Below are positions 1-64,000 of a stretch of DNA of 64,000 bases, piece after piece. Under the pieces are notes generated by a model. The model searched no databases and was not told the DNA's origin. It worked only from the letters and a program-made list of their open reading frames with translations. The position numbers were made by a program, and so were the translations under genes. The stretch is from positions 313,906,001 through 313,970,000 of the forward strand of contig OZ024741.1 in the NCBI GenBank assembly GCA_964016885.1, given 5' to 3'. Every line of letters starts with the position of its first letter. Position 1 is the stretch's first letter. This DNA comes from Eledone cirrhosa (taxonomy: Eukaryota).

Positions 1-314
1 AGATCCCCCTAAGCACATACTCGTGAATATATGCAGATACATAGGATAGGTGTACATGCACACATGGTAATACGAGGTACACAATTTAGTTAGTACCAGT
101 TATAAGACACAAACCCATATTCGCACGCCGTGGTGCATTTTGATAGTTATGTATTTATGCATTTCAGTGTGAGGATGCCGGAATTAACCTGTCCTAATAT
201 CTAGGTAATAACAACAGTTAAAGTTAGGGTATGCTAGATAATGTAAGATTATATCTGTGCCTGTGCCTCGAATGTTTACTTTGGGAACAGCAGCAGTAAT
301 CTACTGTCTCAAAT

Positions 315-317
<3 letters not shown>

Positions 318-382
<65 letters not shown>

Positions 383-400
383 ATTATATATATATAATAT
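318..400. repeat. (TA)n microsatellite
   Basis: Direct reading of the sequence. Confidence 0.95.
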
Positions 401-731
401 ATAGGTTTACATATACATAAACTAGACAGAGCCATAGACATAGATATATGTGTGTTTTTGGCAACCATTCACGGTGTGGCTCAATCACGAATTAATTAAT
501 TAAATAATCAACAATCAGAACAATATATAAGAAAGTAAGTCCATAGAATCATTTGATAAAATATATACAGTATTTCTCCTCCCAATCAGCATAATCAAGC
601 AGATAAAAAATTAATTAAACGAGGCTATAAGTTTAAAATGTACGTATGAAGAAACAATAGATAAATAAATGATAGCTATTTTATCCGCGAGCAACAGCCA
701 CAGAAGATTTACCTAGTCTTTCTAATAGCCC

Positions 732-1210
732 GTAGAAATTGACTAGACATATAGCTAACCATACACAATTAGGTACAAAATCAAAGTTAGAATAAAAAAA
801 ATGTACATAAACATACCAAAATTATGTTTTTACCCCATGAGGTTTTATATACTCCCGTATGGTTGAGTAAATAATTAGGCAGTATTCGGCTGCGCATTCT
901 AGCAACCAGCCTACTCGTCGTCAGGCACCAATCACAATCTTTCTGACTTGTCCACTGGCCATGTGACAATTCTAAGCCATTTGAATTCGTTTCTGGCGGG
1001 GATCATTTAAGAAAAATATTTGTCCAATTGAGTTTGTTTCCTGATGATTTCGAAACTCTTTGATTTATCCATGATCGAAAATTTCCAAATAGCGAATGAA
1101 ACCTCATGGGGTAGAAACATAATGTTGGTATCTTTATGTACATTTTTTCTTCTAACTTTGATTTTGTACCTAATTGTGTATGGTTAGCTATGTGTCTAGT
1201 CAATTTCTAC
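732..1210 (+). mobile_element. Small non-coding PLE-like remnant: ~112 bp inverted repeats (732-844 / 1099-1210) with a hammerhead motif
   Basis: gtagaaattgactagaca...taccccatgaggttt is the near-exact reverse complement of aaacctcatggggta...tctagtcaatttctac. The right arm begins inside a hammerhead core. Confidence 0.7.
1035..1119 (+). ncRNA. Type I hammerhead ribozyme-like motif
   Basis: Stem I TGTTTC/GAAACA; core CTGATGA (1041-1047); long stem II region (TTCG...CGAA); GAAA (1098-1101); quasi-palindromic stem III CCTCATGGGG; cleavage triplet GTA. Confidence 0.7.
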
Positions 1211-1710
1211 AAGATAACCAGACGAACATCCATCAGAACAGTTTCCATTCCGCTTGTCACAGTTAATGCTGTTCATACAATGACATGTCCCATTACACTC
1301 TAAACCAAACCTCCCAAATTGGCACTCTGCAAATATCAGTATAGAAAATAATGTTGCAGATATTAATTACATAGTGTTATATATGAGATATCAATTGAAC
1401 AATTTTATACCATATCAATACAATTAAGCTTAAAATGGTCTTGTGATAAACGAATGAAAATTAATACGCTATTGAATTCAGTCATTAGGTGAAGCGAGAA
1501 GAACAAATTCTTGCTATGAAACAAATATTATTCTTGCTTCAAACAAATCATATTCTTGCTGTGAAAAAAATCAGGAGACTAATTTTATTTTATAGCTTAG
1601 CAAAAAAATTTGAATCTATCGTATTAGGAAAATGATATTAATACTAGTAAAATTATTAAACATGAGAATACTGATGTTACATATAATAAGAAAAAATTTG
1701 AAAAATAATT

Positions 1711-1813
1711 GTTTCTACTTTAGGCACAAGGCCAGCAATTACCCAGTGCATTACTGGTACTTTATTTTATCGACCTCGTAAGGATGAAAGGCAAAGTCAA
1801 CCTCGGCGGGATT
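1711..1813 (-). mobile_element. tRNA-derived SINE, 3' half
   Basis: Matches the 3' portion of the full copies at 1836-2050 and 39988-40171. Confidence 0.85.
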
Positions 1814-1835
1814 AGAAAAATTAGAAAAATAATGA

Positions 1836-2050
1836 TTTCTACTATAGGCACAAGGCCAGCAATTGTGGAGGAGTGGAAACTCGATTAAAACCGATCCCAG
1901 TTCGTGACTGGTACTTTATTCTATCGACCCCGTTAGGATGAAAGGCAAAGTTAACCACGGCGGGATTTGAACTCAGATCATAATGGGCCGTAACTCTATT
2001 TTTCCAGCATAGCGTCCGACCCTCTACCGATACTGCCAATTCAGCGCCCT
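1836..2050 (-). mobile_element. Full-length tRNA-derived SINE with 15-bp target-site duplication (TSD)
   Basis: On the minus strand, A-box-like TGGCAGTATCGG and B-box GTTCAAATCC. TSD ttagaaaaataatga at 1821-1835 and 2051-2065. Confidence 0.9.
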
Positions 2051-2414
2051 TTAGAAAAATAATGAAATCGGATTTAGTCTCATATAAATATGCACTGACC
2101 GGTGTAGATGCATACGTTCACGGAAATATAATATACAAATTATACACGCATATATAAACATACATATATACATAAATATATACATACATACATACACATA
2201 TACATACATGCAAACATATATATTGTTCAGCTGATGAAATTTATAATGAAATGAAGATGTACTAATAAAACCGTCACTCATTTATTTTATATATATATAT
2301 ATAAAGAGAGAGAAAATTGAGGTTGGTAATGGCACATGGAATATATAAGAGACAGAATACTTTTTTGGGAAAAAACATATAATTTTATAAGGTAAGGAAA
2401 TAATAAAGGGTATA

Positions 2415-2464
2415 CAAAATGACCGGTTTCGATGGGTCTGCAAAAGCCATCTTTTCAAATGTTG
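2415..2464 (-). ncRNA. Minimal hammerhead ribozyme, U3-A8 core variant, left pseudo-LTR
   Basis: caacat TTGAAAA GATGG-cttttgcagac-CCATC GAAA CCGG TC attttg. Confidence 0.65.
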
Positions 2465-2825
2465 ATTAATATTAAGAAAAATTAATAATAAGAAGAGTTA
2501 AAATTTGAGATTTGAAAATTCAAGTATAAAATTCATTGTGGGATTTCATAGTAGTTTTCATCTTGGTAGCAGCTAGTTGACTGCTGTGTGCCTTTCTGGT
2601 AGTGAATGAGATGTTATTTGGGGGTGTGGGTTATTTTATAAAGGTCAGATTTAGCAATGGCCAGATGGCCAACTGCTGGCCAGTGAGGGGGAGGAAGCAA
2701 TATACATACATATATCTCCCTGTGGTCGGTAGGAGAGGGGAGATTGATAGAAAGGGATTATTGCACTTACACCTATATATACACACATACCTTCATCCAC
2801 ACATACATACATATACATATACATA

Positions 2826-2859
<34 letters not shown>

Positions 2860-3132
2860 CACACATACATACACACACACATACATATACATACACACAT
2901 ACACACACACATATATGCACATACACACACATATATATATACACACACACACATATATATACATACACATACATCCAGATACACACATACACACACACAT
3001 ATATATACACATACACACACATATATATACACACACACACACATATATATATACACATACGCATACATCCAGATACACACATACATACACACACACACAC
3101 ACACGCACACGCAATACATACATCCACATGCA

Positions 3133-3172
<40 letters not shown>

Positions 3173-3328
3173 TACATACACCCACACACAGAGAAATGGC
3201 CTCCAAATATATACATATACATACATACGCATATATTTTTTCCATAATATAAGAAGTTAGGACAGTGAAATTAAAATACAAGTCATTCTGATCACATTGA
3301 GTTCTTCATGTAGATTGGGCCCCGCAAC

Positions 3329-5057
3329 ATAAATACCGCAACAGCTTAACCACAAAAGAGTTTAACTATATAAGCCACTTCTAATGCAATACAAGCTCTT
3401 TTTACGGCTTACCGAAACTCCACAAATGTAAACCCATAAACGATGCATGTGACACCTCAACCAACAATTACATTGAACTAACACCACCAGAAGACCTAAA
3501 ACTCAGGCCAATTATAGCAGGCCCTACATGTGAAACCCACAGACTTAGCAACTTTCTGGACATCCTACTGAAACCCTTTCTACAACATATACAGAGCTAC
3601 ATACGAGATGACCGTGACATGCTGAAACACCTCCCTAAAACAGTAAGTGCAAATACAATTCTTGTCTCCTTTGACGTAATAAACCTCTACACAAACATAC
3701 CCCACAACTATGGAATAACAGCAATCCAATACTGGCTTATCACACACCCATCAGAAATACCGACACGCATCAACACAGATTTTATCACTGACGGACTCCG
3801 CTTTATCCTACAAAATAACTACTTAACATTCAATGGTTCAACATACAGACAAGTATCAGGTACGGCAATGGGCACGAAAGTAGCACCCACATATGCCAAC
3901 CTAGTCATGGGATTCCATGAACAACAAATATACAGTCAGTCCCTTCTCTTATTTGGAGACTCTTTCCACACACACCCCAAAGCCAATTGGAAAAGATATC
4001 TGACGACTGCTTTATCCTATGGCAAGAAGACATGAACTCACTTACTATGTTTAAAAACATGATAAACAACATAGATAATAACATACAATTCACGATGGAA
4101 TCCAATCCCAAGGAATTAGCCTTCTTGGATATTCTCATCTATGTAATAGACGGGAAATTAGATACAGATATATTCTATAAACCCACAGATTCCAAGCAAT
4201 ACCTCTTTTTCACATCAAGTCACCCAAAACATACAAAACTTAACATTCCTTACAATTTGGCCAAACGTATATGTACCATAGTATCAGATCCACCTAAACG
4301 GGAGCAAAGACTAAAGGAACTAAAAGACACCCTTATCTTAAGAGCCTTTCCACTTGAAATAATCAACAATGGAATAGACAGGGCAAAACACCTAAATCCC
4401 CATCAACTTAACAATCCAAAACAGAAAACCACACTCAACACCCTGCCATATGTATCCACTTTCAACCCCAGAAATACCGAAATGTTTGATCACCTACACA
4501 AAAACCTCCCCATCCTACTTAAAGATGTAAAAATGAAGTCTATTCTTGAAACACACAAGATCCTTAAAAGTAAAAGACAACCCAAATCACTAAAACGCAT
4601 TCTCACTGGACCAAATATACCCAAACCAATCCTCAACCCTACAGTTACCAAATTTGGTAGAACAAACTGTGGAACGTGCCTCTACCTCACTGAAGGACAA
4701 AAATTTACATTTAAAGATGGCCAAACATTTACAGTAAAAAACAATTTCACCTGCAACTCGGAGAACTTGATTTACGCAATAACTTGCGGTGGGTGCAAAC
4801 ACATCTACATAGGACAGACGGGCACCTCATTACGCAAAAGAATGACCATCCACCGCCAACAAATCCGGGACGCTAACACAAGAAAAATCCCCTTGAGCAG
4901 CCATATTGCGAACTGCGCAGGAATGACACTACCCAACTTTAAAATCTTCCCCTTCTACAAGTGCTCAGATTCGTTCACACAGCAACAAAGAATAAACAAA
5001 GAAAATCTATTCCTTAACAAATTTAAACCAAAACTAAACGGGTTATCACCCCAATAG
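3329..5057 (+). pseudogene. 5'-truncated PLE reverse transcriptase + GIY-YIG endonuclease, frameshifted in the catalytic YxDD motif (~4000)
   Basis: FYGLPKLHK, LRPIIAG, SFDVINLYTNIP, GTAMGTKVAPTYANL, WKRY/DDCFILW, FLDI, YKPTD, CxxC, IYAITCGGCKHIYIGQTG-R-H. ORFs 3619-4035 and 3987-5057. Confidence 0.93.
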
Positions 5058-5612
5058 AATTGTCATAAAATATAAACACACATACGCACGGAGTGACAGA
5101 TATATGTGTTTGTATGTGTGCATGTATATAATTATCACTACTATTAAAGACCAGAGACCAATTCTGTAGAATCAGGTTTATTCGTTGACAGACCATGCCT
5201 TTGTGTGACCAACACATCCATGTTAAACCCTGCACGTGTACACACATATATCTATATATATATGCGCACACAGAATTCACCACTGTCGGTTGCGGGGCCC
5301 AATCTACATGAAGAACTCAATGTGATCAGAATGACTTGTATTTTAATTTCACTGTCCTAACTTCATATATTATGGAAAAAATATATGTGTATGTATGTAT
5401 ATATATATATTTGGAGGCCATTTCTCTGTGTGTGGGTGTATGTATGTGTATATATATGTGTGTGTGTGTGTGTGTGTATGTATGTGTGTATCTGGATGTA
5501 TGTGTATGTATATATATGTGTGTCTGTGTATATATATATGTGTGTGTGTATGTGCATATATGTGTGTGTGTATGTGTGTATGTATATGTATGTGTGTGTG
5601 TATGTATGTGTG

Positions 5613-5661
<49 letters not shown>

Positions 5662-6022
5662 ATGTATATGTATATGTATGTATGTGTGGATGAAGGTATG
5701 TGTGTATATATAGGTGTAAGTGCACTAAATCCCTTTCTATCAATCTCCCCTCTCCTACCGATCACAGGGAGATATATGTATGTATATTGCTTCCACCCCC
5801 TCACTGACCAGCAGCTGGCCATCTGGCCATTGCTAAATCTGACCTTTATAAAATAACCCACACCCCCAAATAACTTCTCATTCACTACCAGAAAGGCACA
5901 CAGCAGTCAACTAGCTGCTACCAAGATGAAAACTACTATGAAATCCCACAATGAATTTTATACTTGAATTTTCAAATCTCAAATTTTAACTCTTCTTATT
6001 ATTAATTTTTCTTAATATTAAT

Positions 6023-6071
6023 CAACATTTGAAAAAATGGCTTTGCAGACCCATCGAAACCGGTCATTTTG
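6023..6071 (+). ncRNA. Minimal hammerhead ribozyme motif, right pseudo-LTR (G10.1>A)
   Basis: caacat TTGAAAA AATGG-ctttgcagac-CCATC GAAA CCGG TC attttg. Confidence 0.6.
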
Positions 6072-6209
6072 TATACCTTTTATTATTTCCTTACCGTATA
6101 AAATTATGTTTTTTCACAAAAAATATTCTGTCTCTTATATATTCCATGTGCCATTACCAACCTCAATTTTCTCTATAACCGTCGTTTTGTGTAGTAAATT
6201 ACACTTTTC

Positions 6210-6269
<60 letters not shown>

Positions 6270-7559
6270 ATACACATATATGGATGGACCTCTGCTCCTA
6301 AGTTGAATGTTTCTATATTTCTTGTATATTCTATATGTCATATATAGCTTATATATTTTTAACATGAATGCAATGTATCATGCACTTCTGACTGTTAATT
6401 TTTATATAAGAGCTTTTCGGCGCTACTTTTTTTTTACAACGGTTGTTCCCAAAATGTGGGTGTTCTACATTTTAGCCATTATCCTTGGGTTTCTGATTAT
6501 TTATATAATTACAAGTTTTCATACATGTCATGTTGAATAATGCAGGAGTATCTAGTTTAGGCGTACAGTTATTGTCCTAGTTGGGTTTAGATAGAGTCAT
6601 GCAATGCGAGATAATATTAAGGTTAATGTCATTCATAGAGGGTTTGAAAGTACGTATGTTTGTTTTCCCATAGCTAAATCTATGTCATGCCTCATTGTAA
6701 AATTGAGTTTTTGTTCGAAGAGAGTCTAGATTACGGTTAGATACGTTGTTAATATATTTTAGTATAGATCTAGGATGGTTAGACAGATAAATAACGTAGA
6801 AAGGTTGTTCACATGGCATAAGAATAGATTCGTATTGTGCCATCGATTGGTCTCTAATTGCTACTAACTCTCGACCTCAAGTGTCATGGAACTATTCACA
6901 TCTTACCCAAACTAATAGTGGACACGACCATTATATTTTGTCATATATAAATTACGCATCAGTTCCAACGATGTTTATCAGTAGGTGTGTGTGTGATAAA
7001 TTTACATCCATAAAATAATTTCGTTATACATACTACGTTAAACACAGACCGACAAACACACGCGAGTGTTTGTTTCGGTGTAAAGGTTTTGCATGGAGAC
7101 ATGTTTAACATGTAATGAAGTAAACGTAGCAATGAGAATTTTAACAATGGGCATTTCTCAATAGGGATGATCACATTGAGGGCTGCCCATGGAAACCCTC
7201 GCACACACACAAACCACGCTTGACAGTTTTCCCCCTCCAATCGAAAAGCCCATACTCACAGCAGGCCCATTCACATGGGATATTCTGGCCTCTTTCACCC
7301 ACCCTACGACAAACTCCTTGGAAGTTAGCACTTCCCTCTACTCTCTGATTTTCCACTTCAATTGAACCCGAAAATGTTAATTAAGACTTCACCGAAGAGG
7401 AAACTCCTTATCTTCAACCTTTTCTATTGTGTAACTCACAAGACCTATTTCGCCATGGGTACACGGCCGATAAAACCTGCCTGCCATTTGCTTTGAAGGA
7501 ATGCGGTCGGATAATCTTGACGGTGAACTCAGCTGATAGCTGAATCCGTTCTGCAGGTG

Positions 7560-9330
7560 ACAACAAGTGTTCGACATAAACCCTCAAGACAGCAATGCTT
7601 AGACATTGAACTCCCTGCATGCAACTCAGAGAGGCCCGGTCTACGGAACTTCCATTTCCGTAGAATTTAACTGGAACTGGTATACTCACCGGTAGCACTG
7701 CAAATCCAGGAATTTCCGGGCGTTATTTATTTGGCTCTGGACAGAGGTTTCTCCAAATAAAAAGTGATTAATTTGTTATCTTCGGCGCCAAGAGTCTCCC
7801 CAAGAACGTCATCAATTTTACCTTCCACTAACATGTATAGCTCGCCAAGGTGGAATTTCCATGTATCGATAAGGACTGTGGGCGATTCAAGATATTCGGA
7901 CGATGCTGTTAGCTTGTATAGACCTGCCTCTTTAGATGCCCTGCTGCGGGCCCATCTACACTTCTATAATTATGGTTTCGTTTCCACTTTATACTTCCGA
8001 ACTACTGTGCCTATCATCTGGATGTGTTTGGTGCGCGTCACGCTAAAATGATGACGTTCCCTGACTGCTGCGTGGTTCAATCAGATCCTAGTGCACGTGG
8101 GATGCTCCCCAGCATCTCCAATATGTGTAGTAATGGCTTCAGAGTCAATACTTACAAATGGGCATGAGAGGATAAATGAATCTAATGTAACATGCCTTGA
8201 AGTTTGGAGACTAATAGCGTTGGCCCACCCTATCAAAAGCTTTCGATTGATCTAAATCGTTAAGGATCACACATGTACATGTTTTCTTAACCACATTTTC
8301 TATGATGTATCACATGAGGTAGTGGTTTACCTGGGATGGCGAATGTTTGCACCTCCTATACCTGACAACCACCAGCAATCAAGCCTAAAATGATTAATAT
8401 TGTCACATTTATTTGGGTCCTTTGTCAGCAGTGTCACTGATCCTTGCCTCATAGAAGTGGGAATTATCCCGTTCTGCTGCCAGGTGCAGTAGACTTTAGA
8501 CAATACGTCACCGAATTCTGGAAAGTAAACCTAAAGCCCGTAGGGTAGACCATCAAAATCAGGCAATTTAGTCCTCGTGCAGTTAGTCGTTTCCTCCTGT
8601 ATTGCGGCAGCAGTTATTGGCTCTTCGCAACATTTTGCCTCCGTCGTCGAGACCCGGGATGGGCAGTACAGGTAGGCACTAAAGTCCAACCCATGGTCCA
8701 GCTCAGCGCTGCTACCGGACAGTCGGGCAAAGTGTTGCTGAAACGTCACACACATCTGTTCGGGATCGAGTAACATGCACCCATAGAAAGGTTCCAAAGA
8801 TCGGATTGCGGCTTTGTTACCCCGCTGTGCCTAAGCTACTCGGACCCATGGGAAAGGTTTCGTCTACCCGTGTCTAAGATCACACCCCTTACTTCTGTCT
8901 ATGCATCCTTCGGGCTGAGAATTGAACTATTGGTCCAGAACCAATCTCGCCGCAAACACGTTGGTTGCGATTATACATTGCTAAATGCTTTTACTAGAGA
9001 TTTATCTAGATCTCCCTCTACTCCAATATTTTCTATTGCTACGGCTTTACTAAACATTATCTACTCGACTTTAATCGCCATTTTGAGACCGTATCGTCAG
9101 TTGTTGCCGACGAGTGCGCTGTCAACGTCCGCTTAACTAATTCCCATAACCATTCTCTTTAGGTTTTGTGCACCGGGAATAAAGCGTTCAGCTTCCAGTA
9201 ACCGGGTTCTTGCCTATCTATATCTACCACACAGTAACCAATTCATGCTTGTGTATTCGACTATTATAAACTGTGGACAACCTATGCTATCCTTGCTGGC
9301 TTCCCACACACCACTATCTGAGACACTAAA
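7560..9330 (-). mobile_element. Old, degenerate Tx1-like non-LTR retrotransposon fragment
   Basis: ORF 8531-8797 (QMCVTFQQHFARL...CCEEPIT...PDFDGLPY) is homologous to ORF2 of the element at 50194-56060. Ends approximate. Confidence 0.8.
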
Positions 9331-9359
9331 CAGAATTGGGCTAGGGTATCAATGCTACA

Positions 9360-10050
9360 ATTAATAAAATTAACCATCTCCTATATATGGATGATCTAAA
9401 GCTCCTATGCTACAATTGAAACACAACTCCAAACACTGCTCCAAACTGTAAACGGAATCAGAAAATAGATAAGTATAAAATGTGGATTAGTAAAATGTGC
9501 CAAGGCAACTCTGAAGAGAGGGAAACTAGTGAAAGCAATAATATCATGTTTGAGACAAGTAACAGAAATAAGAGAAGTAGATAAAACTCATACAAATACT
9601 TAGCAATCAACGAACTAGATAAGATTCAGCACACACTGATGAAAGAAAAGATTAGAAAAGAATACCACAGAAGAATTGGGTTGATACTTAAAACTAAAAG
9701 CAAAGAATAAGATGATTGGCATCAACACTTTAGTAATCCCAGTAATGACATACGGCTTTAACATTCTGAACTGGACACTAGAAGAACTAGCTAGAATAGA
9801 TAGAAAAACAAGAAAAATAATGACTGCATTTAGAATGGAGCATCCAAAATCAGACGTAGAAAGATTATACCTACCAAGAACACAAGGAGTATTGGGCCTC
9901 ATGCAACTAGAAATCTCTTGTAAAATATATAATAAAATCAAAGGAAAGCTAATACAAATAGCCACGAAACATGAACAAAGCAACAAAGTGTTTTCGGTCT
10001 GCAAGGAAGCCAAAAAGATCAAATCAGAAACAGGAATAACAGATAATTGC
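9360..10050 (+). mobile_element. Degenerate R4/Dong-like RT fragment, related to 61085-64000
   Basis: INHLLYMDDLK, GINTLVIPVMTY, IDRKTRK, HPKSDVERLYLPR. Confidence 0.85.
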
Positions 10051-10061
10051 GTTGAAGATGA

Positions 10062-10127
10062 AAAGGAGGAAGCTAGCGACTCTGTAGGATCTGTGGAGGG
10101 AGATAGATAGATAGATAGAGAGAGAGG

Positions 10128-10198
<71 letters not shown>

Positions 10199-10712
10199 CT
10201 GGATCACACCGTATCCGAGTGTAAACATCTAGCCCAGACTCACTATAAAGATTGGAGGCACGATATAATGGGAAAGGTGATTCACTGGCATTTATGCGTA
10301 GTAAATAATTTACCATATTCTGAGAAGTGGCATGATCAGAGACGGTGATAGAAAACGATCAATTGAAGCTGCTATGGCATTTCGGGATACTGACAGACAG
10401 GCAATTGGAACACAACAGGCTTGACCTGGTAGTTTTGTCAAGGAAAAAAGATCGTGCCTGATTGTAGTTGTTGCATCCTCCTTTGACACAAGTGTGCAAG
10501 AAGAGGAGAAGTGGAAAATTAAACGATACCAGAATTTAAAGTGTGAACTAAAAAGTATTTGTGACTGTCATGAGATCAAAGTCTTCCCGATTGTCATTGG
10601 AGCACTAGGTATTATAGCGAAGAGTTTTCAAAGATGGTTAAAGAACATTAGTCCAACTCCTTTTCTGGAACACTTCAAAAGGTATACATGCTTGGAACAG
10701 CAGGAACCATCC
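10062..10712 (+). mobile_element. R4/Dong-like zinc knuckle + RLE fragment with an internal (AGAT)n/(AG)n expansion
   Basis: Homologous to ~59415-59985; HTVSECKHLAQTHYKDWRHD, PIVIGALG. Confidence 0.88.
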
Positions 10713-11659
10713 GATGGCCGGTCGTACCGTCTATTTATTTTACCTTTCTTGTCGAATTCTGTGGTTCTTCTATTTTAATAATAAAGTGTTTCCTGTGGGT
10801 AGACAAAGGCGTTCAAATGTTTTCAAGATAAATGTAGAGATTAGAATGATAATGGTATGAACATCTCCAGATCAGAAAGTTATAAGAATACAGCAACACA
10901 TTATGCGTGCCATATCAACATTGTTCTATCCGAAAATTGGTCCAACGTATGTAGTTTTGATGGATGCTACTAGGGTTTTGCATGAGGAAGAAATTATTGT
11001 AACTTAAGTGCTTCTTCTATTCCAAAGTTGATTAGGTTAAATTTATCTTTTTTATTAGCATATTTGTTGTTCATGTTTTTTTTTGTTTTGTTTGCCCATT
11101 GAATATCAGCTACCAGCTGCAATTATAATCTCATGCAGTCTCCTACTTCGTTGCTGATATTTTGTAACTACTTGATTATGTCTAAGTTGTAATTCATGTA
11201 AATAGTAAAGAGAAATGGGACCACCAGTGCCGCTTCGGATGAGATTTGCTGATCTTGATCGTACTCATTCGATCACAGCGTGTTAGGATATGTTCAGGAG
11301 GAAACCATCAATCTATTGTAGTAATTTTCTGTGAATTTGAACGCAGGATAGATACTATAACTGGATTCCGTAATTCACACGTTCAAACATGTTATATATA
11401 TATTTGCCAAGGGACCGATACTGAACAAACTCTCTCAAGACTGACCGAATTGCATGCACAAATCTTTGCAGCTTTCAAACATCTTAAGCCAGTGTTGATG
11501 CCAGACGGCTAAACCATTTTCTTAAAAACCCCACTCGACAAAATATTTCCTCCACCCCAATTTTGACCCGCCTCACGGCACTATGGTTGTGTGATACTTC
11601 ATACCTATCTGCTTTTTCCACATGTATAACGTATTTCAATATAATATATATATATGTGA

Positions 11660-11699
<40 letters not shown>

Positions 11700-11881
11700 C
11701 GTTTCTGAATTTAATAAAATAATGAATAAACAAAGAAACAGTTCCTTATATTAAAAAAAATTTCATCATTTTACGATCGTTTCTAGGATATATATGTGTT
11801 AGAGTTGGTATGCATATTCTATATATCTATGTACAATATTTATACAAACTATCAGAGGGAATATACATACCTACACATATA

Positions 11882-12270
11882 TATGCTGTCTTCAGAAATA
11901 ATGATATTTGTTTATTGAAAAAAACAAAGATTCAATACAATAGGTCTGTTTGGGAACAGGTTTTGAATTGACCAATAGAGAGATAGTGAGGGTCAAGATA
12001 GTAATATAGTAGTAGAATAACCTTAAATTATGGGTAGAGGAAGGTAGATTTCAGTTTTGGATGGAAAAGAATATTATGAATGAAGGATTATTTTAGGGAA
12101 GAAAATAGGTCGTATGCTGACCTCAGAAATAATTTTATTTGTTCATTGAATAAAACCAACAAAGATCTAATATATTCTGTCTGTTTGGTAAGAGGTTTAG
12201 AATTAACCAATAGAAAGTTAATAATTGGCCAAATGGTAAAATAGTAGTAATTGAAGCTTATTTTAGGGGT
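11882..12270. repeat. Diverged direct repeat, ~155 bp units about 231 bp apart
   Basis: tatgctg.c.tcagaaataat...tctgtttgg...gaatt.accaatag...atagtagta occurs at ~11882 and ~12113. Confidence 0.75.
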
Positions 12271-12531
12271 GAAAATAGGTCAGGTGGTCAGTAAAAGGTA
12301 TACAAGCAGTTGCTGTTATAAAATAGTAATGTCAATGCAAATATCTAAGGAGACTAAAGTTTTACGATAAGAGTGTTAGTGAAAAAAATACATCTATGAA
12401 AAGAATATAAATTAATATATATATATAAATATAGAAGTGGATGGATACTTCAACAGGTACAATGTACTTGTAGAAATATTCAAGTTGTTTATAATACATG
12501 TGGTTCAATGGCACTAATTCGAGATACATAT

Positions 12532-12559
<28 letters not shown>

Positions 12560-12565
<6 letters not shown>

Positions 12566-13455
12566 TGGTAAACGGAATAGAAAATGCTGACAAATTGTTC
12601 ACAGTTGAAAAATGGTTTAATTAGGAATAAAAGAGTATTAGTGATTGTATGGGTTAGTATTCAGTTGTGGTTTTAAGTTTTTAAGTTTTTACCGGTTGCG
12701 CATTTCTAAATGCTTTTCAAAAATAATTTTGAGATAGAGTGTCCGTGCTGTTTGCTCTGATCTGATTAGTTTTGGGAATTCTACCTGTTTTTATGTTAAA
12801 AAAATGGCTCCAGCGTTATTTTTGTGTTGTAAAAATGCTTGTGGTCAAAACAATTTTGATTGGTCGGTAGAGGTCATGTGAATGTAAAAAGTTGATTTTG
12901 CGCCAAGACTGTTTTTATGTTAAAATGTTAGAAAAGTGGCTCCAGCAAAGATTATGGTCAAAACAATTTTGATTGGTCGGTAGAGGTCACAAAAAGAGGG
13001 CGCAAAACCAATTTTTTATCCACATGACCTCTACCGACCAATCAAAATTGTTTTGACCATAATCTTTGCTGGAGCCACTTTTCTAACATTTTAACATAAA
13101 AACAGTCTTGGCGCAAAATCAACTTTTTACATTCACATGACCTCTACCGACCAATCAAAATTGTTTTGACCACAAGCATTTTTACAACACAAAAATAACG
13201 CTGGAGCCATTTTTTTAACATAAAAACAGGTAGAATTCCCAAAACTAATCAGATCAGAGCAAACAGCACGGACACTCTATCTCAAAATTATTTTTGAAAA
13301 GCATTTAGAAATGCGCAACCGGTAAAAACTTAAAAACTTAAAACCACAACTGAATACTAACCCATACAATCACTAATACTCTTTTATTCCTAATTAAACC
13401 ATTTTTCAACTGTGAACAATTTGTCAGCATTTTCTATTCCGTTTACCAATATATA
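12560..13455. repeat. Near-perfect palindrome, ~430 bp arms (12560-12989 / 13025-13455), 35-nt spacer
   Basis: Arms are reverse complements with no mismatch noticed; each arm contains an internal ~113 bp-period repeat. Confidence 0.95.
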
Positions 13456-13484
13456 ATAACTTGTGTGTTACACCTCTATTCTTT

Positions 13485-13656
<172 letters not shown>

Positions 13657-13657
<1 letters not shown>

Positions 13658-15972
13658 AATAAGAAAAAGCGAAGTAGTTTCAGATGTTAAAGTCCTTTAA
13701 TGATAATTATGTGATATATATTTTTATGATGACAGTGACCACATGGTTCCGTGTGCCAGTGCCGTGACATCGACAGACAGCTTGTTACATAATAAGGTTA
13801 TGTTTCCGAGGCAATCCAAATTGAATCGACATGAGAACGGACAAAGTGTGTGCTCATGGGTTCTTCGACCGTTCCCTTGTGAGTACCAATTCACCCCTAC
13901 CGGTATGTGCAGGCGCAGGTCCGATGGAAGTTGACCAGCAACTACGGAAGAGTTCTACGAAATTCGCAGAGTTCTTCGAAATTCAGGCCTGTAATGTATA
14001 GCTTACTGCTAGCCACCCCTGCAGTGGCAGTCAGCATAAAGCAAGTGGGGTTGGGAGTATATGAGTATGAATAGGTCTCAATACTACCCTAAATTAAGCT
14101 TAGAAAGAAGAATTGACCATCAACCTCCAAGAGAAACTATACTTAATTCTAGGTATTATGGTTTCACAGTGGAAATTATGAATGAGAGTTGGAAATTAAA
14201 ACTAAAAATTAAAAATCAAATATCAGTAATAAATAATTAAAACAATTAAAGTGAGAATCCAGATTGAAGTGAGTAAAAACATATATGCACCTATACTAAC
14301 TGATAAGTAGGGAGATGTTTAAGTAAGAAGTTTTGAAAGGGGATCTATGTTACAGATATATTATCTACATACTGAACGATATTACACTATGAAACGTAGT
14401 AGTTAGGAGGATACATAGTTCTATAACATGGAACAAAACCCCCCAAAATACAGCTATAATATACACAAAAAAACACAAAAATATCCAAAGAATACAAAAA
14501 TTACACACAGTACATATATGCAAAATGAGATAGGAGATACATGATTAATATGATTGTCAATTTGTCCATATATAGATTTGTAATCAGGTGAATTGAGGGG
14601 GGCTCCTTTTCAAATGCAATTTACTGCAGGAAAATAGGGGTTTAACGTTGTTTTTGTTGCCGTGTATTTATCCTGCCGAAAGTTAGTTTATAATTTTATG
14701 TCCGTCCAGCATCAGGGATTTCCATCCCCATGGTAGAGGGAAATTCCGGGTGTAGCTGGTGGCTGGTTCCTCTCTTCTCCTCTATATCGGTTACACCATA
14801 GAGCGCTCAACGTCTTGGAGCTAAATTCTTAAGGTAAATATTGATGTAATTCAATTCAAGCACTCAACGTACTTATTCCACATATGAGTGACGGAGTATA
14901 TATCGAATAAAAAAAGCGAAGTAGTTTCAGATGTTAAAGTCCTTTAATGATAATGCTGTGATACATATTTCAATGGAGACAGTGGCCACACGGTTCCGTG
15001 CACAAGTGCCGCGACATCGTCAGACAGCGCGTTACATAATAAGGTTATGTTTCCGAGGCTATCCAAATTGAATTGTATAAACTAACTTTCGGCAGGATAA
15101 ATACGCGGAAACAAAAACCACGATAAACCCCTATTTTCCTGCAGCAAATTCCATTTGAACAGAAGCCCCCTCAATTCACCTGATAGCAAATCTATATATG
15201 GACAAATTGACAATCATATTAATAATGTATCTACTATATCATTTTGCAAATATGTACTGTATGTAATTTTGGTATTTTGGGCGTATTTTTGTGTTTTTTG
15301 TGTATTTTATATCTGTATTGTTTTTGGTTTTGTTCCATGTGATAGAAATACTAACTTTGTATCCGCCTAACCACTACGTTTCGTACTGTAATTTACCCTA
15401 CGTTCTACTGTACGGTTTAGTATGTAGATAATGTATCTGTAACATAGATCCCCCTTTCAAAACTTCTTACTTAAACATCTCCTTACTTATTAGTTAGTAT
15501 ATGTGCATATATTTCTTTACTCCCTTCAATCTGGATTCTCTCTTGATATTCATACTCTCCCAACCCCACTAGTTTTCGGCTGACTGCCACTGGCGGGGTG
15601 GCTAGCAGTAAGCTATATATTACAGGCTTGAATAGGGTCATTGTTTGGCTGAGAGGGGGAACTGCCTATGCGAATTTCGTAGAAATCTGCGGAAGTTGAT
15701 GGTCAACTTCCTTCGGACCTGCGCCTGCGCAGACCGGTGGGGGTGAATTGGAACTCACAAGGGAACGGGCGAAGAACCCAAGAGCACACGCTTTGTCCGT
15801 TCCCATGTCGATTCAATTTGAATTGCCTCGGAAACATAACATTATTATGTAACAAGCTGTCTGACGATGTCCACTGTCCCCATTGAAATATGTATCACAG
15901 CACTATCATTAAGGGACTCTAACATCTGAAACTACTTCGCTTTTTCTTATTCGATATATACTCCGTCACTCC
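13657..15972. repeat. Diverged long inverted repeat (13657-14692 / 15076-15960) with a ~190 bp terminal module repeated at 14886-15074
   Basis: The aagcgaagtagtttcagatgtt...tccaaattgaat module lies at 13657(+), 14886(+), 15810-15972(-) and 19934-20125(-). Arm interiors align as reverse complements. Confidence 0.88.
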
Positions 15973-16019
15973 TATAGAAAATAATAACTGTGAACTAAAT
16001 AGGAAAAGAAAAAAAATTA

Positions 16020-17095
16020 TACAATTTTTTAATTACCTTAATCTTAAAGTAGAAATAGAGAATAACCATAACATAGTTAATTTTCTAGATGTAACATTAA
16101 ACCTTAACACATGTCTTCATTCTCCATTTCACAAACTAAACGAGAACTTAAACTATGTTAATTTTAACTCTAATCACCCAAGATTTTAATTTTAATTTTA
16201 ATATTAACTCTAATCACCCGTTAAAAATACTATAGTGAATTCTGTTCAGCAACGCATTTCTAGAATTTCAGCCAATAAGAATATATTTGATGATAAAGAA
16301 CATTATTACAACGAAGCGGTAGGTAGGGCTGGATATAGAAATAAAATTAAATACATTCATAATAATAATATAAAAACTAACCATAATCTTAACAATGTTA
16401 ACACCTATAATAGAAAACCTTACAATAATTCGGAAAACAAAAAAAGAAATAGAACTAGGAATATATTATGGTTCGCTCCTCCTCTCTCATTAAATATTAA
16501 AACTCATATTGCTAAACTATTCTTTAAAGCTCTTGACAAATGCTTCCCTAGGACACATAGATATTATTCAACTTTTAATAGACATACTATAAAATTAACT
16601 CATTCATCCACCAAAAATTTAGCGCTGAATATTAATAGAATTTATAATAGAAATTTAAAACCTAACCAAAATACCACTAATAACCCCAGCAATATCCAAT
16701 TTGATAAATATAACTGTAGAAATAAATCTACCTGTCCGTTAAATAACAATTGCTTAGCTAAAAATATAGTATATAATTGTAATGTAAATTCATTTAATTA
16801 TGTAGGATCTACTTCCACAGATTTTAAATCTCGTTTTAATAACCATAAAAGCTATTTTACGCATTTAAACAAAAAGTCTTCAACTTCTCTATTTAGCTTA
16901 TCACGGGACCTCAAATTAAAGAACTTTGGAATATTATTTCAAAAGCTACTCATTTTAACTCCTCTTCAGAAAATTGTGATCTTTGTATAGAGGAAATATT
17001 ATTTATATTAAAGACCAAAAATTCCCTGAATGTAAGAAGTAATCTCTTCAGTTGCTGCAGGCATAGATTGAACTCAACGTTTAAATATAAATTTA
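16020..17095 (+). mobile_element. Penelope-like element remnant, Naiad-type (RT C-terminus + GIY-YIG)
   Basis: VNFLDVTLNL, SNHP, ILWFAPPLS, FNRHTIKL, NCRNKSTCPLNNNC, YVGSTSTDFKSRFNNH; after a frameshift, CDLCIEE...LNVRS...CCRH. Confidence 0.85.
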
Positions 17096-17655
17096 AAATG
17101 TAATATATAATTAATTCTATTAATATATTGAACCTATCGATAATTCATTAGATTCCTTCTTTTGACTGCTTAAACTCTCAAATATAAAAAAAATATTTTC
17201 CTAAAATAAAAATTTAAAAAATAAAAATTGTTCTAGATAAACATACTGAAAGCTCTTAAAAGGGGAAATTATTTTCTTTGAAAGTTTCTCCTATTTTTGA
17301 AAGTTTCTCTTTAGAAAGTTTCTCTTTCTTTTTCTTTGAAAATTTCCCATATGGCTATAAAATTAAGTTAAACATACTGAGAGTTAAATATTATTTTAAA
17401 AAATTTTAAATTTTTATAATGAATTTTTTAAACATATTGTTATTTAAAATTATACCTTAATATATTCTGTAATATTTAAAAAATGATATTGCTTTAAATT
17501 TATATCGCTTATAATTGTAAGAATATATTTCCAAATCGTAATATAATCCATCTTTTTTATTTTTTATTTTATTTTATTTTATTTTATTTTATATATTATT
17601 TATTACTATTTACTGTATTTTTATCTCTCTCTCTATACATATATATATATGTATA

Positions 17656-17694
<39 letters not shown>

Positions 17695-19104
17695 CATATC
17701 TACCGGTATGTATATATATGTCTATGGGTATCTAAGTGGGGGTTGTGGGTGTCTATATATATATATGCATATAAGTCGAATGCACTCGTTTAAAAGGGTT
17801 TTCTTAAGGTTCCTGATGAACAAACTTATATAATAACAGTCACAACTACATAACAGGTGGTTTTATTAGATATTAAATTCATAAAATTTATTAAATAATA
17901 TAAGGTTTGTATAATAGCATAAGGTTTGCATAATCTTAAATTTCCTTTATTATCTTAACATTTGTAACTTTAATATGAGTAAATAATTTATTTTATTTTG
18001 GTTCACGAGGTTTTGCTCTTACATAGAAATGATTTTCTCCGGCTTTTCTACGGGTTTCTCCGAAAAATCTATAAGTTTAAGGAAATTTCCTATATCTTAA
18101 ACATAAAATGTCCGTTATTGTATGTATGTATATGTATGTATCTGTAGGTATATATATATATATTTATATGTATATATACCTATGTGTGCGTATGAATATA
18201 TATGAATATATTATTTTAATAATATATAGATTTTTTAATAATAATATATAGTTTCAATAATATATAGAGGTTTTAATGTTTAGTGTATAGGTCTCAATAA
18301 TTGAATGGATAATTTTAACTGATAAACTAAGCATTTATTCATATTTAAGACTGGTTAAAATTATCCTGTTATTACTTATTTTCGATTCACGCTTATTTAC
18401 TTTTATTTACACTTCTTTATTCATCCAATAAACATTTATTTTTTCACTTCATCTTAAAAGTTAAGCTAATACAACAACCTATCACTTAGAGCTTTCTCTT
18501 TTCTCTTTTTTCTTACTTTCTATTTCTCTTTTTCTTGTTTTCATATTTTCCTCTTTTCCTCTTAGAGTTGGCTTTTTTTTCTTTTATCTTTTTTCTCTTT
18601 CTTTTCTTTTTCTTTTCCTTTTCTCCATACCCCAACGGCTTATTTTAAAAATATCCGACACTAATTTGCGTAATAGTATAAATAAATTTAGAACCCCACT
18701 ATCCTGGAACTTCCAACAAAAATGGTCGCATTCTTTAAGGGTATGTCAATATTTATTTATAAAGCTGCTCTATATTATATGTTATCTGATTAAATCACAC
18801 CATAATTTTAACTTGGTGTCCTTGAAATATGTATAATGAAATAAATATGGTTTTATAAATATAGTTTCCATTTGTTAATATACCGAATATATATATATAT
18901 ATAATAGGTGTGTGTGTATGGGTGGGTATATATAAGCGTATATGTATATGTATGTGTATGTATGTATATGTATGTATATGTATGTAAGTGTATATATGTA
19001 TGTATGTGTAAGTATTTTTATGTATACATAGTTATGTGTGTATATGTGTGTGTACGTAGATATATATATATATGTATATATATACACACATATATATATA
19101 TGTA

Positions 19105-19205
<101 letters not shown>

Positions 19206-19216
19206 GTGTATGTGTG

Positions 19217-19245
<29 letters not shown>

Positions 19246-19247
<2 letters not shown>

Positions 19248-19335
19248 GTTTAATATAAAAAAGCGTCTACAGGCCTAGAACTGTTTCACGAATGAAACAG
19301 TTCTAGGCCTGTAGAAGCTTTTCTATATTAAACAT
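19246..19335. repeat. 90-bp hairpin palindrome (43-bp arms, CGAA loop) made from the 3' half of a hammerhead motif
   Basis: atgtttaatata...tctacaggcctagaactgtttca CGAA tgaaacagttctaggcctgtaga...tatattaaacat; 2 mismatches. Confidence 0.9.
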
Positions 19336-19760
19336 TTATACTCTGCTATGTATCGACAACCTTACTTACTGTTGTCAACCCCGATTGAACCTGGAATAAC
19401 TTATATATACACAGTATATATATGTATATTATTGTTATTACTTTCAAAGAAAAGGGTGTCACGAATGATACAATATCTAACATATGTCTTGTCTCTAAAA
19501 ACAGCTCAAGATAGAATTCAGAGAATAAAATAGAGCCTTAATCATTATAAGCATGTGATTGAAATATATTCATACACAGATAAGTGTATACTAAGATATA
19601 TCAATACATAGAACTAGAGACAGCCTACACTGAAAGTAAGACTACATAATTCGTTGAGTATATTTTTAATTTTAATAAAAAGAATTAATACAAAATACCT
19701 GATAACGATCAAATGTATATAATATGTGTTTGTGTGTATGTGTATATGTATGTGTATATA

Positions 19761-19795
<35 letters not shown>

Positions 19796-19933
19796 GCATG
19801 TATATATATATGTGTATATGTATATGTACGTGTATATATATATGTATATGTGTGTGCATGTATATCTATATGTATATATGCGTATATGTGTGTGTATGTA
19901 TATATGTATATATATATATATGTATATATATAT

Positions 19934-20125
19934 ATTCAACTTGGATTGCCTCGGAAACATAACCTTATTATGTAACAAGCTGTCTGATGATGTTACGACA
20001 CTAGCACACAGAACAGTGTGGTCAGTGTCGTCATTGAAATATATATCACAACATTATTATTAAAGGACTTGAACATCTGAAACTACTTCGCTTTTACCTA
20101 TTCGATATTTACTCCGTCACTCCTA
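19934..20125 (-). repeat. Solo copy of the ~190 bp module found in 13657-15972
   Basis: Reverse complement of 14886-15074, embedded in a TA microsatellite. Confidence 0.88.
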
Positions 20126-20156
20126 TGTATATATATATACATACATATATATATAA

Positions 20157-20263
<107 letters not shown>

Positions 20264-20587
20264 AATACATATATATATATGGGTATAAGAGTGTGTGTTT
20301 TTGCGAGTGTGTGGGATTAAGGGCTTTATATATGTGTGTGTTTCTGAATGTGCTTGTAGTCACCTAAATCATAGGCATTGTTAGCTTAAGAGAACCTTAA
20401 AAATAAGGATTGGCATCCCCTGTTTGAACTTGTTTATGTAATTAGTTCTGCCTCTGTTACTCTAAATATAGCTTTTAAAGAATTCCCTTTTCTTTAAACC
20501 CATCAACCAATGACATCCACCCATCCCAATCACCACCCCCTCCCACCACCAGAAAACATATAAATACTACCATATTACTTCGACAGT

Positions 20588-20640
20588 CAGCTTCCTGATG
20601 ATTTGTCACGAATGATACATTTCTAATCCTGTAGGAACTT
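20588..20640 (+). ncRNA. Degenerate type I hammerhead motif (GAAA>GATA)
   Basis: cagcttc CTGATGA tttgtcacgaat GATA catttctaatcctg TA ggaac. Homologous to 19287-19335, which retains GAAA. Confidence 0.55.
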
Positions 20641-20684
20641 CTCTATATTAAATATATATATTTTCATATTTTTCATATTTTTAG

Positions 20685-20819
20685 TATGCCCATTAGGAAA
20701 GTTTGGTGTTGATTGTAAGGGGACATGCCATTGTATCTACAACATCAACTGTAACGTATTTAATGGAAAATGTTCAGATGGATGTCCTGCTGGTTATATT
20801 GGTGACAATTGCCAACAAG
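20685..20819 (+). CDS. Internal exon, 8-Cys EGF-like module (MEGF/SCARF-like multi-EGF protein)
   Basis: ttttag acceptor, GT donor, 135 nt, phase 1-1: CPLGKFGVDCKGTCHCIYNINCNVFNGKCSDGCPAGYIGDNCQQ. Not in the ORF track. Confidence 0.85.
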
Positions 20820-20875
20820 GTATATCATAAACTTGTTACGTATTTACTATATGTGTGTGTGTATGTGAACATATG

Positions 20876-20943
20876 ATGTTTAATATAGAAATTGCTTCTA
20901 CTCGACTAGAATATTTTCATCTAAAAAATCATCAGAAAACTGC
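20876..20943 (-). ncRNA. Degenerate hammerhead-bearing repeat end, same family as 20588-20655
   Basis: Minus strand: cagtttt CTGATGA ttttttagat GAAA atattctagtcga GTA gaagc...ctatattaaacat. Confidence 0.5.
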
Positions 20944-21248
20944 TTTCATGATGAGGCCATGCCCATATTAGACATGATACACGCAACAATTGTATTTTGT
21001 TCCATACTTACACTGGTTACCTCCGATTGAAACCGGGACTAATATAATTATAAATAAATGTATATCTGTATTATACATAACTGTATATAAATGTATATAT
21101 TATGCTCTTTGTATCAGCATTACATGGCGATATATTTTTACTCTCGGCCAGTTTTGTCTCGTGGGGCAATTACTTTAGTTTTTGCGATAGTTTAGATAAT
21201 TTAGTGAATCAGTATCCCATTAATATTATAACTATAATGTTAATACTA

Positions 21249-21510
<262 letters not shown>

Positions 21511-21845
21511 CGTGCATGTCCGTATGCGTTTTTATTCAAATGGGAGAATGTCGCAAATACGTACCGTAGTAACTGATAGATTAAGTAAGATTTTGTAGGA
21601 TTATATATGTTGATTTTCTTACATTATTGTTTGGTTCTTTCATAATGTGTTTAACTTTGCATTTAATTGAACCAAAAATCCATGTATATATTATAGAGGA
21701 TCGATGTAATATTCAATAATTATACAAGTTCATTTTTTTATCACACGACCAGTTTAATCGGAAAATGTTGTATTAAATTGTATCAGTGATATCTGTATGT
21801 AATTAATGATATCTTCAACATTATCATATATATTGATATTTTTAG

Positions 21846-21980
21846 AATGCCCAGCAGGAAGCTTTGGTGTTGATTGTAAAGGGACCTGCCATTGTATTAA
21901 CAATACGAAGTGTGTTATACAAAATGGTGTATGTTTAGAAGGATGTTCTGAAGGTTATATTGGTTTCAATTGCCAAGAAG
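21846..21980 (+). CDS. Internal exon, 8-Cys EGF-like module (paralog of 20685-20819)
   Basis: tttttag acceptor, GT donor, 135 nt, phase 1-1: CPAGSFGVDCKGTCHCINNTKCVIQNGVCLEGCSEGYIGFNCQE. Confidence 0.87.
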
Positions 21981-22447
21981 GTATTTCATGAACTTGTTAT
22001 GTACTTACTAAGCACACACACACACACATACTCACACGCATGTGTATATATGTGTGTGTGTATGTGCATGTGCCTCTGCGTGAGTGTGTGTGCGCGCCTG
22101 TGTGTGAGTGCGTGTGTGTGTTTGCGTTTCTGTAGAAGCCATGTCTATACTAAACGTGATATTTATACGCTACAATTGTATTTTGTTCCATACTTACAAT
22201 GGTTACCTATGATTGAAACCGGTACTAATATAAATATAAATTAATGTATATATAGATACACACATGTATATATATATAATAATAATAAGAAGAAGTAGAA
22301 AATGTTGCTCTACATGGCTTAATGCATTAAATGTAATCTGAGTTTTTCGAGTATCAATAACAATATTCGATTCGTTTGCAATTATGCAAACAAGCGTCTT
22401 TTTTATAGCCATGTCAGTTAAATGAAGACTTCATTCTTGCTCTTATG

Positions 22448-22527
22448 TTGGCAAGTGAACAGAACTGCAGACACTAATATTTCTCGGTATTATCCTTCAT
22501 CAGTACAGTTAACTGTTCACCTGCCAA
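22448..22527 (-). ncRNA. Type I hammerhead-like motif with extended stem I
   Basis: ttggcaggtgaacag-tt-aactgta CTGATGA aggataataccga GAAA tattagtg TC tgcagtt-ctgttcacttgccaa. Confidence 0.65.
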
Positions 22528-22576
22528 CTGTCAGTGCCAGTGAAAATATATGATATATTCTAAAATATACAGTGAC

Positions 22577-22675
22577 TGATCGGTCTGTTTTGCATATTAG
22601 CAGACTAAATGGTCAGTCAGATTTGCATATTAGTAGATCCAGTGATCAGCCAGTTTTGTATATCAGCAGACTGGC
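22577..22675. repeat. 33-bp minisatellite, 3 diverged units
   Basis: tgatcggtctgttttgcatattagcagactaaa / tggtcagtcagatttgcatattagtagatccag / tgatcagccagttttgtatatcagcagactggc. Confidence 0.8.
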
Positions 22676-22689
22676 CAGTGAGATTCCTG

Positions 22690-23365
22690 TACACGAGCGA
22701 TTAATGGCCGGCTTTTATTATCTTCTTCGCCCACTTTTCTCTTAGAAAGTCGTGGGAGAAGAGTTCTCTTCAAACACGTTTTCCAGCGTGTCTGTCAGAA
22801 GCAAACATTTCTAACTGATCCAGCTGGATCACAAAGCGTGACCAGCCCAGCTCATGGATGTTATGCAACTATCTTGCTCGGGCTCTACATCTGGGTCTCT
22901 TTCTGGTTGGTTTTACCTGTAAAATCTGTCCAACGATTCTTTGTCAGATATTCTAACCCCATGGCCATAGTATCGGAGCTGTGATCTCTCAATCCGGAGA
23001 AGTAGCGGCTCTACCAGGAGTAACTCTCTGAACTCTGAGCTATGCACTTTATCGAGTAATGTTACTCCAAATTCCTTTCGGAGGAACCCCATTTCTGCCG
23101 TTTGTATTTGCAATAGTATTCTTTTGGTTATTACCCAAGATTCACGACCCTCAGTAAGGGTTGGCAAAAATACCAGGAAGACAGCGAGTTTGGCTTTTAC
23201 ATCTACCCGATTATTCTGATTACTGAATGCTGGAGCTGTCGCATTACTGCATCAGCCTTTGCAATTTTTGCACCTCATTCAGCATCCTGCCTTCTATCAC
23301 TCATGAACACGGCCTTGAGATACTTGAACTTCTCCACCTGCTTCACTGGAACTCAATTCACATGC
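22690..23365 (-). mobile_element. RTE-clade LINE 3' fragment
   Basis: VEKFKYL; ESWVITKRILLQIQTAEMGFLR...VEPLLLRIERSQLRYYGH. Confidence 0.85.
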
Positions 23366-23521
23366 ATGGAAATTTGAAAAACTTATGTCCATCTGTTCGT
23401 CAGAAAATATGTGTGCGTGTTTATGTGAATGTATGTGTGTGTAAAAGGAAGGAAGGGGATACACACATATATGTCTCTAACTTAAAAGCTGTGACATACA
23501 CACACGCGCACACACACACAT

Positions 23522-23590
<69 letters not shown>

Positions 23591-23709
23591 ATACACATAC
23601 CTGTATATGGCACACACACATATAGATAACCCACATACATGTCTCTACTTTAAGAATGCCGACAACCTCACACGCGCGCACATACACACACTGTCCTATT
23701 ACCACTTAA

Positions 23710-23900
23710 GGGCTTTGGCCCGGGAAAACTTCCCTATGATTTTGAAACCGTCTGGGTTCTCCAGAATTGATGGGAAAAGACCTGACGGTCTTAACCTGTG
23801 CCCTGGTCAAGAGGCAGATGCCTTGTCTGGAACATCACAGTTAGTGGCTCTTTTGTTTCTTCCCACAGCATCCGCAGATGAAGAGAACCAATCCTAAAAT
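23710..23900 (+). mobile_element. CRE-like restriction-like endonuclease fragment
   Basis: RALAR...PSGFSRIDGKRPDGLNLCP, then frameshifted WSRGRCLVW. Confidence 0.65.
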
Positions 23901-24629
23901 ACCATGATCTCAGCATATATTATATCTGAGCAAATCCAACATGAAGTTAGTCGACATAAATTAATTTAATATACACTATCACATATTTAAGTACCTAATA
24001 ATAGATATTTTACATACATATGGATACATAAGTGTATTGACATTTATAAGAATCAAGATATAAAACAGGAACCTTCAGTTGATAACGTACCAATGTATTC
24101 TCCTTGGGATAAATATTATGATTTTGATTTAATGAAGAATGTTGCACAGCTGGTCAAGCGAACATGCTTCTGTGTTTCTGCATGAGCATCCGGAAAAAGG
24201 AAGGTCCTTGCGTTTAATTGTGATATGTGATTCATATTTATAGTATATTACTAGTCTATTCTCACTGTATCGTCATGGAGATCGAAGGATAAAAGTTAGT
24301 TATATCAAACTACGTAATCTAAGCTACGTTGGTGGACATAAACTATTTCTACTTGACTATTATTCCACTGATTAGTTTTGTTGATGTTCTTTTGTATAAA
24401 CGTACTTATAAGTCCTAGTTCTGTTTTGATGGTGTCTACATATCGCGTTGTTAATAAAGTCATCCTTGGATCTTATCAGAAGAGTTGAAGTCTTATTGGT
24501 TGTGTTCGTAATATTACGTGTTATTGTAATATTACATGTTATACCAACACTTTTATGTGATTTGGAGCTTCAATATATTGATATCTCATTATTTACCACT
24601 ATAATTATTGTTATATGTCTATAGATACT

Positions 24630-24750
24630 TCTATATGAAGTAAGACGGTTTGGTGTAGATTGTGATAAAATATGTCATTGAATCAACAACAACACCTGTA
24701 ACGTGAAGAATAGAAAAGTTCAGATGGACGTTCGGAAGGTTATAGTGGTG
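24630..24750 (+). pseudogene. Decayed third EGF-like exon, truncated by a retrotransposon
   Basis: FGVDCDKICH*INNNTCNVKN...SDGRSEGYSG: Cys>TGA, a frameshift, and no clear acceptor. Confidence 0.75.
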
Positions 24751-25927
24751 TCTATTATTAGGTACAGTGCGGGAATTCTGAAATGGAATGTTGCTGAACA
24801 AAAAGAAATGGATAGGAAGACTAGGAAGCTATTGACTATCTACAACATGTTCCACAAGAGGAGTGATGTCGATATACTCTACTTAAGGAGATCTGAAGGT
24901 GGAAGATGTCTTCTCAGCATAGAGGACTGTGTTCAGAGGGAGTAAAACAACCTACACAAAGACGTGACTGACAGTAGGGAGCCAATGCTCAGTATTGAAC
25001 TGAAAGAGAAGACGATAGACCAGGGGATGTCCAAGGAGGAAATAACAACAAGGAGGAAGAGCAACCTTCATGAACAATCCCTTCATAGTACCTTCTTTGG
25101 GAAAACTGAATTTAGAGATCCACAGACATGGAACTGGTTGAAAAGAGGAGACCTTAAAAGGGCTACAAAAGGAATGCTAATGGTTGCGCAAGGGCAGGCC
25201 CTCAAAAGTAAGTGGGTAAAACACCATATTTACAAGGAGGAGGCTAGACCACTGTGTAGGATCTGTGGAGAGAGAGAGGAGACTGTGGCTCACATTGTAT
25301 CCGAGTGTAAAAACCTAGCCCAGACTCACTATAAAGGCTGGAGACATGATGTGATGAGCAGGGTGATCCACTGGCACCTATGCAAAGTAAACAATTTACC
25401 ACATTCTGAGAAGTTGTATAAGCATAAGCCAGAGTCGGTGATAGAAAACGATCAGGTGAAGGTGCTATGGGATTTTAGGATTCAGACGGACAAGAAAATG
25501 GAACACAAGAGGCCTGACCTGGTGGTTTTGGACAAGGAAAAAAGATCGTGCCTGATTGTGGATGTGGCCTGCCCATTTAACACGAGAGTGCAAGAGAAGG
25601 AGAGGGGGAAGATTAACCGATACCAGGACTTAAAGTGGGAGGTAAAAAGGATTTGGAACTGCCATGAAGTCAGAGTCGTCCCGATTGCCATAGGCGCACA
25701 AGGTACTATCTCAAAGAGTTTCAAAGGATGGTTATAGAAAATTAGTCCAGCCCGCTTTTTGAAACACTTCAAAAGGCATGCTTGCTGGGAACAGCAAGAA
25801 CCCTCCGATACGTCCTGAATATCTGAGGCTACAGGTAGTGGCTTGATATTCATTTCAACAAACTTTCCAGTTAAATAACATAAATGACAGAGACTCAAGG
25901 AATAATAATAATAATAATAATAATAAT
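24748..25927 (+). mobile_element. 5'-truncated R4/Dong-like RLE retrotransposon with (AAT)n tail
   Basis: CRICGEREETVAHIVSEC, RPDLVVLD...IVDVACP; 3' UTR, then (AAT)n at 25901-25927. Confidence 0.93.
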
Positions 25928-25929
25928 GA

Positions 25930-28900
25930 TTTCTTTATTGGCCACAAGTGCTTACATCAAGAAAAAACATTACAGACGGCACAAGACGGTACAGAACGGA
26001 ATGATGTGGGTTTTGTTCATGTAAAGATTTTTATTATTTATATAAGAAAAGAAAAAGAAAAAGACATAGAAACATATATATATATATAAACAATAAAAAT
26101 GAAAATTGAAACAATGAAAAATTCCCCAATAGGGGGAAAAACCTCCGGGGGTTAGTCGTGGCGAAAACCACACACAAGACCACGGCCACCCTCAGCACCA
26201 GGGCAAGCGCCCTCTCAAAATGTTTCCATTTCTCAAACTACAGGCCTATATTCAGAGCGGTCCTGTTCACTCGGACAATTCTCGCTACATTCACCCACCT
26301 TTCCACAAACTTGCTAGAAGGCAGCACTTGCCTCTCCACCCTGATTTACCTCTTCAAGTGAAACTTGAAAAGTTAATTAGGGATTCGTCGGAGAGGAAAG
26401 TGTCTGTCTTTAACCCTTTCAACCTTGTCCACCACACAATTTCTTTCGCAGATGAAAACCGCCTGGCGAGACCATCTGCATAATGGACTCAGTCGATAAG
26501 CGGATCAGTCCTACACGCGACAACAACTGTTCGACGTAGCTCCACAAGTCAGCAATGCTCGGGCACTGAATGAGTGCGTGCACCACGGTTTCGTCTCTCT
26601 GCGCGCATCTCGGACAGGCTCGGCTGACGGCACTTCCGAGCCTGTATAGCTTATCTCGAACCGGCAACGCTCCCCGGTAGCACTGCCAGGCCAGGGATTT
26701 TTGGAAGTTATCCATAGGCCCTGGGCTGAAATTTCTTCGGAAGGGAGCACGCAGCTGATCCTCTTCGACGCCCAGGATCTCTCGGAGAACATCGTCGCTC
26801 TTCCCCTCCACTAGTCCTCTATAGAACGCCGAGGTGGATGTTCCACCGATACTGGTGCCCAGCTGCCAGAGACATTCCAGTTTCCAAGCGCTATCCCTGG
26901 GTCTTTTCCTGACCCAGGACTGCAGCTCCGTCAAGGAGACAAGCTGTTGGAAAACGTGCCTCGCGAACGGCGAGCACACTTGTTCACCGTCAAGGAAGCA
27001 CCAGAGATGTCGCAGCCTCAACGCATGTTTGCGCATCATCAGCCATGGCATGCCCAGTCCTCCACGCAACGGGTTTTGACAGCAAATGGATCCTCTGACC
27101 ATGAGAGCACGTCCCTTCTACAAAAAGCGGAAGAGGAGGCACTCCATTCTGTTGAGAGTTGGCCGGTGCAAGGGACGACGGTGAGGCGGTAGCAGATGAC
27201 GGATGCGATGTACGCATTCGCCATCTCCGCCAGGCCTTTCAGGGACAGCTTCCTCTCGCCTCATTTCTGGGTGAGGGAGGCCACCTTGTTCGTCACCTCG
27301 CTCCATCTTTTCTCCATCTGGATGTCCGGTCTGAACCAGACCCAGAGCAATTTAACCGGTCCGTCGATCCAACGACGCACGACACTATCGGACGGCATGG
27401 ACTTGCCTCTCCAGGTGCCGAGCTTCAAGCCCACCGAATTTCCCTGGTTTATCTTTGATCCTGTCACTGCTTCGTATTCTATGAGAGCGGTGCCGAGCAT
27501 TTGGACGCGTCTGGTACTCGACACCACCACGGTGACGTCGTCGGCGCAAGCCTACTCGGATTTCCCTCTTCATAGTTCGCGTGCAACGCCCATCATCGCC
27601 CCCAGTTTGTGCAGTAACGGCTCGAGAGTCAATACGTACAAGAGGAACGAGAGGGGACAACACTGGCGGACGGAGCGTATGATTTTGAACGGCTGCGACA
27701 GGTGACCGTTCACCCTCACAACTGAGCAGATGTCGATGTACATCTTAGCGATCTAACTCCTGAAAACGGGCCCAATACCGGCTGTCGCGAGGACCGCCGT
27801 CAAGTACCAATGGTCGACCCTATCGAATGCTTTGGATTTATCGAAGTTGTTCAGGGCCCCACCCCTGCCAGGTTCCTTAACCACCCTCTATATAATGTAT
27901 CGCATGAGGTGGAGGTTGTCGTGTATGGATCTGTCCGGAATGGCGCATATCTGCGCTTCTCTCACCAGACCCTTGACGACAAGCGCCAACCTCGTTGCTA
28001 ATACTTTGGCCAAAATCTTGAACTCTGCGTTTAGCAGGGTTATGGGGATGAAGTTATCGATAGCATACCCCTTGTTCGTGTCTTTTCTCAGCAGCGCCAC
28101 CTCTCCCCGGTTCACAAAACTGGGAATGCTCCCGTTCTGCTGCCAGTTGCAGTAGACGTCTGCCAAGATGTCACCGAACAAGTCTTTCATAAATGCATAA
28201 AGCTCGTAGGGCAGACCATCCAAACCTGGCTATTTACCCATCGTGCAGTTAGCCATCTCTTCCCGCATTTCACCGGCTGTTATTGGCTTTTCGCAACACT
28301 GTGCTGCGGTTGTCGAGAACCGAGGCAGTCCGTCAAGGTATACACTGAAATCCATACCCCGATCCGGCCCGCCGCTGTTGCAGAACAGTTCAGCAAAGTG
28401 CTGCTGAAAAGCTTCACACATCTGCTCGGGCAACACGCGCCCGTTTTGGTCAGATAAAGACCGAATTGTGGCTTTGTTGTCACGTCGCGCCTCCGCTACC
28501 CGGGCCCATTGGGCGGCTTTTGTCCCCTCCTGTTTCAGAGCACGCGCTCTAGCTCTGACAACGCAGCCTTCGTGTTTTGCGTTGAAGAATTTGTCGAGTT
28601 CCAATCTCGGCGCAAGCACGTCGGTTGCGATGCCTGTTCTAAACGCCTCTTCTAGCTTTCTGACTAGCTCTCCCTCTATTCTATTTTCCTCTGTCACTAG
28701 TCCTTTGCTAAACCTAATTCACTCTACTTAAATTTCCCTTTTCAGGGCGAACCGCCACCTGTTGTTGACGACCGCTCCCGTCAACGCCCGCTTAACTAAT
28801 ACGCTAATCCAGTCACTGTAGGTTTTGCGAGCCGGGAAGGACGCGTTCAGCTTCCAGTAACCGGGTCCTTGTCTATGAAGTCTGTCTATGTCGAGCTCAC

Positions 28901-30540
28901 AGACCACAAATGTGTGGTCTGTGTAGTCGACTATTTTAAATTGTGGACAACTTATACTAGCCTTATCTAGTTCTCTGCAGAATACCCTATCGAGATACGA
29001 TCGGATGACCCGATGCGGTTTGTCTATGTCCACATTGGCACATTCGGGTGATCCAGTCAATACATGTCAGACTGTTCAAAACGTCTGAGCAGGATAGTGA
29101 GGCTCTTGAACCCTCCTCCCCTATCCACTAGCTCCACACAATCCCAGTGTGCATCCAAGATACCGTTCCAGTCGCCCACTAACACTAAAGAGCTGGACGT
29201 TGCAAGAAAGGTCTCAAGACGTCTGAAGAAATATGGAATGCGTGCGTGCACCACGGTTTCGTCGCTCTGCGCGCATTTTGGAAAGGCTCGGCTGGCGGCA
29301 TTGACGTGCCTGTAGAGCTTATCTCGAAGCGGCAACACTCTCCGGTAGCACTGCCAGTCCAGGGATTTCTGAAAGTTATCCATAGGTCCTGGGCCGAAAG
29401 TTTGTAATGTTCTATTTTAATTTCAATAATGCTTATACTTTTCGGGAGAGTTCTTGGTGTTGGTGGGGTGTAGTAATTTTTGTCCGTAATGTCTGTGTGC
29501 TGCTTTATATGTTCTAAGAGTTCTTTATTTGCCAATTCTATGGTACTGTAATGATTTTGTGGCTGTTTGGTTTTGTTGATGTCTGTTTGTTACTGCTGTT
29601 GGGTATGTTTATCTTGCTGTTTTTGCGATGTTGATGTTTGTGGTGATGCCGATGATGGTGGTGTGGTGGTTGTTGGTTGTGATGGTGGTGGCGTTGCTGC
29701 GAGTCGCCTTGCAGACTTTACCCCTCTTTGTTTGCCTTCCCTTTTGGGGGGTGAAGCTAAGGGTTTTTTCTTGTTTCTTTTTTGTTGCCGATCGTTTGCC
29801 CCTTCACTAACCCGCCTGAGACTCAATGTCGGATTCCATGGGTTCTGGGAGGGGTATATGCTCCACGGCTGTTGGTGGTGGTAGTGGAGCCCTCTCCGGC
29901 GATTTTGTTGGTGCAGCTACTGCAAATATAGGTACTGGTGTTGCGGCCACTGCTGCTGCTGTTTTAGTTGCCTGTGACCTTGGTACGGCTGCCACGGGCG
30001 TTGCCCTCCTACTCACCGTGGAAGGGTCTTCTGCGTTTGTTGCCTGCCCTGATCTTGGTAGCAGTGGACCAGGAATTGGAAGGAGGGGTGTGGTTTCTTT
30101 ATCGCTGTCTTCTGTGGGCAAAAGGCCTTCAGGTGAGACTTTGACCCACAGAAATAACATTTTGGCCGTCTTCCTTCCACGCTTATAGGGAGTTGAACGC
30201 CGAGGTGGATATTCCACCGATACTAGTCCCCAGCTGGTAGCAGGCTGTGAGCGCTTGAGACATTCCAGCTTTCAAGTGCTATCCCTCGGTCTTTTCCTGA
30301 TCCAGGACTTCAGCTCCGTTAATGAGGCGAGCTGGGGAAAAACACGTCTGACAAACGGTGACCACACTTATTCACCGTCAAGGAAGCAACAGATGTGTCG
30401 CAGCCTCAGCACGTGTTTGCGCATCATCAGCCACGGCAGGCCCAGCCCTCCACGCAACGGGTGTTAACAACAAATGGATCTTCTGACCAGTGGAACACGT
30501 CCCCTCTATAACAAGTGGAAGAGAATGCACTCCATTCTCA
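25930..30540 (-). mobile_element. Tx1-like element: degraded ORF2 (to ~29237) followed by scrambled ORF2/ORF1 fragments
   Basis: RT motifs (PITLLNAEFKILAK, AYADD), C-terminal CPRC..H..C, APE remnants (LVGDWN, YLDRVF, TDH). The 3' end AATAAA abuts (ATT)n. Confidence 0.9.
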
Positions 30541-31620
30541 GAAACGATGCCTCACCGCGACGTACAGAAATAGAATACTGTCATTCTTTTACCAGTTGGT
30601 GTAGATATCTGAAAAGAGTCGAATTGTGGATTTGTTGTCACGTTGTGCCACCGCAACTGGGCCAATTGGATGTGTTTCGTCAATTCTATGAGAATATAAG
30701 CTAGATCAAACCAACTGCATTCTTGCTTCACATTGAAGAGTTAGTCAAGGCTCAGTCTCACAACCAAGCGGTCATGATGATTTCCTAAATATCCTATAGT
30801 GCTTCCTGTCTAGCGTTCCCTCTACTTATTTCTTTCGATTGCTTTTCCTTCGCTACACCCGGAGGATTATATTGTAAACGTCATTTTCATGCGAATCTCA
30901 ATTTGTTTTTGACGATCGTGTGTGTCAACAGTTAACTAATTTCGCACTCCAGTCTGTGTAACCTTTGGGCCCCGGAAGTGATTTGTTCATTTTCTAGTCA
31001 TCTGTGTAGTGGGGGACTTCTAATTGTTGGACATTATCAGTATCAACTACTCTACAGCCAATCTAGATACTCTGTGAATGACCCAATGTTATTTGAACAG
31101 GTCTACACTGGTACATCAATGAAATCCACTCGGTAATTGTCAGCTAGTTGCAAGTGACTGAGGTTTGTTAGGCTTTTCCCCTGTCTGGTTTTCTTTACAG
31201 GCACTACATGCATTCAAGACCACTTCCCTGTAGCTCATTAATAATACAAGAGAACCTTTATTAGAAAGTTATCCCTTTCAGAGCTCTAACGGTCTGTAGC
31301 CCGAATGCATGTCCTTCGCTGTTGATCACGTCCAGCTCCATCGACATAACATCTGGGTTCAGGAGGAGGGGGGGTTATATCATGAAGTCTGATCGTTTTC
31401 AAAACAACATAGAGATTCCCGTACCCTATTCAGGACATCTTGGAGATATGTACGCCTTATAACGACCAAAAATGCGTACTAAATATTGTCGTCCGTACAT
31501 TATGATTAAGCCCTTGTAAACTACGTCAATATTTAGCGAATTGAGGCTGTTGAACAGGTTACACTATTTCGAACGTGACCCAGCATATATATTTTACATC
31601 ACCTAATCTGAGTAAAGTTA
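30540..31620 (-). mobile_element. Highly degenerate Tx1-like endonuclease region
   Basis: Patchy nucleotide similarity to 52600-53830. Confidence 0.55.
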
Positions 31621-31817
31621 TGATTGAAGAAAAGAAGAGTGATAAAGAGCACACACCTCTTTTTGCGTGGAAGGGTGCCTTGTTCTTCCTTCGGATAATG
31701 TCTTACAAATCACCAAGTGTACGTTTGGTAATATTTCCCTGTAAATAACCTACTTCATTTGGGTATTTGGATTTTGGTGTGTTTAAATATCTTAGTAGAA
31801 ACAATTATTTGTATATG

Positions 31818-31950
31818 ATGGTCGGACGCCATGCTACGTAGCATATAGTTACGTCCCTTTATGGTCTGAGTCCAATCCTTACGCGGTCGATAAAAGAAAT
31901 TATCAGTAATGCACTGGGATAATGGCTGGCCTTTGCCAAAAGTAGAAACA
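31818..31950 (+). mobile_element. Degenerate SINE copy
   Basis: ggtcggacgccatgct...cagtaatgcactggg...aagtagaaaca. Confidence 0.8.
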
Positions 31951-31964
31951 AGTATGTGTATAAT

Positions 31965-32143
31965 TGTTTCTACTTTTGGCACAAGGCCAGCAATTACCCA
32001 GTACATTACTGGTACTTTATTTTATCGACCTCGTAAGGATGAAAGGCAAAGTCAACCTCGGCGGGATTTGAACTCAGATCGTAAAGGGAAGTAACTATGC
32101 CGGAAAGCATGTCCGACCCTCTACCGATACTGCCAATTCACCG
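31965..32143 (-). mobile_element. Near full-length SINE with 10-bp TSD
   Basis: A/B boxes present; TSD tgtgtataat at 31955-31964 and 32144-32153. Confidence 0.88.
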
Positions 32144-33099
32144 TGTGTATAATCTCTGTTTGTTAGTATAGCGACATGGGTGTTGTGGAATTGACTTGTT
32201 CGATGTTTGTATGTATTTGTATATTCTTCATTAAGTCCGCTTTCTTTGAACTTATGGTCATGAGATTTGTAACCTTAGATTTTGTTAGGTCTGGTTTTGT
32301 TGTTTGTTGTTGTTGTATTTTGTAAACTTAGCTGTGTTTACGGTATTGGTGAATGTTTCGGTGTCTGTGGCCGTGGAGAGGCTGGTTTCTTTTTCTGAAT
32401 GTTTTCCCCTATGGCCTTTTATCTCGTCCATGTTGTCTGTAATTGAGTATTCATAATCATATTTTAATCTTTCGTCTCCTCAGATTGATTAGAGTGGTAC
32501 ACCTCTAATATTTCCCAGACTTGCCGCACGCCATGTATTTTAGGAGAAGAAGGGGACTATTCTCCTTTAAGTGCGTACATGCAGCTCAAATGAGGCAGTT
32601 GGCTTTTCTGATCTCCATTGCTATGGTACATTGATGCAACCAAAGATATGCATTTGGTCGTCAACTCTTTTTTGGCATGTCTGGATGTGGATTTTCATGC
32701 TCATTCCAGTCCTTCCTCCTTTTCAGTTTGATACACTTTGATGATTCCCATGTGCTCCAATGTGTCTACCGTGATGACTGCTAATAGTTATGGTATGGCT
32801 ATTTGTCCGACATACAGTTGAAAAACATCCACCACACTATACAGCCGAGAGACTAAAAGCCACAAATAATAAACGATAAAAACAATAAATCAAAACGAAA
32901 GTAAAAAAAGGTTAAAGAAAATTAAATACCTGTAAGTAGCATAGATGAGATTTATTGAATGTTGATATTTTACGAGTGTTAAAGTATTAATTGTTCATTA
33001 AAAATTGGTACGTAAGGTGTAAAGCATGATAGATAATAGAAGACCAAGCAACCGGAAAGATATAACATGTTTCCAGAAAATAAGAAAGGATATTGCAAA

Positions 33100-33260
33100 T
33101 GGTCATAAGGCTCTAAATACCAATTACTAATAAACAAGCCATAAGAGATAACAGCAGAAAAAGAAAGAAGAATATCTAAGTATGGCATGGATTGATTACC
33201 ATGAGATTTTGACAAGGTCACCTACATTCGCGTACTGGATACATTAGCCATGAATAAAGT
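33100..33260 (+). mobile_element. Short degenerate R4/Dong-like RT fragment
   Basis: QLLINK...LSMAWIDY..FD remnant. Confidence 0.65.
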
Positions 33261-33369
33261 AACTCTAACAATAGAAATCATTCATTATCTATATCACATG
33301 TAAGTAGCAAACAATTCTGCAAACAATAGAAAAGGATTAGTTATATACAAAGAGACCATCCTATCAGCA

Positions 33370-35240
33370 ACAACACCAACAACAAGACTAGTAGCGGCAG
33401 CAATAATTGTGCCGCTGAAAAAGGGGCCACTCCTTTCGTAGGTATGGCCCGAAATATAGAAACAGCGCTAGTCACTGAGGAGGAGTTGGCAGTCCCAAGA
33501 GTCATGGTGTCGAGAAACGACAACAGAGTTTCCCTGAAACCTCCACCCGATTTCTTTAAAGACCAGCGACTGCGCACGATGACGTACCGCACCGTAAGCA
33601 AAATGTCGCATCGGGTGGAAAAGCCACAGAGGCGCAAATCCAAAATGCCTTGGGGTGCATCTGAGCTCGCAAAACCCACATCACCCGAGGCAAAAAGTAC
33701 GGCACAGTAGACGTACATTTAGCCACCCCTCAAGAGGCGAAGTCTCACGCTTTCGAAACCCTAAAGAGTGAGGGGAGAGTCTTGGGGCCCTCCTACTGCG
33801 GGCAGAAAATTGTGAGGGTCAAAGTCACCCGGGTCCCGCCCGACGTGCCTATACCTTGGCTGGGCGCGTCTGTACTGGCTGGAATCGAGGAGAAGACCAC
33901 CATTCTACAAATACAGAGAATGGGAAGAGAGAACTGGTCAGGAATAAGCATGCAAATACTAATGCAGACTGACCAGGAGTGCATCGAGGCCATCCCAGAC
34001 CTCATAGACCTCGAAGAAGGGCTCCACCTCCCTATAAGGGTGGGAGGAATTTCCCCAAAGTGCTATCTCTGTGGGTAGAAGGGTCACCTCAGGGCCTTCT
34101 GCCCACAGAAGACATCCAAGAAGAAGGCCCCCTCCTTCCGAGGCCTGATCCACTGCTACCAAGAGCAGGGCAGGCAACAGAGGCAGAAGACCCTTCCATG
34201 GTGAGTAGGATGGCAACGTCCGTGGCACCCATACCAAGGCCACGGACGACTAAAGCAGCGGCAGCAGTGGCGGCAACACCAACAGTCCCAGTAGCCGGAG
34301 CGAGATCCACTACCACCACCAACAGCAGTGGAGCTTATGTCCCTCCAGGACACGGCAAGGTCCGACATGGAGTGTGAGGCGGGAGACAAGTGGCATACGG
34401 TCTGCCACAAAAAAAAGGAAAAAGAAAGAAACCCTTAGCTTCACTCTCCATAAGTTAAGGCAGACAAAGAGGGGTAAAGGCTGCAAGGAGACTTACAACA
34501 ACACCACCACCATCGCTGTCACCACCACTAGCATCACCACCAACAACAACCACACCACCAGCATCGCGAAAAACACCAACATCGCAAACGCAACAATACA
34601 CACACACCCAATACCAACAGCAACAAAATCGCCCCTCCCCCCAAAGGTACACAGCCATAAACATGGCAAATAAAGAACACCTACAACACATAAAGCAGCA
34701 CACAGACATCACAAAATAAAACTTCTACACCCCTCCAATACCAAGAACTCTCCAGACAAACTTAAGAATCATTGAAATCTCAATAGAACCTTACAAACTT
34801 TTAAAGCAAAAATTCCCCAATGCAGTTGGAGACTTCAAAGAGTCGGTTACCAAGAGGATATACACCGTCATCCTCTTGGAAACACCCATGACCAGCCAAA
34901 AGGACGGTTCTACTGTCCTCCCAGCACACGATCAAGGTAAGTGATCCTTTCTCACTTACCCCGTTTCTAATCCAGCATGACAGAACTTAGAATAGGCAGT
35001 ATAAATGTACGTGGCCTGGGGTCATCTTGGAAGCAGGGTCACCTGTTCAACGACCTCAGGTCACTAAACATAGATGTGGTGGCCATCAACGAGAACAGAA
35101 TCTCCGAAGCACGAACATTTGCACCGATCTTCGGCGACTACAATGTATACGCATATCCCATCCGTCCTGGATCTGGGGGAGATGTTGCTGTGAATTTTTG
35201 AAGAGGCTTGGATCTCGCCATACGGACCATCTTACTAGAA
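33370..35240 (+). mobile_element. Tx1-like fragment: ORF1, spacer and start of ORF2 (APE)
   Basis: PSYCGQKIVRVKVTRVPP, CYLCG-KGHLRAFC knuckle; MTELRIGSINVRGL at 34977. Confidence 0.88.
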
Positions 35241-35256
35241 CCATATCAATGATAAT

Positions 35257-36794
35257 GCATGTCGGATTCCGTGGCGTCTGGGAGGGCTATGAGCTCCACT
35301 GCTGTTGGTGGTGGTAGTGGAGCCCGCTCCGGCGATTTTGCCACCGGTGTAGCTACTGCGGTGTAGCTGTCCGTGGCCTTGGTATGGGTGCCACGGACGT
35401 TGCCCTCCTACTCACCATGGAAGGGTCTTCTACCTCTGTTTCCTGTCCTGCGCTTGGTAGCAGTGGATCAGCCGTCGGAAGGAAGGGGGCCCTCTCCATG
35501 GCTGGCTTCTGCGGGCAGAATGCCCTGAGGTCACCCTTCTGACCATAATGATTGCACTTTGGGCGCCTTCCTTCCACGCTTATAGGGAGTTGGAGTCCTT
35601 CTTCGAGGTCTATTATGTTTGGGATGGCCTCGATGCGCTCCTTGTCAGTCTGTATTAGCATTTGCATGCCTATTCCTGAACAGTTCTCTCTTCCCATTAT
35701 CTGTATTAGCAGTATGGTGGTCTTCTCCTCGATTCTAGCCAGTACAGACGCGGCCAGCCAAAGTATGGGCATGTCTGGCGGGACCTGGGTCACTTTGACC
35801 ATCACAATTTTCTGCCCGCAGTAGGAGGGCCCCAGGACTATCTCCTTACTCTTTAGGGTTTCCAAAGTGTGAGACTTCGCCTCTTTGGGGGCGAGAAGTA
35901 CGTCTAATGTGGCATACCTTTTGCCTCGGGTGATGTGGGTTTTGCACGTCCAGGCGCACCCCAAAGCCTTTTGGATTTGAGCCTCCGTGGCTCGCTCCAC
36001 CCGATGTGACATTTTGCTTATGGTGCAGTAAGTCACCGTGCGCGGCTGCTGGTCTTTGAAGAAATTGGGTGAATATTTCAGGGAAACTCGATTGTCGTTT
36101 CTTGACACCATGGCTACTGCTACTGCCATCTCCTTCTCCGTGAAAAGCACTGTCTCTATATTTCGGGCAACACCTTCTACTGGTCTTGTCGTTGGTGCTG
36201 TTGCTGTTTTTACTGCTACAAACAGCGTTGTTGGTGTTGTTGCTGTTATCACTGTTGTAGTTGGTTTTGTTTTTCGTGCTACCATTGTTGTTGTTTTCGG
36301 TGCAATTTGTATTGTTGCTGTTGGTGTTGTTGTTTATTTTCTTGTTAGTGGTGTTAATATCGTTGTTGCATTTATTGTCATTTTTTCCGTTGTCTTTATT
36401 TTGGTTGACGCTGTTATTATTGTAGTTGGTGTGGTAAATTTTTCAAAATCAGTGTTGTTGTCTTCGTTCACGTTGTATGTGGTGGTGTTTGTTGTATGAA
36501 TTTCACTAACCCTCTTCTCAACTTTTACGCCGTTGTCACACGACAGTAGATATATTGCTGGGAGGGGTGGCTCAGCAATGTTTTTTTTATTTTTTATTTA
36601 TTTTCAAAAGTAAAATGTTCAAATATTATTCAAATATTTGGGCAAAAGGCCCAAATATTATACTTTCCCCTTCACAAGGCAAAGTCCTAGGGCTTATATT
36701 CCTTACACAACAAGAAATATTTAACAACAAATAACTATAACAGGTACATAATACGACTTACTGGGAGCGAGCAAAAAGGACGTCCGAACAGATC
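35257..36794 (-). mobile_element. Tx1-like 5' portion (5' UTR + ORF1); 5' end abuts (ATT)n
   Basis: ORF 35353-36285 is homologous to the other ORF1 copies; (AAT)n at 36795-36815. Confidence 0.88.
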
Positions 36795-36815
36795 AATAAT
36801 AATAATAATAATAAT

Positions 36816-36906
36816 TGTTTCTACTTTTGGCACAAGGCCAGCAATTACCCGGTGCCTTACTGGTACTTTATTTTATCGACCCCGTAGGGATGAAAGGCGA
36901 AGTTAA
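36816..36906 (-). mobile_element. SINE 3' half ending in (ATT)n
   Basis: Same family as 39988-40171. Confidence 0.85.
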
Positions 36907-36922
36907 CTATAAGGACAATAAT

Positions 36923-38580
36923 GCTTTATTTATTAACCACAAGGCTTTATATAAAGTAGACATTAAGGACAGTACAGGACAATACAGGACGGTGCAAATG
37001 GGCATTTATGCGTGTAAAAAAAACAAAAACAGGATGTAACAAAAAATAACAATGAAAAATTCCCTAATAGAGGGGAGGCTTGAGAGGGACATTTGTGGAG
37101 AAAGCCCATTAAAAGGCCACAGTGACCCTGACCACCAGGGCAAGTGCCCTCTCCCTGTTTTCCACCTTTAATTTACAGAGACATACTCAGAGTTTCCCAT
37201 TCACACGGGCCATTGTTGCTTCTCTCACCCATCTTTCAACAAAATGCTGGGAAGAGAGCACTTCCCTCTCTACCCTGATTTTCCTTTTCAAATGAAGTTT
37301 GAAAAAGTTAATCAGGGCATCGTACTCGTCTTCAGTACTCGTCTTCAGTCCCTTCAAACGTGTCCATCATACTATCTCTTTCGTCATGGCCACCAGACAG
37401 ATAAAAACTACCTGCCCTTCGAGGCTAAAGGAAGAGGGCGGGGCAATCCTCACGATGGACTCAGCTGATAGCTGGATCCGTCCTACACGTGACAGCAGGT
37501 GTTCGACATAAACCCACAAGTCAACAATGCCCGAACACTGGACGACTGCGTGGAGGATGGTTTCGTCGCCCTGCGCGCATCTCGGACATGCCCGGCTGAT
37601 GGCACCTCCATGCCTGTAGAGTTTATCCCGAACTGGCAAATCTCCTCGGTAGCACTGCCAGGCGAAGGATTTCTGGAAGTTGTCCATTGGCCCCGGCCCG
37701 AGAGTCCTACCGAAGAGATTGGCTAGTTGAAGTACGTCGTCGCTCTTCCCCTCCACTAAACCTCTATAGAACGCCAAGGTGGAGTTTCCACCGATCACAT
37801 TGCCCGATTGGTCGAAGTCTGTGAGCGCCCGAAGACATTCCATTCGCCAAGCGCTCCCTCTCGGTCTTCGCTGGACCCAGGACTGCAGCTCCGTCAAGGA
37901 GACGAGCTGGAAAAAAGACGCGTCTAGCAAACGGCGACCACACCTGATCACCGTCGAGGAAGAGGTGGAGATGTCGTAGCCTGAGCGCGTGTCTGCGCAT
38001 CATCGGCCACGGCATGCCCAACCGTCCACGTAGCGGGAGTTGACAGCAGATGGACCGCCTGACCATCGGAGCGCGTCCCTTCCACAAAAAGCGAAAGAGC
38101 AAACGCTCCAGCGCAGTTAGGCGGGGCTTAGGACAAGGTACGACGGTCAGGCGGTAGTAGATGACGGACGCGATGTACGCGTTAGCCACCACCGCTCGAC
38201 CTTTCAGGGATAGCTTCCTCTCCGCCCATTTCTGGGTGAGTGAAGCCACCCTGCTCGTCACCTCGTCCCAGCTTTTGTGCGTCTGGAGGTCCGGACCGAA
38301 CCAGACTCCAAGCAATTTAACCGGTCCGTCCGTCTAGCGCCCGACGACGATGTTGGACGGCATGGACCTGCCTCTCCAGGTGCCGAGCTGCAGGCTCTCT
38401 GACTTTTCCTGGTTGATTATTGCTCCTGTCACTGCTTCGTATTCTCTTAGTGTAGTGCCTTTCGCCTCGATGTATTTGGCGTTCGACACCACTACGGTGA
38501 CATCGTCCTCATATGCTGTCACGGATCTTCTGCATCCTAGTTCACGCGCGTCCCCCTCAACGTCTCCAGTTTGTGCAGTA
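36923..38580 (-). mobile_element. 5'-truncated Tx1-like copy, with ATTATT at its 3' end and (ATT)n at its 5' end
   Basis: Homologous to 50194-51872; (AAT)n at 38582-38624. Confidence 0.92.
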
Positions 38581-38624
<44 letters not shown>

Positions 38625-39270
38625 TTATTTATTGGCCACAAGGCCTGACGTCAAGAAAAATATTACTGACGGCACAGGACGGTACAGGACGGTACGATGT
38701 GGGTTTTGTGCATGTAAATATTTTTATTATTTATATAAGAAAACAAAAAAAAAGGACATAGAAACATATATATATATAAACAATAAAAATGCAAATTGAA
38801 ACAATGAAAAATTCCCCAATAGAAAGGAAACCTCCGAGGGTTACTCGTAACGAAAACCATACAAAAGACTACGGCCACCCTGACCACCAGCGCAAGCGCC
38901 CTCTCTCAATGTTTCCATTTCTCAAACTACAGACTATATTCAGAGTGGTTGCGTTCACTTGGACCATTCTCGCTACATTCACCCACCTTTCAACAAACTT
39001 GCTAGAAAGCAGCATTTGCCTCACCACCATGATTTTCCTCTTCAAGTGAAACTTGAAAAAGTTAATTAGGGATTCGCCGAAGAGGAAATTGTCTGTCTTT
39101 AACTATTTTAACCTTTTTAACTGGTCCGTTGTACCACGAGACATCTTTCGGCATCCTTTCTGTTCGTCCGGTAACACGTTGTTTGTGGGGAGGTGATGGT
39201 AGATTTCCTCAGACATAATGATTGTCAACAGTTTCCACATTACGGACATATATGCGATAGGTCTATAGTT
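38625..39270 (-). mobile_element. Tx1-like 3' end (38625-39117) joined to a minus-strand R4/Dong RT fragment (39118-39270); duplicated at 45269-45914
   Basis: Similar to 25930-26425 and to the reverse complement of ~58050-58200. Confidence 0.85.
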
Positions 39271-39749
39271 ACCTCAACTTCTATTTCTACTTCAACTTCA
39301 ACACCATCACTACAGTACTACGATCACATCACCTCCACCACTGCCTCATTATCGCTACCGCCACTATTCTCTCCCACTACCTCATGCTAAGTACTACTAG
39401 CACAGCACCACCACCATCACCATTGCCTCATTATCACTATCGCCGCTATTCTCTCCCACTACCTCCTGCTAAGATATGCATCGTAGTGTCCCCACTAAAA
39501 GAGGAAGGCTTCAAAAGATATGAATAGAATGATTTGATGACCCGGTCAAAAAATCAAAAAAACAAAAATCAAAATCAAAGCAGCACAGCAACAACGAAAA
39601 ACGTAAAGAAAAGAAAAATGAAAAGAAAAACAAACAGACAGACAGAGAAGGGAAGGGAAAAACTAAGTCAGACATTCAAACATTACTTTACAATGAAACT
39701 TATGCTTATTCTTTTCTTTTTTTGCCTATTTGTTTGTTTATTTATATTC

Positions 39750-42700
39750 GTCTACAGCGTGATAGCGCCACACAAAATTCACCGGGAGTGTAGAAATCAC
39801 AGGTGGTGATGAAATCACCGGTGGTTATGTAACCATACATTCACCAATCTTCGATAAGAGTGTTTAAATGTCTAACCTATACAGTTCGAATAACGGTGAG
39901 GTGGAGACTGGAACGTCATGTGACAGACTCTCACCCAGCAGGTGCTCCCTGGCTCAGCAGCAGGGACCTGGCTGTCAACCAAATACTTGTTTCTACTTTA
40001 GGCACAAGGCCAGCAATTACCCAGTGCATTACTGGTACTTTATGTTATCGACCCCGTAAGGATGAAAGGCAAAGTCAACCTCGGCGGGATTTGAACTCAG
40101 ATCGTAAAGGGACGTAACTATGCTTGAAAGCATGGCGTCCGACCCTCTACCGATACTGCCAATCCACCGCCCTGTCAACCAAATACTGCTGGTGTCGGAG
40201 GAAGAAGAAGAAGGAAAAGGACCAGAACCAACTGGACGAAAGTGTTGAATAGAACAGTCATGCAATGTTACCTGAAGAGTAACCCCAAGGAAAAGGCTAT
40301 AGGAAACGGATGCATAACATCTGGAACGAGATTGGTCTATTTAAATTAGATGAACAAAAATTGGCCGGGCAGGCTCGGGTAATAAGAACTAATGGGTGGA
40401 TAAGCGAGCTGGAACTGGAGGAACTGAGCAGAGAGATTAGGTTGGAAATGGAGAGTGGAGTATGCCAGGCAAACGAGCCAGTGGGAAATGAAGGTGAAGA
40501 GGTTGAGAAAACGGAGGAACCATCCGAAGCAGGCAATGATCTGAATGCTGAAATAAATAATACCTGGAACAGAGATACGGCCATTGAGGAGATGAACGGT
40601 GACGGGCTAGGACAAGATTTGGTTGATATCCTAAACTTAGTGGTAGATGAATTGAACAATGATAGTGGGAAACCTATGAACCTAAGATTTGTAGACAGGA
40701 AAAAGTTAAAAGAAACAACAGCTAAGTAAACAAAGTCATCCCATACCTTGAGGCGAGGAGCCTTCACCAGTGCAACAATATCCTCAAAGCAACAGCAAAT
40801 ACGGTGAGGAAATTACTTGGTATAAAAGCGAGCGGAAACAACAAACAAGAAAGATCAGAGCCTTGGGGGAAGAGACGACTGAATGGTCAAATCAGGGAAA
40901 TGAGAAATGACATTGGAAAGCTTGAGTCCCTATTGAATGGGACATTAAAAAAATATAGATACTAAAAATAGACGGGAAATAAAGTACAAAACTAGGAGGA
41001 AAAAGCTAAATATTATCATAGAGGAACTGAAGCAACGCATTGTAGTAAAGAGTGCAAAAATTGGGCGATCTGAGAGCAGAGTCAGTCAATATAGACAGAA
41101 CCGCATGTTTGACAACAACCAGAAGATGCTGTTTGGACAGTTTGAAAGGAAAGAAAGAGGCAACGATTGATCCCTTAGGCGGAACAAACTAAGACGTTCT
41201 GGAGAGGAATATGGGAGCAGGATGTTAAACATAATGACTAGGCGGTGTGGATTGAGACGATACAAAAGGAGATTAGTGAACAGGCACACCAACAAACTGA
41301 TTTGAGTGTCACAGTTGAAACTCTTAAGCGGGAGGCCAAAAAACTAACCAACTGGAAATCACCAGGCCCAGATGGTGTGCAGGGTTATTGGATAAAAAAT
41401 ATAACATCCCTCCACCCGAAACTGACAACCATGTTCAATGACTGCTTGATGTCAGGTGAGGTACCAGGGTAGTTGACAAAAGGTACCACAGATCTGGTAA
41501 TGAAAGACCGAATCAAGGGTAATGATGTTACCAACTATAGACGTATCACATGTCTGTCCGTAATGTGGAAACTGTTGACAAGCATTGTCTGAGGAAATCT
41601 ACCACCAATTCCACACAAACAACTTGTTACCGGACGAACAGAAAGGATGCCGAAAGAAGTCCCGTGGTACAAAGGACCAGTTACTTATTGATAAGATGGT
41701 AATGAGGAATTGCAAGAGGAGACACACTGGTCTTGTCATGGGATGGATAGACTACAAAAAGGCATTTGACATGGTGCCCAATTCTTGGATCACCCAAAGC
41801 CTAGAGCTCTTCAAGATGGCAGATAACATCAGACAGTTGTTGGGCAAAAGTATGAAGTCCTGGAAAACAGAGTTAACATCAGCTGGAGAATCCTTGGGAG
41901 GCGTGAAGATCAAGAGAGGTGTCTTCCAGGGAGATAGTTTTTCCCCTCTGTTGTTTGTCCTTGCCCTGATGCCTCTGAACATTATACTGCGAAAAGTGAG
42001 AGCAGGATACAAGTTGGGAAAGGGAGAGCTTACCATCAATCACCTCCTCTTCACGGACGATATTAAGCTCTTCGGGAAGAGTGAGAAGGAGTTGGATGTG
42101 CTTGTTGACACTGTCCCTATTTTCAGCAATGATATATGTATGCAATTTGGTATTACTAAGTGTGGAGTCCTTGTGATGAAGAGGATAAATTGAGCAGAAT
42201 AAACGGAATCCCGGTACCAACAGGTGAGATGATAAAGAAAATTGACACTGAAGAAGGATACAAGTATTTGGGTGTTCTGGAGGCTGATAACATCAAAAAC
42301 AAAAAAAAATGAAGGAATTGATAAGATCTGAATACATTCGGAGAGTAGGAAAGGTATTTAAGTCACATCTGAACAGTAGGAATGCCATAAGTGCAGTAAA
42401 TTCCCGAGCTGTGTTTATTATTATGTACAGTGCGGGAATTCTGAGATGGAATGTTGCTAAACAAAAAAGAAATGGATAGGACGACTAGGAAGCTATTGAC
42501 TATCTACAACATGTTCCACAAGAGGAGTGATGTCGATAGACTCTACTTAAGGAGATCTGAGCATGGAAGAGGTCTTATCAGCATAGATGACTGTGTTCAG
42601 ATGGAGAAAAACAACCTACACAAATACGTGACTGATAGTAAGGAACCAATGCTCAGAACTGTACTGAAGGAGAGGACAATAGACGAGGGGATGTCCAAGG

Positions 42701-43549
42701 AGGAAAAAACAACGAGGAGAAAGAGCAGCGTTCAGGAAAAATCCCTTCATAGTACTTTCTTTGAGAAAACTGAATTCAGAGATCCACAGACATGGAACTG
42801 GTTGAAAAGAGGAGACCTTAAAAAGTCTACATATTGAATGTTAATGAATGCGCAAGAGCAGGCCCTCAAAACGAAGTGGTTGAAACACCATATTTACAAG
42901 GAGAAGGCTAGCCCACTGTGCAGGTTCTGTGGAGAGAGAGACAGGGAGACTGTGGCTCACATTGTATCCGAGTGTTAACACCTAGCCCAGACTCACTATA
43001 AGGGCTGGAGACATGATGTGATGGGCAGGGTGGTCCTATGCAAAGTAACCAATTTACCACATTCTGAGAAGTGGTATGAGCATAATCCAGAGTCGGTGAT
43101 AGAAAACGATCAGGTGAAGGTGCTGTGGGATTTTAGGATACAGACGGACAATAAACTGGAACACAATAGACCTGACCTGGTGGTTTTGGACAAAGAAAAA
43201 AGATCGTGCCTGATTGTGGATGTGGCCTGCCCACCGAGAGTGCAAGAGAAGGAGAGGGAGAAAATTAACCGCTACAAGGACTTAAATTGGGAGGAAAAAA
43301 GGATTTGGAACTGCCATGAAGTCAAAGGCGCACTAGGTACTATCTCAAAAAGTTTCCAGGGATGGTTAAAGAAAATTGGCCCAGCCGCGCATTTTGGAAC
43401 GCTTCAAAAGGCATGCTTGCTGGGAACAGCCGATACGTCCTGAACATCTGAGGCTGCAGGTAGTGGCTTGATATTCATTTCCACAAACTTTCCAGTTAAC
43501 TAACATCAATGACTGAGACTCAAAGAATAATAATAATAATAATAATAAT
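39750..43549 (+). mobile_element. Near full-length degenerate R4/Dong-like RLE retrotransposon (ORF from ATG 39868), (AAT)8 tail
   Basis: N-terminal RTNWTKVLNRTVMQCYLKSNP..YRKRMHNIW, RT, CCHC, RLE; many stops and frameshifts. 5' end approximate. Confidence 0.92.
39988..40171 (-). mobile_element. Full-length SINE with 16-bp TSD, inserted in the RLE element ORF
   Basis: TSD ctgtcaaccaaatact at 39972-39987 and 40172-40187; A/B boxes present. Confidence 0.93.
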
Positions 43550-45227
43550 GTTTTCTTTATTAACCACAAGGGTTTACATAAAGTAGACATTAAGGACAGT
43601 ACAGGACAATACAGGACGGTACAAATGGGCATTTCTGCGTGTAAAAAAAACAGAGGTTGAAATAAAATAACAAAGAAAAATTCCCCAATAGGGGGGAGGC
43701 TTCCGAGGGACATTTGTGGAGAAAGCCCATTAAAAGACCACAGTGGCCCTGACCACCAGGGCAAGTGCCCTCTCCCAGTTTTCCACCTTTAATTTACAGA
43801 CACATACTCAGAGAAGGCCCATTCATTCGGGCCATACTTGCTTCTCTCACCCATCTTTCAACAAAATGCTGGGAAGAGACCACTTCACTCTCTACCCTGA
43901 TTTTCCTTTTCAAATGAAATTTGAAAAAGTTAATTAGGGCATCACCGAAGTGGTAAGTGCTCGTCTTCAGCCCTTTCAAACGTGTCCACCATACTATCTC
44001 TTTCGCCATGGCCACCAGACAGATAAAAACTGCCTGCCCTTCCCGGCTAAAGGAAGGGGGCGTGGCAATCCTCACGATGGACTCAGCTGATAGCTGGATC
44101 CGTCCTACACGTGACAGCAGGTGTTCGACATAAACCCACAAGTCAGCAATGCTCGGACACTGGACGAGTGCATGCAGGACGGTTTCGTCGCCCTGCGCGC
44201 ATCTCGGACATGCCCGGCTGACGGCACCTCCATGCGTGTAGAGTTTATCCCGAACTGGCAAAGCTCCTCGGTAGCACTGCCAGGCCAGGGATTTCTGGAA
44301 GTTGTCCATAGGCCCCGGCCCGAAAGTCCTTCCGAAGAGATTGGCTAGTTGATTTTCGTTGACGCCTAGAGTTTCTCCAAGTACGTCGTCGCTCTTCCCC
44401 TCCACTAATCCCCTATAGAACGCCAAGGTGGAGTTTCCACCGATCACATTGCCCGATTGGACGAGGGCTGTGAGCGCCTGAAGACATTCCAGTCTCCAAG
44501 CGCTCCCTCTCGGTCTTCGCTTGACCCAGGAGTGCAGCTCCGTCAAGGAGACGAGTTGGGAAAAAACGTGTCTATCAAACGGCGACCACACCTGATCACC
44601 GTCGAGGAAGAGGTGGAGATGTCGTAGCCTGAGCGCGTGTCTGCGCATCATCAGCCACGGCATGCCCAGCCCTCCACGTAGCGGGTGTTGACAGCAGATG
44701 GACCGCCTGACCATCGGAGCGCGTCCCTTCCACAAGAAGCGAAAGAGCAGACGCTCCAGCGCAGTCAGGCGGGGCTTAGGACAAGGTACGACGGTCAGGC
44801 GGTAGTAGATGACGGATGCGATGTACGCATTCGCCACCTCCGCTCGACCGTTCAGGGATAGCTTCCTCTCGGTCCATTTTTGGGTTAGAGAAGCCACCCT
44901 GCTCGTCACCTCGTCCCAGTTTTTGTCCGTCTGGAGGTCTGGACCGAACCAGACCCCTAGCAATTTAACCGGTCCGTCCGTCCAGCGCCCGACGACGCTG
45001 TTGGACGGCATGGACCTGCCTCTCCAGGTGCCGAGCTGCAGGCCCACTGACCTTTCCTGGTTGATCATTGCTCCTGTCACCGCCTCGTATTCTCTTAGTG
45101 TAGTGCCGATCGCCTCAATTGTTTGGCGTTCGACACCACTACGGTGACATCGTCCTCATATGCTGTCACGGATCTTCTGCATCCTAGTTCACGCGCGTCC
45201 CCCTCAACGTCTCCAGTTTGTGCAGTA
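43550..45227 (-). mobile_element. Chimeric truncated Tx1-like copy at the duplication junction
   Basis: 43550-45154 matches 50194-51798; 45122-45227 matches 38475-38580. Confidence 0.92.
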
Positions 45228-45268
<41 letters not shown>

Positions 45269-46393
45269 TTATTTATTGGCCACAAGGCCTGACGTCAAGA
45301 AAAATATTACTGACGGCACAGGACGGTACAGGACGGTACGATGTGGGTTTTGTGCATGTAAATATTTTTATTATTTATATAAGAAAACAAAAAAAAAGGA
45401 CATAGAAACATATATATATATAAACAATAAAAATGCAAATTGAAACAATGAAAAATTCCCCAATAGAAAGGAAACCTCCGAGGGTTACTCGTAACGAAAA
45501 CCATACAAAAGACTACGGCCACCCTGACCACCAGCGCAAGCGCCCTCTCTCAATGTTTCCATTTCTCAAACTACAGACTATATTCAGAGTGGTTGCGTTC
45601 ACTTGGACCATTCTCGCTACATTCACCCACCTTTCAACAAACTTGCTAGAAAGCAGCATTTGCCTCACCACCATGATTTTCCTCTTCAAGTGAAACTTGA
45701 AAAAGTTAATTAGGGATTCGCCGAAGAGGAAATTGTCTGTCTTTAACTATTTTAACCTTTTTAACTGGTCCGTTGTACCACGAGACATCTTTCGGCATCC
45801 TTTCTGTTCGTCCGGTAACACGTTGTTTGTGGGGAGGTGATGGTAGATTTCCTCAGACATAATGATTGTCAACAGTTTCCACATTACGGACATATATGCG
45901 ATAGGTCTATAGTTACCTCAACTTCTATTTCTACTTCAACTTCAACACCATCACTACAGTACTACGATCACATCACCTCCACCACTGCCTCATTATCGCT
46001 ACCGCCACTATTCTCTCCCACTACCTCATGCTAAGTACTACTAGCACAGCACCACCACCATCACCATTGCCTCATTATCACTATCGCCGCTATTCTCTCC
46101 CACTACCTCCTGCTAAGATATGCATCGTAGTGTCCCCACTAAAAGAGGAAGGCTTCAAAAGATATGAATAGAATGATTTGATGACCCGGTCAAAAAATCA
46201 AAAAAACAAAAATCAAAATCAAAGCAGCACAGCAACAACGAAAAACGTAAAGAAAAGAAAAATGAAAAGAAAAACAAACAGTCAGACAGAGAAGGGAAGG
46301 GAAAAACTAAGTCAGACATTCAAACATTACTTTACAATGAAACTTATGCTTATTCTTTTCTTTTTTTGCCTATTTGTTTGTTTATTTATATTC

Positions 46394-49300
46394 GTCTACA
46401 GCGTGATAGCGCCACACAAAATTCACCGGGAGTGTAGAAATCACAGGTGGTGATGAAATCACCGGTGGTTATGTAACCATACATTCACCAATCTTCGATA
46501 AGAGTGTTTAAATGTCTAACCTATACAGTTCGAATAACGGTGAGGTGGAGACTGGAACGTCATGTGACAGACTCTCACCCAGCAGGTGCTCCCTGGCTCA
46601 GCAGCAGGGACCTGGCTGTCAACCAAATACTTGTTTCTACTTTAGGCACAAGGCCAGCAATTACCCAGTGCATTACTGGTACTTTATGTTATCGACCCCG
46701 TAAGGATGAAAGGCAAAGTAAACCTCGGCGGGATTTGAACTCAGATCGTAAAGGGACGTAACTATGCTTGAAAGCATGGCGTCCGACCCTCTACCGATAC
46801 TGCCAATCCACCGCCCTGTCAACCAAATACTGCTGGTGTCGGAGGAAGAAGAAGAAGGAAAAGGACCAGAACCAACTGGACGAAAGTGTTGAATAGAACA
46901 GTCATGCAATGTTACCTGAAGAGTAACCCCAAGGAAAAGGCTATAGGAAACGGATGCATAACATCTGGAACGAGATTGGTCTATTTAAATTAGATGAACA
47001 AAAATTGGCCGGGCAGGCTCGGGTAATAAGAACTAATGGGTGGATAAGCGAGCTGGAACTGGAGGAACTGAGCAGAGAGATTAGGTTGGAAATGGAGAGT
47101 GGAGTATGCCAGGCAAACGAGCCAGTGGGAAATGAAGGTGAAGAGGTTGAGAAAACGGAGGAACCATCCGAAGCAGGCAATGATCTGAATGCTGAAATAA
47201 ATAATACCTGGAACAGAGATACGGCCATTGAGGAGATGAACGGTGACGGGCTAGGACAAGATTTGGTTGATATCCTAAACTTAGTGGTAGATGAATTGAA
47301 CAATGATAGTGGGAAACCTATGAACCTAAGATTTGTAGACAGGAAAAAGTTAAAAGAAACAACAGCTAAGTAAACAAAGTCATCCCATACCTTGAGGCGA
47401 GGAGCCTTCACCAGTGCAACAATATCCTCAAAGCAACAGCAAATACGGTGAGGAAATTACTTGGTATAAAAGCGAGCGGAAACAACAAACAAGAAAGATC
47501 AGAGCCTTGGGGGAAGAGACGACTGAATGGTCAAATCAGGGAAATGAGAAATGACATTGGAAAGCTTGAGTCCCTATTGAATGGGACATTAAAAAAATAT
47601 AGATACTAAAAATAGACGGGAAATAAAGTACAAAACTAGGAGGAAAAAGCTAAATATTATCATAGAGGAACTGAAGCAACGCATTGTAGTAAAGAGTGCA
47701 AAAATTGGGCGATCTGAGAGCAGAGTCAGTCAATATAGACAGAACCGCATGTTTGACAACAACCAGAAGATGCTGTTTGGACAGTTTGAAAGGAAAGAAA
47801 GAGGCAACGATTGATCCCTTAGGCGGAACAAACTAAGACGTTCTGGAGAGGAATATGGGAGCAGGATGTTAAACATAATGACTAGGCGGTGTGGATTGAG
47901 ACGATACAAAAGGAGATTAGTGAACAGGCACACCAACAAACTGATTTGAGTGTCACAGTTGAAACTCTTAAGCGGGAGGCCAAAAAACTAACCAACTGGA
48001 AATCACCAGGCCCAGATGGTGTGCAGGGTTATTGGATAAAAAATATAACATCCCTCCACCCGAAACTGACAACCATGTTCAATGACTGCTTGATGTCAGG
48101 TGAGGTACCAGGGTAGTTGACAAAAGGTACCACAGATCTGGTAATGAAAGACCGAATCAAGGGTAATGATGTTACCAACTATAGACGTATCACATGTCTG
48201 TCCGTAATGTGGAAACTGTTGACAAGCATTGTCTGAGGAAATCTACCACCAATTCCACACAAACAACTTGTTACCGGACGAACAGAAAGGATGCCGAAAG
48301 AAGTCCCGTGGTACAAAGGACCAGTTACTTATTGATAAGATGGTAATGAGGAATTGCAAGAGGAGACACACTGGTCTTGTCATGGGATGGATAGACTACA
48401 AAAAGGCATTTGACATGGTGCCCAATTCTTGGATCACCCAAAGCCTAGAGCTCTTCAAGATGGCAGATAACATCAGACAGTTGTTGGGCAAAAGTATGAA
48501 GTCCTGGAAAACAGAGTTAACATCAGCTGGAGAATCCTTGGGAGGCGTGAAGATCAAGAGAGGTGTCTTCCAGGGAGATAGTTTTTCCCCTCTGTTGTTT
48601 GTCCTTGCCCTGATGCCTCTGAACATTATACTGCGAAAAGTGAGAGCAGGATACAAGTTGGGAAAGGGAGAGCTTACCATCAATCACCTCCTCTTCACGG
48701 ACGATATTAAGCTCTTCGGGAAGAGTGAGAAGGAGTTGGATGTGCTTGTTGACACTGTCCCTATTTTCAGCAATGATATATGTATGCAATTTGGTATTAC
48801 TAAGTGTGGAGTCCTTGTGATGAAGAGGATAAATTGAGCAGAATAAACGGAATCCCGGTACCAACAGGTGAGATGATAAAGAAAATTGACACTGAAGAAG
48901 GATACAAGTATTTGGGTGTTCTGGAGGCTGATAACATCAAAAACAAAAAAAAATGAAGGAATTGATAAGATCTGAATACATTCGGAGAGTAGGAAAGGTA
49001 TTTAAGTCACATCTGAACAGTAGGAATGCCATAAGTGCAGTAAATTCCCGAGCTGTGTTTATTATTATGTACAGTGCGGGAATTCTGAGATGGAATGTTG
49101 CTAAACAAAAAAGAAATGGATAGGACGACTAGGAAGCTATTGACTATCTACAACATGTTCCACAAGAGGAGTGATGTCGATAGACTCTACTTAAGGAGAT
49201 CTGAGCATGGAAGAGGTCTTATCAGCATAGATGACTGTGTTCAGATGGAGAAAAACAACCTACACAAATACGTGACTGATAGTAAGGAACCAATGCTCAG

Positions 49301-50193
49301 AACTGTACTGAAGGAGAGGACAATAGACGAGGGGATGTCCAAGGAGGAAAAAACAACGAGGAGAAAGAGCAGCGTTCAGGAAAAATCCCTTCATAGTACT
49401 TTCTTTGAGAAAACTGAATTCAGAGATCCACAGACATGGAACTGGTTGAAAAGAGGAGACCTTAAAAAGTCTACATATTGAATGTTAATGAATGCGCAAG
49501 AGCAGGCCCTCAAAACGAAGTGGTTGAAACACCATATTTACAAGGAGAAGGCTAGCCCACTGTGCAGGTTCTGTGGAGAGAGAGACAGGGAGACTGTGGC
49601 TCACATTGTATCCGAGTGTTAACACCTAGCCCAGACTCACTATAAGGGCTGGAGACATGATGTGATGGGCAGGGTGGTCCTATGCAAAGTAACCAATTTA
49701 CCACATTCTGAGAAGTGGTATGAGCATAATCCAGAGTCGGTGATAGAAAACGATCAGGTGAAGGTGCTGTGGGATTTTAGGATACAGACGGACAATAAAC
49801 TGGAACACAATAGACCTGACCTGGTGGTTTTGGACAAAGAAAAAAGATCGTGCCTGATTGTGGATGTGGCCTGCCCACCGAGAGTGCAAGAGAAGGAGAG
49901 GGAGAAAATTAACCGCTACCAGGACTTAAATTGGGAGGAAAAAAGGATTTGGAACTGCCATGAAGTCAAAGGCGCACTAGGTACTATCTCAAAAAGTTTC
50001 CAGGGATGGTTAAAGAAAATTGGCCCAGCCGCGCATTTTGGAACGCTTCAAAAGGCATGCTTGCTGGGAACAGCCGATACGTCCTGAACATCTGAGGCTG
50101 CAGGTAGTGGCTTGATATTCATTTCCACAAACTTTCCAGTTAACTAACATCAATGACTGAGACTCAAAGAATAATAATAATAATAATAATAAT
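46394..50193 (+). mobile_element. Duplicate of the degenerate R4/Dong-like element, including its SINE (46632-46815)
   Basis: Same ORF fragments at +6644. Confidence 0.92.
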
Positions 50194-50437
50194 GTTTTCT
50201 TTATTAACCACAAGGGTTTACATAAAGTAGACATTAAGGACAGTACAGGACAATACAGGACGGTACAAATGGGCATTTCTGCGTGTAAAAAAAACAGAGG
50301 TTGAAATAAAATAACAAAGAAAAATTCCCCAATAGGGGGGAGGCTTCCGAGGGACATTTGTGGAGAAAGCCCATTAAAAGACCACAGTGGCCCTGACCAC
50401 CAGGGCAAGTGCCCTCTCCCAGTTTTCCACCTTTAAT

Positions 50438-53400
50438 TTACAGACACATACTCAGAGAAGGCCCATTCATTCGGGCCATACTTGCTTCTCTCACCCATCT
50501 TTCAACAAAATGCTGGGAAGAGACCACTTCACTCTCTACCCTGATTTTCCTTTTCAAATGAAATTTGAAAAAGTTAATTAGGGCATCACCGAAGTGGTAA
50601 GTGCTCGTCTTCAGCCCTTTCAAACGTGTCCACCATACTATCTCTTTCGCCATGGCCACCAGACAGATAAAAACTGCCTGCCCTTCCCGGCTAAAGGAAG
50701 GGGGCGTGGCAATCCTCACGATGGACTCAGCTGATAGCTGGATCCGTCCTACACGTGACAGCAGGTGTTCGACATAAACCCACAAGTCAGCAATGCTCGG
50801 ACACTGGACGAGTGCATGCAGGACGGTTTCGTCGCCCTGCGCGCATCTCGGACATGCCCGGCTGACGGCACCTCCATGCGTGTAGAGTTTATCCCGAACT
50901 GGCAAAGCTCCTCGGTAGCACTGCCAGGCCAGGGATTTCTGGAAGTTGTCCATAGGCCCCGGCCCGAAAGTCCTTCCGAAGAGATTGGCTAGTTGATTTT
51001 CGTTGACGCCTAGAGTTTCTCCAAGTACGTCGTCGCTCTTCCCCTCCACTAATCCCCTATAGAACGCCAAGGTGGAGTTTCCACCGATCACATTGCCCGA
51101 TTGGACGAGGGCTGTGAGCGCCTGAAGACATTCCAGTCTCCAAGCGCTCCCTCTCGGTCTTCGCTTGACCCAGGAGTGCAGCTCCGTCAAGGAGACGAGT
51201 TGGGAAAAAACGTGTCTATCAAACGGCGACCACACCTGATCACCGTCGAGGAAGAGGTGGAGATGTCGTAGCCTGAGCGCGTGTCTGCGCATCATCAGCC
51301 ACGGCATGCCCAGCCCTCCACGTAGCGGGTGTTGACAGCAGATGGACCGCCTGACCATCGGAGCGCGTCCCTTCCACAAGAAGCGAAAGAGCAGACGCTC
51401 CAGCGCAGTCAGGCGGGGCTTAGGACAAGGTACGACGGTCAGGCGGTAGTAGATGACGGATGCGATGTACGCATTCGCCACCTCCGCTCGACCGTTCAGG
51501 GATAGCTTCCTCTCGGTCCATTTTTGGGTTAGAGAAGCCACCCTGCTCGTCACCTCGTCCCAGTTTTTGTCCGTCTGGAGGTCTGGACCGAACCAGACCC
51601 CTAGCAATTTAACCGGTCCGTCCGTCCAGCGCCCGACGACGCTGTTGGACGGCATGGACCTGCCTCTCCAGGTGCCGAGCTGCAGGCCCACTGACCTTTC
51701 CTGGTTGATCATTGCTCCTGTCACCGCCTCGTATTCTCTTAGTGTAGTGCCGATCGCCTCAATTGTTTGGCGTTCGACACCACTACGGTGACATCGTCGG
51801 CATATGCTGACACGGATCTTCCGCATCCTAGTTCGCGCGGGACCCCCCTCAACGTCTCCAGTTTGTGCAGTAATGGCTCGAGAGTCAATACGTACAATAG
51901 GGACGAGAGGGGACATCCTTGGCGGACCGAGCGCATGATGTTGAACGGTTCCGAAAGGTGACCGTTCACTCTCACTACAGAGCAGATGTCGCTGTGCATG
52001 GCAGCGATCCAGCCTCTGAAGACGGGCCCAAAGCCAGCCGCCCTCATGACTGCCGCTAGGTAACGATGGTCGACCCTATCGAAGGCTTTCGACTGATCTA
52101 AATTGATCAAAGACCCACCCGTGCCAGGTTCCCTAGCTACCCTCTCTACGATGTATCGCATGACTTGGAGGTTGTCGTGGATGGATCTGTCGGGAATGGC
52201 GCATGTCTGTGCCTCTCCCACCAGACCACCAACGACAAGCGCCAACCTCTTTGCTAGCACCTTGGCCAAAATCTTGAACTCTGTGTTTAGCAGAGTTATG
52301 GGCCTAAAATTATCTATGTTATCCCCCTTGTTCGGATCCTTTCTCAGCAGCGCCACCGCTCCTCGGCTCACAGAGCTGGGAATTCTCCCGTTCTGTTGCC
52401 AGTTGCAGTAGACGTTCGCCAAGAGGCCTCCGAACAATTTTGGCATTTGTACGTAAAGTTCATAGGGCAGACCATCCAAACCAGGCGATTTACCCCTTGT
52501 GCAACTAGTCATTGCATCCCGTACTTCAGCGGTTGTTATCGGCTTTTCGCAACACTCCGCCTCAGTGGCCGAAAGCCGCGGCAGTCCGTCCTCGATCCGG
52601 CCCGCCACTGCCCCCGAACAGTTGAGCGAAGTGTCGCTGAAAAGCTTCACACATTTGCCCGGGATCGAGTAGCATGCGCCCGTCGTGGTCCACCAAAGAC
52701 TGGATCGTGGCTTTGTTGCCACGACGCGCCTCCGCCACTCGGGCCCATTGAACGGCTTTCGTCCCCTCGTATCTGAGAGCACGCACCCTAGCTCTGACAA
52801 CGCAGCCTTCGTGCTTTGCATTGAAGAATTGGTCAAGGGCCAATTTCGCCGCAAGTACGTCGGTCGCGATGCCTTTGCTAAGCGCCTCATCTAATTTTCT
52901 AACTAATTCTCCCTCTGCTCTATTTTTCTCTATTGCTAAAGTCTTACTAAACCTAATGGACTCTATTCTAATTGCTCTTTTCAGAGCAAACCACCACTTG
53001 TTGTTGACGATGGCCCCGGTCAACGCCCGCTTAACTAGTTCGCTAATCCGGTCTCTGTAGGCCTTGCGCGCTGGTAAGGACGCGTTTAGCTTCCAGTAGC
53101 CGGGTCCTTGTCTATGAAGCCTATCTAAGTCAAGCACACAGATCACGAATTTGTGGTCCGTGTAGCTGACTATCTTGAATTGTGGACAGCCTATGCTAGA
53201 CCTATCTATTTCCCTACAAAATACTCTATCTAGATATGATCTGGATGACCCTATGCGATTTGTCCAAGTCCACATTGGTACATTCGGGAAATCCATTCGG
53301 TACCTGTCAGACAGTTCAAAACATCTGAGCAGGTTGGTGAGACTCTTGCACCCTCCTTCCTATCCACTAATCCCACACAATCACAACGTGCATCTAACAT

Positions 53401-53832
53401 CCCGTTCCAGTCGCCCACTAACACTAAAGAGCGGGACGTTCCAAGAAAGGTCTCCAGACGCCGGAAAAAATCAGGCCGCCCTGCTCCTGTCGGAGCATAG
53501 ACGGCCACTAACCTGAAAGCTTGCCCGTCTCCGCTGGTCACGTCCAGCACCACCAACTTACCTTCTGGGTCCAGGAAGATGGCCCGTATGGCAAGATCCA
53601 AACCTCTCCGAAAAAGCACAGCAACTCCTCCCCCCGATCCCGGACGGCTGGGAGATGCGTACACATCGTAGCCGCCGAAGATCGGTGCGAAAGCCTGTGC
53701 TTCGGAGATTCTGGTCTCGCTGATGGCCACTACATCTATGTTTAGTGACCTGAGGTCGTTGAGCAGGTGGCCCTGCTTCCATGACGACCCCAAGCCACGA
53801 GCATTTATGCTGCCTCTTCTGAGTGAGGTCAT
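50438..53832 (-). pseudogene. Tx1 ORF2: APE endonuclease + RT + C-terminal zinc finger, ~3 frameshifts
   Basis: GSINARGL, ISETR, VGDWN, YLDRVF, TDHK; SPGLDGL, RPITLLN, DQSKAFD, RQGCPLS, YADD; CPRC...H...C. Confidence 0.93.
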
Positions 53833-53866
53833 GTTGAAAAGGAGTGGAAAAGATGGGAAAGACCAC

Positions 53867-55852
53867 TTACCTTACTTCTCGTAGGGGAAGGACGGTTTTT
53901 CCATCCTTTTCACTGCTTGTGGCCTCCTCAGGAAGTATGTCCTTATAAATCCTCCTGGAGAGTGCTTGTCGGAAGTCTCCGATGTCTTTGGGGAATTTTT
54001 GTTTTAGTGTCATGTACGTTTTCTGTGTGATGCGAGTGATTTGTATGTGTGGAGGTGGTGTGAATTTTGTGGTTGTTGTGTAGTCTTTTTCTGTGATGCT
54101 GGTGTTGTGTTGGATGTAGTGTAATAATTGGTTGTTGTTCAAATTTAATGCTGTGTAGTGTGTATCGTTTTGGTTGTTTTGTTTTGTTTGCGTTTGTTGT
54201 GGGTTTGTTTCTGTTTCGCATTTTGGTGACTTTTGTGGTGTAGGTGATGGTGGTGTTGGGGTTAATGATGGTGATGGTGTTGGTGTTTGGGTTGATGGGG
54301 TTGGTGATGCTGGTGTGGATGGTGGCATATCTGTCCTAACTTTTTTGTTTCTTAATTTATTTGTTTCCCTCTGTATTTTGTTTTTGGAGGGGGAAGGAAG
54401 AGAATTTTTTCTTTTTTGGTTTCTTTTTTTTTTCCGGATATCGTTTCGCACTCCTCGTCGTCACAATCTGTCTCCAGTTGTGATAGGCCGGGGAGTGGAA
54501 AATCCTCCACAGCCTTTAGTTTTGGTTGTGGCGTGGGGGATGGTGTAGGCGCTGGTGCTAGTTCTGAAGCGTTGGGTGGTGGTGGTGTTGGTTTTGCTGG
54601 TGGTGGTGTTGGTGTTGGTTTTGCTACTGTTGCTGGGGTTGTTGCTGTTATAGTTGCTTCTGTTGTTGCTGCTACAGTTGTTGCTGCCATCTCTGCTACT
54701 GGTGGTGTTGATGGTTGTGTCACTGGGGTGGGTAGGAGAGGTGGCCTCAACCTTTTAGCCTGAGGGCAGAAAGCCCTTAGGTGGGTTTCTTCACCACAAC
54801 AACACACCTAGGTCTTCTGCCCTCGACAATTACCGTGAGGTGGCTGCCGTCAGTGAGGTCTATTACCTCTGGGATCTCCTCAATGCTTTTTTGGTCCGCT
54901 TGGATCAGGAGCTCCATCCCAGATCCGGACCAGTTTTCCTGTCTTTCTTTTGCTATTGCTATTATTTTCGTGTTGGCTTCGATGCCGGCGAGGACGGCCG
55001 CTATTAGCAAGGGAATTTCGATGGCCGGTGGAACGTGGGTCACCCTGATCTTTACGAGTCTCTGGCCACAATAGCTTGGGACGAGTGTGAAGTCGTCACA
55101 TTTTAATGGGGCCATGGAGTGTTTTCTAGCCTCCTCTGGTGTTTCAAAGAACACGTCCACGGTTCCATACTTTGCCCACGTCTGATGTGGGTTTTTCTTG
55201 CCCACACATGTCCCAAAGCTTTTTGGATTTGGGACTCGGATGCCCGTTCCACTCGGCGCGATTTTACATTTATTGTTCTATACGACACGGTGCATAGGCG
55301 CCGATGCTCCATTTTATTAGGTGGGGGGAGGGTGAGGCTGACCCTGTACCCATCTTTCTTTACCATTTGTTTGGCATTTTCTAAATCTTCCTGAGTTACC
55401 GTAAATGTTTCGAATTGTTTTGCTACTCTGGCGAAACTGAGGGGGGGTTTTATAATGTCATTGTTGTTGTTGTTGCTATCGTTAATATTAATTTTAGTTT
55501 CAGTTGTGGTTGTGGTGACGTCAGTCGTCTTTGGTAGGGAAGAGTCCATTTTGCTTGATTTCATTTCGACATCACGAGTTAATTTATTTTTTTCTTCTTT
55601 TGTTTCTGTTGTCGCGGTGGTGGTGGTGGTGGTGGTTGTCGCGGTGGTGGTGGTGGTGGAGGCTTTAACACCTGCAGTCATTGGTAATGGCGGGAAATGA
55701 ATGTCTGCCTGAGACAAATTTAAAATATTGCTACTGCTTATATTTTTTTTTGTGTTGGCAAACGTAGTAACATTTACAATGATGGTGTCGGTGTGAGGTG
55801 TTAATTTGTGAGGAAGGCTTTCAGCTGCTTGTTGCAGAGGTGAATTAGCCAT
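53867..55852 (-). pseudogene. Tx1 ORF1 (nucleic-acid binding, CCHC knuckle, Pro/Thr-rich linker), frameshifted
   Basis: ATG at 55852 (MANSP...); fragments 55103-55852, 54777-55205, 54352-54807, 53867-54451; RPRC..CG...HLRAFC. Confidence 0.85.
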
Positions 55853-56060
55853 TTTTTTTTCAAAGAAATTTTTGATAATAATAAAAGTTAAAATTTTGGG
55901 CACAAGGCCCCAATCTTTTTGGGCGTCCTTTTCGGAAAACAATGTATGTGTGCTTATAAACAGTTAACAATAAAATTTTCCATAAATGGCAGTTTTTAAC
56001 AAACGGAAATAACAAACCTTTGCGGAGCTCACGATGATACGATTTACTACGTAGGTCGCC

Positions 56061-56110
<50 letters not shown>

Positions 56111-56112
<2 letters not shown>

Positions 56113-57138
56113 TCAGCATAGAGGACTGTGTTCAGATGGAGAAAAACAACCTATACAAATACGTGACCTATAGTAAGGAGCCAATGCTCAGAACTGTACT
56201 GAAGGAGGGGACAGTAGGCCAGGGGATGTCCAAGGAGGAAATAACATCAAGGAGGAAGAGCAGCCTTAAGGGAAAATCCCTTCATAGTACCTTCTTTGAG
56301 AAAACTGAATTTAGAGATCCACAGACATGGAACTGGTTGAGAAGAGGAGACCTCAAAAAGGCTACAGAAGGAATGCTAATGGCTGCGCAGGAGCAGGCCC
56401 TCAAAACGAAGTGGTTGAAGCACCATATCTACAAGGAGGAGGCTAGCCCACTGTGCAGGATCTGTGGAGAGAGAGAGGAGACTGTGGCTCACATTGTGTC
56501 CGAGTGTAAACACCTAGCCCAGACCCACTATAAGGGCTGGAGACACGATGTGATGGGCAGGGTGATCCACTGGCACCTGTGCAAAGTAAACAATTTACCA
56601 CATTCTGAGAAATGGTATGAGCATAGGCCAGAGGCGGTGATGGAGAACAATCAGGTGAAGGTGCTGTGGGATTTTAGGATACAGACGGACAAAAAACTGG
56701 AACACAATAGACCTGACCTGGTGGTTGTGGACAAAGAAAAAAGATCGCGCCTGATTGTGGATGTGGCCTGCCCGTTCGACACGAGAGTGCAAGAGAAGGA
56801 GAGGGAGAAAATTAACCGATACCAGGACCTAAAGTGGGAGGTGAAAAGGATTTGGAACTGCCATGAAGTCAAAGTGATCCCGATTGTCATAGGCGCACTG
56901 GGGACTATCTCCAAAAGTTTCCAGGGATGGTTATAGAAAATCGGCCCCTTCACGCTTTTTGGAACGCTTCAAAAGGCATGCTTGCTTGGAACAGCAAGAA
57001 CCCTCCGATACGTCCTGAATATCTGAGGCTGCAGGTAGTGGCTTGATATTCAATCCAACGGACTTTCCAGTTAACCAACATCAATGACTGAGATTCAAGG
57101 AATAACAATAACAATAATAATAATAATAATAATAATAA
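56111..57138 (+). mobile_element. Young 5'-truncated R4/Dong-like copy between two (AAT)n tracts
   Basis: Nearly identical to 59092-60080. Confidence 0.95.
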
Positions 57139-60113
57139 GGACAAGATTCGGTTGACATCCTAAATTTAGTGGTAGATGAATTGAACAATGATAGTGGGAG
57201 ACCTATGAACCTAAGATTTGTAGACAGGACAAAGTTAAAAGAAACAACAGCTAAGGTAAACAAAGTCATCCCATACCTTGAGGCGAGGAGCCTTCACCAG
57301 TGCAACAATATCCTCAAAGCAACAGCAAATACGGTGTATAAAAGCGAGAGGAAACAACAGACAAGAAAGAGCAGAGCCGTGGTGGAAGAAACGACTGAGT
57401 AGTCAAATCGGTGAAATGAGAAATGACATAGGAAAGCTTGAGTCACTACTGAATGGGACACTAAAAAACAAAGGCACTAAAAATAGACTGGAAATAAAGT
57501 ACAAAACTAGGAGGAAAAAGCTAAATATTATCATAGAGGAACTGAAGCAACGCATTGTAGCAAAGAGTGCAAAAATCAGGCGATACGAGAACAGAGTCAG
57601 TCAGTATAAACAGAACCGCATGTTCGACAACAACCAGAAGATGCTGTTTGGACAGCTTGAGGGGAAAGAAAGAGGCAACGACTTGATCCCTGGGGCGGAG
57701 CAAACTAAAACATTCTGGAAAGGAATATGGGAGCAGGATGTTAGACATAATGTCCAGGCAGGGTGGATTGAGACAGTACAGAGGGAGATCGGTGAGCAGG
57801 CACACCAACAAACTGATTTGAGTATCACAGTTGAAACTCTTAAGGGGCAGGCCAAAAAACTAACCAACTGGAAATCACCAGGCCCAGATGGTGTGCAGGG
57901 GTATTGGATTAAAAATTTAACATCCCTCCACCCGAAGCTGACGGCCATGTTCAATGACTGCTTGGTGTCGGGTGAGGTGCCAGAGTGGTTGACAAAAGGT
58001 ACCACAGTTCTGATAATGAAAGACCGAATCAAGGGTAATGATGTTACCAACTATAGACCTATCACATGTCTGTCCGTAATGTGGAAACTGTTGACGAGCA
58101 TTGTGTCTGAGGAAATCTACCATCACCTCCACACAAACAACTTGTTACCGGACGAACAGAAAGGATGCCGAAAGAAGTCACGTGGTACAAAGGACCAGTT
58201 ACTTATTGATAAGATGGTAATGGGGAATTGCAGGAGGAGACACACTGATCTTGCCATGGGATGGATAGACTACAGAAAGGCATTTGACATGGTGCCTCAT
58301 TTTTGGATCACCAAAAGCCTGGAGATCTTCAGGGTGGCAGATAACATCAGACAGTTGCTGGGCAGGAGTATGGGGTCCTGGGAGACAGAGTTGACATCAA
58401 CTGGAGTATCCTTGGGAAGCGTGAAGATCAAGAGAGGTATCTTCCAGGGAGATAGCCTGTCCCCTCTGTTGTTTGTCCTTGCCCTGATGCCCTTGACCAT
58501 TATGCTGCGAAAAGTGAGAGCAGGATACAAGTTGGGAAAGGGAGAGCTTACCATCAATCACCTCCTCTTCATGGACGATCTTAAGCTCTTCGGGAAAAGT
58601 GAGAAAGAGTTGGATGTGCTTGTTGACACTGTCCGTATTTTCAGCAGTGATATATGTATGCAGTTTGGTATTAGTAAATGTGGAGTCATTGTGATGAGGA
58701 GGGGTAGGTTGAGCAGAAGTAACGGGATCCAGATACCAACAGGTGAGATGATAAAGGAAATTGACTCTGAGGAAGGATACAAGTATTTGGGCGTTCTGGA
58801 GGCTGATGGCATAAAGAACAAAAAAATGAAGGGATTGTTAAGAACTGAATACATTCGGAGAGTAGGGAGCGTATTGAAGTCACATCTGAACAGCAGAAAT
58901 GCCATAAGCGCAGTAAATTCCCGAGCTGTGTCTATTATTAGGTACAGTGCGGGAATTCTGAGATGGAATGTTGCTGAACAAAAAGAAATGGATAGGAAGA
59001 CTAGGAAGCTATTGACTATCTCCAACATGTTCCACAAGAGGAGTGATGTCGATAGACTCTACCTAAGGAGATCTGAGGGTGGAAGAGGTCTTATCAGCAT
59101 AGAGGACTGTGTTCAGATGGAGAAAAACAACCTATACAAATACGTGACCTATAGTAAGGAGCCAATGCTCAGAACTGTACTGAAGGAGGGGACAGTAGGC
59201 CAGGGGATGTCCAAGGAGGAAATAACATCAAGGAGGAAGAGCAGCCTTAAGGGAAAATCCCTTCATAGTACCTTCTTTGAGAAAACTGAATTTAGAGATC
59301 CACAGACATGGAACTGGTTGAGAAGAGGAGACCTCAAAAAGGCTACAGAAGGAATGCTAATGGCTGCGCAGGAGCAGGCCCTCAAAACGAAGTGGTTGAA
59401 GCACCATATCTACAAGGAGGAGGCTAGCCCACTGTGCAGGATCTGTGGAGAGAGAGAGGAGACTGTGGCTCACATTGTGTCCGAGTGTAAACACCTAGCC
59501 CAGACCCACTATAAGGGCTGGAGACACGATGTGATGGGCAGGGTGATCCACTGGCACCTGTGCAAAGTAAACAATTTACCACATTCTGAGAAATGGTATG
59601 AGCATAGGCCAGAGGCGGTGATGGAGAACAATCAGGTGAAGGTGCTGTGGGATTTTAGGATACAGACGGACAAAAAACTGGAACACAATAGACCTGACCT
59701 GGTGGTTGTGGACAAAGAAAAAAGATCGTGTCTGATTGTGGATGTGGCCTGCCCTTTCGACACGAGAGTGCAAGAGAAGGAGAGGGAGAAAATTAACCGA
59801 TACAAGGACTTAAAGTGGGAGGTGAAAAGGATTTGGAACTGCCATGAAGTCAAAGTGATCCCGATTGTCATAGGCGCACTGGGGACTATCTCCAAAAGTT
59901 TCCAGGGATGGTTAAAGAAAATCGGCCCCTTCACGCTTTTTGGAACGCTTCAAAAGGCATGCTTGCTTGGAACAGCAAGAACCCTCCGATACGTCCTGAA
60001 TATCTGAGGCTGCAGGTAGTGGCTTGATATTCATTCCAACAGACTTTCCAGTTAACCAACATCAATGACTGAGATTCAAGGAATAACAACAATAATAATA
60101 ATAATAATAATAA
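57139..60113 (+). mobile_element. Young 5'-truncated R4/Dong-like RLE retrotransposon, (AAC/AAT)n tail
   Basis: Starts immediately after an (AAT)n tract; long intact ORF; 3' UTR. Confidence 0.96.
57278..60007 (+). CDS. Retrotransposon polyprotein, N-terminally truncated: RT + CCHC + restriction-like endonuclease
   Basis: 909 aa open frame: WKSPGPDG, YRPITCL, WIDYRKAFD, IFQGDSLSP, FMDD, CRICG..H...C, RPD...D...K. The first ~20 aa are out of the true frame. Confidence 0.93.
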   Translation: MRRGAFTSATISSKQQQIRCIKARGNNRQERAEPWWKKRLSSQIGEMRNDIGKLESLLNGTLKNKGTKNRLEIKYKTRRKKLNIIIEELKQRIVAKSAKIRRYENRVSQYKQNRMFDNNQKMLFGQLEGKERGNDLIPGAEQTKTFWKGIWEQDVRHNVQAGWIETVQREIGEQAHQQTDLSITVETLKGQAKKLTNWKSPGPDGVQGYWIKNLTSLHPKLTAMFNDCLVSGEVPEWLTKGTTVLIMKDRIKGNDVTNYRPITCLSVMWKLLTSIVSEEIYHHLHTNNLLPDEQKGCRKKSRGTKDQLLIDKMVMGNCRRRHTDLAMGWIDYRKAFDMVPHFWITKSLEIFRVADNIRQLLGRSMGSWETELTSTGVSLGSVKIKRGIFQGDSLSPLLFVLALMPLTIMLRKVRAGYKLGKGELTINHLLFMDDLKLFGKSEKELDVLVDTVRIFSSDICMQFGISKCGVIVMRRGRLSRSNGIQIPTGEMIKEIDSEEGYKYLGVLEADGIKNKKMKGLLRTEYIRRVGSVLKSHLNSRNAISAVNSRAVSIIRYSAGILRWNVAEQKEMDRKTRKLLTISNMFHKRSDVDRLYLRRSEGGRGLISIEDCVQMEKNNLYKYVTYSKEPMLRTVLKEGTVGQGMSKEEITSRRKSSLKGKSLHSTFFEKTEFRDPQTWNWLRRGDLKKATEGMLMAAQEQALKTKWLKHHIYKEEASPLCRICGEREETVAHIVSECKHLAQTHYKGWRHDVMGRVIHWHLCKVNNLPHSEKWYEHRPEAVMENNQVKVLWDFRIQTDKKLEHNRPDLVVVDKEKRSCLIVDVACPFDTRVQEKEREKINRYKDLKWEVKRIWNCHEVKVIPIVIGALGTISKSFQGWLKKIGPFTLFGTLQKACLLGTARTLRYVLNI

Positions 60114-60952
60114 GATAAGGGAAGAAGACGCACGAGGTGACGGAAGGTCATGAAATCGCTCCCGTAAGTTTTGAATTTTTAACATATTTAAATCATTTGT
60201 GAAATAACAACTCTTAGTACAAATGCTACGTAAAGCATCGGCTTGAGCCCCAAAAAATTCGGACCCAAAATATACTGTTATAAGGCTCAAATATTCAAAT
60301 ATTCAACTTTGTATTGTACATTGTATATTCAAAAAAAAAAATGGCTATAAATGGAAGAAGAAACCCCCCCTCCTCTGTCTACGCTATATAGAACAGCCAA
60401 ACAACACCAGAAACTATATACAACACCTACCCCATCAACACTCTGTGTACACTAAACACAACAGCCAGATAACGGCAATTTCACCACCACCACTCACTAC
60501 TGCCATCATTACCACCACTATCCCATCACCGCCGCCACCACTCCTTCATTGCTACCACCGCTACAACACCATCACTACAGTAATACGATCACGTCAACAC
60601 CACCACTGCCTCGGTATCGACATCACCACCACCACTGTCTCAGTATCGATACCGCCGCTACTGTCTCCCACATCTCCCCGCCGCCACCACTCCTTCAATG
60701 CTACCACCACTATTCCCCTGTTAACTTGAGAGAGAAAGGGGAAGGTGGCGGTATCACTAGACAAAGGAGAGGCTAGCAAAAGATATAAATAGATTGACTT
60801 AGTGACCTGGCCAAGGCCAAACGACAATATCAACAAATATGGGACTGCTGGCTCACCCCTTCCTCACCAACAATATAAAAAGCCCCGGCACCACCACCGA
60901 CATAGCCAACAACAATAACAGCCAACTCCAACAAAACGTATATTATATTATT

Positions 60953-61002
60953 GTAATGCACTGGGTGATTGCTGGCCTTGTGCCTGGAGTGGAGACAATT
61001 AT
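60953..61002 (+). mobile_element. SINE 3' tail fragment
   Basis: gtaatgcactgggtgattgctggccttgtgcctggagtggagacaattatt. Confidence 0.8.
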
Positions 61003-61084
61003 TAATAATTTCATTCTTAAGCCACGCAATGCTCACATTAAGGAACCACTCATGATAATAACAATTTAAAAAAAACAACAAAAA

Positions 61085-64000
61085 GAAAACCCCATGACCA
61101 AGAAATACCGGGATGGCGGCCGGCGGGGAATAACCGTGTCTCTAGGGGAGAACGACCTCTCTAGTCTTGGTTGACACTCGTTCTAGAAGTGGTAACACGA
61201 AATGATTACCCCTTGGCGGATAAGGATAAAACGCGAAAAAATAAAGTAAATGTGTAATGATAAAATCTCATACCGGATCGGCCGTCACCCGGGTAGAAAA
61301 GGGCCGCGTCGCTCAGAGAGGAACCAGACTGGGGTCGAAACATCAGCTAATGGTTCAAACCTTCCCATCACTTCGGAGCTGGAGACCTCCCATAAACAGA
61401 ATACTCCTACTGTTGGCCCTCCATGCTCACCACCAAGAAATCCAAAGAAAAAGAGAGAAAAATGGTCAAGGGAAGATAATAAAGAAGTCCTTGAGGCATT
61501 CTACACTGCCATGTACTACCCATCAAATACATCGAATACAGAACAGACATATATCAACTGGAAATAGTAACATCCCGAAAACAGAGGCTATATTGACAGT
61601 AACAAACTAGCCAATATACGAAGAAATATCGTAAGAAAAAAGTTACTAACTGATATAGAAATTGATCAGATCAAGCTATTAGCACAAAGTCAGCGAAGGG
61701 AAAATGAAACATGTGCCAGTGAAAACGAGGTAAACTGTAACACTTCGAATCCCAGGTTTGGGGCGGAATCACTGGCAACAGAACAAATTAAAGAAAGGAG
61801 CGAAAAAGTGGAGGGAGTGCATGCTCAGGATGAAACTCCAAATGAAAATAATGAGATCGTAAATGATAAGGAAATGAATGAGAATGAATTTGCCAACTTG
61901 AAGGATGAAATTATGATCGAATAGATGAAAATGAAAGAATCTGACATGGGGCAACGAGACACCCTCCCTAAGATCCAGAACTCCAAACAGAACCAACAGA
62001 TAATACACAAGACTAACATAATTCTCAAAAACATTATCATCACAAACAAACTAAACATTACTGATTTAAATCATCTATATTATGCATCGGCTAAAGTCAC
62101 CACTCACTTATGTGGAGTGAAGATGAAAAAACAAAGGAATTCCCACAAGAAATCTACTTGGCAAGAGAACATCAATCGCCAAATAAACCTTCTCCGATCT
62201 GACATAGAAATTTTAACAAACTATAAAGTAGGTGAACATGTTAAACAAACTAAACTTAGAAAATTGAAAAAAATGTACAGTATAAAATCAACATGTGACA
62301 TAGACATGCTGATATAAATAATCAAGCAAAAAGTCTCGGCCAAAGCTGCTCGTATAAGGCGCTTTGACATACGATCTAGATTCTATAAGGACAATAATAT
62401 GTTCAAAAACAACCAAAGAAACTTCTACAGAAAAATTGGTAAGTCAACAATAACTGCTAAATCAATACCACCCAAGGAGGAAGTGCAAGAATTCTGGGAA
62501 AAGATCTGGGCCGAAGAAAAAGTTCATAACATACATGCCCCATGGATAGACAGACAAATGAAAGATACAGCTCACCTTGAGGAACAAATATGGGAAAATA
62601 TAACAGTTGAACAGTTGCGATTGGCTCTAAGAAAAACCAGCAAATGGAAATCCCCAGGAAAAGACAAAATACAAAACTTTTGGATAAATGCCTTCACAGA
62701 GACTCATGAGCTGTTAGCCCAACTTTACAATGAAATAGTTAAGGAGCCAGAAAAGATAACTTCATGGCTAGTTAACGGCATTACATTCCTGCTTCCGAAG
62801 AATGATGAGACAAACAATCCCAAAAATTACAGACCGATAACTTGCTTGACCACAATGTATAAAATGTTAACATCAGTCCTAACTGAATACACATATGACC
62901 ACCTGATAAAAAATGACCTATTTCCCATTGAGCAGAAAGGGTGTAAACGTGGGTCATATGGCTGTAAGGATCAGTTTCTGGTTAACAAAATGATACTGGA
63001 AGATTGTCATAATAGACACAAAAATCTATCGATTGCTTGGATAGATTATAAAAAAGCATTTGATAGTTAGCCACACAGTTGGATTGAAAAATGTTTAGAG
63101 ATTTTCAAAGTATCCCCCGTTGTCAGGAGGTTTTTGTCATTCAGTATGAAGACATGGAAAACGACACCCCTTTTGAATAGTGAAACAAAATCACTGGAAG
63201 CTGGAGAAGTTAATATTAATTGTGTAATTTTTCATGGTGATTCTTTATCACCGCTTTTATTCTGCATCGCACTTATACCATTAAGTAAAATGCTCAATGA
63301 AACAAAACATGGATATAGAGTCTATGACAAAACCATTAATCACCTGTTCTACATGGATGACCTGAAACTATTTGCAAAAAAAGGATGAACAATTGCAAGG
63401 GCTATTATCCACTGTTAAGCAGTTCAGTGATGACATTAAAATGGAGTTTGAACTAGATAAATGCGCCAAAGCAACGTTCACCAAAGGAAAGCTGCTGAAG
63501 AGTTCAGACATTAATCTTGATCGGGGGAACGTGATAAGAGAACTTGATCAAGAAAAAACTTACAAATATCTAGGTGCTTGTGAAGGAGACGGAATCAAGC
63601 ACTCGACAATGAGGGAAAGGATAAGGAAGGAATGTTACCGCAGAGTAAGAGCAATCTTAAGAACGGAATTGAATGCAAGGAATAGGATCGATGCCATAAA
63701 CACGCTTGCCATACCAGTAGTAACCTACAGTTACAATGTCATCAACTGGTCAAGCACAGAGATCCGTAGGCTCGATACAAAAATTCGAAAATTCTTAACC
63801 ATGCACAGAATGCATCACCCTAAGGCAGATATAGATAGAATATATCTCCCTAGGAAAGAAGGAGGACGTGGGTTAATCCAGTTAGACATTGCGTTGAAAA
63901 CTGCAACAATTGGATTATCTATATATCTAAGGGAATCACATGATTGGATGATCAAACTCGTTTTGAAACACGAAAGCATCAAAAGATCATATTCCATTAC
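61085..64000 (+). mobile_element. Second R4/Dong-like family, degenerate, with 5' UTR and ORF from 61250; runs off the window
   Basis: [58 protein letters not shown]; several stop codons. Confidence 0.92.

Follow-up and report, generated by a model that had tools for sequence, protein, structure and literature searches.

Long (AAT)n tracts adjoin retrotransposon ends in a 64,000-nucleotide stretch of Eledone cirrhosa DNA (here called the window), raising the question of whether two LINEs from different clades can share one microsatellite as a target. It is probable that R4/Dong-like and Tx1-like LINEs occupy a single AAT/ATT repeat in fixed, opposite orientations, likely by nicking opposite strands, and that arrays of elements grow in this way.

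Elements and repeat tracts of the window

The R4/Dong-like elements of the window lie on the forward strand. Dong family A (Dong A) is represented by a 5'-truncated 3' part with no tract at its 5' end (24748..25900), by a copy at 45762..50169 whose 5'-terminal piece is inverted (45762-45914) and which has a body from 45911 and an RT domain at 48223-48837, by the duplicate of that copy, also with the inverted piece, at 39118..43525, and by 5'-truncated copies at 56113..57100 and 57139..60081. The last of these has an open 915 aa frame with reverse transcriptase (RVT_1, residues 261-512), a CCHC knuckle (726) and the PD..D..K endonuclease motif (PD..D..K..RY, 812). A single ORF, in which RT is followed by CCHC and a restriction-like endonuclease (RLE) motif, is characteristic of the R4/Dong clade. 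The best solved relatives of the protein are R2 proteins (E 1.6e-31), and no informative name was found among at least 120 of the closest proteins or in 5 clusters. A second R4/Dong-like family, Dong B, begins with a full-length 5' end at 60114 and continues past the window (60114..64000, forward strand) to a 3' terminus at (AAT)7 (L191:2047).

The Tx1-like LINEs lie on the reverse strand. Subfamily Tx1A includes a full-length copy of 5867 bp (50194..56060), with a CCHC knuckle in ORF1 and APE, RT and zf-RVT domains in ORF2; this copy is frameshifted, and intact ones are present at L197, L199, L201 and L204. Intact ORF2 frames of 1152-1204 aa contain Exo_endo_phos, RVT_1 and zf-RVT, and two ORFs, with APE, RT and a C-terminal zinc finger in ORF2, are features of the Tx1 clade. 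A CCHC knuckle in ORF1 is also typical of that clade; it has the form C-X2-C-X4-H-X4-C at residue 370 in L204, and ORF1 matched no Pfam family above the cut-off. The best solved matches are L1 endonucleases, no clade name occurs among the closest 38 relatives (37-75%), and the RT is 25% identical to that of Dong. Other Tx1-like copies are a 5'-truncated Tx1A whose 3' end carries no more than (ATT)2 (36923..38581), a 5'-truncated Tx1B, 78% identical to Tx1A, with no tract at its 5' end (25928..29232), a Tx1B 3' fragment (38625..39115, copied at 45269-45759), and an H-type variant consisting of the 5' end and ORF1 region and rearranged further left (35258..36794).

A SINE is also found on the reverse strand. 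One copy (31961..32143) has no tract and occupies a short site of the ATTAT type, with 9 bp duplicated; another is 5'-truncated (36816..36907); and a third is a 183 bp insertion within the Dong ORF with a 15 bp target duplication and no tract (46632..46814, copied at 39988-40170). It shares its last ~25 nt with Tx1 (CCTTGTG..AAA..AGAAAC end), and the shared 3' end, the ATT tail and the duplications starting with ATTAT mark it as a Tx1 partner. We presume that it resembles the octopus tRNA-derived SINEs; neither ARAGORN nor Rfam gave a match for a tRNA-derived Pol III head.

Part of the array is accounted for by plain tandem duplication of 6.64 kb (38582..51872; units 38582-45228 and 45229-51872). 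The units are 3 substitutions apart, the crossover zone excepted, and the crossover lies within Tx1A homology at 45122-45154. The Tx1A copy at 43550..45228 (reverse strand) is a chimera made at the duplication junction, matching the 50194 copy up to 45154 and the 36923-38581 copy from about 45122.

The (AAT)n tracts of the window number nine and are 21-52 bp long. The original observation that each long tract adjoins an element end is borne out by all nine, with element ends on both sides. Dong and Tx1 3' ends meet tail-to-tail at (AAT)9 (25901..25927) and, with Tx1A as the partner, at (AAT)8 (50170..50193), the latter duplicated as (AAT)8 at 43526..43549. A SINE 3' end and a Tx1 5' end flank (AAT)7 at 36795..36815, and a Tx1B 3' end and a truncated Tx1A 5' end flank (AAT)14 at 38582..38624, which is duplicated as (AAT)13 at 45229..45268. 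At 56061..56112, (AAT)17 lies head-to-head between a Tx1A 5' end and a truncated Dong 5' end. An AAC/AAT tail joins Dong A to Dong A head-to-tail at 57101..57138 (the (AAT)n tract itself from 57113), and another joins a Dong A 3' end to the Dong B 5' end at 60082..60113 (the tract itself at 60091). Since the tandem duplication produced those at 43526 and 45229, seven of the nine tracts are independent. By chance, such a tract is met in 0.3% of random 29-mers, per orientation (20,000 draws).

The expected strand rule also holds in the window: RLE elements read along the AAT strand, and the ends of Tx1-like elements and of the SINE belong to the ATT strand. The tail-to-tail pairs at 25901 and 50170 were rightly taken to be independent, as their Dong parts are 87% alike and their Tx1 parts 78%. 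The converse fails, since several element ends lack a tract, including Dong 5' ends at 24748 and 39118/45762 and Tx1 5' ends at 29232 and 39115/45759. The order RLE-(AAT)-Tx1(rev)-(AAT)-RLE-(AAT)-RLE-(AAT) proposed for 46394-60113 was recovered with altered limits: the first RLE copy starts near 45762-45911, not at 46394, and the array runs past 60113, with Dong-(AAT)-Tx1(rev)-(AAT)-Dong-(AAT)-Dong over the next 19 kb (L191, L192).

Orientation and junctions across the genome

A survey of 480 tracts (2.0 Mb of loci) placed 187 Dong termini on the AAT strand and none on its complement; at the same tracts, the expected and opposite orientations number 147 and 0 for Tx1, and 35 and 1 for the SINE. 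Pairs closer than 20 kb in the first 55.6 Mb of contig C1 have the same polarity, with Tx1-Dong pairs opposite in 42 cases and alike in 3, Tx1-Tx1 pairs alike in 38 and opposite in 1, and Dong-Dong pairs alike in 9 and opposite in 0, against 1-4 each in jittered controls. Orientation relative to the repeat is fixed rather than random. In an evenly spaced 1 Mb sample, a family end touches 34 of 59 tracts; of 44 such ends, 43 are oriented as expected, and the other 25 tracts touch none of the Dong, Tx1 or SINE families.

The Dong A 3' motif has 5480 exact matches genome-wide, and the Tx1 3' motif about 7600. In a position-ordered sample, 15 of 16 truncated Dong A 5' ends adjoin (AAT)n, as do all full Dong B 5' ends (25/25), so that insertion into TAA repeats, a trait of R4/Dong elements, extends to the 5' ends. 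Even when truncated, Dong copies are placed as expected of an element that strictly reads long tracts.

Genome-wide, (ATT)4 directly precedes 1532 of 1687 exact Tx1A 5' ends, in a single phase, and (AAT)3 precedes none (0/1687); the condition set to refute the proposal, that most Tx1 5' ends lack (ATT)n, is contradicted by these ends. Even among ten sampled exceptions to the (ATT)4 rule, nine read ATTATT|GG. Several Tx1 5' variants exist, and the ATT|G junction is found at 58/59 Tx1A, 12/12 Tx1G and 2/3 Tx1H 5' ends. A preference for a target sequence is another trait of the Tx1 clade. Truncated Tx1 5' ends adjoin (ATT)3 or more in 4 of 13 cases; 2 others are at (CTT)n, 1 at (ACT)n, 1 at the tail of a Dong in the same orientation, and 5 at little or nothing. 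A search of Rfam gave no HDV-like ribozyme at Tx1 5' ends, and descriptor matches to one, confined to Tx1G, were taken as chance.

The first five positions of the SINE duplications are A,T,T,A,T in 43-44 of 49 cases, with a preceding pyrimidine in 37/49 and a median length of 13 bp. SINE 5' ends are located at ATT tracts in 24 of 132 cases and at AAT tracts in 3 (3/132), and no full-length SINE that ends in a tract does so at ATT|G (0/7). The proposed dependence of all three partners on (AAT)n is not supported, since the SINE is mostly found at short ATTAT sites and most truncated Tx1 5' ends are tract-less. Nor are the partners limited to three, given at least two Dong families, the Tx1 5' variants and other ATT-tailed repeats. 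A sister Tx1 lineage, with ORF2 about 60% identical, has a (TATC)n tail and a (TATC)n neighbour; genome-wide, (TATC)3 precedes 3 of 19 matches to a motif taken from one old copy.

Tracts flank both sides of 25/26 full-length Tx1A copies, with medians of 10 and 15 units. This agrees with the suggestion that insertion may regenerate the target. When full-length Tx1A flanks were compared with all the loci sampled, the neighbouring matches were other element-element joints only, and no empty site was among them. No unique duplication was seen at the 3' ends of further full-length Tx1A copies (7 found of 12), and no joint skipping the element on L201 occurred among 15 listed of more than 2600 (contigs from 4 public runs).

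Insertion model and its alternatives

The shared-repeat model draws directly on orientation, junction sequences, tails and clustering, and, if reverse transcription is target-primed, the orientation would imply opposite first-strand nicks. Dong would use its restriction-like enzyme to nick the ATT strand, such that the (AAU)n tail can pair with the primer, and the nick of the Tx1 APE would fall in the AAT strand, near 5'-ATAAT|R, where the (AUU)n tail would pair. Every insertion would leave more targets behind, and arrays of fixed polarity would lengthen. Pads may be seeded by Tx1, its SINE and other ATT-tailed repeats and be filled by Dong and Tx1, and unequal crossover between neighbours would add further copies.

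The partners appear to be unequal, in that Dong seems to need a long tract and the Tx1 machinery does not; as read from the SINE duplications, the latter may need only about ATTAT. The exact phase of full-length Tx1 5' ends suggests a 5' (AUU)n leader on the RNA, which would make Tx1 mostly a pad maker and Dong a user. We lean slightly towards a full-length Tx1 RNA whose start lies within the upstream repeat, which would provide this leader, with the cDNA annealing to the target. The leader would give rise to the invariant ATT|G junction, and Tx1 would lay a tract at both ends. Going further, a producer-consumer cycle, in which Tx1, with a nick preference of 5-6 bp, writes (ATT)n at both ends with its own RNA as the source and Dong uses the other strand, can be offered as a tentative idea that we judge possible without favouring it.

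A less likely alternative, and the picture first suggested, is a symmetric system with the same opposite-strand use, in which the Tx1 protein reads long (ATT)n in cis and also makes an exact top-strand nick at ATT|ATT, with no leader. It would explain why 91% of full-length Tx1 5' ends are at (ATT)4 and why no unique-sequence duplication surrounds the full-length copies seen with both ends, and both nicks would fall on TpA steps. However, the same protein also makes the truncated copies, most of which have no tract, SINE ends in tracts are out of phase, and a full-length copy at L331 lies between (ATT)3 on one side and (ATT)2 on the other, all of which speak against it.

Head-to-tail runs could also arise largely from one reaction, if the reverse transcriptase, having completed one RNA, moves on to a second at its repeat-tailed 3' end; R2 makes end-to-end template jumps. 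A Dong A tail precedes 13 of 25 Dong B 5' ends, compared to a Dong A tail at 6 of 59 evenly sampled tracts, an excess beyond random pad choice. These variably truncated Dong A parts directly before full-length Dong B come from many source haplotypes, and extra AAG-type bases are found at the joint, both of which fit a jump. A single composite Dong A-Dong B master was rejected, as the upstream Dong A parts fall into 8 haplotype classes and differ by 1.4% within the group and 1.3% between groups. A jump cannot yield the tail-to-tail joints, in which a Tx1 3' end lies opposite 9 of 30 sampled Dong A 3' ends, nor head-to-head joints, nor 5'-end tracts with unique flanks, and as the main source of the runs we consider it improbable. 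One putative template jump is named in the literature (PMC3774820).

An absence of any targeting, in which 3' tracts are tails and clusters reflect tandem duplication and tolerance in repeat-rich regions, would accommodate the one 6.6 kb duplication in the window and three Tx1 ends at 395 bp spacing on C1, but it is very hard to sustain given 5' junctions, base-exact phase and strict polarity beyond what tails or duplication give, and it is contradicted by the lack of any reversed Tx1A 5' end in 1687.

Relation to known elements and significance

R1 and R2 share 28S rDNA, an APE and an RLE element at separate sites, and TRAS1 and SART1 both belong to the R1 clade. TRAS1 and SART1 of Bombyx are described as inserting in opposite directions in (TTAGG)n, each by its own endonuclease (PMC7265360), so that opposite-direction sharing of one repeat is already on record. 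As there, two elements occupy one repeat in opposite directions; unlike those telomeric APE elements of one clade, the elements here are an RLE and an APE type in interstitial (AAT)n, and the repeat is supplied by their own tails.

Also known are Dong on TAA and microsatellite-targeting Tx1. Dong (R4 clade; Bombyx, Anopheles, Biomphalaria) and Rex6 insert in TAA repeats and share with the present family a single ORF, RT, CCHC knuckle and restriction-like endonuclease motif (PMC3812793, PMC1635306), whereas here the copies run to thousands, belong to at least two families and are interspersed with an APE element. Bombyx Dong is described as having a 5' HDV-like ribozyme (PMC3774820); none was found here by Rfam (60080-61500) or a simple descriptor, both weak methods. 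Kibi, Koshi and crocodilian Tx1 families target (TC)n, (TTC)n, (TTCC)n and (TTTC)n (PMC4494074). Like the present Tx1, these are APE LINEs of the L1 group in microsatellites, with the pyrimidine-rich strand as sense, and a partner SINE (there SINEU) has the same target preference in weaker form (PMC4494074). They differ in that the unit here is ATT, with (TATC)n in the sister lineage, and that the target is common to an RLE element. For R2, uniform 5' junctions are attributed to RNA-borne upstream 28S target, to which the cDNA anneals, with the cut set by a ribozyme (PMC3774820); a leader in Tx1 is our inference. The literature search, confined to papers, brought up neither a Tx1 that targets ATT/AAT nor a case of target sharing by Tx1 and Dong.

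The known Tx1 target repertoire gains ATT and probably TATC, and a natural, genome-scale case is provided of APE and RLE enzymes on opposite strands of one repeat. The AAT markers and assemblies of this group call for caution, as they lie within long, near-identical arrays. The junctions of full-length LINE, truncated LINE and SINE, made by one enzyme, bear on how LINE 5' ends are joined, and two close Tx1 lineages on different repeats are a ready pair for work on endonuclease versus tail in the evolution of target choice. Microsatellite birth is linked, testably, to retrotransposon tails. If the tentative producer-consumer cycle holds, ordinary AT-rich sites would be turned into long microsatellites, more than half of the (AAT)n microsatellites of the genome would be landing pads made by retrotransposons, and the sister Tx1 lineage would have moved the same cycle to (TATC)n.

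Element types and tracts in the window

The plus-strand elements carry a single ORF with a reverse transcriptase (RT), a CCHC knuckle and a PD..D..K motif, with R2 the nearest among solved proteins. The minus-strand elements encode an ORF1 with a CCHC knuckle and an ORF2 with APE, RT and zf-RVT domains, for which the L1 endonuclease is the closest match; RT identity between the two types is 25%. Judged by their domain features and by what typifies these clades, the former are R4/Dong-like (families Dong A and Dong B) and the latter Tx1-like. The Tx1A and Tx1G variants have a common ORF2 (94%) and unrelated 5' regions, a sequence pattern that suggests exchange of 5' modules. Some Tx1A copies, at L118, L135 and L106 among the genome loci extracted for comparison (L-numbers), carry internal duplications or deletions.

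The window is part of a contig of 416 Mb in an animal genome of 3.0 Gb and is, rightward of 24748, nearly all non-LTR retrotransposons. Nine (AAT)n tracts abutting element ends had been noted; all nine (21-52 bp, at 25901, 36795, 38582, 43526, 45229, 50170, 56061, ~57101 and ~60081) are present, each flanked by an element end on both sides. Outside a crossover zone, 3 substitutions separate 38582-45228 from 45229-51872, and the Tx1 copy in the middle combines parts of its two neighbours, so seven of the tracts are independent. Either Tx1 copies recombined by unequal crossover to give the 38582-51872 repeat, or the assembly contains an error that looks the same. Not every element end adjoins a tract: a 183 bp SINE within the Dong ORF, flanked by a 15 bp duplication, is one of several that lack one. 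A second Dong-like family starts at 60114, and the same alternation of elements extends 19 kb past the window end.

Inverted internal Dong pieces at the 5' end of Dong copies (45762-45914 and 39118-39270) have a twin-priming-like shape, unusual among RLE elements, and two SINE copies at 31817-32143 form a tail-to-tail imperfect palindrome. An older Tx1-like copy (7224-10119, minus strand) matches Tx1A at about 70%; its 5' end may be marked by the (TC)n/(TATC)n stretch at 10096-10196, some 800 bp farther upstream than the last aligned base. A GIY-YIG domain at 3921-5057, with a pair of (AC/AT) repeat blocks in inverted arrangement on either side (2775-3190 and 5427-5711), probably belongs to a Penelope-like element.

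Orientation at the repeat across the genome

Exact Tx1A 5' ends are immediately preceded by (ATT)4 in 1532 of 1687 cases genome-wide, versus none of the 1687 preceded by (AAT)3 with 0-3 bases allowed between. Of 40 scored matches to the Tx1A 5' end, the best 30, the window's own copy among them, each have (ATT)n ahead of them in a single phase, and (ATT)n follows 28/30 Tx1A 3' ends. Ten sampled 5' exceptions have short or interrupted tracts, with ATTATT|GG kept in 9/10. Of the first 30 Dong A copies on contig C1, 16 show a 5' junction inside 1.5 kb. (AAT)n adjoins 15 of the 16, and all 25 Dong B 5' ends as well. Past the Dong A tail of the same 30 copies lie a Tx1 3' end (9), a SINE (2), another Dong (9) or nothing recognised (10); all 20 recognised neighbours are oriented as expected.

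Over all loci (2.0 Mb, mostly picked around elements and possibly overlapping in part), Dong termini occupy the AAT strand versus the other by 187:0, and Tx1 and SINE termini the ATT strand by 147:0 and 35:1. In an even sample of 100 regularly spaced 10 kb stretches, 34/59 tracts of five or more units adjoin a family end and 43/44 ends are oriented as expected; the background rate is 0.3%. The 100 Tx1 3' ends and 60 Dong A 3' ends listed in the opening 55.6 Mb of C1 give pairs within 20 kb that are opposite in 42 cases and same in 3 for Tx1-Dong, same in 38 and opposite in 1 for Tx1-Tx1, and same in 9 and opposite in 0 for Dong-Dong, against 1-4 per class in a jittered control. Given this excess and the orientation counts, polarised arrays are general in the genome, and the opposite orientation described in the original prediction is fixed genome-wide.

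Two exceptions to the orientation (L280, L286) involve, in one case, a SINE whose 3' end lies on the AAT strand and, in the other, a truncated Tx1 joined to a Dong tail of like orientation. Some Tx1 5' ends adjoin (CTT)n directly or via just three ATT units (L077:767, L289, L291, L329), and the sequence beside these elements often contains a compound (CTT)n(ATT)n tract. An additional ATT-tailed repeat, neither Tx1, Dong nor SINE, gives pads to Tx1A (L049, L338, L339), other recurrent tract flanks occur at L091, L102, L117 and L183, and another family, which we take to be possibly RTE-like, has an (AAG)n tail (L116:2729, L155, L293:2848). The 1 Mb even sample (L091-L190) holds similar numbers of (ACT)n (65), (ATC)n (60) and (AAT)n (64).

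Dong A tails precede 13/25 Dong B 5' ends, an excess over the 6/59 evenly sampled tracts that carry one. The many upstream Dong A haplotypes led to rejection of a single composite Dong A-Dong B master as the source; insertion that favours long and pure tracts may play a part, or template jumping. At L241-L265, the Dong A tails ahead of Dong B are young and the joint often has extra AAG units.

Unequal dependence on the tract and a sister lineage

The symmetric picture of the original prediction, in which all three partners depend on the tract, is not supported for the SINE or for most truncated Tx1 5' ends. The SINE likely reports the Tx1 enzyme, since its last ~25 nt are common to Tx1 and its tail is identical in type. 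SINE 5' ends contact an ATT tract in 24/132 cases and AAT in 3/132. Duplications of at least 9 bp flank 51/104 SINE copies with a 3' end; pure-repeat cases aside, 49 remain, in which positions 1-5 are A,T,T,A,T (43-44/49 each) and the preceding base is a pyrimidine in 37 (20 C, 17 T). The median duplication length is 13 bp. As the duplications mostly start with ATTAT and most SINE 5' ends lie away from an ATT tract, this short site suffices for insertion. Of the first 30 Tx1 3' ends along C1, 16 are interrupted within 1.5 kb; 3 of these, internal deletions or continuations, were excluded, and only 4 of the 13 truncated 5' ends left adjoin (ATT)3 or more. Full-length LINE 5' joints fall at ATT|G in Tx1A (58/59), Tx1G (12/12) and Tx1H (2/3), and full-length SINE ends inside tracts do so in 0/7.

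Up to 43% of sampled words from the L201 stretch are present in public runs of other organisms, and contigs from both of the runs compared cover its element, so relatives share the Tx1 lineage. A sister Tx1 lineage (ORF2 identity about 60%) ends in (TATC)n in 10/10 copies listed and has eight 5' junctions that adjoin TATC-like repeats; its loci (L105, L108, L116, L138, L148, L154, L177, L179) include head-to-tail runs. (TATC)n is probably a second microsatellite target, used by this lineage. Genome-wide, a motif taken from one old copy has (TATC)3 ahead of it in 3/19 matches.

Proposed mechanism and precedents

In target-primed reverse transcription the strand nicked first is the one that pairs with the RNA, so a fixed opposite orientation predicts nicking of the ATT strand by Dong and of the AAT strand by Tx1. 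As (AAT)n and (ATT)n tails are the same duplex and the repeat lies on both sides of 25/26 full-length Tx1A copies (medians 10 and 15 units), a single site would become two upon Tx1A insertion, and arrays would grow where elements are already present. The simplest reading of the uniform ATT|G joints is that full-length Tx1 RNA includes the upstream repeat and its cDNA pairs with the target; cDNA annealing to target has been proposed for the uniform 5' junctions of R2 elements (PMC3774820). A precise second nick in cis is a possible explanation of the same joints. No empty site was found on comparing flanks of full-length Tx1A copies with the extracted loci, nor at the 3' ends of 7 further copies, nor among 15 of the more than 2600 joints that contigs of four public runs form on L201.

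Dong is described as inserting at TAA (PMC3812793), like the Dong here, whose ends sit in (AAT)n. Kibi and Koshi insert at TC and TTC in the same account, and Tx1 targets in PMC4494074 include (TTCC)n and (TTTC)n; these are microsatellites as here, where the unit is instead ATT. The latter source also gives a partner SINE weaker target preference. TRAS1 and SART1 occupy one repeat in opposite directions (PMC7265360), as here, where the pair is APE and RLE and the repeat interstitial. Octopus Dong-R4 and L1-Tx1 are recently active or expanded in PMC13282606 and PMC8967140, whose passages on these families do not mention targets; the SINE here suggests a cephalopod genome as well. PMC4640811, PMC1635306, PMC3747384, PMC8869645 and PMC4758252 give general background. 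The literature searched contained no ATT-targeting Tx1 and no Tx1-Dong sharing; Repbase may list one. The phenomenon is real and genome-wide, and every ingredient has precedent; the ATT target, the pairing of APE and RLE elements on an interstitial repeat, and the proposed asymmetry between makers and users of the repeat appear undescribed in that literature.
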